From Malacoraja senta (lineage: Eukaryota): DNA of 64,000 bases. The notes under the pieces were generated by a model. It saw only the letters and a program-made list of their open reading frames with translations. It was not told where the DNA came from and ran no database searches. Position numbers and translations under genes: made by a program. Shown here piece by piece: positions 1 to 64,000 of the stretch (position 1 is its first letter; the number at the start of each line of letters is the position of its first letter). Location of the stretch: positions 2,294,001 through 2,358,000 of the forward strand of contig CM075988.1 of the NCBI GenBank assembly GCA_038087875.1, given 5' to 3'.

Positions 1-587
1 CATGGCTTCCTGTTATTCAACAAGTAGCTGCCATAACTTAGTGGGCGCACCATCGCTGTAATTTAGAAAACAATAGGTTCATATTCCAAAGATATTTGAG
101 CACATGATGTTGACCAATACTTCAGTATCCTGACCACGGGATGTTAAAGTGAAGACCCTTTTGGCCTCTAGTGGGTAGATAGGGTCCCAAAGCATTGTTT
201 GACTTTTATAGAGGACTATTTGGGAATTGTGAAGGAAAATTCACTCATTGGAGGTTGTGTAATTGATATGTCTTTTTAAAAGTATTTGAAAGTCTGGATC
301 AGTGAAACTTTCTTGCAATAAAATTCTGTTTATAGTCTCCTTCTCCATACATCCCCAAAATATTTCTCAATATTCAAAAATAGCTTAAAGCAATATTTTT
401 GCTTTGATAACCCTTAAATTCCTGCTAGTAGGTCTAAATCAAAACCTCTGTGAAGAACTTCACCTGTCTTCCAGTGAGAAAGAATGATACATGGATTTTC
501 TACAGTAGATTTTAGTTAAAACGGTATATCTGGCCAATTTATCTTTTATCATTTCAATACAAAATGACGAGACTAAGGTTTAGTTTA

Positions 588-895
588 AGAAGGAACTGCA
601 GATGCTGGTTTAAACTGAAGATAGACACAAAGCTAGAGTAACTCAGCGGGACTGGCAGCATCTCTGGAGAGAAGGAATGGGTGACGTTTCGGGTAGAGAC
701 TCTTCTTCAGACTGAAGAAGGGTCTCGAACCGAAACGTCACCCATTCCTTCTCTCCAGAGATGCTGCCAGTCCCGCTGAGTTACTCTAGCTTTTTGTGTC
801 TATCTTCGGTCTGAAGAAGAGTCTCTACCCTAAACATCACCCATTCCTCTCCAGAGATGCTGCTAGTCCCACTGAGTTACTCCAGCATATTGTGC
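588..895. mobile_element. Short Penelope-derived non-autonomous repeat; inverted pair plus a third tandem unit
   Basis: Arms about 621-710 and 712-807 are reverse complements. The unit matches the Penelope 3' end at 27160-27290 (GAAACGTCACC...GATGCTG...CCGCTGAGTT). Confidence 0.75.
712..739 (+). ncRNA. Minimal hammerhead ribozyme-like motif
   Basis: CTGAAGA-A-GGGTC-TC-GAACC-GAAAC-GTC: CUGANGA box, stem II with one mismatch, GAAA box, AC/GU stem III, GUC cleavage triplet. Confidence 0.55.
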
Positions 896-900
896 CTTTC

Positions 901-1970
901 TTTAGTTTAGTTTATTGTCATGTGCACCTAGGTACAGTGAAAAGCTTTTCTTCCGTGCTAACCAGCCAGCTGAAAGACAATACATGATTACAATCGAGCC
1001 ATTAGCAGTGTACAGACACATGATAAGGGAATAGCTTTTAGTGCAAGGTAAAGCCAGTAAAGTCCGATCAGAGATAGTCCGAGGGTCCCTGATGAGGTAG
1101 ATAGTAGTTCAGGACTGTTCTCTGGTTGCAGTAGGATGGTTCAGTTGCCTGAAAACAGCTGGGAAGAAACTGTCCCTGAATCTGAAGGTGTGCGTTTTCA
1201 CACTTCTATATCATTTGCTCGAGGGGAGAATAGGGATTGGCCAGGGTGCGACTCGTTCTTGATGATGCTGTTGGCCTTACTGAGGCAGAGTGAGGTGTCA
1301 ATGGGTGAGAGGTTGTTGTGTGTGAATGTCTGAGCTGCGTCCACAATTAGCTGCAATTTCCTGCGGTCTTGAAAGGAGTTGTTCCCAAACCAAGCTGTGA
1401 TCTAGCCCGATAAAATGCTTTCGACAGCGCATCTGTAGATGTGGGTGAGGGTTGTTGGGGACATGCCGAACTTCCTAAGCCTTCTTCGGAAGTAGAGGCG
1501 TTGGTGTGCTTTCTTGATCGTTGCTTTAATATGGGTGGTCCAGGAGAAGTTGTTGGTGATAGTGACTCCTAGTAATTTGAAGTTTTGAACCATCTCTACT
1601 TTTGCGCCGTCAATGCAAACTGGGGTATGTGTCCCGCTTCACTTCCTGAAGTCAATCACTATCTCCTTTGTCTGGCAGACATGCGAGAAAGGTTGCTGTC
1701 TTGACACTGGGATACGAGGTTCTCGATCTCCTTCCTGTACTCCGATTCATCATGATTTGATATCTGGCATACAATGGTGGTGCCGTCTGCGAATTTTTAA
1801 ATTGAATTAGATTTATACAAGGCTGCACAATCGTGGGTGTACAAGGAGTAAAGGGGCTGAGAACGGATCCTTGTGGAGACCAGTGTTGAGGATTATCGTA
1901 GAGGATAATTTGTCCCCTATCCTTACTGATTGGGGTCTGTGAGTCATAAAGTCGAGGATTCACACTGACT
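901..1970 (-). mobile_element. Rex1/Babar-clade LINE, 5'-truncated and decayed
   Basis: Minus ORF 1402-1593 (FKLLGVTITNNFSW...KKAHQRLYF...YRCAVESILSG) and PQGSVLSP are RT C-terminal motifs; (CTAAA)n-type tail near 901. Confidence 0.85.
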
Positions 1971-2106
1971 CTCATGCAACCCGTTCCAGACATCATTCCA
2001 AAGACATGCAGGTTTGTACGTTAATTGTCTTCTGTAAATTGCTGTTAGTGTGTAAGATGAGAAAGTGGAATAGTACTATGGGATAGTTTACATTTATTTT
2101 AAAAAA

Positions 2107-3946
2107 ACATAGAAAATTCGGCCCTTCGAGCCAGTACCGCCATTCAATATAGCTGATATTCCAGAATCAGTACCCGGTTTCTGCTTTCTCCCCATATCCC
2201 TTGATTCCGTTAGCCCTAAGAACTAAATCTAACTCTTGAAAACATCCAGTGAATTGGCCTCCACTGCCTTCTGTGGCAGAGAATTCCACAGATTCACAAC
2301 TCTCTGGGTGAGACAGTGTTTCCTTGTCTCAATCCTAAATGGCCTACACCTTATTCTTAAACTGTGACTCCTGGTTCTGGACTCCACCAACATCAGGAAC
2401 ATTTTTCCTGCATCTAGCCTGTCCAAACCTTTAAGAATGTTATATATTTCGTTAAGATCCCCTCTCATCCTTCTAAATTCCAGTGAATACAAGCCCAGTC
2501 GACCCATTCTTTCATCATATGTCAGTCCCGTCATCCCAGGAATTAACCTGGTGAACCTACGCTGCACTCCCTCAACAGCAATAATGTCCTTCCTCAAATT
2601 AGACCAAAACTGCACACACAACTCCAGGTGTGGCCTCACCAGCGGCCCTGTACAACTGCAGTAGGACCTCATTGCTGCTAAACTCAAATCTTCTCGCAAT
2701 GAAGGCCAACATGCCATTAGCTTTCTTCACTGCCTGTTGTACCTGCATGCTTACTTTCAGTGAGTGATGTACAAGCACACCCAGGGGCGCCGCACTGAAG
2801 GCAGCCTCTGCCTACAGTCTGTTTGTTTTTCTATCTTTTTTTTATTTTTAGTTAGTTTTAAAAGTATGTGTCTTTAGTTTCTATAACTTTTCTATGTGGG
2901 GGAGGGGGGGTAGGGTAAGGGGGAAACCGTTTCCCAGTCACTTCCTGGCGAGGCCGCAACTATTCTCCGAGTCGCGTCCTCGCCCCCCTCCTCGCGGTCT
3001 ACCACCTGGATTGGAGCAGCCTTTCCTGCCGGGGACCGGACCAGAGCTCCAGCAGTGGCAGCGCAACGCTGGATTCACAGCGGAACGGGCGATGCCTTAG
3101 CTGGGATCGCCATGGAGGCTCCGGAGTGTTGGGCCTGCTGCATCTACATCGGAACTGCAGAGCTTCCAGCGCGGCCGGCGCTGTCTTCAACATTGCGGAG
3201 ACCTGGGGCCATTTGCCGAGGGCGGCCAGCGTTGAATCTCCACCCGGCGCGGCCTGTGGACTTCGGGAGCCGCGGACTCTGGTAGGAGGTGGCCGCTTCG
3301 GATGTCCAAGCCGCGGAGATGTCCTCCAGTCCCGACGTCGGACTTCCATCACCCCGGCAAGCGGGCTTGAACATCGGGCCGCCCGTAGTGCCCACAGCGG
3401 GGGCTCGGGAGCCCCCCGACCACGGAAGGACAACAGAGGAGGATGACTGCATTTTGGAGCCTTCCCTCACAGTGGGAAACTTTGATCCCACTGTATGGGG
3501 ATGTCTGTGTTAAAAACTATCGTGTTCTGTGCTCTTTATTATTCGTATGGCTGTATGGCGACCACACATTTCACTGTACAAATTGGTACATGTGACAAAT
3601 AAATGTATCTTGTATCTTGTAGGTCTCGTTGCACATCCCCTTTTCCTAATCTGACACCATTGAGATAATAATCTGCCTTCCTGTTCTCGCCACCAAAGTG
3701 GATAACCTCACATTTATCCACATTATACTCTATCTGCCATGCATCTGCCCATTCACCCAACCTATCCAATTCACCCTGCAGCCTCCTCGCAGCTCACACT
3801 GCCGCCCAGCTTTGTGTCATCCGCAAACTTGGAGATGTCACATTTAATTCCCTCGTCTAAATCGTTAATATATATTGTAAATAACTGGGGTCCCAGCACC
3901 GAGCCTTCCCACACTCCACTAGTCATTGCCTGCCATTCTGAAAAGG
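2107..3946 (-). mobile_element. CR1 LINE 3' fragment, interrupted at 2786-3620
   Basis: LVRPHLELCVQFWS, VQRRFTRLIPG, QRVVNLWNSLP and YNVDKCEVIHFG motifs; the CR1 sequence resumes at 3621. Confidence 0.9.
2786..3620 (+). mobile_element. GC-rich composite non-autonomous retroelement, copy A
   Basis: Inserted in CR1 with AGG at 2783-2785 and 3621-3623. Has ATGTGGGGG/GGGGAAAC and GCGGTCTACCA motifs, a hairpin at 3469-3494, and AATAAA plus a (TGTATCT)n tail. Confidence 0.7.
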
Positions 3947-4866
3947 ACCTGTGTACATGTGATCCATGGTCAGTGTGGACTCAGTGGGCCGAAAGGCCTG
4001 TTCCCACGCTGTGTGCTTAAACTCAAACATCAGCTATGCTCCAGCTCCGTGAATGGAGATCTACTGCTGCAATATTTTACATTTTTGCATCGGATAGCAT
4101 TATAGCTTTGTTTGATCCTGTCTCTCACAGCACGGGGACTAGTAGTCAAGAGTAGGGACTCTGCTTGATTATCCAGCCCAGCCCAGTCCAGAATGTTGCA
4201 ATGGGCTTTTGATGTACAGCTCAGTTATTCATTGATCTTTAGCTCAAGGGAGCTCCTTTCTCTGAATTGTTGGGCAAGCATACATTTTTCAAAGGTAGGA
4301 TTGATTTGTAATGAAGCAATTATATTTATTATCTTCAGCGTCTATTGTGAATGAGGGTGGAGGAGTATAAACTGCTTGGGGAAAGAAACGGATGCAGCGC
4401 CCCCTTTCCACCCTCACATTCCTTGTGAATCATCCAAATGCATTGATGTGGCTGTGTTGAAATTCTGGAAGGAAACCTGTGTGGGAATCTTAGGTGTGGC
4501 TGTGACTTTCTGACTGGCACAATACTTTAACTCAATTGTACAATGTTGCACGGATCCATTGAATGGATAGCATTTGAGATAACTGTGGATAACATTTAAA
4601 AGACACTGGATTCTTAAACTGAAGTAGAGATTAGTTGAGAATAAACAGATTAGACTTTATTACTAGTGAACAACTATTTTTATAACTCTGGAATTTCTGT
4701 CCATTGTGCTATCAGAGGTGGTGACCTGGACTGTGCACTGAAGCATTACTGTTTAAACAGTGAAGCGCAGCTTGTGTATCACATTTACATTGTTTGTAAC
4801 TAGAGAACACAGCTGAAAGCTGCTTTTGTCTGACACAATGAGGAGTTTTATAGTGTTGTTTGCATT

Positions 4867-4935
4867 GTAGCAGGATTCATGTAGCAGGATTAATATATTC
4901 ATGTAGCAGGATTCATATTTTCATCGAGCAGGATA
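4867..4935. repeat. Short degenerate tandem repeat (GTAGCAGGATT, about 4 units)
   Basis: AGCAGGAT recurs four times with variable spacers. Confidence 0.6.
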
Positions 4936-7034
4936 TAAGCTGAGGTATTTGTTTGAAAATAAGCATGCACAAAATGTTGTTGCTGTTATTTCAAGCTTTG
5001 AATTCATTGTGATGTAAGCTGACTGACTGACTGCCAGTCAAATGGGCTGCAGGGAGTGATGGAGTGGAAGAAAAGCAGTATAGTGTGGTCTGAATGACAC
5101 AACATTATTGAATTCTGACTTGCTGCTCAGGTAGCAGCATATCCTTTTCACTCTGTGCTGTGACCTATATTTTAATGAGTTTAATAAAGAATGACAGAGA
5201 GCACAATTTGCATTAGAGCTTGACTGGCCAGACATTTTCAGTTTGTCTTAAAGCTGTATGTTAAGTCAACTATGAAACTAAATTGAACAGGAGCGGAAGG
5301 AAAGCCTGAGAATCAACAGAATCAACACTTGATCTGCCCTGGAGTGACACTGCCAACCAGACACGTTACTTTTTCATGCCGCTATGCTATCTGGTATATA
5401 TCAGCAACTATTCTAAATTCAGGTGTGTACTGCAGTCATTGCAATGACAAAGTAGGGGTGGACTTTATTTTTTTTTTAAACGTAAAAAACTCCAATTCCG
5501 TCTTGTTATTTAGCAGCAAATGTCATGATGTTCTTCGGTCATTGACCTGAAACATGAATTAATTTCTATTTTATTTCAGTTCTCCAGCATCTGTATTAAT
5601 TTGCTTTTAGACTATGAAAATGTTTTTTCTGCATATTAATATATATGGTCATGGTAAACAGGAAAGATAAAATACATCAAACTGCTATCCAGAATATTCT
5701 TAACTGATGTGGTTCCTGGTACTTACTGCTAATAGGCTTGACACCTTTTGGATGTTGATATTTTTCAAAGAATTAAAAAAAGGCTCAATGTTCTCAAGTG
5801 CTCCAATGGCAACCAGAGTGCAACAAAAGTCGAAAGACCTCTGCGTTGAGACAGTGGCGATATTGTAGTTCAGGCAACCAGCAACCAACATGTTGCAATG
5901 AGGCGGAAATGCTAATACATTGTGCTTCAGCTATTTCCCTGTTGCTATGGTGAGTAATGTGACAAGTTGGAGTAGTTCTACTTATAAAACCAAGGCGTAT
6001 TGTAATCAGAGGGATGGGAATGCAGCTTTCTGTTAATAAGGAGCAGGGATTTTGATGGCTATTACTCCTGCAGGGCAAGAGGAGCTGCATTTCAGTCTGT
6101 TCAGCAGAGTAATTCTCAAAATGGCAAACACGAAACAAGATCTTACGTAAGATTTACACTTAAGTAATAAATTGGTTCATTGCATTGGTCTTCTGCTACA
6201 TTTTACTGGTCAGGTGTCCTTTCCTTTTCATTACACATTATTTCCCAGCTGCTTAAAGATTGCAAATTCAAGCTACTTCAATTGCTCTCTCCCTTTCGTG
6301 CCCGGATATTCTGCTCTCATATTCTGATACAGACTCAGGTTGGTTCTTGTTGGAAGCTTTTGTCGTGAAAGTTGTTTGCCTGAATGAAAAATCCCATAAC
6401 ATTGTTTGCCGGTGGCTTATTTGTCGCACAAAAGTAATATTGCTTCTAAGCACCTTTAACGTAATAAATGTCTTGGGAGGTGCCTCATATGGATGCAACC
6501 AAATCATAGTTATGGACAAGATCATCTTATTATACATCAACCTCTTCCTATCAGAAATCAATCAATTTCATGAAAGTTAGGTTTCTGCTATTTATTATTT
6601 TCTAATGACGTGTTCTAGTGAGCTTGTAATAAAATTGAATTGATGTGTTCTTCTGCTCAATATTTGGTCTGTCCTGTGATGAGTGCCTATTGGTGTAAGC
6701 TATGGGATGGCTAACTGATCGTGGGAATACTGCTTTAGTTTGTTTAGTGCCTTTTTAAAATTTGCTTACAATTGCATATTGGACGAGAAACAAAGTTCGC
6801 CTATCTAACAGAATGCAGATTAATACTCTGTTGTATTTTCAAAAATGATGCTTTGGTTGTGTTGGTGAGAAAGTCGCATGCAACTGTGGCAGGGTAAACT
6901 TTTAGAATGAGTTGAATTTCCATTTTAAATAAAAAGAGGCCATTCGGAAAATTATTTTTCCATTGTGAAAATGGAGCCGAATACTTGGGGACATAATCTT
7001 AGCCAAATGTTTCAGCTTGGATTGGTGAACAAGG

Positions 7035-7386
7035 TGTAAGAAGAAACTGTAGATGCTGGTTTACACCGAAGATAGACACAAAATGCTGGAGTAACTTAGC
7101 AGGACCGGCAGCATCTCTGGATAGAAAGAGATGTGTCCCACTGAGTTACTCCAGCATTTTGTATTTTTCTTGGTTTTTGAACAACATGGGAGCAAGCGTT
7201 GGTTACAACAGCCTCCACATCTTGACTGTTCTCCCCCTCAACAAAACAACAGAACCTGACAAAGGGTTCTGACACAAAACATCACCTATTCCTTTTATCC
7301 AGAGATGCAACCTGAGCCGCTGAGCTATTCCAACATTGCATAACTATTTTTGGTATAAACCAGCATCTGCAGTTCTTTCATACACA
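7035..7386. mobile_element. Penelope-derived short repeats, decayed, in inverted arrangement
   Basis: GATGCTGGTTTACACCGAAGATAGACAC at about 7052 and CCAGCATCTGCAGTTC at about 7360. Confidence 0.65.
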
Positions 7387-7595
7387 AACTATCAGGATTG
7401 ATCTTTTGCACCAATTTCATCTTCAATCAGCTCCCCAAACTACTGACTTGGCTATCTGCATCCTGTAAGTATTAGTGGAATCTCTTAATATCTGCTTTTA
7501 AATTTATTGTTTATGTTTATTTTATTTTTCCATTTTATATATTTAGTGGTTATGGATGATGGTAGTGTATTGCAACGATAGTCCATTCTGGAATA

Positions 7596-9254
7596 ATGCC
7601 CTCTATAATGTTTGGGACAAAGACCCATCATTTATTTATTTGCCTCTGCACTCCACAATTTGAGATTTGTAATAGAAAAAAATCACATGTGGTTAAAGTG
7701 CACATTGTCAGATTTTAATTAAGGCCATTTTTATACATTTTGGTTTCACCATGTAGAAATTACAGCTGTGTTTATACTTAGACACCCCCCCCCCCCCCCA
7801 TTTCAGGGCACCATAATGTTTGGGACACATTAATGTCATGTAAATGAAAGTAGTCATGTTTAGTATTTTGTTGCATATCCTTTGCATGCAATGACTGCTT
7901 GAAGTCTGCGATTCATGGACATCACCAGTAGCTGATTGTCTTCTCTGGTGATGCACTGCCAGGCCTGTATTGCAGCCATCTTTAGCTTATGCTTGTTTTG
8001 GGGGCTAGTCCCATTCCGTTTTCTCTTCAGCATATAAAAGGCATGCTCAAATGGGTTCAGATCAGGTGATTGACTTGGCCACTCAAGAATCGACCATTTT
8101 TTAGCTTTGAAAAATTCCTTTGTTGCTTTAGCAGTATGTTTGGGATCAATGACTTGCTGCAGAATGAACCGCTGACCAATGAGTTTTGATGCATTTGTTT
8201 GAACTTGAGCAGATAGGATGTGTCTATACACTTCAGAATTAATTGTGCTACTACCATCAGCAGTTATATCATCAATGAAGATATGTGAGCCAGTACCTTC
8301 AGCAGCCATACATGCCCAGGCCATAACACCCCCACCACCTGTATCACAGATAAGGTGGTATGCTTTGGATCTTGGGCAGTTCCTTATTTCCTCCATACTT
8401 TGCTCTTGACATCACTCTGATACAAGTTGATATTCATCTCATCTGTCCACAAGACCCTTTTCCAGAACTGTGGTTGCTCTTTTAAGTACTTCTTGGCAAA
8501 CTGTAACCCGGCCATCCTAATTTTACATGTAACCAGTGGTTTGCATCTTGCAGTATAGCCTCTGTATTTCTGTTCATGAAGTCTTCTGCGGACAGTGGTC
8601 ATTGACAAATCCACACCTGACTACTGAAGAGTGTTTCTGATCTGTCGGAAAGGTGTTTGGGGATTTTTCTTTATTATAGAGAGAATTCTTCTGTCATCAG
8701 CTGTGGAGGTCTTCCTTGTCTTGCCAGTCCCTTTGCGATTAGTAAGCTCATCAGTGCTTTCTTACTTCTTAATGATGTTCCAAACAGTTGATTTTGGTAA
8801 GCCTAAGGTTTGGCTGATGTTTCTAACAGTTTTATTCTTGTTTCTCAGTCTCATAATGGCTTCTTTGACTTTCGTTGACAACTTTGGTCCTCATGTTGAT
8901 AAACAGCAATAAAAGTTTCCAAAGTTGTTGGAAAGACTGAAGGAAAGACTAGGTGCTGAGAGCTCTCTTATACCTGCATTAAGGAGGCAATTAAACACAC
9001 CTGAGCAATTACAAATGCCTGTGAAGCCATGTTTCTCAAACATTATGGTGCCCTGAAATGGGGGGACTATGTATAAACACAGCTGTAATTTCTACATGAT
9101 GAAACCAAAATGTATAAAAATGGCCTTTATTAAAATCAGACAATGTGCACTTTAACCACACATGATTTTTTTCTATTACAAATCTCAAATTGTGGAGTAC
9201 TGAGGCAAATAAGTAAATGACGGGTCTTTGTCCCAAACATTATGGAGGGCACTG
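7596..9254 (-). mobile_element. Tc1 transposon with long IR/DR-type terminal inverted repeats (TIRs)
   Basis: TIRs of about 230 bp, each with two copies of ATAATGTTTG(G/A)GA. The right end is ...GAGGGCACTG|TA; the left terminal bases are eroded. Confidence 0.92.
7860..8894 (-). pseudogene. Tc1 transposase pseudogene
   Basis: Frameshifted pieces: VRRRLHE...WTDE, then WACMAAEGTG, QQVIDPKH (catalytic Asp replaced) and WPSQSPDLNPFEH...KGYATKY*. Confidence 0.9.
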
Positions 9255-9584
9255 TAGTTAAACAAAATATTAGGTATAGTTTTGATCCAGAATAGAACGG
9301 GCTCAAAGATATGTTTGTATGAAAGGGCCACCAAGCAGACTGGCTGTGGGAGGCATTGCAGTGCACCCCGACGATGGAGTGGGCCGCTGGAGGCCCTACA
9401 GCAACCTGGGTTCGGCTGGATATGGTCGAGTGCGTGGACTATGACTATGCTTGGCCAGGACAATCCTGCAACGCCTCCAGAACATCGGGCCAGGTTAAGA
9501 ACTCTGCATTTACAACAACTTTGATTTGAAAATGAACCCAAACTGGGTGACTCTTATGTACTGTCTTATGATAAGTTCATCAGT

Positions 9585-9760
9585 TCATAAGCTTTAGGAG
9601 CAGAATTTGGCCATTCAGCCCATCAAACCTACTCCGCCTTTCAATCTTGGTTGATCTATCTTTCTGTATAAACCTCATTCTCCTGTCTTCATCCCATAAC
9701 ACCTGACATCCTTACTAATCAAGAATCTGTCAATCCCTGCATTAAACATATCCATTGACT
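9585..9760 (-). mobile_element. CR1 3' end fragment
   Basis: GGAGCAGAATTTGGCCATTCAGCCCATC resembles the reverse complement of the CR1 3' UTRs in this window. Confidence 0.6.
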
Positions 9761-9999
9761 AGTAATACTTTGACAATACAAAATGGAAAAAGGAATTTCA
9801 CTGTACCTTGGTACATGTGACAATGAAAGTACCATTGAACCAATAAAAAAAAACCTTGCCAACAACACCCATGTGCCAATAATTATTTAAATTCTGTCTT
9901 GGTTCTTCCACATCACCATTCCAACCAGGAAACCTGTTCTTAAATGTTTGTTTATCTTATCAAAGTCTCTAATTCTAGATTTTCCAAGACATCCCAATT

Positions 10000-10510
10000 A
10001 GTCATAAAGTTATGCAGCAGGGAATCTAATTCATCCATACCGACCAAATTGCCTACTTGAATGTGTCTGTTTTTGGCCCATATCCCACTAAACCTTTTCT
10101 ATCCATGTATTTGTCCAAATGTTAAATACTGTAATAGTACCCACCTATACCAGTTCCCCAGGCAACTTGTTACACGTACCACCGTCTATCTCAATAGGAT
10201 GCCCATCGGGTCCCCTTTTAATCTTTTCCCTCACATTAATTCTATTTAAATCGAGTTTTAGACTTTGCTGGCCTGTGGAAGTGAATGTAACTATCCACCA
10301 TAATCTCTGCCCCTCATGATTTTATATCCCTCAGCCCCTTAAAGTCCAAGGAAAAAAGACCCCAGCCTATCCAGTCTTCCTTGTATTTCAAGCTCTCTAG
10401 CCCTCTGCAACTTCCTTGTGAATTGTTTCTTCCCCCTTTTCAGAATGTCACACAATACTCCATGAGGTTTTGTTAGCAGTTTGTACAGATGTAGCATGAC
10501 ATCCATACGT
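10000..10510 (-). mobile_element. Old CR1 3' fragment
   Basis: Diverged similarity to 21000-21570 (GGCCCATATCCC, TATCCATGTA, CCCAGCCTATCCA). Confidence 0.55.
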
Positions 10511-12169
10511 CCTGTGAAAAGGAGCTAACTTTATATCTATAACCTTGTGTTATTTAATCTTTGTTTTCATGGCTAAAATATTTCATCTAAAATTGCTAGC
10601 ATGCTGTTTACCAGTTCTATGTAGATTCAGCGTTACTCGCTTGAATCGTTATCAGTGCTCACTGATGAAAGCCAGCAGCAGATGATAAAGGTCCTTTGAT
10701 TTGTCAGGAGATGTCACAGAATAGGCATCCAGCTCTCAAGGCCACAACAGTCTTGCAACTGATCCTTTTTAATTTCCAGATACATAAATGTTCCTGAGAT
10801 ATTAATGGAAGATTCAACTGTGCTTTATCGATTTGTACACAGTCATTGCATGACACATGTTGGAGGCGCAAGATACTACTTTTGAGGAACATGAAGTGCT
10901 GGGAGAAGGTCAAACAGAATCTATGGAGGCAGACAGCTGATTGATAGCTGACATATGTTAGTGTGAATGTGATCTGTTGCTTAACAGCAATACTCTGAAT
11001 ATTTCCAGGTTTTGCTGAGTTTAGGGTTGCATTCGTCCTTTATCTGAGGAATGATTTATTCATTATCAAACTGACTTCTAATAAAGGAGAAATTGTTTCT
11101 GAAGATGGTTTAGCCTAGGTTTGCAGCTCTTCAATGCCAAATCAAATGTTCCCTTCATTGCTGATATTTTACCACTGCGGTTCAGCTCTTTAGTCCATGT
11201 TTGACATTAAGCTAGAAAGAAGTCTCGTTAAAAGGTCATTGGTGAGCCGGTTATTGGTAAGGAGGTACTGCCTGCTAACACTGTTATTCATCCATCATGT
11301 GGATAGGTCTTTGTGTGTTGTGTTTGGATGCAGAGCCATTAAATCAGCAAAATAAACTTCAAGTTATCTAGTTGTGGAATTCACCCAGAGTTCAAGATTC
11401 AGAGATTGGTGCACTAACAGGATATCAAACAAGTGGGGAAATGTAATTGGGATATATGTTCATTTTAGTAAATGCCAGCATAGCACTGTATAAGCATTGT
11501 CAGTAAATGTGAATGAGCTATTCAACTTGATCACATGCAAAAGTTTTAGATGGACAAGAGCTTGAGCTCAAAAAACTTTCTGTGTAGTAATTTGATTTTG
11601 TGTTAGTCAGTGGTGGTGGGGTCAAGATGACAGGTTGTGTGGGGAGTTCATTTTCACCGCAGTTGCCCAAGTAGGATTTGGGAAATGGGGATGGTATTGT
11701 CCTTGGAGAACTGAGCATGAGGATCTCTTGCTGCATTTTTGCTGGATTGTACACCCACATTAAAAAAAATCAAAATCTAGCCATCAACAGGTTCAGAACA
11801 AATCCATTCCAAATCAGGTCAGTCGTATCAAATTTAGTTTAGAGCAATTGAAAATGTTCCCCTCTATTAGGCATTTATGCTTTTCTGCCCTTCACTGACA
11901 AGAACTCGTCAGAAATCCACCTGTGCTCCATTCAATGTGTCTCAGTGGTGCATTCATCTTTCACGTTGTGAAGAATTATTTGATGACATCTGCTCGAGCA
12001 ATTCCATGCAATTAGTGAGCTGCAGCCTGTTACCCACCCACAGTTCCATGTAGGTGTTATAAGTCTGTCTGTTAAACTGTAGATCTTGTGGTGCTTCGTT
12101 GCTCTTGGGCTAGCTAATAAGTGTATAATCAGTGGAACAGGAATTGAGGGCAAGCAAGAAATGTTAACG

Positions 12170-12447
12170 TTTAGAGATACAGCGCCCTTTCGGCCACTGA
12201 GTTTGCGCCGACCAGCGATCCCCACACACTAGCACTATCCTACTCGCACTAGGGTCAATTTACAATTATACCGTCAATAAACCTACAAACCTGTACGTCT
12301 TTGGAGTGTGGAAGGTAATAGGAGATCCCGGAGAAATCCCACGCAGGTCAGCGGGAGGACGTACAAACTCCGTGCAAACAAGCACCCATAGTCAGGATGG
12401 AACTAGTGTCTCTGCCGCTCTACCCGCTGCGCAACTGTGCCTCCCCG
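12170..12447 (-). mobile_element. tRNA-derived SINE with CR1-type tail
   Basis: Reverse complement of the SINEs at 27903 and 50036 (CACACTCCAAAGACGTACAGGTTTGTAGG). Confidence 0.8.
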
Positions 12448-12556
12448 CTCTCTAATTGTCAGAAATAGTGCTTTAAAAAACCCAATTGGTGTTTAGCTGG
12501 TTCGTTGTGAAGGTGATATACTATGTCTTTGCCAGGAATGTTAGTAAAATGTACAA

Positions 12557-13590
12557 GGAGCCATCTTGAGGAACGGCTGCAAAACAGCAGCCGTCCGTTA
12601 ATTGTACTTTTTTACTAAGTTTTTTAGTTTTCTTTAAGTCTTTGTTTTTATTTATTTTGCCTTTTAATGTGGGGGGATCAAGGGGAAACCACTTCCTGGT
12701 CCCTACCTGGTCGGTGAGGCAGCCTTCTCTCCGGCTGCCCAGTCGACCCGTCCTCGCGGCCTACCAGCGGGTGTGGAGCGGCGTGGAGCGGCGTTTCCTG
12801 GCGGGAACCGCACAGCACCCTCAGCTTTGGTGGCGGCACGGCGCTGGAGCGCTACTGTGCAGCGGAGCGGGCGATGCCTTGCCTGGGTCGCCACGCTGGA
12901 CCGACGCGCTGGAGCTCCGGTGAGCTGGACCGCCGAGCTCAACACCTCCGGGACTGGAGCGACCATCTGCGGGCAGCGGCGCCGACTCCAACACCAGGAG
13001 CCTCGTGGCTCCAAATCGGCGCGGCCTTGTCGGCTTCAGGTGCTGCAGACGCCTGCGGGAAATCTGCCGTTCCAGCCGTAGTTGTGGCCTCTGGTGAGGG
13101 ATGCGGCCGTTCCAGGTGGCCCAGCTGCTGGAGGACTCTCCCGACGCCGGGGCTACATCACCCGGCGAGAACGGCCAGGATCATCGGGCCTCCGTAGAGG
13201 CAATAGTGGGGGCCTCATTTGGCCTGACTTTTTTGGGTGAACTGGGGCTGGGGACTGGACATTGTGCCTTCCCCCACAGTGGAAATCACTGGGGGGATGA
13301 TTTTTGTATGTAATTGTTTGTAATTGTATTTGTTAGTCTGTGTTCAGGATGGTAGTCGGAGGGGAGAGTGGACGCTGGCGTTAAATTGCCGCTGCTCTCT
13401 CCTCAAATTTGTGCTTCTGATTTTCTTTTTTTTGTGTTTTTGGAAGGAATTCTGTCCCTGATTTATGTATTGGTCTTTATAACCTATTTTTTTAAAATTC
13501 TGATTATATGTTTCCTATAAATCTCTGTAAGGTGTCCTTGAGACCTCGGTATAAGGCGCCCGTAAATAAAATCCATTATTATTATTATTA
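12557..13590 (+). mobile_element. GC-rich composite non-autonomous retroelement, copy B
   Basis: ATGTGGGGG, GGGGAAAC and GCGGCCTACCA motifs; hairpin at 13271-13296; tail GTAAGGTGTCCTTGAG...AAGGCGCCC...AATAAA (ATT)n. Confidence 0.7.
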
Positions 13591-13954
13591 CTTAATAAAA
13601 ATTACCACAACTTGTGTGCGATTGAAGTAATGAATTGTGTAATGATCATACCCCTTCCTCCACCGCACCCCCAATGATCCTTTTCCATATTGTTATCCAA
13701 ATGCCCCCTATATGAACATTGTGAGTGAGCTAGCCAAAATACCCTCACATGCCCATCTAGCAGGTGATCAAGAGAGAGAACCGTGCTTGTTTCTCTCTGC
13801 AGAGTCTAATATAGTTGGAAAACCTCCCCAGTATATTCATTTAACCAGCATGTTGTAGGAGAGAATATTTATCTTTCCAAATGTGAAATCTTAGACAGAT
13901 CACTCCTTTCACCACAGATGTTTCACTAAATAAAAATTGGGTGAACTCTCAAAT

Positions 13955-14146
13955 TGCTTTCTCCTCCTCTTCTCAGCTCTCCCTCAGCCCTCTGTCTCCG
14001 CCTCTTCCTTTCTTCTTCCCGCCCCCCCCCACCCCACCCACCCTCACATCAGTCTGAAGAAGGGTCTCGACCCGAAACGTTGCCTATTTCCTTCGCTCCA
14101 TAGATGCTGGTTCACCCGCTGACTTTCTCCATCATTTTTGTCTACC
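13955..14146 (+). mobile_element. Penelope-like element 3' end
   Basis: Near-identical to 27040-27255. Confidence 0.8.
14054..14081 (+). ncRNA. Minimal hammerhead ribozyme-like motif (best-preserved copy)
   Basis: CTGAAGA-A-GGGTC-TC-GACCC-GAAAC-GTT: intact core boxes and fully complementary stem II arms. Confidence 0.6.
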
Positions 14147-14256
14147 TTTGCTGTACTGAGGGATAGCCAAGTCTATTCCTCATTGCTGGCAGCTGATGGG
14201 AAGCGGCTGTAAAAGGACAGCGCTGCTGAGGGGGGTTGGGGGGGGGGGGGGGGAAA

Positions 14257-14385
14257 GAGTTCCTTTCACAACGTGTGGGGAATCTGGCCCGGGTCAGCAT
14301 GGGCATGATCCCAAACCCCGTCCTTCTCAAAGCTCCTGCCCGTGCTGACCCGGGCCAGACTCCCCACAAGCTGTGAAAGGAACTC
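14257..14385. repeat. Inverted repeat, arms of about 52 bp with a 25-nt loop
   Basis: 14257-14308 versus 14334-14385, about 5 mismatches. Confidence 0.85.
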
Positions 14386-14599
14386 TCCCCAATTGGTCCC
14401 TTGAACTAGTATTGTCATTCAATAAGATCGCAACTGATTAAACTTGTCCCGGTGTGCTTCCATTTTTCCCACCATCTCTCCACCTGTCGTCACCCTCCAC
14501 CCCCACCCATTCAGCCATTCAGAATGGAGGAGATCTGGAAGCTTTGGGCAAATTGAATTGTTACTTTCTTTCTTTTTATTTTTTTGAGCGTGAGAAATT

Positions 14600-14691
14600 C
14601 TATGTCCCGCCAGCCTTTTTTTTCAAAATTTAGCAACTCAAAATGGGGTGCGTCTTCGACGCAGGTGCGCCTTCATTGTCGGGAGATATGG
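14600..14691. mobile_element. Probable end of a Tc2/pogo-like DNA transposon
   Basis: Tandem GGTGCG(T/C)CTTC subterminal units ending CGGGAGATATGG|TA; the other end was not found. Confidence 0.4.
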
Positions 14692-14811
14692 TATATTGTC
14701 CCTTAGTTTTTAACTTGCCGTCTTGTTGCTAAGTGGAGCGCTTAAAGCTTTAAATGATTTTAAATGCTAATTTTTTCCTTGAATATCTGCCGCTGATCAT
14801 TTGTTGCCTTA

Positions 14812-15474
14812 AGGGCTTGTCCCACTTACGTGTCCTTGGCACGCAAATTACGCGACCTCGTGGTCACGTTGAGGTGAACGGGCATCGTATGGCCGCGCGG
14901 GGCCGGTCCCACTTAGAAGCGCGGAGGGGTATGTAGTTGTGCGTGACATTGCGCGGGGCTCCGAAATTTTTGTAGTGAACGAAATCTTCGCGCGCCAACG
15001 GCCTGTCGTGGAACTGATGGCCAAAGTGGGACAGGCCAAAGACCCTGGCGCGACGCAACGTCTCACCTTCAACAGCCGCAGAAGCAGGCATACGATCGCC
15101 GAACTTGGCCTGGGGCTCACAGTCGTTGCAGTCCGGATCCGCCCCCACTTTTACTCCCAGAGCGGGGCCGAAAAAAATTGAAGATAGACACAAAATGCAG
15201 GAGAGAAGCAATGGGTGACGTTTCGGGTCAAGACCCTTCTTTTCAGACTGAAGAAGAGTCGACACGAAACGTCACCCATTGCTTCTCTCCAGAGATGATA
15301 CCGGTCCTGCTGAGTTACTCCAGCTTTGTGTCCATCTTCAAATGACCTCATGCGCTCCAGACGGCTGTGCGTACGCATGTAATCGCGCCCGACCTTCGTG
15401 GGACCGTCGCGGCTCAATGCGACCACGAGGTCGCGTAATTTGTGTGCCAAGGACACGTAAGTGGGAAAGGCCCT
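14812..15474. mobile_element. PIF/Harbinger-type MITE with a Penelope-derived palindrome inserted at about 15178-15341
   Basis: TTA|AGGGCTTGTCCCAC...GTGGGAAAGGCCCT|TTA; TIRs of about 60 bp; 3-bp TTA TSD. Confidence 0.85.
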
Positions 15475-15990
15475 TTAGTTAAAATATTTCCTCAGTTTAT
15501 TGCAGATGGTCTGACTCAACCCATTGAACTTCATCTTGACTAAATCTAGATTCTATGCTGTCCTGTGCTCCTCCCTTTTAAACACAATCTTTTAAGCACA
15601 ACACTATTATACTTGCCATTAGATAGATATTTATATATTGTCACCTAAATGTGTCTCATTAATCATAATTAAATCTAATGCGGGCTGTCACATTGTTTGT
15701 ACTGCTCTGTGCTTGCTAATTTATGATTAACGGGAATAGTGAATGTACCTACTGTAATTTTAAAGTCATCTCGGAGAACCTGCATATTTATAGTTTTTTT
15801 TCATGTTAAACATCCTGCTCATGGAGCAACTTCTGAAGTGTAGTCACAGATGTAATTGAGGAAACTCCGCAGCTGATTTGTGCACAGCAAAGCTTCAAAG
15901 GCACTGGGCTAAAGAGTGGTTGGTCAGCTTTTGGTTTGTTGGTTAAAGAACAAACACTGGTCGGGATGATGGGAGAACTCTTCATGTCAT

Positions 15991-16120
15991 TGTGTAGGAA
16001 GGAACTGCAGATGCTGGTTTAAACCGAAGATAGACACAAAATGCTGGAGTAATTCAGCGGGACGGGCAGCATCTCTGGATAGAAGAGATGGGTGATGTTT
16101 TTGGTCGAGACCCTTCTTCA
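15991..16120 (-). mobile_element. Penelope-derived short repeat, single unit
   Basis: GGAAGGAACTGCAGATGCTGG...GGTCGAGACCCTTCTTCA. Confidence 0.75.
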
Positions 16121-16563
16121 TGTCTTTCATTAGTGCCACACATGACAGTGGGTAGCATCTCAGTTTAGTCTCATTTAGTACTTGGTACATCACTTCATTT
16201 CTTCAGTGAAAGTACCAACTTGATTATGTGCTGATATGTATGGAGAAGACATTAAATCTGCAGCCTGTTAACTGGGTGAGTATAATGACTTTGTCATTAT
16301 TGATTCTAATAGAATGAATATGGGAATTAGAAGATGAAAAAGACAGATTCATCTGGTTCACCTTTTAACATCTTGCAGTTCACAAAAAACAAGTGGGATT
16401 TATAGCAAATTACATTAGTCAATTACTGTTCAACGGACCAGACAGGAGGAAAGATTAGAGGAGTTTAGCTCATCCTCTGAAAGTAGATGTAGAAATTTCT
16501 TTGCACAACTCCAAATGAAAAGCATTGTGCAGTTGAAAAGTGGCATAAGCCAAAATGAAGTAA

Positions 16564-17073
16564 AGGGCCTGTCCCACTGCAGCAAACTAATTGCCCAGTT
16601 TAGGAGAGTTTGAAAAGTGTCATGTTGAAGACCTCCTACGACTATGTAGAAGACCTCCTTTGACTATGTTGAAGACTTGCTTCGACTAGCTTCGGAAAAT
16701 TGGACGCCGAGTAGTGGAGAGTGAAGACGACCTCCTTCGACCTCCCTTCGACAATGCTGAAGACTGTCTACAACTACCTTCGACTACCCTCGATTACGTA
16801 CGAATAACATGCCTACTTCGACTAAACCTACGAGTAAAAAACATAAAGTTTTTTTTTCCCCATGGCGCCCTTTTTTTTCTCGTGGGCATTTTTCAGCATG
16901 TTGAAAAATATGCCGCGACCTAGCTGAGGCCTCGAGTACGCGGGGACTACTCTCGAGCATGAAGGAAAGTTACAAAGACCTCCTAGGACCTCGTGTCGAC
17001 CATGCTGCGAGTATGAGTCGAGGGCAAACTCTTCTAAAGTCGCCAATTAGGTCACCGCAGTGGGAAAGGCCCT
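16564..17073. mobile_element. PIF/Harbinger-type MITE
   Basis: TAA|AGGGCCTGTCCCACTGC...GCAGTGGGAAAGGCCCT|TAA; internal GAAGACCTCCT/CGACTA tandem units. Confidence 0.85.
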
Positions 17074-18926
17074 TAATGTGCTGATTTCTAGATGTTTCTG
17101 TGCTTGGCGAGTAATTCAGTTACAGACTACTCAATGGAATTTTTGTTGGAATTGGCTTCTTTATTTTTGATGTGCAACTCTGAAATGGTTTCAGTAGTAA
17201 TACTGTGTAACAGTTGCTGTATTGCACAGTAAACTCGTATCCAGTGTAATTTTTCAAACTCATTTGTCAGAGAAAAAGTTTTTATTTACACGTGGATTGG
17301 CCAGGGTTTCACAAGCCCCATTTCTTAATCCATGCTGTTTTAAGAGCCAACATTAAACTGTTTTCTTTGTCTTCTTGGAGATGTGTGACTTTTGGTGACG
17401 TTAAATAAAACCTTTATATGTATGCCTGAACATTTTTGTCCATGAGATCAAGATAAAATTCTCAATTTTCCTTGCCTCGGGGTTCAGTTTATTCCTGTTA
17501 CTTTTTGTCACATATCAGGTTGCTCCAGTCGAGGTGTTGCCCAAAGGTTCTATCTACTTTTCAATGCAGCTCACAGGACCAGGCAGAGTTTGCATTTGCT
17601 GCCATTGCAGTTTGCTCAAAGTGAAGGCATCTGTAAACTGCACAGGGGTAGTATTACTTCTTACAGAGACCTTCCTGTCTGCAGCTGGAAGAGTGGTGCT
17701 TTTATTGTGGAACGTCCCTTTCAGAGCTGGCTGCAAGATTAGTTACTAAATTAAATTCTGGCTGCTGTAAGAACTTGGAATAGATCACATGTTATAGCGG
17801 GACTGACACAGTGTGGTAATTAAACGACAAAGTACGATAACATTCTACAAAACTTAACAGCTGAAGATCTTGATCTTTATGGGACTTGTACAAACAGTGT
17901 TAGTGACACAATGATTTAATGTAATTAAAAAGTAATAAAGCCATTTCGAGGTTTTTGTCCAGATTGCAGGAACATAGTAATTGAATGACATGAATTGCTT
18001 TTTAAACCTCACGTTAAACCAGTTTGCCTCACATTTTTCTTAGTTTGCCTTTATTTTACAGAAATTGACATCAAGTTTATAGACATTAAAATTACAATGC
18101 CCTCTTATGTTTCTTCTGTTTTACTAATTGAATGGATGCATTTGTAGAGTCGATCACTAATTGGGATACTGGAGTGAATTGCGTTTATTAAGCGAATCAT
18201 TGACTGTGAATCATTGATTGTCATTGTTGGGCTAGATATCGTAGTTCTGGAATTCATATACAATCCACCACTTTGAACATTATGACAAATTGTCAGTTAC
18301 TTAAATATCATTAAAGTATTGAACATTCGAATAGAAATGCATGTGTGAATAAAAATAGCTTAGGACTCCTTGTTAATAGTATATGTGAAATGTTATTTGT
18401 AATGTTCTATACCAACCCCATTGCACAGTTCCAGACAGTGATCATTTACTGAATGCTCTCTTGTTACTAAATTGAAGCATGTTGGTGGTTGATGCTTGTG
18501 GTATCCGCTGTGGTATTTTCAGGAAACAGGATAACTGTTTGTGGTTACTGTGGAAATAGCAGAGACCGCTAACTCAAATTTCTTCATAGCTGCTGCTATG
18601 ATGTGAAAAATCGCACATCTGATTTAAAACCTCTTACCATAACAATGGAAGTGCACTTCTCTAATGCTTTAATGGTCGGAGACCAGTTAGTTCCTCGACA
18701 GAAAGATTATCTCTCAGACTAAAAAAATGTCTAATGTTGTTTATTGTTGTGTTGCTACATTAAGTTTGTGCTTGGTGTATAATACATGCATTGTATGCTC
18801 GTGACGGATGTATTTCCACCAAATTGGCTGCCTTATCTATGCTATTGAACTTGACCGTCGGTATCTGGTTAATATATCCCAGTGATGTCTGACATGGATC
18901 ATTCATTTGGCAGAACATGTTGATAA

Positions 18927-19434
18927 ACGTGCAGCATAGGTTCACGAGATTGATCCCTGGGATGGCGGGACTGTCATATGAGGATAGATTGAAAAGACTA
19001 GGCTTGTTTTCACTGGAGTTTAGAAGGATGAGGGGGAGATCTTATAGAAACATACAAAATTATAAAAGGACTGGACAAGCTAGATGCAGGAAAAATGTTC
19101 CCAATGTTGGGCGAGTCCAGAACCAAGGGCCACAGTCTTAGAATAAAGGAGAGGCCATTTAAGACTGAGGTGAGAAAAACTTTTTCACCCAGAGAGTTGT
19201 GAATTTGTGGAATTCCCTGCCACAGCGGGCAGTGGAGGCCAAATCACTGGATAGATTTAAGAGTTAGATAGAGCTCTAGGGGCTAGTGGAATCAAGGGAT
19301 ATGGGGAGAAGGCAGGCACGGGTTATTGATTGGGGACGATCAGCCATGATCGCAATGAATAGCGGTGCTGGCTCGGGGCCGAATGGCCTCCTCCTGCACC
19401 TATTTTCTATGTTTCTATGTTCTATGTTTCTATG
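18927..19434 (+). mobile_element. CR1 3' fragment
   Basis: VQHRFTRLIPGMAGLSYEDRLKRLGLFSLE; (TTTCTATG)n tail. Confidence 0.9.
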
Positions 19435-19555
19435 TGACACAAGCCATGCTTGTGTTTTGAGCTGTAACAGTATTGAGAATATGAGCTGTTAACAATAAAA
19501 GAGTACTATATGGAGGATTGAGTCTATTAAGGACTAAAGTAAGAACTTGCATATA

Positions 19556-20972
19556 CAGTGCATTCAGAAAGTATTCAGACCCATTACTCAGTACTTTGTT
19601 GAGGCACCTTTGGCAGCAATTACAGCCTCAAGTCTTCTTGGGTATGATGCCACAAGCTTGGCGCACCTGTATTTGGGTAATTTATCCCATTCTTCTGTGC
19701 AGATCCTCTCAAGCTCTGACAGGTTGGATGGGGAGCATCGATGCACAGCAACTTTCAGGTCCCTCCAGAGATGTTCGATCAGGTTTAAGCCCGGGCTCTG
19801 GCTTGGCCACTCAAGAACATTCACAGACTTGTCACAAAGCCACTCCTGCGTTGTCTTAGCTGTGTGCTTAGGGCCGTTGTCCAGTTGGAAGGTGAACCTC
19901 CGCCCCAGTCTGAGGTCCATAATGCTCTGGAGCAGGTTTTCATCAAGGATCTCTATGTACTTTGCTCCGTTCATCTTTCCCTCGATCCTGGCTAGTCTCC
20001 TAGTTCCTGCCGCTGAAAAACATCCCCACAGCAAGATGCTGACACCACCATGCTTCACCGTAGGTATGGTATTGGCCAGCTGATCGGTGCCTGGTTTCCT
20101 CCAGACCGGACGCTTGGCATTCAGGCCAAAGAGTTCAATGTTGGTTTCATCAGACCAGAGAATCTTGTTTCTCATGCCTTTTGGCAAACTCCAACCAGGC
20201 TATCGTGTGCCTTTTACTGAGGAGTGCCTTCCGTCTGGCCACTGTATCATAAAGGCCTGATTGGTGGAGTGCTGCAGGTATAGTTGTCCTTCTGGAAGGT
20301 TCCCCCATCTCCACAGAGGAACTCTGGAGCTCTGTCAGTGACCGTCGGGTTCTTGGTCACCTCCCTGACCAAGGCCCTTCTCCCCCGATTGCTCAGATTA
20401 GTCGGGCAGCCAGCTCTATAAAGACTCCTGGTGGTTCCAAAGTTGTTCCATTTAAGAATGATGGAGGCCACTGTGCTCTTTGGGACCTGCAATGCTGCAG
20501 AAAGTATTTTATACCTTTCCCCAGATCTGTGTCTCAACACAATCCTTTCTCGGAGGTCTACGGACAATTCCTTCGTCTTCATGGCTTGGTGGTTGCTCTG
20601 ACATGCACTGTCAACTGTGGGACTTTATATAGACAGGTGTGTGCCTTGCCAAATCATGTCTAATCAATTTAATTTACCACTGGTGGACTCAAATAAAGTT
20701 GTACAAACATCTCAAGGATAATCAATGGAAACAGGATGAACCTAAGCTCAATTCTGAGTGTCATGGCAAAGGGTCTGAATACTTATGTAAATGTGATATT
20801 TCAGTTATTTCTTTTTAATTACTTTGCAAAAATTTCACTTCTTCATTCTGGGGTATTGTGTGTAGATTGATGATAAAAAAAAAAGAATGAAATCCATTTT
20901 AAAATAAGGCTGTAACGTTCATAACAAAATGTGGAAGAAGTGACGGTGTCTGAATACTTTCTGAAGGCACTG
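19556..20972 (-). mobile_element. Tc1 transposon, second family
   Basis: TA|CAGTGCATTCAGAAAGTATTCAGAC...GTCTGAATACTTTCTGAAGGCACTG|TA. Confidence 0.93.
19588..20582 (-). pseudogene. Tc1 DD34E transposase pseudogene
   Basis: MKTKELSVDLRERIV paired-like N-terminus; [13 protein letters not shown] and SPGLNLIEH with 34 residues between D and E; frameshifted. Confidence 0.9.
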
Positions 20973-21004
20973 TAAATGCTGAGGATAAGGGAATTGGATA
21001 AATA

Positions 21005-22380
21005 GTCATACAGCATGGAAACAGGTCCTTCAGCCAACTTGCCTACACTGACCAACATACCCCATCTACACTACATCACCTGCCTGTGTTTGGCCCATAT
21101 CCCTCTTAACCTATCCTATCCATGTACACTAGTCCAAATGTCTTTTAAACGTAATGATAGTACCTACTTAAACTACCTCCTCTGGCAGCTCGTTCCAGGT
21201 ACCAACCACCCTTTGTGTAAAAAAAGTTACCCCTTGGGTTCCTATTACATCCTTCCCCCTCGCCTTAAACCTATGTCCTCAGTTCTCAAATCCCCTACTC
21301 TGGGCCGAGGACTGTGCGTTTACCTGATCTATTCCTCATGATTTTGTACACCTCTAAGATCACCGCAAATCCTCTTGCGCTCTAAGGAATAGAGTCCTAG
21401 CCAGTTCAATCTCTCCCTATAGCTCAGGCCCTCGAGTCCTGGCAGCATCGTCATCAATATTTTCTGCACCCTTTACAGCTTGACAACATCATTCCTATAA
21501 CATGGTGTCCAAACTTGAACACAATACTCTAAATGTGGCCTCAGCAATGTTTTATGAGACTGCAACATTAGCTCCCAATTCAGTACTTTGACTGATGAAG
21601 GCCAAAGTGCCAAAAGCCTTTTTAACAATCCTTTCTACCTGTGACGCCACTTTCAAGGAATTATGTAACTGTACTCCTCGATTCCTCTGCTCTGCAACAC
21701 TCCCCAGAGCCTTCCCATTCACCGTGTAGGTTCTGCTCATGTTAGAGTGCCCAAAATGCAACACCTAACGCTTCTCTGTAATAAATTCCACCTGCCCAAC
21801 CGATTAAGTTCCTGCTGCAATTTTTCACAACATTTTTAATTGTCTACAATACCACCCACTTTTGTTTCATCTGCAAAGTTGCGAATCATGCCATGTACAT
21901 TCTCATCCAAATTATTGATATAGCTGGCAAATGGCCCAGCACGGAACCCTGAGGCACACCACTAGTCACAGGCCTCCAGTCTAAAAAACAACATTCCACC
22001 ATCACCCTCTGCTTCCTTTCATGAAGTCAATTTTCTATCCAAAATTTACAGAATAAATTTACTGGATTAATGGATTAAACCCCTGACAGCGCAATCCAGG
22101 TACGCACCACTCTGTGTAAAATAACCTGCCCTTTCAGCTTGTTGCCATGCCTTCTAATTTTGTGACATATCCATGCTGGGGAAAAAGGCATACCCTATCT
22201 ATGCCTCTCATTTTCTATGCTTCCATCAACCTCTGTTCCAGAGAAAAACAATCCAAGTTTGTCCATCCTATCCTTATAACTATTACCCTCTAATCGAGGC
22301 CCCATTCTGATAAACCTCTTTTGCACTCTTTTCAAAGCCTCCACATCTTTGCTGTAATGAGGCGACTTAAACTGCACAAT
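21005..22380 (-). mobile_element. CR1 fragments (about 21005-22040 and 22080-22380)
   Basis: LHFGHSN...VKKAFGTLAFIS; LKRVQKRFIRM; GVPQGS-encoding sequence near 21945-21965. Confidence 0.8.
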
Positions 22381-23719
22381 GTGACGGGCCCACTCTTCTA
22401 TCTGCTGACTCTAGCCAGTTTCCTGCCTCTTGTTTCCGCTAGCCCCCATCCCTGTAAAAGAAAAAGCTGCTCTTTGCTTGTGAAATTAGCAGTCGATGCA
22501 AGCAAGCCTTGTGCTAGTGGGCATTTGATCATCAAGAGAAGGTACAGGGGAAATGTTTGAGGTTGGAATTGGGGGAATGGAATAATCTAAGATCTATGGC
22601 TGAAGGGGGTACAGTGAAAAGGAATGGAAGTTGATATTTGAATGTGTTCACTGTCATAAATTATATGTACTGCATTTACCAGTGTAAAGTCATTTCCTTT
22701 GATTAAACACATTTTAATTGCTTAATTTCTGTAATATTCACAAATAACTGATTACTGGATGATTTTTTTTTAATCATTTAACATTTTATACAAGAATTTT
22801 CAGAGATCTGGTAATAGCTACAGAAACAATCTCCATTACATGTTAAGCTCTTCTGTAAATCTATAATCTGCATTGTGCATGTATTGGGAAAGCAGGAAAG
22901 TTGCTGAAGTGAAAAATTTCCCCAGACTTTGTCCATTTTATTTAGTCCTGATATCTGGAATAACAGCTCAAAGAAGCAAGGTGAGAACTAATCTAACCAG
23001 AGTTTGCAGTCCCTTTTTGAAAGTTTCTTTTGTAACGAGTTGGTTTTAAACCATGTAGAAATCAACAATTTAGGCTAGAAACGTACACATTTTTCCAATA
23101 GAAGATTTGAAGTGTGGAGAAGAAGGAGGTGTTAGGTTTTGAAAGCAAGAGAAAGATGGGCACAACAAAACGCTGAACTCAATTTCTTTAAAACGTAACT
23201 ATAACTGCTGTATTTACTCCGTTTATCAGTCAAACATGTTGTAAGTGCCCTGGAAAATCTTGAAACTCCAGAAATAATGGTGACACATTGCCACCAAAAT
23301 TAAATGGTATATCATTTTGCTATGATCCGTTGCAGAGTCTCTCTGGTGATGCATCTGAATGATTCTAAATCATGATTATTAATCCATGCAGCTAAGAGCA
23401 AGTGTGAAGATATTATTGTTTGGGTTATGTTTTCCGGAGCACAAAGCATCTTCTGCATTGGAATATAGTCTTGGCACACATGGATGGGTTGTAAATTGCA
23501 TAGCTTTATCCGTGATTAGTTACAATATAATTCTCCCACATGGTGTGACGTCTCTAACTCACCTGATAAATAGCAGATCATAAACGTTCTCTGATGAATG
23601 TGCTACGTTTGGCATGCCAATCAATATTAAAAATGTGTGAAACAGGACCCTATCCTCATTCACTCCGTCTATTTCCAATTCTGCTCTTCCCTTTCTCGAT
23701 CTGAGTCCATTGCAGGAGA

Positions 23720-24570
23720 CAAACTGACATTTACAATAACTCCACTAATTCCCACATCTACCTCGACCACATCTCCTCTCACCCTCTCTCTTGTAAAGAT
23801 GCCATCCTTTCTCCCAGTTGTTCATCTGTCTCATTGTGGTTTTCCACTCCAGGAATCTGAAATGTCCTCTTTCATTCGGGAAATGTGACTTTCCTCCTTC
23901 TGTACTTAATGGAACCATCACCTGCACCTCCTCAATTTCCTGTACTTCTATTACAATGACTCCACTCAGACAGAATAGAAATAGAGTTCCCGTGATCCTT
24001 GTCTTTCATCCCACCAGACTCTCCATCCAGCACATCATTCCCCATGACTTATGTCATCTACAATGTGATCCTACCACCAGTCGCATCTTCTCCTCCTCAC
24101 TCTTTTCTGCCTTCCACAAGGTCCGCTCTCTCCATAACTCCCTGTTCCGTTTAACTCTTTTCGCCCACCCCTCCCTGTCACTTGGATAGTTTCTCCTTCA
24201 ACACTTGTTCCTATACTTCCTCCCTCGCCATTACCCAGCCCTTCCAGATGAGAGGGATTCACTTGTACCTCCTCCAAACTAATCTGTTGCATTCAGTGCT
24301 CTCAATGTGGCCTCCTGTTACTTGGCTAGACCCGAGTGTAGACTGCAAGACCGCTGTGTTGAGCATCTACGTTCTGTCCACAATGGCCATCTGGAGCTTC
24401 TGGTTACAAGCCATTTAACTCTGCTTCCAATTCCTATGCAGACTTGTCTGTCCGCGGCCTCGTCCGTTGCTAAGGTGAAGCCAAATGCAAACTGGAGGAA
24501 CAGCTCTTTCATATTTTCTCTTGGGTTGTCTGTAGCCCAATGGTACGAACGTTGAATTATCAAATTTCAT
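23720..24570 (+). mobile_element. Old Penelope-like element
   Basis: QNRNRVPVILVFHPT, RLQDRCVEHLRSV; colinear with 26155-27050. Confidence 0.75.
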
Positions 24571-24597
24571 GTTATCAGCAACTTCTCTGTTCCTTTA

Positions 24598-24757
24598 GCT
24601 TGGTTTATTATTATTGTCACAAGTACCGAAGTAGTGGAAAGTGTTTTTGTTGTGTGCTATCCAGTCAACGAAAAGACTATACATGATTACAATCAAGCCG
24701 TCCACAGTGTATGGATAGAGGATAAAGTGTACATAATTAGTGCAAGATAAAGTCCGA
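24598..24757 (-). mobile_element. Rex1-type 3' tail fragment
   Basis: TACATGATTACAATC and AAAGTCCGAT are shared with 901-1070. Confidence 0.6.
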
Positions 24758-25270
24758 TTTTTCTCCCCTGAGCCACGAAGGTCCTCCCATGCACTCTTTC
24801 TTTACAAACATTCACCCACCAGCCCCCTCATCTCTTTCTCCTCCCCAACCTGATTCCTTCTGACTAGTACCATAAGTGATGGGAGCAGAATGAGGTCATT
24901 CGGCCGATCAAGTCTTCGCCATTGAATCATGGCTAATCTATCTCTTCCTCCTAACACCATTCTCCTGCCTTCCCCCCATAACCCCTGACATCCTCATACT
25001 CAACTCAATGAGCCCCTTATACCCCTCCCCTGCAGTTCCCATTTGCCCACCATTCCTAATTTACATGGTTCCACTCATCTTTTCTTATCGAATTCTACAA
25101 CCTGTAGCCCTTTGTCGTCTTCACTTATCACTCCAAACCTCTCTTGTTATCTCCACCCCATCCTTCCCCACCCAACTATATTTGCCTATTAGTCCCTCCT
25201 CACTTGAATCCACCTATTGCTGGCCAGCTCCCCTCTACATTTTTGTCCTGATGCAGGATCTCAACCTGAA

Positions 25271-26133
25271 ATTTTTTTTAATTTTTTTTTTATTTAACAT
25301 TATACTTATGGGCGCCTTTCAAAGACTCTCAAGGACGCCTTACAAAATTTAATAATCAGGTTACAAAACATATAAGCAGAATAAAACAAAAAACCAAATA
25401 TAGTAGGGACAACACACAATTCAAAGAGAGAGCAGCGGCAGCTAAACGCGCCAGCGTTCACTCTCCCTCCCGGCAGCCATCTTGGAGACAAAACATTAAA
25501 AACACCTTTTAACATTGAACATCCACCACAGTGACTCCTACACACTCCTCACTGTGGTGGAAGGCGAAATATAGTTTGTCCTTCCCCTTGCTCTTCCGCA
25601 GTCATGGGCCTCGAGCCCCCGTTGACGGGACGATCTTGACTCCCGTAGCCGGTGTTCAAGCCCTCCGCATCGAGGCGCTCCACTCCCGCATTGGGGGGTT
25701 GTCAGCTCCCCCCGCGCCAGGTGAACGAACCTCGCGTCGGGGCTGGTCGAGCCTTCCGCGGCGTTGGAGCTCCCGACTAGCCTCGCCCTGAGACTGCGAG
25801 CCCTTGATGATAAAGTCCGCGGTGGTCACGGTGGGAGCGATCCCAGGCAAGGGATCTGCTCCGATGTAAGTCCATGCCCCGCGGTGGGGCTCACGACAGT
25901 CCGAGGAGGCTTCCAGCTCCAGCGATGGTAGGCCGCAGAGCCCGGAGAATGTGATCCGAAAATTAATCACATCTCCGGGAAGGTAAGAACTTGAAAAAAG
26001 TTTCCCCCGAACCTCTCCTCCCTCCCCCACATAAAACATACCAAAAGAACATTAAAACAAACTTCTAACAAACTAAAAAATAACAAAAGCAGTGAAAAGA
26101 CAACAGACTGCCGATAGGGCTGCCATCTTCCCC
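25271..26133 (-). mobile_element. GC-rich composite non-autonomous retroelement, copy C
   Basis: Starts GGGAAGATGGCAGCC on the minus strand. Body is closely similar to copy E and tail module to copy B. Perfect 12-bp hairpin at 25523-25560. Confidence 0.75.
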
Positions 26134-26154
26134 AGTGGCCCAGAAATACCAACA

Positions 26155-27290
26155 ACAGACTACTGACCGACATCCACTATAAACCCCCCACTGACTCCCA
26201 TGGCTATCTGGACTACACTTCTTCCCACCCTGCTTCCTGTAAGGACTCAATCCCCCTACTCCCAATTCCTCCGTCTATGCCGCATCTGCACCCAGGATGA
26301 GGTGTTCCAAACTAGGGCATCGGAGATGTCCTCATTCTTTAGGGAATGGGGGTTCCCCTCTTTGACTATAGATGAGGCTCTCACCAGGGTCTCCTCTATC
26401 TCGTAGCTCCGCTCTCACTCCCCATCCCCCCCACTCGTAACAAGCACAGAGTCCCCCTTGTCCTCACCTTCCACCCTACCAGCCGTCATATACAACAGAT
26501 AATCCTCCGACGTTTTTGCCACCTCCAACAGGATCCCACCACTGGCCACCTCTTCCCATCTCCTCTCCTTTCTGCTTTCTGCAGACACCGCTCCCTCTGT
26601 AACTCCCTGGTTAATTTGTCCCTTCCCACCCAAACCACCCCCTCCCCTGGTACTTTCCCTTGCAACCGCAGGAAATGCTACACTTGTCACTTTACCTCCC
26701 CCCTAGACTCCATCCAAGGACCCTAGCAATCTTTCCAGGTGAGGCGGAGGTTCACCTGCACCTCCTGCAACCTCATCTATTGCATCCGCCGTTCTAGGTG
26801 TCAACATTGGTGAGACAAAGCATAGGCTTGGCAATCGCTTCACCCAACACCTCCGCACAGTTCGCATTAACCAACCTGATCTCCCGGTGGCTCAGCACTT
26901 CAACTCCCCCTCCCATTCCGAATCCGACTTTTCTGTCCTGGGCCGCCTCCATGGCCAGAGTGAGTCCCACCGCAAATTGGAAGAGTAGCACCTCATATTT
27001 CACTTGGGTAGTTTACACCCCAGGGGTATGAACATTGACTTCTCCAATTGCAGGTAGTCTTTGCTTTCTCTCTCCTTCCCCTCCCCTTCCCAGCTCTCGC
27101 ACAGCCCACTGTCTCCGCCTCTTCCTTTCTTCTTCCCGCCCCCCCCCCACCCCCACATCAGTCTGTAGAAGGGTCTAGATCCGAAACGTCACCTATTCCT
27201 TCGCTCCATAGATGCTGCCTCACCCGCTGAGTTTCTCCAGCATTTTTGTCTACCTTCGATTTTTCCAGCATCTGCAGTTCTTTCTTAAAC
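26155..27290 (+). mobile_element. Penelope-like element, 5'-truncated (RT C-terminus plus decayed GIY-YIG region)
   Basis: PYSQFLRLCRIC, NLIYCIR- and GETK-encoding segments; 9-bp TSD ATACCAACA at 26146-26154 and 27291-27299. Confidence 0.88.
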
Positions 27291-27902
27291 ATACCAACAG
27301 ATGCTTCTTGACCTGCTGAATTCCTACAGCAGTTTTGTTTTGCCTAACTATTCTCTCGACAAGCCGTGGTATTTTTAAAGATGTGTACGAAGTATATCCT
27401 TGGCCCTCTACTCCTGCTCATCCTTCAGGACTCTGCATTTTAATGTATGTTGTCACTTTTCTTCAAAATTGTATCACTTCACACCTTGTATTATTTTTCA
27501 CCTACTAATTGTTTCCATATTGACTAACTTCCAGTATCATCTTGTAATCTATTATTATGGTCTCCTGTATTCACCACACAATCGCAATAAGTGTTCTCAG
27601 CATGGGAAACACTGTTCTCCACCATACTCTAATCTGACAATAATGGTCTACCTCTACTCTAAACTTTCTTATCCATGTTGCCATTTCAATTGCTTTAGCG
27701 TGGGATTTCAAGTGCCTTCCAAAGATCCACACAGGTAAAATTTGTTATGTTCCCATCAACGATTCTCTTTGCTACTACAGCAAGCAATTCAATCATGTTA
27801 ATTAAACACAATTTGCTTTTAACAAATCTGTGCTCGTTCTTATTATCAATTGAAACATTTCCACACGTCTGTTACTGTTTTCCCTGACTATTGTTCATAA
27901 AA

Positions 27903-28113
27903 CGGCGCGGTGGCACAGCAGTAGAGTTGCTGCCTTACAGCTCCAGACACCCGGGTTCGATTTGGACTTCGGGGGTTGTCTGTACAGAATTTGTATGTTG
28001 TCCCCTTGACCTGCGTGGATTTTCTCCGGGATCTCCGGTTTCGTCCCACACTCCAAAGACGTACAGGTTTGCAGGTTAATTGGCTTGGTATAATTGTAAA
28101 TTGCCCCTAGTGT
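27903..28113 (+). mobile_element. tRNA-derived SINE cut by the gap
   Basis: A-box-like TGGCACAGCAGT and B-box GGTTCGATT; body matches 50036-50332. Confidence 0.85.
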
Positions 28114-28313
28114 NNNNNNNNNNNNNNNNNNNNNNNNNNNNNNNNNNNNNNNNNNNNNNNNNNNNNNNNNNNNNNNNNNNNNNNNNNNNNNNNNNNNNNN
28201 NNNNNNNNNNNNNNNNNNNNNNNNNNNNNNNNNNNNNNNNNNNNNNNNNNNNNNNNNNNNNNNNNNNNNNNNNNNNNNNNNNNNNNNNNNNNNNNNNNNN
28301 NNNNNNNNNNNNN
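28114..28313. other. Assembly gap (200 N)
   Basis: Run of N. Confidence 0.99.
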
Positions 28314-28339
28314 GAACCACAGGAATGAGAAACTCTGTG

Positions 28340-28844
28340 CAGGAAAGAACTGCAGATGCTGGTTTAAATTGAAGGTAGGCAAAATGCTGGAGTTACTCAG
28401 CGGGAGAGGCTGCATCTCTGAAGAGAAGGAATGGGTGACGTTTCAGGTCAAGACCATTCTTCAGAGGCGACTTTGCAGGTCGTTATCTCAGTCCCCTGAA
28501 GGAGGCGGATCATTCCGGTACTGTTCGGCTCCTCTCAGAGGCCCGACAGGAGTGCCCGCCCACCACATTTTTGGTAGATTAGGGAAATCTTGGGTTGACA
28601 GGGTCAGCCTCGGCAGTCCTACCAGGAAAGCGGTGCCTCAGCCCAGCAGGCGGCCACCAGTCCCACCCTCATTAGGACTTCCGTGGACAACTTCCGAGGG
28701 TTACCCATATGGGAATGCCATTTTTGCCATAAATTTAATTTGGCATTTAATATTTGTTTTTTTTTTAGTCTGAAGGGTCTCGACCCGAAACGTCACCCAT
28801 TCCTTCTCTCCAGTGATGCTACCTGTCCCGTTGTTACTCCATCA
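28340..28844. mobile_element. Inverted Penelope-derived arms enclosing about 300 bp of unrelated sequence
   Basis: Arms about 28341-28463 (-) and 28768-28841 (+); flanking AGGAATGAGAAACTC at 28321-28335 and 28845-28859. Confidence 0.6.
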
Positions 28845-29088
28845 AGGAATGAGAAACTCAGTGGTTCAAAAAGGCTGTTCTCCCCATCCTCCCAATGGAT
28901 CATCAGATATAGTCTAAAACATTTAAACAGGCCTATAACAATACGATGTTTGTCATGCATTTTAACATATCCATTTCCAACTGTTCCCTTCATTTCCATC
29001 CTTAAAATTTGAAATTGAAAATTTGCTACAAATTAGTATTTATACAATATACATACAATTTTAAATGCCGTAAAACTAGTTCCAGCAT

Positions 29089-29931
29089 AGGGACACAGCA
29101 ATGTCATGTAAATGAAAGTCATTTTGTTGCATCAGCTGTAGAGGTCTTCCTTGGCCTGCCAGTCCCTTTGCAATTAATAAGCTCACCAGTGCTCTCTTTC
29201 TTCTTAATGATGTTCCAAACCAAAGTTGATTTTGGTAAGCCTAATGTTTGGGTGATGTCTCTAACAGTTTTATTCTTGTTTCTCAGTCTCATAATGGCTT
29301 CTTTGACTTTCATTGGCACAACTTTGATCCTCATGTTGATAAACAGCAATAAAAGTTTCCAAAGGTGATGGAACTATTTTGGTTTCACCGTGTAGAAATG
29401 ACAGCTGTGTTTATACATAGTCCCCCCCCCCCCATTTCAGGGCACCATAATGTTTGGGACACATGGCTTCACAGGCGTTTGTAATTGCTCAGGTGTGTTT
29501 AATTGCTTCCTTAATGCAGGTAAAGAGAGCTCTCAGCACCAATTTCCTCCAGTCTTTCCATCACCTTTGGAAACTTTTATTGCTGTTTATCAACATGAGA
29601 ACCAAAGCTGTGTCAAAGAAGCCATTATGCGACTGAGAAACAAGAATAAAACTGTTAAGAGACATCAGCCATACTAAACATGAATACTTTCATTTCCATG
29701 ACATTGCTGTGTCTCAAACATTATGGTGCCCTGAAATGGGGGGTCTTTGTATAAACACTGCTGTAATTTCTACATGGTGAAACCAAAATGTATAAAAATT
29801 GCCTTAATTAAATTCTGACAATGTGCACTTTAACCACATGTGATTTTTTCTATTACAAATCTCAAATTGTGGAGTACAGAGGCAAGTAAATAAATAATGT
29901 GTCTTTGTCCCAAACATTATGGAGGGCACTG
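29089..29931. mobile_element. Two internally deleted Tc1 derivatives of the 7596-9254 family in opposite orientations
   Basis: KEAIMRLRNKNKTV is encoded on both strands; TIR ends ...GAGGGCACTG|TA. Confidence 0.85.
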
Positions 29932-30935
29932 TATCCACCCTCAGTATAGGTATCACTTCCCCACAGGCAATATTCAATATTTCATCAATTCCACAATCCC
30001 TACCCTTTTCTCTACCCTCTTGCACTGAGATACAGTGGTCCATAAAAACTATTCCAAATTTCTGTTTACGAGATTCTCGCTGAGGAGCCATTTATACCTG
30101 CCTGGTGTTATCAACACAGGACACTTACCATGTGATCTGAACCCGTTTTTAAGATGAGATATGTTGCAATGTTTCCTTTCCTTCAACAGTCCTTTTAGAT
30201 TTACTTGAACCAGACTCAATGTCCTGAATCTCCAGTCCATTAGCTTGTCTGCAGTAATGGGTTCTGTCATGGAGCATATTGTTGATCTATACCACAGAAG
30301 AAAATCTGCCATTCAGTATTTCATTCTAAAATTTGATCTGCCTTCTCCAACCTGATGTCTTTAATGTACTTCATTATGCATTCCAATGTTTCAACTTCAC
30401 CATTCCAGGACTGGTTTATAAGAAGGTATAAATCAATATAGAACATGGAACTGTACCACACAGGAGGCCCTTCAGTCCACAATACTTGTGCTAAACATGA
30501 CGCCAATTCTCCTCTGCCTGCAAGTTATCCATATCATTCAATTCCCTGCATATCCATGTGCTTATGTAAAAGCCTCAAACATCAGTACCGTATCTGCTTC
30601 CACCACCAACCATCGCAGTGGGTTAGAGTCTGTTGTCTCTGTACTGTACACTGCACAATGACAATAAAGTTGAATCTGAATCTGAACCTACCACCATTGC
30701 AGGCCCATACGAAGCTTTTCAAAAAGGGGGGTGGCATGACAGGATTACGAACATTTTAACGTGAAATAATGTGCACGCAGCGCACATCATGAGTGCGAAG
30801 CGTGAATTCCCTCGATGCCGGGGTCCAGGGCCCGCTTAAGGGCCCTGGAAGCTCAGGGGTTTTAGATGCTAGGATGCATTCTGAGCCCTATTTTGGAGCC
30901 TTTTTGCACCATATTTATGACCAATATTTCAGAAA

Positions 30936-31180
30936 TTAACAGGAATCTGAGAGGTAGCTTTTTCACACAAAGGATGGTGGGTGTATGGAACGAGCTGCCA
31001 GAAGAGGTAGTTAAGGCTGGGACTATCCTAATGTTTAAGAGACATTTGGACACGTACATGGATAGGACAGGTTTAGATGAATATGGGCCAAACGCGTGTG
31101 AGTGGGACTAGTGTAGATGGGACATGTTGGTCGGTGTGGGCAAGTTGGGCCGAAGGGCCTGTTTTCACACTGCATGACTA
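30936..31180 (+). mobile_element. CR1 3' end
   Basis: FFTQRMVGVWNELPEEVV...FKRHLD. Confidence 0.85.
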
Positions 31181-31219
31181 AAAAGTCCTTTCCTATGTTC
31201 CTTTCCACCCATAAACCTG

Positions 31220-31605
31220 TCCCCCTTCTCTCTCTCCCTTCTCTCTCTCCTCTTCTCTCTCTCTCTTCTCCTCTCTCTCCCCCTTCTCTCTCTCCTCCGT
31301 CTCCACCCGTGGGAGCGTCCCACAGTCACTGACCGCGGTCGGAGGGAGGGAGGGGGGAGGAAATCACCCTGGTGTGGGGGTTGGGGTCCAATGGCGGTGC
31401 ATCGCGGTCAGTGACATTGGGACGCTCCCGCGGGTGGAGACGGAGGAGAGATAGAGAAGGGAGAGGGGGGGAGGGGAGAGAAGACGGAGAGAGAGAAGGG
31501 AGGGAGAGAGAAAGAAGGGAGAGAGGGGGGGAAGAGAGGAGGGGAAGAGAGAGGAGGAGAGAAGAGTGGAGAGAGAGGAGGAGAGAGAGAAGAGGGGAGA
31601 GAAGG
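31220..31605. repeat. Inverted repeat flanked by CT-rich and GA-rich tracts
   Basis: 31281-31337 versus 31403-31460. Confidence 0.85.
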
Positions 31606-31811
31606 GAGCGTGGAGTTCATTTTCCCACACAAGCCATAGGTGACTGGGCAATCTGAACCCAAGCACCAAGTTGAAAGCAGCCGAAGGTGTGCGTCGCTCG
31701 GGACAGCCACCACTCTCCCACGGCCACCCACCGCGGGCTGCGGGTCGGGTGGAGCGGAGGTTTGGGGCAATGTTCATGCCTTCACAGTGATGTGATGGAC
31801 GCGGGGGTCTA

Positions 31812-32420
31812 TTAGATCATCCCTCATCCTCCTGTGCTCCATGAAATAGTCCCAGCCTACACAACCTCTCCCTATAGCTCTGGCCCTCCAGTCCTGGCAA
31901 CATCCTCGTAAATCTTCACTGTACCCTTTCCAGTTTGATGACATCTTTCCCATAACATGGTGCCCAGAACCAAATACAATACTCTGAATGCGGCCTCACC
32001 AACTTCTTATGCAACTGCAACATGACCTCCCAACTTCTATACTCAGCCTGGCCCGCTGAGTTACTCCAGCACCCTGTGAAACGTCATAGAACAGGGTAAG
32101 ATTAGCAAGTTTGCTGATGATACGGAAGTGAGTGGTTTTGCAGATAGTGAAGATGGTTGTGAAAGATAGCAGCAGGATCTCGATCAATTAGCCAGGTGGG
32201 CAGAGGAATGGTTGATGGTTCCTTGAAGGTCAAGTTGCAGGTACATCAGGTGGTCAAAAAGTATTTTGGAACTTGCCTTCATCAGTCAGAGTATTGAGTA
32301 TAGAAGTTGGGAGGTCATGTTGCAGTTGTATAAGATGTTGGTGAGACCGCATTTAGAATATTGTGTTCAGTTCTGGGCACCGTGTTATAGGAAAGATGTC
32401 AAACTGAAAAGAGTACAGAG
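31812..32420. mobile_element. Two CR1 fragments in inverted orientation
   Basis: About 31955-32045 is the reverse complement of about 32295-32385. Confidence 0.7.
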
Positions 32421-32422
32421 AT

Positions 32423-35400
32423 CCCAGAGACTTTAAACTAGAACGGTTGGGGGGAGGGACTCAAATAGAGAAAGCTAATAGACAGTGTGTGAGGCAGGAG
32501 GCAGAGAAGGGAAGCACTCAGACCCAACAGGTATTGGGGAAAGAAGAAAAAAATAATAAACAGAGAATAAGAGGTGGTGGGTTTCTTAAATGTGTGAGCA
32601 GAGAGACAGAGGGGTGTAAAATGAAGGTAGAAGCAATAGGTAGCAAGGTGAAAAGTAAACGTGGCAGGCAGACAAATCCAGGGCAAAAATCAAAAAGGGC
32701 CACATTTCAACATAATTGTATAAGGGGTAAGAGCGTTGTAAAAACAAGCCTGAAGGCTTTGTGTCTCAATGCAAGGAGCATTCGTAATAAGGTGGATGAG
32801 TTGAATGTGCAGATAGCTATTAATGATTATGATATAGTTGGGATCACGGAGACATGGCTCCAGGGTGCCCAAGGCTGGGAGCTGAACATCAAGGGATATT
32901 CAATATTCAGGAGGGATAGACAGAAAGGAAAAGGAGGTGGGGTAGCGTTGCTGGTTGGAGAGGAGATTAACGCAATGGAAAGGAAGGAGGATGTGGAATC
33001 GATATGGGTAGAGCTGCGAAACACTAAGGGGCAGAAAACGCTAGTGGGTGTTGTGTACAGGCCACCTAACAGTAGTAGTGGAGTTGGGGATGGCATCAAA
33101 CAGGAAATTAGAAATGCGTGCAACAAAGGTAAAACAGTTATAATGGGTGACTTCAATCTACATATAGATTGGGTGAATCAAATTGGCAGGAGTGCTGAGG
33201 AAGAGGATTTCTTGGAATGTATGCGTGATAGTTTTCTAAACCAACATGTAGAGGAACCAACGAGAGAGCAGGCTATTCTAGACTGGGTATTGAGTAATGA
33301 GGAAGGGTTAGTTAGCAGTCTTGTTGTGCGTGTCCCCTTGGGCAAGAGTGACCATAATATGGTTGAGTTCTTCATTAGGATGGAGAGTGACATTGTTAAT
33401 TCAGAAACAAGGGTTCTGAACTTAAAGAAAGGTAACTTTGAGGGTATGAAACGTGAATTGGCCAAGATTGACTGGCAATTGATTCTTAAAGGGTTGACAG
33501 TGGATATGCAATGGAAGGCATTTAAAGACTGCATGGATGAACTACAACAATTGTTCATCGCAGTTTGGCAAAAGAATAAATCAGGGAAGGTAGTGCATCC
33601 GTGGATAACAAGGGAAATCAGGGATAGTATCAAAACAAAAGATGAAGCGTACAAATTAGCCAGAAAAAGCAGCCTACCAGAGGACTGGGAGAAATTCAGA
33701 GTCCAGCAGAGGAGGACAAAAGGCTTAATTAGGAAAGGGAAAATAGATTATGAAAGAAAACTGGCAGGGAACATAAAAACTGACTGCAAACGTTTTTATA
33801 GATATGTGAAGAGAAAGAGATTAGTTAAAACAAATGTAGGTCCCTTGCAGTCAGAAACAGGTGAATTGATCATGGGGAACAAGGACATAGCAGACCAATT
33901 GAATTACGACTTTGGTTCTGTCTTCACTAAGGAAGAAATACATAATCTGCCGGAAATAGCAGGTCAAATGAGATGGAGGAACTGAGTGAAATCCAGGTTA
34001 GCCGGGAAGTGGTGTTAGGTAAATTGATTGGATTAAAGGCCTGTAAATCCCCAGGGCCAGATAGGCTGCATCCCAGAGTACTTAAGGAAGTAGCCCCAGA
34101 CATAGTGGATGCATTAGTGATAATTTTTCAAAACTCCTTAGATTCTGGAGTAGTTCCTGAGGATTGGAGGGTAGCTAATGTAACCCCACTTTTTAAATAG
34201 GGAGGGAGAGAAAACGGGGAATTACAGACCAGTTAGTCTAACATCGGTAGTGGGGAAACTGCTAGTCAGTTATTAAGGATGGGATAGCAGCACATTTGGA
34301 ATATGGTGAAATCATTGGACAAAGTCAGCATGGATTTATGAAAGGTAAATCATGACTGACGAATCATAGAATTTTTCGAGGATGTAACTAGTAGAGTGGA
34401 TAAGGGAGAACCAGTGGATGTGTTATATCTGGACTTTCAGAAGGCTTTCGACAAGGTGCCACATAAGAGATTAGTATACAAACTTAAAGCACACGGTATT
34501 GGGGGTTCAGTATTGATGTGGATAGAGAACTGGCTGGCAAACAGGAAGCAAAGAGTAGGAGTAAATGGGTCCGCAAGGCTCAGTGCTGGGACCCCAACTA
34601 TTTACAATATATATTAATGATTTGGACGAGGGAATTGAATGCAACATCTCCAAGTTTGCAGATGACACGAAGCTGGGGGTCAGTGTTAGCTGTGAGGAGA
34701 ATGCTAGGAGGCTGCAAGGTGACTTGGATAGGCTGGGTGAGTGGGCAAATGCATGGCAGATGCAGTAAAATGTGGATAAATGTGAAGTTATCCACTTTGG
34801 TGGCAAAAACAGAAAAGTAGACTATTATCTAAATGGTGGCCGATTAGGAAAACGGGAGATGCAATGAGACCTGGGTGTCATGGTACACCAGTCATTGAAA
34901 GTAGGCATGCAGGTGCAGCAGGCAGTGTAGAAAGCGAATGGTATGTTAGCATTCATAGCAAAAGGATTTGATTATAGGAGCAGGGAGGTTCTACTGCAGT
35001 TGTACAGGGTCTTGGTGAGACCACACCTGGAGTATTGCGTACAGTTTTGGTCTCCAAATCTGAGGAAAGACATTCTTGCCATAGAGGAAGTACAGAGAAG
35101 GTTCACCAGACTGATTCCTGGGATGTCAGGACTTTCATATGAAGATAGACTGGATAGACTCGGCTTGTACTCGCTAGAATTTACAAGATTGAGGGGGAAT
35201 CTTATAGAAACTTACAAAATTCTTAAGGGGTTGGACAGGCTAGATGTCCCGATGTTGGGGAAGTCCAGGACAAGGGGTCACAGTTTAAGGTTAAAGGGGA
35301 AATCCTTTAGGACCGAGATGAGAAAAATATTTTTCACACAGAGAGTGGTGAATCTCTGGAACTCTCTGGCACAGAAGGTAGTTGAGGCCTGATAATTGGC

Positions 35401-35570
35401 TACATTTAAGAGGGAGTTAGATGTGGCCCTTGTGGCTAAAGGGATCAGGGGGTATGGAGAGAAGGCAGGTACAGGATACTGAGTTGGATGATCAGCCATG
35501 ATCATATTGAATGGCGGTGCAGGCTCGAAGGGCCGAATGGCCTACTCCTGCACCTATTTTCTATGTTCTA
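32423..35570 (+). mobile_element. CR1 LINE with near-complete ORF2
   Basis: APE endonuclease followed by RT; 3' UTR ending in TTTCTATG. Confidence 0.93.
32447..35481 (+). pseudogene. CR1 ORF2 (APE endonuclease plus reverse transcriptase) pseudogene
   Basis: LNARSI, GITETWL, GVVYRPP, MGDFN and SDHN are open in 32447-33985. The RT ([26 protein letters not shown]) is broken by frameshifts and stops. Confidence 0.92.
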
Positions 35571-36610
35571 TCCCCATCCTGGATCAGTCCAATCAGGCTG
35601 GTGTCGTCCACAAACTTGAGAAGCTTGACACAGGTTTCTGTGGAGGTGCAGTCATTGGTGTAGCGAGAGTAGAGGAGAGGGTTGAGTACTCAGCCTTGCG
35701 GTGCTCCTATGCTGAGCGTTTGCGGGTCCGAGATGTGCTTTCCCAGCCTCACATGCTGCTTCCTGTCTGTCAGGAAGCTGGTGATCCACCGACAGAGGGG
35801 TTCAGGCACAGTCAACTCGGAAAGTTTGGAGCGTAGTAGCTCTGGCACAATGGTGTTGAATGCAGATCTAAAATCAACAAACAAAATCCTAGCGTAGGTC
35901 TAGGTCTAGGTGCTGGAGGATGAAGTGCAGGCCCAGATTGACTGCATCATCCCACAGATCTATTGGGCCAATATGCAAACTGCAGAGAGTCCAACAGGGG
36001 GATTGTGATATTTTTCAGCTTGGCCAGCACAAGCCTTTTCAAGGGTCTTCATGACTACAGAGGTCAGTGCGACAGGCCTGTAGTCATTAAGACAAGTAAT
36101 CCTTGCCTTTTTGGGTATAGGAACAATAGTGGAGACTTTGAAGCAGACAGGCACAGTACATGTTTGCAGGTACTGGTTAAAAATGAGTAATTGGGTGTGA
36201 AGTGGTGATTGGAGTGGGGTGGGTGTAGAAGGGCCCAGTGTTTGCAGACTGAGGTCAGGCTGTGAGTGGGTGTGAAGTATTGGTTGGGGTGGGAAAGGGT
36301 CCACTCTTTTCATACTGGAGTCTTGCCTTAAGTAGGTGTGTAGTGGTGAATGGGAAGGAGAGGGTGCAGGGTCCATTATTTGCAGACTGGGGTCTGGCTG
36401 TGTTTGTTGGGGAGGGGTTAGCAGGGTTACGTTTCTGATTTTCAAACCTGCAGTAAAACTCATTCAGGTCGTTGCTCAGCTGACGATTGTCCAAATAGCA
36501 GGGGGCTTTCCTCTTGTAGTTGGTAATTTCTTGCATGCCCTTCCAAACTGAAGGTCACTAACTGAGTCCTTTCCTTGGCAGCTCTGGTTCCTCTTCTCAG
36601 CTCTTTATCG
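35571..36610 (-). mobile_element. Rex1-clade LINE fragment with deletions
   Basis: [41 protein letters not shown]. Confidence 0.85.
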
Positions 36611-38238
36611 ATTAGGCTATCTTTTAACTCTTTAACGATTAGGCTATCAGCTTGACGCATATTTGCCCCCACCCACTTGATCTCGAAATTGAAATGTTAC
36701 ATCTCTATATAATGATCCCATTAAAATGTGTATTTATGTCACAAACTATGGAATTCATGTTTCAATATTGTTATCAAGGAAAAGAAAGGAGTTTCAATTG
36801 TTTGATATTGTTTAATATTATTCATATGGAGAAAATATAATAGCTCTAAAACCTACCATAATTTTGCAATGTCACTAAAGATAATCCCACTTTCCCTCTG
36901 TCCTCCACCCCTCTCTCCCCTCCTTCCCCTCTCTCTCCCCTTCCCATCCCTCCCCCTCTCACATTGCCCCCTCTTTCACCTTCCTCCCTCCCACGCAGCG
37001 TTGGAGGGCGAGATGCGAGGGTCCGCAGGGGGGGGGGGAAGAAAGGCGTGGGCCGGCGGTAGTGGGGGGTGGCGCGGGCGGAACATGGCGTGGGACCAGC
37101 CGGGGGGGTGGTATCGTGGGCCCGACGGCGGGAGAGGCAAAGGCCAGGCCGGAGCGGCGTCTGTTGTCGAGGTTACGGCCGCTGACAGTCGTTCCCACTC
37201 CCGCCAGGCGACGGGAAAATGGTGGCGTGGGCGTAAGGTGTAGTGGGCCCAGCGGGGGGGCGGCGGGGGAGGCGAGGGCCTGACGGGTTCAGATTCAGTC
37301 GTTCCCGATCCTGCCCGGCAACGGGAGAACGGTCTCCCCGGACCACCCGCCCGCCAGCAGTGGACCCGCTCCCTGGACAGCAGGCGATGGGTAGACACCG
37401 CAGCGACCCCCCGCCCACCCAGGATAAGAAACAGACTCCCCCTCCCGCAACGCACTACTTACCCAGAGTAGACACGAGGCATCGAGGAGATCTCTGATTG
37501 TGTGGAGCAAAGGCTCCTCTAGTATCATTGGTGTGGAGTGAAAACTGATCTGATCTGATCCCGCCCGGACCCACTGCGCACGCGCGGTGAGACAGCGTCA
37601 TGGTACGTCCCGACTGCATTACTGGCTTCCCCCAACTGCGCAGGCGTGGATGGTCACGATTTTTTTTCAGCCAGTGGGCCGGAGCCAGCATTTCGGGTAA
37701 ACACTGATTGCGCTCCAATTTATTTTTCCTTGGGAATTTGTCCTACTCTGTGAAAAAAAGGGGGTGCGACGCACCCAACGCACCCCCCCTTCGGACGGCC
37801 ATGCATTGGGTAAAAAAAACCTGCCTTCCGCATATTTAAACCTTCCCCCTCTGATCTTAGTTATGCTCTAGTATTTGGCCTAACCTCGAAGCTCCAGAGA
37901 GAACAATCCAAGTTTACTCAACCTCTCTTTGTAAGGTAGGAAGGAACTGCAGATGCTGGTTTACACCGAAGATAGTCACAAAATGCTGGAGTAACTCAGT
38001 GGGACAGGTCTCGACAGGAAACATCACCCATTGCTTCTATCCAGAGACGCTGCCTGTCCCGCTGAGCTCTCTTTTGCAGCAAGTACCCTCTAATCCAGGC
38101 AGCATTCTGGTAAATCTTTTCTGCACCCTTTCAATGCCTCCATGTCCTTCCTGTAATGGAGCAAGCAGAACTGCACACAGTTTTCTAAAATAGATCTCAG
38201 TAAAGTCTTAAGCTGCAACGTGGCTTCCCGAGATTTAA

Positions 38239-39081
38239 GTAAAGTAAGTTTATTTATATAGCACTTTTCAATCAAATCACTGAAGCCAAAGTGCTTTACA
38301 GAGAGAATTATCCATATAAATGAAAAATAAAAAAGGTAGAATAAAAAAAAAAGACAGGACACACAATTAGAGATTCAACACGAACATCCCCCCTACAGCA
38401 GAGTCGACACTCTCCACTGTGAGGGAAAGGCACCAAAATGTCCAGTCCTCCTCCTAGTCCACCCGAAGTCGGGGCCAGTTTGAGGCCTCCGCAGCCAGTC
38501 GCCGCAACGGCAGCCCGATGTTGTAGACCCAGCCGCTGGGAAGCTGGAACACCAGCATCGGGTGGAAAGTCCTCAGCGGATTGGAAGTGTCTGGAGCGGC
38601 CGCTCCCTCCCCGGAGACTGCGACGCCCGTAGTCTTCAGGCCGCGCCGGTTGGAGCTTCGACTCTGACTCCGCGGTGTTTTCGATCCAGCGCCGCCCGCC
38701 CACGGCGGGATGCCCTCAGACCGCAGCCCGCGGCTGCTCGATGTTGGTGGTCGGCGGTCATAGCACTCCGGAGCGGCGACCCGGCAAGGCATCGCCCGCT
38801 CCGTGTTGGTGTCCCAGCGCTGTGCCGCCGAAGCTGTGGTCCCGGCAGGAAACGACGCTCCAGCCCGATGGAAGGCCGCATGGGGAGAGCGAAGATGCGA
38901 TTTGGAGGAAAACCGCATCTCCGACCAGGTAGGACTGGGGTTAAAGCAGTTTCCCCCCACCCCCCACATAGAAAGAATAGACCTCCAAATAAAAATTATA
39001 GACAATAAAAAGGGTTAGAGGACGGACTGCAGGCAGGCAGCCCGCACAACCGGCGCCCACTCCTGCACATCCGCCATCTTG
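38239..39081 (-). mobile_element. GC-rich composite non-autonomous retroelement, copy D
   Basis: Starts CAAGATGGCGG; TTTAA at 38234-38238 and 39082-39086; tail TGTAAAGCACTTTG...AAAGTGCTATATAAATAAA. Confidence 0.75.
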
Positions 39082-41714
39082 TTTAAATAATGCTACGAAC
39101 ACTGAAGGCGAGCATTCCATACACCTTTATTAACACTCTCCATTTTCAGGGAGCTGTGGATACAAATATTTCTCTGAACATTAAACTGTTAGGATCTTGC
39201 CAGTAGCAGTATCTATTCTCCGCACATTCAATCTCCCAAATTGCAACACTGTACCACACCCCTGTTCGGTTTGTTTTATGTGGGGGGAGGGGGGATGGGA
39301 TTGGGGGGAACTTTTTTTCAAGTTCCTACCTTCCCGGAGATGTGATCAATTTTTCGGATCACATTCTCCGGGTTCTGCGGCCTACCATCGCTGGAGCTGG
39401 AGGCCTCCTCGGACTGACGTGAGCCCCACCGCGGGGCGTGGTCTTACCATCGGAGCGGATCCCTTGCCAAGGATCGCTCCCACCGCGGACTGCGGACTTA
39501 CCATCAAGGGCTCGCAGTTTCGGGAGAGGTTAGTCGGGAGCTCCAACGCCACAGAAGGTTCGACCAGCCACGATGCGAGGTTCGATCGCCCAGCACGGGG
39601 GAGCTGACAACCCTCCGATGCAAGAGCTGAACGCCTCGACACAGAGGGCCAGAAGGCCGCCGGCTACGAGAGTGAAGACCGTCCCGTCAATGGGGAGGGC
39701 TCAAGGCCCCCGACCGAGGAAGAACAAAAGGAAGGACTTGAACTTTATTTCACCTTCCATCACAGTGAGGAATGTGTAGGAGGCACTGTGGTGGATGTTC
39801 ATGTTAAAATGTGTTTTTGAGTCTGTTGCTTTTAATTGTATGACTGACCTGGCCAGTGAAATTCCTCGTATTTCACTGGCCAGGAGAAGCCTGGAGAAGG
39901 TATTGGACCAAGGGTTGAGATTTTTGATTGGAGAAAGGGTAACTTTGAGGAGATGCGAAAGGATTTAAAAGGAGTGAATTGGGACATTTTGTTTTATGGG
40001 AAGGATGTAGAAGAGAAATGGAGGACATTTAAAGGTGAAGTTTTAAGAGTACAGAATCTTTATGTCCCTGTTCGGTTGAAAGGAAATAGTAATAATTGGA
40101 AAGAGCCATGGTTTTCAAGGGAAATTGGACACTTGGTTCGGAAAAAGAGAGAGATTCACAATAATTATAGGCAGCATGGAGTAAATGAGGTGCTTGAGGA
40201 GTATAAAGAATGTAAAAAGAATCTTAAGAAAGAAATTAGAAAAGCTAAAAGAAGATATGAGGTTGCTTTGGCAAGTAAGGTGAAAGTAAATCCAAAGTAA
40301 ATACAGCTATATTAATAGCAAAAGGATAACGAGGGATAAAATTGGTCCATTAGAGAGTCAGAGTGGACAGCTATCTGCAGAGCCAAAAGATATGGGGGAG
40401 ATATTGAACAATTTATTTTCTTCGGTATTCACCAAGGAGAAGGATATTGAATTATGTGAGGTAAGGGAAACAAGTAGAGTAGCTATGGAAACTATGAGAT
40501 TCAAAGAAGAGGAAGTACTGACACTTTTGAAAAATATAAAAGTGGATAAGTCTCCAGGTCTTGACAGGATATTCCCTAGGACATTGAGGGAAGTTAGGGT
40601 AGAAATAGCAGGGGCTATGACAGAAATATTTCAAATGTCATTAGAAACGGGAATGGTGCCGGAGGATTGGTGTACTGCGCATGTTGTGCCATTGTTTAAA
40701 AAGGGTTTTAAGAGTAAACCTAGCAATTATAGACCTGTTAGTTTGACGTCAGTGGTGGGCAAATTAATGGAAAGGATACTTAGAGATAATATATTTAAGC
40801 ATCTGGATAAACAGGGTCTGATTAGGAACAGTCAACGTGGATTTGTGCCTGGAAGGTCATGTTTGACTAATCTTCTTGAACTTTTTGAAGAGGTTACTAG
40901 GGAAATTGATGAGGGTAAAGCGGTGGATGTTGTCTATATGGACTTCAGTAAAGGGCCTGTCCCACGGGCATGCGACTCCATGCGGCAAGCGCGACCTAAC
41001 CGGAAGCAAGGGCCGTGCAGGGGCCGCACGGAGGTCGCGGGGCCGGTCCCACTTCGATTGCCGGAGCCGTATGGAGTTGTGCGGAGCTGGTCCCGACATC
41101 GCGCGGGGCTCCGAAAAACTGACACTGTTCAAAAATTCCGTGCGGCAACGGCCTGCCGCCCCGCCTCAACGCCATACGCAGCCACATCAAGGCCGTGCGC
41201 ACCGCCTCGACGCCGTACGCACCGTCTTGACGTCAGTCGACCTCCGCGCGGCCCCCGCTCCCGGTTTTGTAGCGCTTGCCGCATGCTGGTGGGACCGGCC
41301 CTGTACGGGGATCACTCGACCTCCGCGCAGCCCCCGCTTCCGGTTAGGTTGCGCTTGCCGCATGGAGTCGCATGCCCGTGGGCAGGGACGGCCTTAGGAG
41401 GTGCGGGGCCCAATTGGGAACAATTTTTGTGAGTCCCAGCTTGCCAGCCAAGGTCAGTAGAATCATAGCAATATAAATAAAGTCTATTATAGACTTTATA
41501 TCTCTATGGTAGAATGGAAAATAATCAAAATGTGCGCTTAAAAAGTGCCTGCGAGTTAATGGACCAAACAGATCTAAGCTACATTTTAATATAAAATTGC
41601 ATACATGTAAGCCTACAGGTAATAAACAAAATGTGTAGATCACCTCTGAAAAGTACATAGTTACAATACCACTTGTTTTAGTGACTGTGAATTGCAAAAA
41701 AAAAAACAACAAAA

Positions 41715-44460
41715 AAATTCTTGCTTAAGCGCTTAATCTGAGTCTTGAATACAGGTTCAGCATCTAGGTCTCTGGCAAGTTCACTAGCGTCAATCAAGGC
41801 TTCATCAAAACCTTTTTCCCTGTATGTCTTTAACCAGTTACAAAACTTTTGAAATGAAGAAAGGCCTGTAGCAACATCCATGGTATCACTCTGAAGTTCC
41901 TTACTCACAAAATTTACTTGAAAGAGTAAGGAGTGCCAGAGAACTAGTGAGACCAGAAACTTGTAATATCTCATTTGACTAACGATTCAGCATCGCTTTT
42001 TGCTTGAGCATCATCAGTGTTTTCTGCGAACTCTTCTAGTGCATTACAAACTTCAGCAGCTTGGTACCGTACAGCTTTGACACTTTCCATTCTACATTCC
42101 CATCGTGTTTCAGAGAGAGGTTTTATAGACAGACCTGTCACATGTTTTCTAAAAACAGTCCATCTTTTAGTAGATGATGCAAAAAGGGTGTAAATACGCT
42201 GCAGAGTTCCAAAGAAAGTCATTGCATCTGGACATGTCTTGGCCATGTCTCCCAAAATTAGGTTGTAGTTGTGACATGCGTATTGTGTAAAGAAAGCTCT
42301 TAAATTCATCTGTAGAAGTCGTGCCTGCACACCTGAGGTGCGTCCCTTCATATTGGCACCATTATCATACCCTTGTCCACGGATATTTTCAACATCCAGC
42401 CCTAATGTTTCAAGTTCATGTAGAAGGGTGTTGCACAAATTTTCACCTGTGCTACTTTCCACCACTAAAATCTTGATGAAATGTTTATATACTCCTGCTG
42501 GAGCATTTGATTGAACACCATCAGCAACATATCTAATTACCATCGATATTTGCTCCTGATGACTGATGTCAGGAGTACAGTCAAGAATTATTGCAAAATA
42601 CTTGGCAGCCTTGATTCGCCTTAAAGCACATGGCATTGGGGGTTCAGTATTGATGTGGATAGAGAACTGGCTGGCAAACAGGAAGCAAAGAGTAGGAGTA
42701 AATGGGTCCTTTTCACAATGGCAGGCAGTGACTAGTGGGGTACCGCAAGGCTCAGTGCTGGGACCCCAGCTATTTACAATATATATTAATGATCTGGATG
42801 AGGGAATTGAAGGCAATATCTCCAAGTTTGCGGATGACACTAAGCTGGGGGGCAGTGTTAGCTGTGAGGAGGATGCTAGGAGACTGCAAGGTGACTTGGA
42901 TAGGCTGGGTGAGTGGGCAAATGTTTGGCAGATGCAGTATAATGTGGATAAATGTGAGGTTATCCATTTTGGTGGCAAAAACAGGAAAGCAGACTATTAT
43001 CTAAATGGTGGCCGACTAGGAAAAGGGGAGATGCAGCGACACCTGGGTGTCATGGTACACCAGTCATTGAAAGTAGGCATGCAGGTGCAGCAGGCAGTGA
43101 AGAAAGCGAATGGTATGTTAGCTTTCATAGCAAAAGGATTTGAGTATAGGAGCAGGGAGGTTTTACTGCAGTTGTACAGGGTCTTGGTGAGACCACACCT
43201 GGAGTATTGCGTACAGTTTTGGTCTCCAAATCTGAGGAAGGACATTATTGCCATAGAGGGAGTGCAGAGAAGGTTCACCAGACTGATTCCTGGGATGTCA
43301 GGACTGTCTTATGAAGAAAGACTGGATAGACTTGGTTTATACTCTCTAGAATTTAGGAGATTGAGAGGGGATCTTATAGAAACTTGCAAAATTCTTAAGG
43401 GGTTGGAGAGGCTAGATGCAGGAAGATTGCTCCCGATGTTGGGGAAGTCCAGGACAAGGGGTCACAGCTTAAGGATAAGGGGGAAATCATTTAAAACCGA
43501 GATGAGAAGAACTTTTTTCACACAGAGAGTGGTGAATCTCTGGAACTCTCTGCCACAGAGGGTAGTTGAGGCCAGTTCATTGGCTATATTTAAGAGGGAG
43601 TTAGATGTGGCCCTTGTGGCTAAAGGGATCAGAAGGTATGGAGAGAAGGCAGGTACGGGATACTGAGTTGGATGATCAGCCATGATCATATTGAATGGCG
43701 GTGCAGGCTCGAAGGGCCGAATGGCCTACTCCTGCACCTAATTTCTATGTTTCTATGTTTCTATGTTTTCGCAAAATGATTTCCTGTAGAACAGCGTGAC
43801 CCATTATATTAATAAGCTCATTCTGGATTCTTTTTCCTAAATAATGATCATGTATTTCCTTATTCTGGATTTTTCGCAGATGATCTTGCATTACTGGATC
43901 AAACTTTCCTACCAACTCAATAACACCAAGGAAATTTCCATTATGTGGTGTTCCTATGTGTTCCTCAGATCCCCGGAATGGCAAGTTTCTTTCTGCCAGA
44001 AACTGTACAGTGGCTACCAGTCGCTCAAAAACTTGATGCCAGCATTTTGCTTCTTGTCTGATGAGTTTTTCTACCACTTCATCAATAGTTTTTCCAGCAG
44101 ATAATCTTTGCTGCAGTTCACAACAACTGAGCATAGCTTGCAAATGCTTTTTGGAGTTCTCATGCTCAGCTAGTCTTGTATGAATGTTCGGCCAGTTATT
44201 AAAACCACAACTTGCAAGTGCACTTGCTGCGTTATTATCAAAAAGCTTGCAGAAGTAACAGAAGATGTTATCACTTGATACAGAGTATATATTAGCCATG
44301 GACGATTTACAATTTCACCATTTGGCAGTTTTCTTTTGCAGTGAAATTTTGAAAAACGTGATCCACTCTCATTCTTGGGGAAAATTGCAACTATAATTGT
44401 AGGTGGTCCTTTTTACACTAAATAGTCCCTGACACTCTGATTCATCATTTCTGGCCATGT
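41715..44460 (-). pseudogene. hAT transposase pseudogene (ZMYM1/Tip100-like)
   Basis: FCYFCKLF...HENSKKH zinc finger, NLPFRG, NGNFLG, LDCTPDISH, RGQGYDNGANM, SETRW. It has frameshifts and lacks the C-terminus. Confidence 0.9.
42620..43767 (+). mobile_element. Young 5'-truncated CR1
   Basis: Uninterrupted RT C-terminal frame to 43666; (TTTCTATG)3 tail; TTCGC TSD at 42615-42619 and 43768-43772. Confidence 0.95.
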
Positions 44461-46194
44461 TGCAGGATCATCTGTTAATTCTACAAAACTGGCAGATTTT
44501 GAATTCCCGTTCTCCCTTGCCTCAGCAGTCATGTCAACAGGCGAGTTTCCTTGGTTGTCAAATTCAACACTTTCGAAATGGCCGATCTCACTTCTTTGCC
44601 TTGGCTACACCCCTCTTCTTACTGCCACTCAACTATGTTCTGCCAATGTCCCTTAGTCTTTTACTCATATTTACAGAAACCACAGAAATCTCTGTAGAAC
44701 CTGCAATGTGGTGTTACATATATATTGCAATGTGTTGTGTGTTCTTGGCAAGGCGAGAGTAGATTACTCTAGCGCGGGGGCCCCCTTAGGCGCGGGGCCC
44801 AATTGGGAGCAATTGGTCCAATTGGCTTAAGGCCGGCCCTGCCCGTGGGACAGGCCCTTAAGGCCTTTGACAAGGTTCCACATGGAAGGTTAGTTAAGAA
44901 GGTTCAATTGTTGGGTATTAATGGTGGAGTAGCAAGATGGATTCAACAGTGGCTGATTGAGAGATGCCAGAGAGTAATGGTGGATGGCTGTTTGTCAGGT
45001 TGGAGGCCGGTGACTAGTGGGGTGCCTCAGGGATCTGTGTTGGGTCCACTGTTTTATGTCATATACATCAATGATCTGGATGATGGTGTGGTAAATTGGA
45101 TTAGTAAATATGCAGATGATACTAAGATAGGTGGTGTTGTGGATAATGAAGTAGATTTTCAAAGTCTACAGAGAGATTTAGGCCATTTGGAAGAGTGGGC
45201 TGAAAGATGGCAGATGGGAGTTTAATGCTGATAAGTGTGAGGTGCTACATCTTGGCAGGACAAATCAAAATAGGACGTACATGGTAAATGGTAGCGAATT
45301 GAGGAATGCAGTTGAACAGAGGGATCTAGGAATAACTGTACATAGTTCCCTGAAGGTGGAATCTCATGTAGATAGGGTGGTAAAGAAAGCTTTTGGTGTG
45401 CTGGCCTTTATAAATCAGAGCATTTATAGAAGTTGGGATGTAATGTTAAAATTGTACAAGGCATTGGTGAGGCCAATTCTGGAGTATGGTGTACAATTTT
45501 GGTCGCCAAATTATAGGAAAGATGTCAACAAAATAGAGAGAGTACAGAGGAGATTTACCAGAATGTTGCCTGGGTTTCTGCAACTAAGTTACAGAGAAAG
45601 GTTGAACAAGTTAGGTCTTTATTCTTTGGAGAGCAGAAGGTTAAGGGGGGACTTGATAGAGGTCTTTAAAATGATGAGAGGGATAGACAGAGTTGACGTG
45701 GATAAGCTTTTTCCATTGAGAGTAGGGAAGATTCAAACAAGAGGACATGATTTGAGAATTAAGGGACAAAAGTTTAGGGGTAACATGAGGGGGAACTTCT
45801 TTACTCAGAGAGTGGTAGCTGTGTGGAATGAGCTTCCAGTGGAAGTGGTGGAGGCAGGATCGATTTTATCATTTAAAAATAAATTGGATAGGTATATGGA
45901 TGGGAAAGGAATGGAGGGTTATGGTCTGAGTGCAGGTAGATGGGACTAGGGGAGAATAAGTGTCCGGCACGGACTAGAAGGGCCGAGATGGCCTGTTTCC
46001 GTGCTGTAATTGTTATATGGTTATATGGTATGTTTGGCGAATAAAACATACTTGGCGAATAAAATCTGATTCTGATTACACTTAATCAGTCATTTCTCCA
46101 TCCATTTCTGTAGCTGATCTATATACCACTGTGTATTTTGACAGCGTTCCTCACAGGTCACACCTCCACCAGTTATGGTGTTGTCTGCAAAGTA

Positions 46195-46397
46195 AATTCT
46201 GTGGAATTCTCTGCCTCAGAGGGAGGCAGGTTCTCTGGATGCTTTCAAGAGAGAGCTAGGTGGGGCTCTTATAAATAGCGGAGTCAGGGGATATGGGGAG
46301 AAGGCAGGATTGGGGATGATCAGCCATGATCACATTAAATGGCAGTGCTGGCTTGAAGGGCCGAATGGCCTACACCTGCACCTATTGTCTATTGTCA
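46195..46397 (+). mobile_element. CR1 3' end
   Basis: TGTGGAATTCTCTGCC...GGGCCGAATGGCC, (TATTGTC)n tail. Confidence 0.8.
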
Positions 46398-46399
46398 CA

Positions 46400-47015
46400 A
46401 ACTAACCAATCTACATTTATGCCCAAGTCATTATATAAAGGGTATCTGCCTTACCCTCATTAATCACCTCTGTCGCCAGTTCAAAAAACTCAATTAAATT
46501 AGCAATTCATGACCTGCTGTGGACTGCCCTAATTATCCCATTCTCTTTCAAATACGAGTAAATCCTATCCTAAAGAATCCTCTGCAATAACTTCCCAACA
46601 ACTGAAGCGAGGCTCACCGACCTAGCATTTTCTGGATTATATCTACTTCTTACACAAAGGAACCACAGAGTACTCTCCAGTCATCCGGAAGCTAGCCTAT
46701 GTTCGAGATGATACAAAGATCTTTCTCCAGGCCGTTGCAATCTCCTCTCCTGCCTCTCTCAATAATCTGGGATATATCCCATCAGGCCCTGCAGATGTAT
46801 CCACCGTAATGATTCTCAAGAAACATAACACCATCTCCTTCTTGGTCACAAACTGCCCCAGCATGCTAGTATACCCCACACTATTCTCACTGTCCTCCAT
46901 GTCCTCCTCCTTGGTGAATACAGATGCAAAATAATCATTCAGTACTTGGCTTACATCCTCCGACTCCAAGCACAAATTCCCACCTTTATCCTTGAGTGGT
47001 CCTAGCTTCTCCCTA
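46400..47015 (-). mobile_element. Old CR1 ORF2 fragment
   Basis: LNDYFASVFTKE, AGPDGIYPRLLRE. Confidence 0.8.
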
Positions 47016-47322
47016 TGTATAATTGGATTTCATTTCACAAGATATTACAACTGAAACTACGGGCAATGAAAAATCAATTCAAGTTCTTGTTCTTAATCAT
47101 ACGGTCATGGGCTTCAGAATAAGGCTGTTTATGTATCTTGTCTGAGCCTATATGCGTCCGATGGTACGGAAAGCAGATTTTTAGTGAAATATAAAACACA
47201 AAGTGCTGGAGTAACACATGTCAGACAGTATCTCTGGAGAATGTGGATCAGTAACATTTCGGGTAAGGTCGCTTCTTCCTGACCCATTACGTCACTTATC
47301 CATGTTCTCCAGAGATGCTGCT

Positions 47323-49475
47323 TGACAATAGACAAAAGACAATAGGTGCAGGAGCAGGCCATTTGGCCCTTCGAGCCAGCACCGCCATTCAATGTGATCA
47401 TGGTTGATCATCCCCAATCAGTACCCCCGTTCCTGCCTTCTCCCCATATCCCCTGACTCCGCTATTTTTAAGAGCCCTAGCTCTTTCTTGAAAGCATCCA
47501 GAGAATCTGAGGCAGAGAATTCCACAGACTCACCACTCTCTGTGAGAAAAAGTGTTTCCTCGTCTCCGTTCTAAATGGCTTACTCCTTATTCTTAAACTG
47601 TGGCCCCTGGTTCTGGACTCCCCCAACATCGGGAACATGTTTCCTGCCTCTAGTGTGTCCAAGCCCTTAACAATCTTATATGTTTCAATGAACTCCCCTC
47701 TCATACTTCTAAACTCCAGAGTATACAAGCCCAGCGGCTCCATTCTCTCAGCATACGACAGTCCCGCCATCCCGGGAATTAACCTTGTAAACCTACGCTG
47801 CACTCCCTCAATAGCAAGAATGTCCTTCCTCAAATTAGGGGACCAAAACTGCATACAATACTCCAGGTGTGGTCTCACTAGGACTCTGTACAACTGCAGG
47901 TGTACAGAGTGTACAACTCACTAGGACTCTTTGCTCCTATATTTGATTCCTCCTGTTATAAAGGCCAAAATGCCATTCGCTTTCTTCACTGCCTGCTGCA
48001 CCTGCATGCTTACTTTCATAGACTGATGTACAAGGACCCCCAGATCCCGCTGTACTCCTCCTTTTCCCAACTTGCCGCCATCTAGATAGTAATCTGCCTT
48101 CCTGTTTTTGCTACCAAAGTGGATAACCTCACATTTATCCGCATTAAACTTCATCTGCCATGCATCTGCCCACTCCCCCAACCTGTCCGTCACCCTGCAT
48201 TCTCATAGCATCCTCCTCAGTTCACACTGCCACCCAGCTTTGTGTCATCTGCAAATTTGCTAATGTTACTTTGAATCCCTTCATCCAAATCATTGATGTA
48301 TATTGTAAATAGCTGCGGTCCCAGCACCGAGCCTTGCGGTACCCCACTAGTCTGCCATTCTGAAAGGGACCCGTTAATCCCTACTTTGTTTCCTGTCTGC
48401 CAACCACTTCTCTATCCATGTCAGCACTCTACCCCCAATACCATGTGCCTTAATTTTGCCCACTAATCTCCTATGTGGGACCTTATCAAATGTTTTCTGA
48501 AAGTCCAGGTACACTACATCCACTGGCTCTCCCTTGTCCATTTTCCGAGTTACATCTTCAAAAAATTCCAGAAGATTAGTCAAGCATGATTTCCCTTTGT
48601 AAATCCATGCTGACTCAGACCGAACCTGTTACTTCTATCCAAATGTGCGGCTATCTCATCTTTTATAATTGACTCCAGCATCTTCCCCACCACCGATGTC
48701 AGGCTAACTGGTCTATAATTCCCCGTTTTCTCTCTCCCGCCTTTCTTAAAAAGTGGGATAACATTAGCTACCCTCCAATCCACAGAAATGATCCCGAGTC
48801 TATAGAACATTGGAAAATTATCACCAATGCATCCACGATTTCTAGAGCCACTTCCTTAAATACCCTGGGATGCAGACCATCAGGCCCTGGGGATTTATCA
48901 GCCTTCAGTCCCATCAGTCTATCCAACACCATTTCCTGCCTAATGTGGATTTCCTTCAGTTCCTCTATCACCCTAGATCCTCTGGCCAATACTATATCAG
49001 GAAGATTGTTTGTGTCCTCCTTAGTGAAGACAGATCCAAAGTACCTGTTCAACTCATCTGCCATTTCCTTGTTCCCCGTAATAAATTCACCTTTTTCAGT
49101 CTTCAAGGGTCCAACTTTGGTCTTAACTCATTTTTTCCTCTTCACATACCTAAAGAAGCTTTTACTATCCTGCTTTATATTCTTGGCTAGCTTACCTTCG
49201 TACCTCATCTTTTCTCCCCGTATTGTCTTTTTGGTTATCTTCTGTTGTTCTTTAAACATTACCCAATCCTCTTGCTTCCCGCTCATCTTTGCTGTGTTAT
49301 ACTTCTTCGCTTTAATTTTTATACTGTCCCTGACGTCCCTTGTCAGCCATGGTCGTCCCTTTCTCCCCTTGGAATCTTTCTTCTAGGAATGAACTGATCC
49401 TGCACCTTCTGTATTATTCATAGAAACACCTGCCATTTTTGTTCCACTGTCATCCCTGCTAGTGTATCTTTCCAA
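47323..49475 (-). mobile_element. CR1 LINE, decayed
   Basis: KSPGPDGLHPRV, NYRPVSLTS, LDFQKTFDKVPH, VRPHLEYC; (TATTGTC)n tail. Confidence 0.92.
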
Positions 49476-49800
49476 GATAGTGTATCTTGACCTACTGAGT
49501 TACTCCAGCACTTTGTGTCTTCAACCAGCTTCTGCAGTTCATTGTATCTAAGATTTCCCCCTCACCTTCCTGATACAGCTGAACTGGATCTAAGCTACCC
49601 TACACCATTCCTGCTTTAAGAGTTGCCTTTAATTCTCACACACAAGATTAAACTCAATTCTCATTATTTCCCATCGATGTCCTGAAGCTACCATGACTCA
49701 TCAAACCATAAATATTTAGTTGCTTGAAACCACCTGTATCTTTGACAATACCACTGTTGTTGGCCGAATCACAGGTGATGAATAAGCGTACAGAAGAGTA

Positions 49801-49995
49801 ATAGAACACAAAATGCTGGAGTAACTCAGCGGGACAGGCAGCATCTCTGGAGAGAAGGAATGAGTGACATTTTAGGTCAAGACCCGAAACGTCACCCATT
49901 CCTTCTCTCCAGAGATGCTGCCTGTCCCGCTGAGTTACTCCAGCATTTTGTGTCTATCTTCGGTTTAAAACAGAGTCTGCAGTTCGTTTCTACAC
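49801..49995. mobile_element. Penelope-derived palindromic repeat
   Basis: Inverted arms centred near 49878. Confidence 0.75.
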
Positions 49996-50035
49996 AGAGA
50001 AATAGAAGACCTGGTGTCACAATAACGGTGTCACG

Positions 50036-50332
50036 GGGGCGACATGGTGGCACTGCGGTAAGAGTTGTTTACCGCACCAGAGACCCAGGTTCGATCCTGA
50101 CTATGGGTGCTGTCTGTATGGTGTTTGTACATTCTCCCCATGACCTGCATGGGTTTTTGGTGGATCTCTGGTTTCATCCCACACTCAAAATACGTACAGG
50201 TTTGTAGGCTAATTGGCTTGGTAAATTGCCCTTAGTATGTGTAGGATAGTGTAAGTATGCAGGGATTGTTGGTCGGCACGGACACATAGGCTGAAGGGTC
50301 TGTTTCCGCACTGTATATCTAAACTAAACTTA
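50036..50332 (+). mobile_element. Full-length tRNA-derived SINE (HE1-like)
   Basis: TGGCACTGCGG A-box, GGTTCGATCC B-box, CR1-like 3' end and (CTAAA)n tail. Confidence 0.85.
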
Positions 50333-50455
50333 AACAATCTCTCGCTCAATGTCAACAAAACCAAGGAACTTCGGAAAGGAGAAGTTGGGAGATGACATAC
50401 CAGTTTTCATTGGAGGGTTGGCAGCAGAGAGAGTTAGCAGCTTCAAATAGTTGGT

Positions 50456-51171
50456 AGACAAAAATGCTGGGAGATCAGGTTGGTTATTGCGAACCGAGTG
50501 GAGTTGTTGGTCGAAGCGATCGCCAAGCATACACTTGGTCTCACCGATGTAGAGCAACTGACACCTAGAGCAGCGGATGCAATAGATGAGGTTGGAGGAG
50601 GTGCAGGTGAACCTCTGCCGCACCTGGAAAAACTGCTTGGGTCCTTGGATGGAGTCAAGGGGGGAGGTAAACCGACAAGTGTAGCATTTCTACATCGGTG
50701 AGACCAAGCGTAGGCTTGGCGATCGCTTCGCCCAACACCTCCGCTCGGTTCGCAATAACCAACCTGATCTCCCGGTGGCTCAGCAGTTTAACTCCCCCCT
50801 CCCATTCCGAATCCGATCTTTCTGTCCTGGGCCTCCTCCATGGCCAGAGTGAGGCCCATCATAAATTGGAGGAGCAGCACCTCATATTTCGCTTGGGTAG
50901 TTTACACCCCAGCGGTATGAACATTGACTTCTCCAATTTCAGGTAGTCCTGGCTTTCTCTTTCTTTCCCCCTCCCAGCTCTCCCACAGCCCACTGTCTCC
51001 GCCTCTTCCCGCCCCCCCCCCCCCCCACCCACTCCCACATCAGTCTGAAGAAGGGTCTCTATGCAAAACGTCGCCTATTTCCTTCGCTCCATAGAGGCTG
51101 CCTCACCCGCTGAGTTTCTCCAGCATTTTTGTCAACCTTCGATTTTCCAGCATCTGCAGTTCCTTCTTAAA
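50456..51171. mobile_element. Penelope-like element with 5' inversion, inside an old Rex1
   Basis: NLIYCIRC...LYIGETK (GIY-YIG) on the minus strand, then a sense 3' part; 18-bp TSD CAGCTTCAAATAGTTGGT. Confidence 0.9.
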
Positions 51172-51650
51172 CAGCTTCAAATAGTTGGTCATCAGCATCT
51201 CGAATGATCGGTTCTAGGCCCGACACATAGATGCAATCATGAAGAAGGCACACTAGCAACTCTATTTCCTTATGTTTAAAGAGATTCAGCCCCTCATCAA
51301 ATACTAACTTCTGTGGATACACTGTAGAAAGTATACTGTCTGGCTGCATCATGGTTAGGCATGAGAATTCCAATCCACAGGAGCACAAGAGGTGGCACAG
51401 AGTGCTAGACTCAGCCCAGTCCATCACGGGAACAGCCCTCTCTCCATCAAATGCATCGACAGCAGGCACCACCTCAAGCACGCTGCTTCCATAGTCAAGG
51501 ATTGCTACCATTGTGTCTATATGGTGTACCTTCGCCTCACTGCTACAGTCACTCAGGCAGAAGGTCCGTACACCTGAAATCATGCTCAGGTTCAGGCTCA
51601 TGCATCTAACAGGTTCAAGAACATCTATTTTCCTATAATTGTCAGGCTCT
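51172..51650 (+). mobile_element. Old Rex1 3' part (continues from about 49745-49800 and 50333-50455)
   Basis: ACTGTAGAAAGTATACTGTCTGGCTGCATC (TVESILSGCI) and AGGTTCAAGAACA. Confidence 0.7.
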
Positions 51651-51769
51651 TGCCTATAGAGAGGAGATGGTTGCCCACCTCTTCACACATATGTGGATTT
51701 GCATGGTATTCTGGAGAAGGATCCTTGTCACAGCTCATCCAAAACAGTTCCATAGCAGAGGACTCTCTG

Positions 51770-52505
51770 ATTTAGATTTGGGTTTATAGTCACATTTACC
51801 AAGGTACAGCAAAAAGCTTTGTTTTGCATGCTACACCATGTAGACAATCAGTTCAAACTCGAGTACAATAGATAGAGCAAAGGGGAAGGTTCACAGTGCA
51901 AATATAGTTATCAGCTTTGTAGCGCATTTTGTGCATCAGATCCCTACACAAAATCCAGTGTCCTCACCTGTATAGAGGTGAACCGAACATTACCGTAGCT
52001 TATGGAAGGTCCATTCAGAAGCCTGATAACAGAGAATAAGCTATTCCCGAGTCGGGTGGTGCACACTTTCTGGGGGGGGGGGGGAGAAGAATGACCATGG
52101 TGGGACAAGCATCTATTTATAAGTATCTATTATGTCGGGTGCTTTTCTGAGGCAGCGTGAAGTGTAGATGGAGTCAACGGTGGGAGGTCTGGTCTACAAC
52201 TGTCTTGGAGTCTTAAGCACAGCTGTTCCCAAACCAAACTGTAATGCAACCCCACAGTATGTTTTCTGTGGTGCATCTGTAGAAGTTTGTACGGGTCACT
52301 GAAGGCAATTGAAGTTCCTCAGTCTCCTCAGGAAGTTGAGGCCTTCTTGGCTGTTACATCAATGTGGTCGGTCCACGGCAGATCATTGGTAATATTAACG
52401 CCAAGGAATTTGAAGCCCCCAACCATTTCCACTTCCGTACCATTGATGCTGATTGGGGCATACTTCACCAGACCTTCCTGACTAAAGTCAATAGTAATTA
52501 CCTCC
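51770..52505 (-). mobile_element. Old Rex1 3' fragment
   Basis: INGTEVEMVGGFKFLGVNITNDLPW. Confidence 0.75.
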
Positions 52506-52509
52506 CTCA

Positions 52510-52964
52510 TCTTCATATTTATGGGCTGTTCCCATAGACACACTTGGAGATGGGCATCAAATGCTATTGAAAAACAATTAACTCAGTGAAAGATGCTCTT
52601 TGGTCTGCCCAAAACCTGGTGTCCCAGCACACCGAGATGTCCATCACAGAATGTTGATGACTGACCCATTCTGGACTGAGGGAGCTTAGTGCAGCAAACA
52701 CAAAGGCTCTATGGGGGAGGTCCACAATTGTGGTCCTTCTGTTGCAGGACATTGAGGCACTGTCCAGTAGGGATACACCTCAAACAAAGGAAAGGATATC
52801 ACCCCATGCGGCCACATGAATGGCGAGGGTGTTTTGTTTAAAGGAGCAACCACTGCTGAGTATGACACTATTGAATGCATAAAGAATGTATGGGGGGTTT
52901 TTTGTAGAGTTTTTATTTTGTATACATTTTTATTCAGAATAAAGTTTATTATTGAAATAAAAAA
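52510..52964 (+). mobile_element. Tx1/L1-clade 3' fragment
   Basis: Encodes KTINSVKDALWSA with flanking stops; AATAAA and A-rich end. Confidence 0.6.
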
Positions 52965-53769
52965 TACTTCAATGCGAATGTAAGCATTCTGTATGCACAA
53001 TATAAACGCCGAACAGCATTCTACACTTCACTTGAGAAACCAGTTTTACACATTAATTCAACCACATGCAACTCAAACTTACCCTGTGGCATTACTGCTT
53101 TTGTGTAGCGACCTTTTCTTTGCCTGATCTTCCCTCAACCCCCTCTCCATGCAAAAGCACCTTACTCCACCCACCCACCCACATCAACAAAATCACTCCA
53201 CAGGCCGCCTGCCAGCAAGGTCGTGGGAAAGCCTTGCCCCTACTCGCTGGATTTCCTGCCTTATTTACTTGAGACTGAAAAAGATCTCATACATAGCAAC
53301 TGAGACTAAATGCTGGATAGAGCAAGTGTTTTACATTCCATGCGCTCAATAGTCTAATGCATATTTAACATGTGATCCGTTTCCCTGATGAGCTTTTTAA
53401 AACTAAAGAGGCCCATAGATTCGCAGGTTCAATTCTCACTTATGGCAAATAATTTTATGGAAATAAAGTGATGAAAGTGAGGAATAAAGTAATAAACAGC
53501 CAAACTCTTTTCACACAAGATAATAATTATCAGGGAAGCCCATTGGGCAACATAAATCAATTCAAACTAATATGCAGTGTAAAGAAGGAACGATGACCAC
53601 TTATTATTCTTACTAAATAGTCTTCTTTAGAGATAATATCGATGCTGAAAATTATACTTTTCAACTTTAAATCATAAAACAATTACCAAGACCAATCAAC
53701 CAGTCAAGAGTGTTAAATGGTAATGACATTTTTCATATCACTAGGCATTGGAGGTTTGCTCACACACTG

Positions 53770-56700
53770 ATTACATGATCAAGGATGCCGATCGCTCCAT
53801 CCTTCGCCCTCACTTCGGGAAATCCGACCATTCAGCGGTGCTGCAACTTCTTCCTGCATACTGGCAGCAACTGAAGAGCGCACCCCCAGAGGTGAGGACT
53901 GCACAGAGTTGGTCGGGGGAGGCAGAGGAACAACTACAGGACTGCTTGGAGTCAGTAGACTGGGCAATGTTCAAGGACTCGGCAAAGGACCTGAATGAAT
54001 TTGCCATTCACAGTTACAGACCATAAGGAAATGTGTGGAGGACTGTGTTCCTACAAAAACTTTCCGAGTGTTTCCTAACCAGAAGATTTGGATGAATCAG
54101 GACATCCCCACATTCCTCTGAAGACCAGATCCCAGGCATTCAGGTCTGGTGACGCAGAGGTCTATAAGTCCAGATACATCCTTGACAAGTCGAGTCAAGA
54201 GAGTTTATTGTCATGTGTCCCTGATAGGACAATGAAATTCATGCTTTGCTTCAGCAGAACAGAATATAGTAGGCATGAATACAGAACAGATCAGTGTGTC
54301 CATATACCATTATATAAATATATACACACATGAATAAATAAACTGATAAAGTGCAAATAAACATATAATGGGCTATTGATGTTCAGAGTTTTGTCCGAGC
54401 CGAGTTTAATAGCCTGATGGCTGTGGGGAAGTAGCTATTCCTGAACCTGGTCGTTGCAGTCTTCAGGCTCCTGTACCTTCTAGCTGAAGGTAGCGGGGAG
54501 ATGAGTGTGTGGCCAGGATGGTGTGGGTCCTTGATGATGCTGCCAGCCTTTTTGAGGCAGCGCCTGCGATAGATGCCCTCGATGGAAGGTAGGTCAGAGC
54601 CGATGGACTGGGCAGTGTTTACTACTTTTTGTAGTCTATTCCGCTCCTGGGCGCTCAAGTTGCCGAACCAAGCCACGATGCTCTCTACTGTGCACCCTTA
54701 AAAGTTAGAGAGAGTCCTCCTTGACATACCGACTTTCCGTAATCTTCTCAGGAAGTAGAGGCACTGATGTGCTTACTTTATAATTGCATCAGTGTTCTCG
54801 GACCAGGAAAGGTCTTCAGAGATATGCACGCTCAGGAATTTGAAGCTCTTGACCCTTTCCACCATCGACCCGTTTATATAAACGGGACTGTGGGTCCCCA
54901 TTCTACCCCTTCCAAAGTCCACAATCAGTTCCTTGGTTTTGCTGGTGTTGAGGGCCAGGTTATTGTGCTGGCACCATTTGGCCAGTCGGTCGATCTCTCT
55001 TCTATACTCTGACTCATCCCCATCAGTGATACGTCCCACAACAGTGGTGTCGTCAGCAAACTTGATGATGGAGTTCGCACTATGACTGGCTACGCAGTCA
55101 TGAGTATAGAGTGAGTACAGCAGGGGGCTGAGCACGCAGCCTTGAGGTGCTCCCATGCTGATTGTTATCGAGGCTGACACATTTTCACCAATATTAACAG
55201 TCTGTGTTCTGTGAATGAGGAAGTCGAGGATCCAATTGCAGGGGGATGCGCAGAGACCCATTTCTGCGAGCTTGGTAACCAGCTTGGAGGGGATGATTGT
55301 ATTAAATGCCGAGCTGTAATCAATGAATAACAGCCTGATATATGAGTTTTTGTTGTCCAAGTGGTCCAGAGCGGAGTGGAGAGCCAGCAAGATCGCATCC
55401 ACCGTTGATCTGTTGTGGCGTTAGTCGAACTGCAGTGGGTCCAAATTTTTGTCGAAATAGGAGTTGATTTGCGCCATGATCAACCTCTCAAAGCACTTCA
55501 TCACCACTGACGTTAGTGCCACTGGTCGATAGTCATTGAGGCACGTCACCTTGTTCTTCTTGGGCACCGGTATAATTGATGCCCTTTTAAGCCAGGTGGG
55601 AACCTCAGACCTCAGATGTGAGAGGTTGAAAATGTCCGTAAAAACTCCAGCCAGTTGGTCCGCACAGGTTTTTAGAACACGACCGGGTATACCATCAGGT
55701 CCAGGCGCTTTTCGAGGGTTCACCCCTCTGAAGGATCTTCTGACGTCGGCCTCTGTGACTGTGATTGAAATACCATCACAGCGAATGGGGGCTCGAGAAG
55801 GCACATTAGTGTTCTCCCTATCAAAGCGTGCGTAAAACGCATTGAACTCGTCAGGGAGTGATGCTACGCCGACATTCGAGCTGCCTCCTGATCTCGCCTT
55901 GTAGGAGGTGATTGCATTCAAGCCCTGCCACAGCTGCCAAACATCTGTCTCATCCTCCAGTTTGGAGCAGAAGTCCCTTTTGGCCTTTTTGATGGCCTTA
56001 CCAAGGTCGTATCTGGACTTCTTGTGGACCACTGTTTCATCAGACATGAATACCCAGTGTCTGGTCTTCAGAAGAGTGCGGATCTCAAAGTTCATCCAAG
56101 GCTTCTGATTGGGAAACACTCGGAAGGTTTTTGTAGGGATATAGTCCTCCACACATTTCTTTATGCAGTCTGTAACTGTGGCGTATTCGTTCAGGTCCGT
56201 TGCCGAGTCGCTGAACATTGCCGTCTACACACTCCAAACAGTCCTGGAGTTTTTCCTCTGGCACCCCGACCAGCTCTGTACAGTCCTCACCTCAAGGCCA
56301 TCAAAAAGGCCAAAAGCGACTGCAGCTCAAAGCTGGAGGATCGGGTGGATGTTCAGCAACTTTGGCAAGGTTTGAATGCCATCACCTCCTAAAGGCAAAA
56401 TCAGGAGGCAGGTCAAGCGACGGTGAAGCATCACTCCCTGAAGAGGTCAATGCATTATACGCAAGCTTTGATAGGGAGAACACTGATTTGCCTTCCTGAG
56501 CCCCCATACGCCCTGATGTTATTACAGTCGCAGTCACAGAGGCAAATGTCAGAAGATCCTTCAGGCGGGTGAACCCTCGTAAAGCGCCTGGACCTGATGG
56601 TATACCTAGTTGAGTTCCTAAAACCTGTGCAGACCAACTGGCTGGAGTTTTTGCGGACATTTTCAACCTCTTACTACTGAGGCCTGAGGTTCCCACCTGC

Positions 56701-58005
56701 TTTAAGAGTGCATCAATAATACCGGTGCCCAAGAAGAGTAAGGTGACATGCCTCAATGACTACCGACCAGTGGCACTAATGTCGGTGGTGATGAAGTGCT
56801 TTGAGAGGTTGGTTATGGGGCATATCAACTACTACCTAAACAAGAACCTCGACCCACTACAGTTTGCCTACTGTCACAACAGGTCAACGGAGGATGCGAT
56901 CTCACTGGCTCTTCACTCCGCACTGGACCACTTGGACAATAAAAACACTTACGCCAGGCTGTTGTTTATTGACTACAGCTCAATACCATCATCCCTTCCA
57001 AGCTGGTTACCAAGCTCACGGAACTGGGTCTCTGTGCATCCCTCTGCAATTGGATCCGCGACTTCCCCATCAACAGACCACAGTCTGTTCGAAGTGGCAG
57101 AAATACTTCACCCTCAATAACAATCAGTACGGGAGCACCTCAAGGCTGCATGCTCAGCCCCCTGCTCTACTCACTCTATACTCATGACTGTGTAGCCGGA
57201 CACAGTGCGAACTCCATCTTCAAGATCGCCGACGACACCATCGTTGTGGGACGAATTACAGATGGCGATGAGTCAGAGTATAGAAGTGAGATCGACCGAT
57301 TGACCAAATGGTGCCAGCACAACAAATTGGCTCTCAATATCAGTAAAACCAAAGAACTGATCGTGGACTTTGGAAGAGGAATTCCTGGGCGTGCATATTT
57401 CCGAAGATCTTTCCTGGACCCAGCACACTGATGCAATTATAAGGAAAGCACATCAGTGCCTCTACTTCCTGAGAAGATTACAGATATTCGGTATGTCAAA
57501 GAGGATTCTCTTGAACTTCTACAGGTGCACAGTAGAGAGCATACTGACTGGTTGCATCATTGTCTGGTTCTGCAACTTGAACATCCGGGAGCGGAAAAGA
57601 CTGCAAAAAGTTGTGACCACTGCCCAGTCCACACCGGCTCTGACCTCCCCACCATCGAAGGGATTTATCAGAGTCTCTGCATCAAAAAGGCAGCCAACAT
57701 CATCAGAGACCCACACCATCCTGGCCACACTCTCATTTCACCATTGCCATCAGGAAGGAGGTACAGGAGCCTGAAAACTGTAACATCCAGGTTTAGGAAC
57801 AGCTTCTTCCCTACAGCCATCAGGCTATTAAACACTACAACCTCATATAGGCTCTGAACTACAATATATTATTATTGTTGCACTGTTTAAGCTCTTTTCT
57901 CTCATTTGTCATATCATACTATGTTTACAAATTCTGTTGTGCTGCAGCAAGTAAGAATGTCATTGTTTTATCTGGGACATATAACAATAAAATACTTAAC
58001 TTGAA
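53770..58005 (+). mobile_element. Rex1 LINE (53770-54189 and 56293-58005)
   Basis: [33 protein letters not shown] tail near 57990. Confidence 0.9.
54190..56292 (-). mobile_element. Rex1 LINE nested in inverted orientation
   Basis: [30 protein letters not shown] on both flanks. Confidence 0.92.
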
Positions 58006-59172
58006 GATGTTTAAAGATTTTGAGTGTATCATAGGTTTTCCACAGTACATCAGAATCAAAGCAAAGTTTTCAAATTAACTACTTCTTACACTCACCTCAG
58101 AATTGAGCAAATTCAATTTCAAAATAAGTTTACATCAGCTCTGACTTCAAACAGAAAACACTGCTGGAACATTCCAAAATAAAAAGGCTATTATACCAGA
58201 TAAGTGAAATGGTTGTTTACTATATGCTGTGCAATTCCTTGGATATTATATGTTAAAACAATGTATTCAGCTGTGTGGAGAAAATTATAGACCCAAAGAA
58301 GTTTCAAACTCATTTCAGTTAAACCATTTCTCAAATCTGTCAAATTAATTGGAAAGATATTTATCCCTTTGCCCTATGACTCGTCCAACCATTTTGTGAA
58401 ATTATGGGCAAAAAACCTGGATTAATCAGGTAGAAATGTTCCCCATTTACACCCAAGAATCAACATTTTGATGGGCTTTGTACGAGATTTCTAAATTCCA
58501 CAAACAGCTTCAACACCGTTCTTAATAAATCGACGGATACACCTTATTATAACTACAGGAACACAATTCCACTGTAGCTTCTGTTTCCACAAAATGTCAA
58601 ACTCACACTGATCTTAAGTACCAACAGACCGTGCATTGGCTTGAATTCACATAACAATGAAAATTAACAGAGGTTTCTGACTACAGGGGGCTCTGCTGGC
58701 ATTTGCCATTGTTTGATCTTTTTCTGCTAATTGCAAGTATTTATTACTTTAATATTTTTGAAGAATATTATGTGTGACAAAATTTGAACCAAAAATGTTC
58801 AGAAATATGTTTTTTCCTACATCTAGTACATTTCCTAAGGCTCAACTAGTTTTCAATGCATGCATCTACCCAAGTTTAGCATCATGAAAAGTTTCTAAAG
58901 TTTGGAATTGGGCTTGTTGAATTGTGGGTTCTAAGCCTGGGACCAGAGAGTGGGAACATGCTTGGGAATAAGGCTGTTAGGGGTGTTGATTCTGGCATTT
59001 TGGAGGGAGCTCAGTTGTTTCTTTGATCTGACATCCGTGCACTTACAGCCGAATTGAGAGTGAAATTTTTTGGAAAGCTCATGGATGGAACTACTTGAAT
59101 GACAGGGGAAAGGATTGTTGGATGCAGTTAGTTACATACCTAACTTCCAGGATGAACTTCAAATACTTTGTG

Positions 59173-60218
59173 TAGGTATGTTACAAAACGTACCTTCTGC
59201 GGCGCTGCAGTTCTGTCACTGCCCGTGTGCGCGAATTTGGCGCCTTTGAGAGGGGGGCGGGTTTAAAATGCGATATTTCGGCAGCCTATTCAAATCGATG
59301 TCTGTCAGGTAAATTAGCTGCTAAAGAAAATTCGGTTTGACTGCCATTTTATTACGTTTATTAAAATTAGCGCTTTATAATTTAATTGTTGGAGTAAAAT
59401 TAAAATCATCTTCAAATGCCGTCAACGCCGACAACGGGACGGATTTTACGCACGGGATAAGGCAAGGTACGCCGTTTATTTTTTAATATAAAGTTGCTTC
59501 TTAGGATGCCTTTAATAAAAATTTCAAGTTGCGAAAATGTGATTATTTAAATATACCAACCGACAGTATTTTTCCTGCCGTTATTGGGGTTTAATTCACT
59601 GCAACCGCAAAGTTTGCAAACCAGCGCGTTCCACAAAATCCCACTCGCAAGATGATTTAAATGCCCATTAATTTACAGGAATTAAACACTAAATTCCTTC
59701 CATTTGGCCTATAAATTAATGACAATGAGATTTAAAAATAATGTTATATTGTGAATTCTTGTGTGAATGTTAGTTGGACACTTAGGCTTTTTTAAAAATG
59801 TTAACTTTTTCTTAAGAAATGGATAGATATTTAGATCTAGTAATTGAATTTTGTAATTAGCTACAATTGGCTAACTAGCCCATTATATGCTTTAATTTCA
59901 GGACATCCAAGTAAGATTGTTTCATATTTGTTTCAGAATGCTTCAATCTATAATAACTGAAAATTTCATTCAGTTCTCTTAATTTTTAAGAAAGTTATGG
60001 GCTTTTGACTGTCCTTGATCACAGCTTTTGCGTTAAGTCAATGGAAAAGCAATAGGGAACAAGATGCTAATATCCGAGTATGAAAATGGCCATAACGTTT
60101 TTAATACTGAAGATATGAAAGTGAATTAAGTGTCAAATTAAACTTCTTTTTATGCTTTATCTGATGGGATAAATTGCAGACTTGGTTTTTAAAATCTCAA
60201 AATTTTGTAACATTGCTA
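59173..60218. mobile_element. Non-autonomous DNA transposon, about 1.05 kb
   Basis: TIRs TAGGTATGTTACAAAA and TTTTGTAACATTGCTA (14/16); CTTTGTG on both flanks. Confidence 0.8.
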
Positions 60219-60425
60219 CTTTGTGGAAAAGGCAAATGCAGAAAGGCAATATTGAATAGTTATCAGTAGCAGCAATTCATTCAGGTCAGTAGTGATATAC
60301 ATATCTATGGGTAAAAACATATTTTCTACCTGGTAACAATGGAGTTACCTACGGTTCCAGATGAGAACCAACTGCTGTCCTTAATCATTCATCTGTCAAA
60401 ATTCCCCAGAAGACCAGTGAGTCAG

Positions 60426-60523
60426 TGAAGATGGACACAAAAATATTTGAGTAACTCAGCGGGACAGGCAGAATCTCTGAAGAGAAGGAATGGATGATGT
60501 TTTGGGTCGAGACCCTTCTTCAG
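60426..60523 (-). mobile_element. Penelope-derived short repeat
   Basis: GAAGATGGACACAAAA...GGGTCGAGACCCTTCTTCAG. Confidence 0.7.
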
Positions 60524-61483
60524 TGAGTGAGATGGCTCGATATCGATTGGCTGGAGGATGGTGTTGGGTGACTCCCTTTCACACCATCCTGGGGAATGCA
60601 TGGCCCAACACGGCCAGGAGCGAGTTCCATCATGGAGCGGAGTAGGACTGGAGGCCTGATTCGCCATCTCTCTACACTGTTACAGTCACTGACCATGACA
60701 CATACCAATCCATTTCCATGCTCCTCGTTTACTGTTTTTCCATTGTGTGCTCCCGATGCAACGTGCTAATAATATCAAAATTCAACCTTCTTCACTGAGC
60801 AGATTTGGACCAGAGATTACATGGGGTAAGTCGAGGTGCTGCAATTCCTCAGAGAGACACTGACCACATCCTTGAGACCTCATTTTCTAAAAATCATTCT
60901 GATCACTCATCTAGCATCTCTATAACACAAGTTCATGATAACTTTAAGCTAACAGGTTTTAATTTTAATTTAAAGACCAAATTTATACATTTTGTTAAAT
61001 ATTTGCTCTTTATTACACTTACAGAAGGTTAACAATATAAAATGGAAAAGTTCCATAAAAATGTTAAATGCCCAGCGGATTTACTCTTTGTCTCTTTCAC
61101 AGTTCATCTACGACTATTACATGGTTTTTTTTAACTTCAAAATATAACAGTGAAGCACAGAAAGTGGGCAGCAATAATGTGGACCAATAATCACGCAGCA
61201 ACTCATTTACAACGTTTCACCATGCAATGAAAGATTCACCCCAGAAGATGCAACATCAGCACGATAGGACTACATTAACCACAGTGGTGTATTAACTGCA
61301 ATAAATACACAAAGCAACAGATTAAATCCTTTTAGTTTACAGCCTTACTAATGCATGCAGTGCCCTGCTACCCTATGTTTACAAACCCCTTGTCAATAGA
61401 AACATATGGTATTGACTAGAGTAAAGAAGTTGGAGCTCTTGAGACCTGACTACTTACACAATGCTACACGATGCTATCATTTT

Positions 61484-62002
61484 ATACAATTATAAAAGGA
61501 CTGGACAAGCTAGATGCAGGAAAAAATTTCCCAATTTTCCCAGATGGGACTAGGGGGAAGTAATAAAAATATATATATATATATATAAATAAATAGAAAT
61601 TGGAAAAAAGTGTTCGGCACGGACTTGAAGGGCCGAGATGGCCTGTTTCCGTGCTGTAATGGTTATATGGTTATATGGTTAATGTTGGGCGAGTCCAGAA
61701 CCTGGGGCCACAGGCTTAGAATAAAGGGGAGGCCATTTAAGACTGAGGTGAGAAAAAACGTTTTCACCCAAAGAGTTGTGAATTTGTGGAATTCTCTGCC
61801 ACAGAGGGCAGTGGAGGCCAAATCACTGGATGGATTTAAGAGAGAGTTAGATAGAGCTCTAGGGGCTGGTGGAATCAAGGGATATGGGGAGAAGGCAGGC
61901 ACGGGTTATTGATTGGGGACGATCAGCCATGATCACAATGAATGGCGGTGCTGGCTCGAAGGGCCTAATGGTCTCCTCCTGCACCTATTTTCTATGTTTC
62001 TA
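61484..62002 (+). mobile_element. CR1 3' end containing a tiny 3' end of another CR1 family (about 61541-61680)
   Basis: The host matches 19050-19415; the insert matches 45938-46028. Confidence 0.85.
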
Positions 62003-62004
62003 TA

Positions 62005-62206
62005 TACACTAGGGACAATTTGCAATTATACCAAGCCCATTAGCCTACAAACCTGTATGTCTTTGGAGTGTGGGAAGAAACCAGAGATCCCGGAGAAACC
62101 CCATGCAGGTCACGGGAGACTGTACAAACGGCACCCGTAATCAGGATCGAACCCGGGTCTCTGGCGCTGTAAGGCAGCAACTCTACCGCTGCGCCGTCGT
62201 GCCGCC
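62005..62206 (-). mobile_element. tRNA-derived SINE 5' portion
   Basis: On the minus strand, GGCGCAGCGGTAGAG and GGTTCGATCC. Confidence 0.85.
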
Positions 62207-63114
62207 TGGTAGTTTAATTCATTTTTGCACTATTTTTATCGTTACAAATTCTGCATTAAATCTTTAGTTATATATTGTTACTGCACTTTCTTTTTTAATA
62301 TTGTCATCTCTCAAATATTTACACCTGTAGCAAAACAAGCAGATGTTTTTGCCAAATCTCAGTCCCATTATCCAAGACAAATTGTGCACTGCAAAGCAAT
62401 ATGGGTTGAATGCAAAAGCCAAACATGGTGAGCATTTTAAAGTGCCTATTTAACAGAACAAAATCTGCAAGACCTGTATCGACTTGTACAATCGACACTA
62501 ACTAGTTACATGACATGGTTTTATTTATTACAGGGTATCCTCGAATTGTAGGCTGACACACCCTTGTGAACTATCAAGAGAGTTAAGTCAGAATGTTTAA
62601 TTGTCATATGCACTGGAACGGGGACATTGGAATTGTTATCTGCTGCATCTTTACAGGACAAAAGCACAGCATCAGGACAGCTAATCTTCTGCACTAAGTA
62701 TCTGTTCAGCTACAATACATATACCATTAATGAACATTTGAAAGCAGAGTCACTTATGATTCCTGAACAGCTGATACTTCACTTGTTCTGTCATCCAGCC
62801 ATCCTGAATGTAGCAGCTCTAACAAAAAAAAGCAAAAGGTGTTTCCTGAATTTCAAATCCTCGAGCTGAAACTTGGCAGATCCCAGCGAGTTCCGGCTTG
62901 TGCGACATAGGCCAAGGTGACATCTTCAAACTTGGCAGGTCTATAAGTCAGGCGCTCACACGCCAGCAACGAGTGTTGCGAGGTTACAATGACAAACTAG
63001 AAAAATGCTCCATAAGGGCACTTAACTTAACTTCATAGAGCCAGCTTCCAGCTTTCTAATATCGATAGTGAGGTCAGAAACTCACAGTATCACTGCCAAT
63101 GAGTATTTCCAAAT

Positions 63115-63990
63115 GTTAGTCATGGACTTATACAATGAAACAGGCCCTTTGACCCAACCAAGTTGCCGACCTGAGCTGGTCCCATTTGCCTGCCTGCATG
63201 TGGCCCCGTATCCCTCAACCTTTTCTATCCATATCCTCTGGATGAAAAAGGTTGACCCTCAGCTCCTCTTTACATTTTTCCATTCTCACCTTAAATCTAT
63301 ATTCTTTCATTTTAGACTCCACTACCCTTGGAAAAGACTGTTGTTATTCACCTTACCTATGGAGCTCATGATTTCATGTAGACGATAATTCTTCTGCCTC
63401 CTCGGCTTCAGGGATAAAAAGCCCCATCCTATCCTGTCTTTGCTTATAACTTAAGGGAGAGGATCATGACAGAAGCCCCTTTGTGGCGATCTCTGGAAAA
63501 CGACGACACAATGCACTATGCGACGCGTCGGGCGACCAATTCTGTCAACATGTTGGACGACAGAAGCCAACAGCGAGCTATACGTCGTCTGACACACGAG
63601 CGAACTTAAGGACACTCCAGACCCAGTAACAACCTCATGAATCTTTTCTGCACTCTTTCCTGCTTAATATCCTTCATGTACCCAAGCTACCGGAAGTAAA
63701 CAATTCTTCCAAGCGTGGTCTAACCAACGTCCTGTACAGTTGTAACATGACATCCAAATGTTTGTACTCGGTGCCCTGACCAATGAATGTAATTATGACA
63801 AATGCCTTCTTCACCACAGTGTTGCCAATTTCAGAGAATCATACTTGTACCCCTTGTTCTCTCTGTTCTACCATACTCCCAAGGTCACTGCCATTTACTG
63901 TATTCTGCCCTGGTTTAAGTTCCCAAATACAACACTTGCACTTTGTGTTGAATTCTATCGTTGGCCCCCTTTCCTAGTTGATCTAAATCT
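63115..63990 (-). mobile_element. Old CR1 fragment
   Basis: Colinear with 21005-21800. Confidence 0.65.
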
Positions 63991-64000
63991 TGTGTTTATC

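Follow-up and report, generated by a model that had tools for sequence, protein, structure and literature searches.

The GC-rich, non-coding elements in a 64,000-nt stretch of the Malacoraja senta genome (hereafter, the window) raise the question of whether they belong to one retroposon family that changes its LINE partner by replacing its 3' tail, and of what drives such a family if it carries no tRNA-like promoter. A preliminary description made from the sequence reported five elements with an ordered layout of T-rich leader, CpG-rich body, hairpin and LINE-type tail. All five are real, lie where they had been placed and have this layout, and a whole-family profile finds just these five bodies in the window, which is repeat-dense.

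Elements in the window

The features are as follows; hairpin coordinates were counted by eye.

2786..3620, plus strand: element A, full length, with a Rex1-type tail and a short tandem-repeat end, sitting within a CR1 fragment
2786..2825, plus strand: head of A, a GC-rich 5' box followed by a conserved head motif, with a putative promoter role
2947..2984, plus strand: hairpin 1 of A, a conserved stem of 13-15 bp with compensatory changes across the superfamily
3464..3500, plus strand: hairpin 2 of A, the 3' hairpin that closes the body
12557..13590, plus strand: element B, full length, with an L2-type tail and an extra 3' module
12709..12748, plus strand: hairpin 1 of B
13345..13590, plus strand: 3' module of B, a second head-like box and hairpin, a T-rich linker and an L2-type end (13527-13590)
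25271..26141, minus strand: element C, full length, combining a C/E-type body with the L2-type module also seen in B
25941..25979, minus strand: hairpin 1 of C
25271..25484, minus strand: 3' module of C, with the L2-type end at 25271-25343 (tail best matched by L2 ends, z 5.2)
38239..39081, minus strand: element D, full length, with a second L2-type tail (38239-38299)
38890..38923, minus strand: hairpin 1 of D
39263..39871, plus strand: element E, truncated at both ends, joining a C/E-type body to a Rex1-type tail; a short inverted copy comes next, up to ~39883
46028..46077, plus strand: probable sixth copy, consisting only of an E-type tail end, at the 3' terminus of a CR1 element and overlooked in the preliminary description
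54186..56224, minus strand: 5'-truncated Rex1 LINE fragment, an example of the presumed partner clade

The ends first given for A, B and D were correct. The 5' start of C lies about 8 nt further 5' (~26141), and the limits of E shift slightly, with a 5' truncation at ~39263-39265 and a 3' truncation at ~39871. In contigs of two public sequencing runs the E-type tail runs on in full past 39871, as loose ends. The CR1 sequence on both sides of A (2116-2785 and 3621-3950) is otherwise uninterrupted. Across 37600-40300, no joint skipping D is among those listed for the contigs of the two runs, a result that is uninformative on insertion polymorphism. Elements A, B, C and D are 835-1034 nt long and many other copies 550-750 nt; the longest ATG frame has a median of 92 codons, so the elements are without a long open reading frame.

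A single, deeply diverged body

The bodies of B and C had been described as different, and bodies in general as separate modules that are reassorted. Instead, one ancient homologous body is common to all five elements. When the body tree is split in two and a profile is made of each half, members of the opposite half are recovered at E < 1e-5 in 38 of 38 cases and in 27 of 29, with no detections among reversed controls; B is one of the two weak cases (E 0.0025). The body is ~420-600 nt in size and its median pairwise identity is 58% among 60 copies. Within this range C and E are close relatives, with 85% identity over 560 nt and different tails, as the preliminary description had it. Of 67 bodies, 21 contain short tandem arrays, and a recurrent 7-mer is found 2.8 times per body compared with 0.4 in shuffles.

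As judged from the aligned copies, two hairpins are conserved in the body, the first with compensatory changes. In hairpin 1, 89% of cells are paired (40-50% when the pairing is slid), and 12 of 14 pairs have two-sided changes, in counts not corrected for relatedness. Its many G-U pairs indicate the sense strand; folding of the whole body is without strand specificity. Hairpin 2 is 97% paired, with a two-sided change in just 1 of 11 pairs, and its 5' arm is the pattern by which loci were selected. Selection on the RNA may keep these hairpins, for stability, export or loading onto a LINE particle.

Abundance and insertion sites

The genome contains 33,118 exact matches to a 15-nt motif located at the 3' hairpin, as against 29 for the reversed control, and the family has at least 33,000 copies in this genome. 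Evenly spaced stretches totalling 580 kb hold 13 elements, equivalent to ~22 per Mb and ~1% of bases. Among 98 loci picked by the motif, 56 are full length and the remainder are mostly 5'-truncated; the number of tandem repeats at the 3' end differs between copies. One metagenome match was rejected as a chance hit to the motif only.

Elements A, B, C and D are each multi-copy, the best 40 scored matches being 87-100% identical out of 4,097-8,249 candidates, and D represents the youngest family (97-100% identity among its 30 best copies). Some matches represent the same locus more than once, with 3 such groups in a set of 10 flanks. There are many copies of each combination of body and tail, at many loci with differing flanks, which the preliminary description would take as support. 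The target-site duplications that it also called for are not clear: duplications of 7 nt or more flank 9 of 77 copies, and overlaps at target sites are short (mean 4.2-4.8 nt versus 2.9-3.6 nt in mismatched flanks).

Tails resemble those of resident Rex1 and L2 LINEs

For the 98 loci, the tail is matched best by Rex1 at 82 (74 of them scoring above all 30 shuffles), by L2 at 9 (5 above) and by CR1 at 2, with no end found at 5. Thus about one copy in ten is L2-like at its 3' end and most are Rex1-like. The tail of A is best matched by Rex1 3' ends (z 6.5) and that of D by an L2 3' end (z 11.7). The tail of B did not beat shuffles against six L2 ends; a better-matching L2 family lies outside that set. 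LINE families with matching 3' ends are co-resident in the genome, as had been proposed. Rex1 reading-frame ends continue into tail variants resembling those of the elements, and an L2 with a D-like end is present. In an L2 family with the B/C end, the end of the reading frame and the tail are covered by all 40 scored matches (95-100% identity), and a Rex1 family with an E-like end is likewise covered by 40 of 40 (91-100%). The element tails resemble the LINE tails without being identical to them.

These resemblances suggest that the elements likely borrow the enzymes of Rex1 and L2 LINEs. The results support a non-tRNA, non-autonomous system that would depend on LINEs. In the mechanism we envisage, a LINE protein would bind the tail stem-loop and the element RNA would then be copied by target-primed reverse transcription.

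Tail exchange founds lineages

The proposal that the elements change LINE partner by exchanging tails is upheld by two patterns. The C/E body bears both kinds of tail (18 and 12 of 30 copies), and the 3' module common to B and C, already recognized in the preliminary description and 77% identical over 78 nt, is carried by two branches that lie far apart in the body tree (AU P = 4e-66). More broadly, the tree has three places where L2-type tails fall within groups of Rex1-type tails, a topology from which at least three switches of partner are deduced. Swaps among Rex1 types are not established, the Rex1 tail sub-types being labelled by noisy patterns.

The free mixing of modules suggested earlier is not what we observe; exchange appears as a rare, lineage-founding event. 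Within the C/E group, each head type goes with its own tail type (13 and 11 of 30 copies), and the classified heads include no crossed case. In 96 of the 98 loci picked by the motif, a T-rich linker and a tail, whether whole or interrupted, come after hairpin 2; the other two loci are non-members. The B/C module has 3,061 matches, and in the first 30 of these hairpin 2 lies directly upstream in 26, the other 4 being truncated in or at the linker, and the L2 end lies 166-203 nt downstream in 29. No standalone module was seen in these 30 loci, one of which has an ambiguous truncation. Template switching or recombination could replace the sequence 3' of hairpin 2 and so give a lineage a new partner, after which the new combination of body and tail would amplify as a family of its own.

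Origin and transcription of the body

The strongest competing account, which we nonetheless consider unlikely, is that the elements are bipartite deletion derivatives, their body having been the long 5' UTR of a LINE that is extinct or unsampled, with new tails acquired later. Bipartite LINEs that RNA polymerase II transcribes, as well as tail exchange that breaks the link between 5' and 3' ends, are on record (Kojima 2018, PMC5786205). Full-length Rex1 and L2 copies in this genome start with the same short box as D, although across 60 heads the likeness to LINE 5' ends beat shuffles in just 9. Full-length recovery reached two of many LINE families, and for the L2 family bearing the B/C tail none of 10 stretches extended to the 5' end. 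Against this account, the reading frame opens at about nt 4, leaving no UTR, in the two full-length Rex1 copies and in the three full-length L2 copies displayed, and these 5' ends give no match to the body profile. The linker and tail that follow hairpin 2 also argue against it, and the ORF-free bipartite elements of PMC5786205 derive from RTE, Ingi, Vingi and R2 only. Of the earlier reading as a non-tRNA, SVA-like or bipartite non-autonomous system, the non-tRNA and non-autonomous parts hold; the bipartite part does not hold for the two LINE families with recovered 5' ends.

Still more doubtful is an origin of the body in a structured non-coding RNA of the cell, or in the polymerase II gene for it, to which LINE tails were added. 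Such an origin would suit the strong structural conservation seen despite the low identity between bodies, and SINEs headed by snRNA, snoRNA or 28S sequence are described in passages of PMC7245038 and PMC4844689. However, no Rfam match reaches the gathering score in the window, the 10 weak matches in 20 loci do not recur as a family on the body, and the continuous divergence into many lineages suggests selection acting on the element itself. A possible resemblance to U1 snRNA and to HDV-like ribozymes in one part of the body was dropped for want of Rfam support in the 20 loci. No Rfam ribozyme recurs on the body; a single CPEB3-like match, below the gathering score, lies in a flank.

A run of five or more T on the sense strand normally ends a polymerase III transcript. 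Such a run lies at nt 40-200 in 59 of 60 copies, a spaced pair of A and B boxes occurs in none of the 60, there is no tRNA or 5S similarity, and a tRNA scan found no tRNA in the window, in agreement with the earlier failure to find A and B boxes. These results make it very improbable that the elements are SINEs that polymerase III transcribes from an unusual or upstream promoter, even if their size and tail logic are SINE-like and polymerase III transcription is part of the SINE definition given in passages of SINEBase (PMC3531059). Because tRNA, a recurrent Rfam family and the box pair are lacking and T-runs come early, transcription by RNA polymerase II is likely. The head of ~45 nt may be an internal polymerase II promoter in which the factor-binding box turns over. 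Each named promoter box is found in just 4-7 of 60 heads, using simple patterns and no background control.

Chance nesting of unrelated repeats, which a repeat-dense window might invite, is refuted by the recurrence of each combination at many loci with different flanks and by the constant surroundings of the B/C module.

The best explanation, and one we hold to be probable, is a tail-switching, non-tRNA retroposon superfamily with a single homologous structured body, Rex1- or L2-like tails and a putative polymerase II head.

Relation to known retroposons

Passages of PMC11481361 and PMC5786205 describe the conserved-domain SINE superfamilies (CORE, V, Deu and Meta) as many families that share one middle domain and use several LINE partners. 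The elements described here likewise use one body with several LINE partners. Going by the descriptions, they are set apart by the absence of the tRNA- or 5S-derived polymerase III heads of those superfamilies, by early T-runs, by the body of ~420-600 nt and by mainly Rex1-type tails. Shark SINEs with L2 tails are on record in part of PMC5499810. SINEBase families, in the portion of PMC3531059 that covers size, span 75-662 nt without the tail (mean 253). A length below about 700 bp is expected of a SINE, a size that A, B, C and D exceed and that falls within the 550-750 nt range of many other copies. With SINEs as defined there the elements share LINE-like tails, 5' truncation, tandem-repeat ends, the lack of a long reading frame and a presumed dependence on a partner, but they lack a tRNA, 5S or 7SL head with internal polymerase III boxes.

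Bipartite non-autonomous LINEs (RIME, NARTc, RTE-N, Bov-A and WALLSI3) are similar in being non-coding, likely transcribed by polymerase II, and LINE-derived at the 3' end with LINE-like first nucleotides. They consist, however, of 5' and 3' pieces of one LINE, from RTE, Ingi, Vingi or R2 only (PMC5786205), whereas the body here matches no recovered LINE (one Rex1 and one L2 family at full length) and the presumed partners are Rex1 and L2. The bird SINEs BuceSINE and ManaSINE2 also place a GC-rich 5' part that is not from an RNA gene on a LINE-derived tail; passages of PMC4844689 present them as single lineage-specific families on bipartite AviRTE tails, and describe no superfamily or switch of LINE clade.

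In their composite, GC-rich and non-autonomous nature, and in their probable polymerase II transcription, the elements also resemble SVA and LAVA.

SVA and LAVA are primate elements transcribed by polymerase II, and the 3' part of LAVA differs from that of SVA. SVA is mobilized by L1 via poly(A), is built of Alu-like, VNTR and ERV parts and has long target-site duplications. The elements here have no poly(A) or L1 tail, no SINE- or ERV-derived part and no long duplications, and the likeness to SVA drawn earlier is a loose analogy only; the short tandem arrays noted above are found in some of the bodies.

We found no description of the element in a literature search that lay mostly outside subscription journals and supplements. 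We tentatively raise the possibility, which we put below even chances, of an undescribed class of LINE parasite: a SINE-sized superfamily driven by polymerase II, whose self-contained promoter and structured RNA core would come from no small-RNA gene and no partner LINE, and which would have lasted long enough to diverge to ~58% identity by replacing both promoter box and tail across two LINE clades.

Implications

The success of SINEs is usually tied to polymerase III heads, and it is an open question where conserved SINE bodies come from and what purpose they serve. The natural pairs C and E (same body, different tail) and B and C (same tail, different body) are ready constructs for studying recognition by Rex1 and L2 and the role of the body. 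If our reading is correct, CpG-rich candidate promoters would be scattered across the genome, and a superfamily with copies in the tens of thousands, making up ~1% of the genome and keeping a structured core without a polymerase III head, would represent a second route to such success.

Elements, copy number and setting

The window is dense in CR1, Rex1, L2 and DNA-transposon fragments. Within it, inspection of each sequence recovered the five non-coding elements of the preliminary description (A to E), and alignment reveals blocks common to all five along the whole body. These elements and the other repeats of the window are:

2786-3620, plus strand: element A, inserted in a CR1 fragment whose flanks overlap by 3 nt
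12557-13590, plus strand: element B
25271-26141, minus strand: element C
38239-39081, minus strand: element D
39263-39871, plus strand: element E; its tail is cut within 39850-39883, where the preceding bases recur as a short perfect inverted copy, with CR1 sequence after it
580-910, 7034-7390, 15200-16125, 27158-28844, 49801-51174 and 60426-60524: very abundant repeat of ~130 nt, often in inverted pairs
7597-9256, 19538-20199 and 29090-29933: transposase fragments with inverted repeats, which we take to be Tc1/mariner-like
41971-44314: transposase fragments, presumably hAT-like, split by a CR1 element
53889-57833: oppositely oriented pair of Rex1 fragments that have ~1.1 kb in common at 85% and join near 56000-56300

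When A and the bodies of B, C and D were used as queries against the 1.94-Gb assembly, each returned 40 scored places at 87-100% identity (the best 40 of 4,097-8,249 candidates). D is young, since identity is 97-100% among its 30 best copies. Genome-wide, a 15-nt degenerate motif of the 3' hairpin is matched exactly 33,118 times, compared with 29 for the reversed control. Based on the family profile, 58 evenly spaced 10-kb stretches contain 13 elements, equivalent to ~22 per Mb and 1.06% of bases. At the insertion sites, where target site duplications had been anticipated, flank overlaps are short. With approximate element boundaries, these reach at least 7 nt in 9 of 77 copies, versus 1-4% in mismatched flanks, and average 4.2-4.8 nt, versus 2.9-3.6 nt.

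Anatomy and RNA structure

From 5' to 3', the layout comprises a ~45-nt head, a T-rich leader, a G-run, hairpin 1, a GC-rich body, hairpin 2 (which closes the body), a T-rich linker and a LINE-type end carrying a tandem repeat of variable length among copies. The body is 62% GC, with a CpG observed/expected ratio of 0.91 and a 10th-90th percentile length of 423-595 nt; in the median copy the longest ATG frame spans 92 codons.

In hairpin 1, 88.9% of cells are paired across 38 copies (slid controls, 40-50%), and two-sided changes occur at 12 of 14 pairs, counts being uncorrected for relatedness. The frequent G-U pairs point to sense-strand RNA. Hairpin 2 is paired in 96.7% of cells (35 copies) with one covarying pair only, and its 5' arm is the pattern by which copies were selected. 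Whole-body folds of 12 copies beat shuffles equally on both strands. A search for tRNA and Rfam families found neither, consistent with the non-tRNA character first proposed. In flanking DNA upstream of one element (L347:322-384), a CPEB3-ribozyme-like match scores 29.4 bits, short of the gathering threshold (35).

One homologous body

The sample comprised 98 loci from among the first 100 places on contig C1 that match the motif, a set not chosen by family and biased toward copies whose motif is intact. Inspection identified 96 of the 98 as members. Judged by where the profile starts and by length, 56 are full length; most of the remainder are 5'-truncated. For 60 full-length copies, pairwise identity has a median of 58%. 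Body profiles built from each half of the tree detect the opposite half at E<1e-5 (38/38 and 27/29) and no reversed sequences. Thus, we conclude that what had been described as different bodies are diverged homologues. Two loci, L237 and L241, are internal-deletion forms, one each, in which the head and hairpin 2 are kept ~150-200 nt apart and most of the GC body is missing.

Tails and probable partner LINEs

In the loci retrieved, the sequence behind Rex1 ORF ends takes the form of several 3' stem-loop variants paralleling the tails of the elements. For each of the 98 loci, the terminal 60 nt were scored against 36 Rex1, 6 L2 and 11 CR1 ends, with 30 shuffles. The best-matching end is Rex1 in 82 loci (74 of them scoring above every shuffle), L2 in nine (five above) and CR1 in two; in five loci no end was found. 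Individually, the tails of A (z 6.5) and of an E-type copy (z 6.3) match Rex1 and those of D (z 11.7) and C (z 5.2) match L2; B's tail does not beat its shuffles against these ends. The B/C end, searched as a pattern, has 5,177 genome matches; of 20 places retrieved, one immediately follows an L2 ORF end. This L2 ORF and B/C-tail stretch recurs (40/40 scored matches at 95-100%, some being duplicates of one locus), as does a Rex1 family with an E-like end (40/40 at 91-100%). The proposed match of tails to L2 and Rex1 3' ends is supported, the element tails being similar, not identical, to the LINE ends. Two loci (L312, L337) have a further tail type, with a short GC stem ahead of the terminal repeat.

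The proposed exchange of tails is also borne out. With the C body alone as query, 30 loci divide into 18 that end in the L2 module and 12 with the E-type Rex1 tail. Head type tracks tail type in 13 and 11 of these, the other six being truncated or unclassified; two pairs among the 30 have common flanks. On a tree of 67 bodies, tails left out, L2-type tails occur at three places amid Rex1-type tails (the B, D and C groups). The topology test rejects a tree that keeps the 11 module-bearing (B/C) rows together (p-AU 4.4e-66) and one that unites all 13 L2-tailed rows (p-AU 2e-4). Because the tree is midpoint-rooted, the direction of exchange is read from nesting only.

The B/C module, the 3' part common to B and C, has 3,061 pattern matches; in 30 loci it was never found alone or ahead of an ORF. 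Since it starts with a second head-like box, the module could represent a short, old element that became fused on. At L292:1175-1340, an E-type body and linker are followed by a different Rex1-type stem-loop, possibly a swap inside the tail itself.

Head and putative promoter

A spaced A and B box pair is found in none of 60 copies, a run of at least five T lies within nt 40-200 in 59 of 60, and the heads conserve one motif behind 15-25 variable nt. By simple patterns uncontrolled for background, this variable stretch has boxes like YY1 (forward 5, reverse 7), ETS (7) and CTCF (4) sites among the 60 copies. The absence of pol III features makes pol II the likeliest, still putative, route of transcription. 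Full-length Rex1 and L2 copies open with D's YY1-like box, and their ORF opens at ~nt 4. In L162 and L164 (Rex1) and L361, L363 and L375 (L2), the ATG of this short box apparently opens the single ORF, so these LINEs appear to have almost no 5' UTR. Head-to-LINE similarity is above shuffles in only 9 of 60 copies.

Relation to known systems and proposed mechanism

Tail exchange among SINEs is documented (Kojima 2018, PMC5786205), and the same paper notes proposed SINEs whose GC-rich heads are of unknown origin. Other sources describe such heads in bird SINEs (PMC4844689, PMC7245038), tRNA SINEs that combine one domain with several LINE partners (PMC11481361), holocephalan SINEs with L2 tails (PMC5499810) and one tRNA SINE partnered with Rex1 (PMC3747384). 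The elements work like a conserved-domain SINE superfamily, yet their heads are not SINE heads; SINEs are defined by pol III in PMC3531059. A bipartite LINE is a less likely reading; ORF-free bipartite LINEs are reported from RTE, Ingi, Vingi and R2 only (PMC5786205). The body profile finds nothing where the full-length Rex1 and L2 copies begin; what it does match in the 40 loci concerned are separate insertions. For the B/C-tailed L2 family, a search of 10 stretches did not reach the 5' end. The literature searched holds no description of this element, and the families may already stand in Repbase/Dfam under other names.

We infer transcription, protein recognition and a function of the core as follows. 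A pol II transcript would likely start from the head, its core would fold, a Rex1 or L2 protein would bind the tail, and target-primed reverse transcription would copy the RNA. A tail-switching, non-tRNA retroposon superfamily is well supported as real, its copy number, homology, structure and tail pattern on the tree being shown. In it, rare replacement of the sequence 3' of hairpin 2 would found a new family with a new partner.
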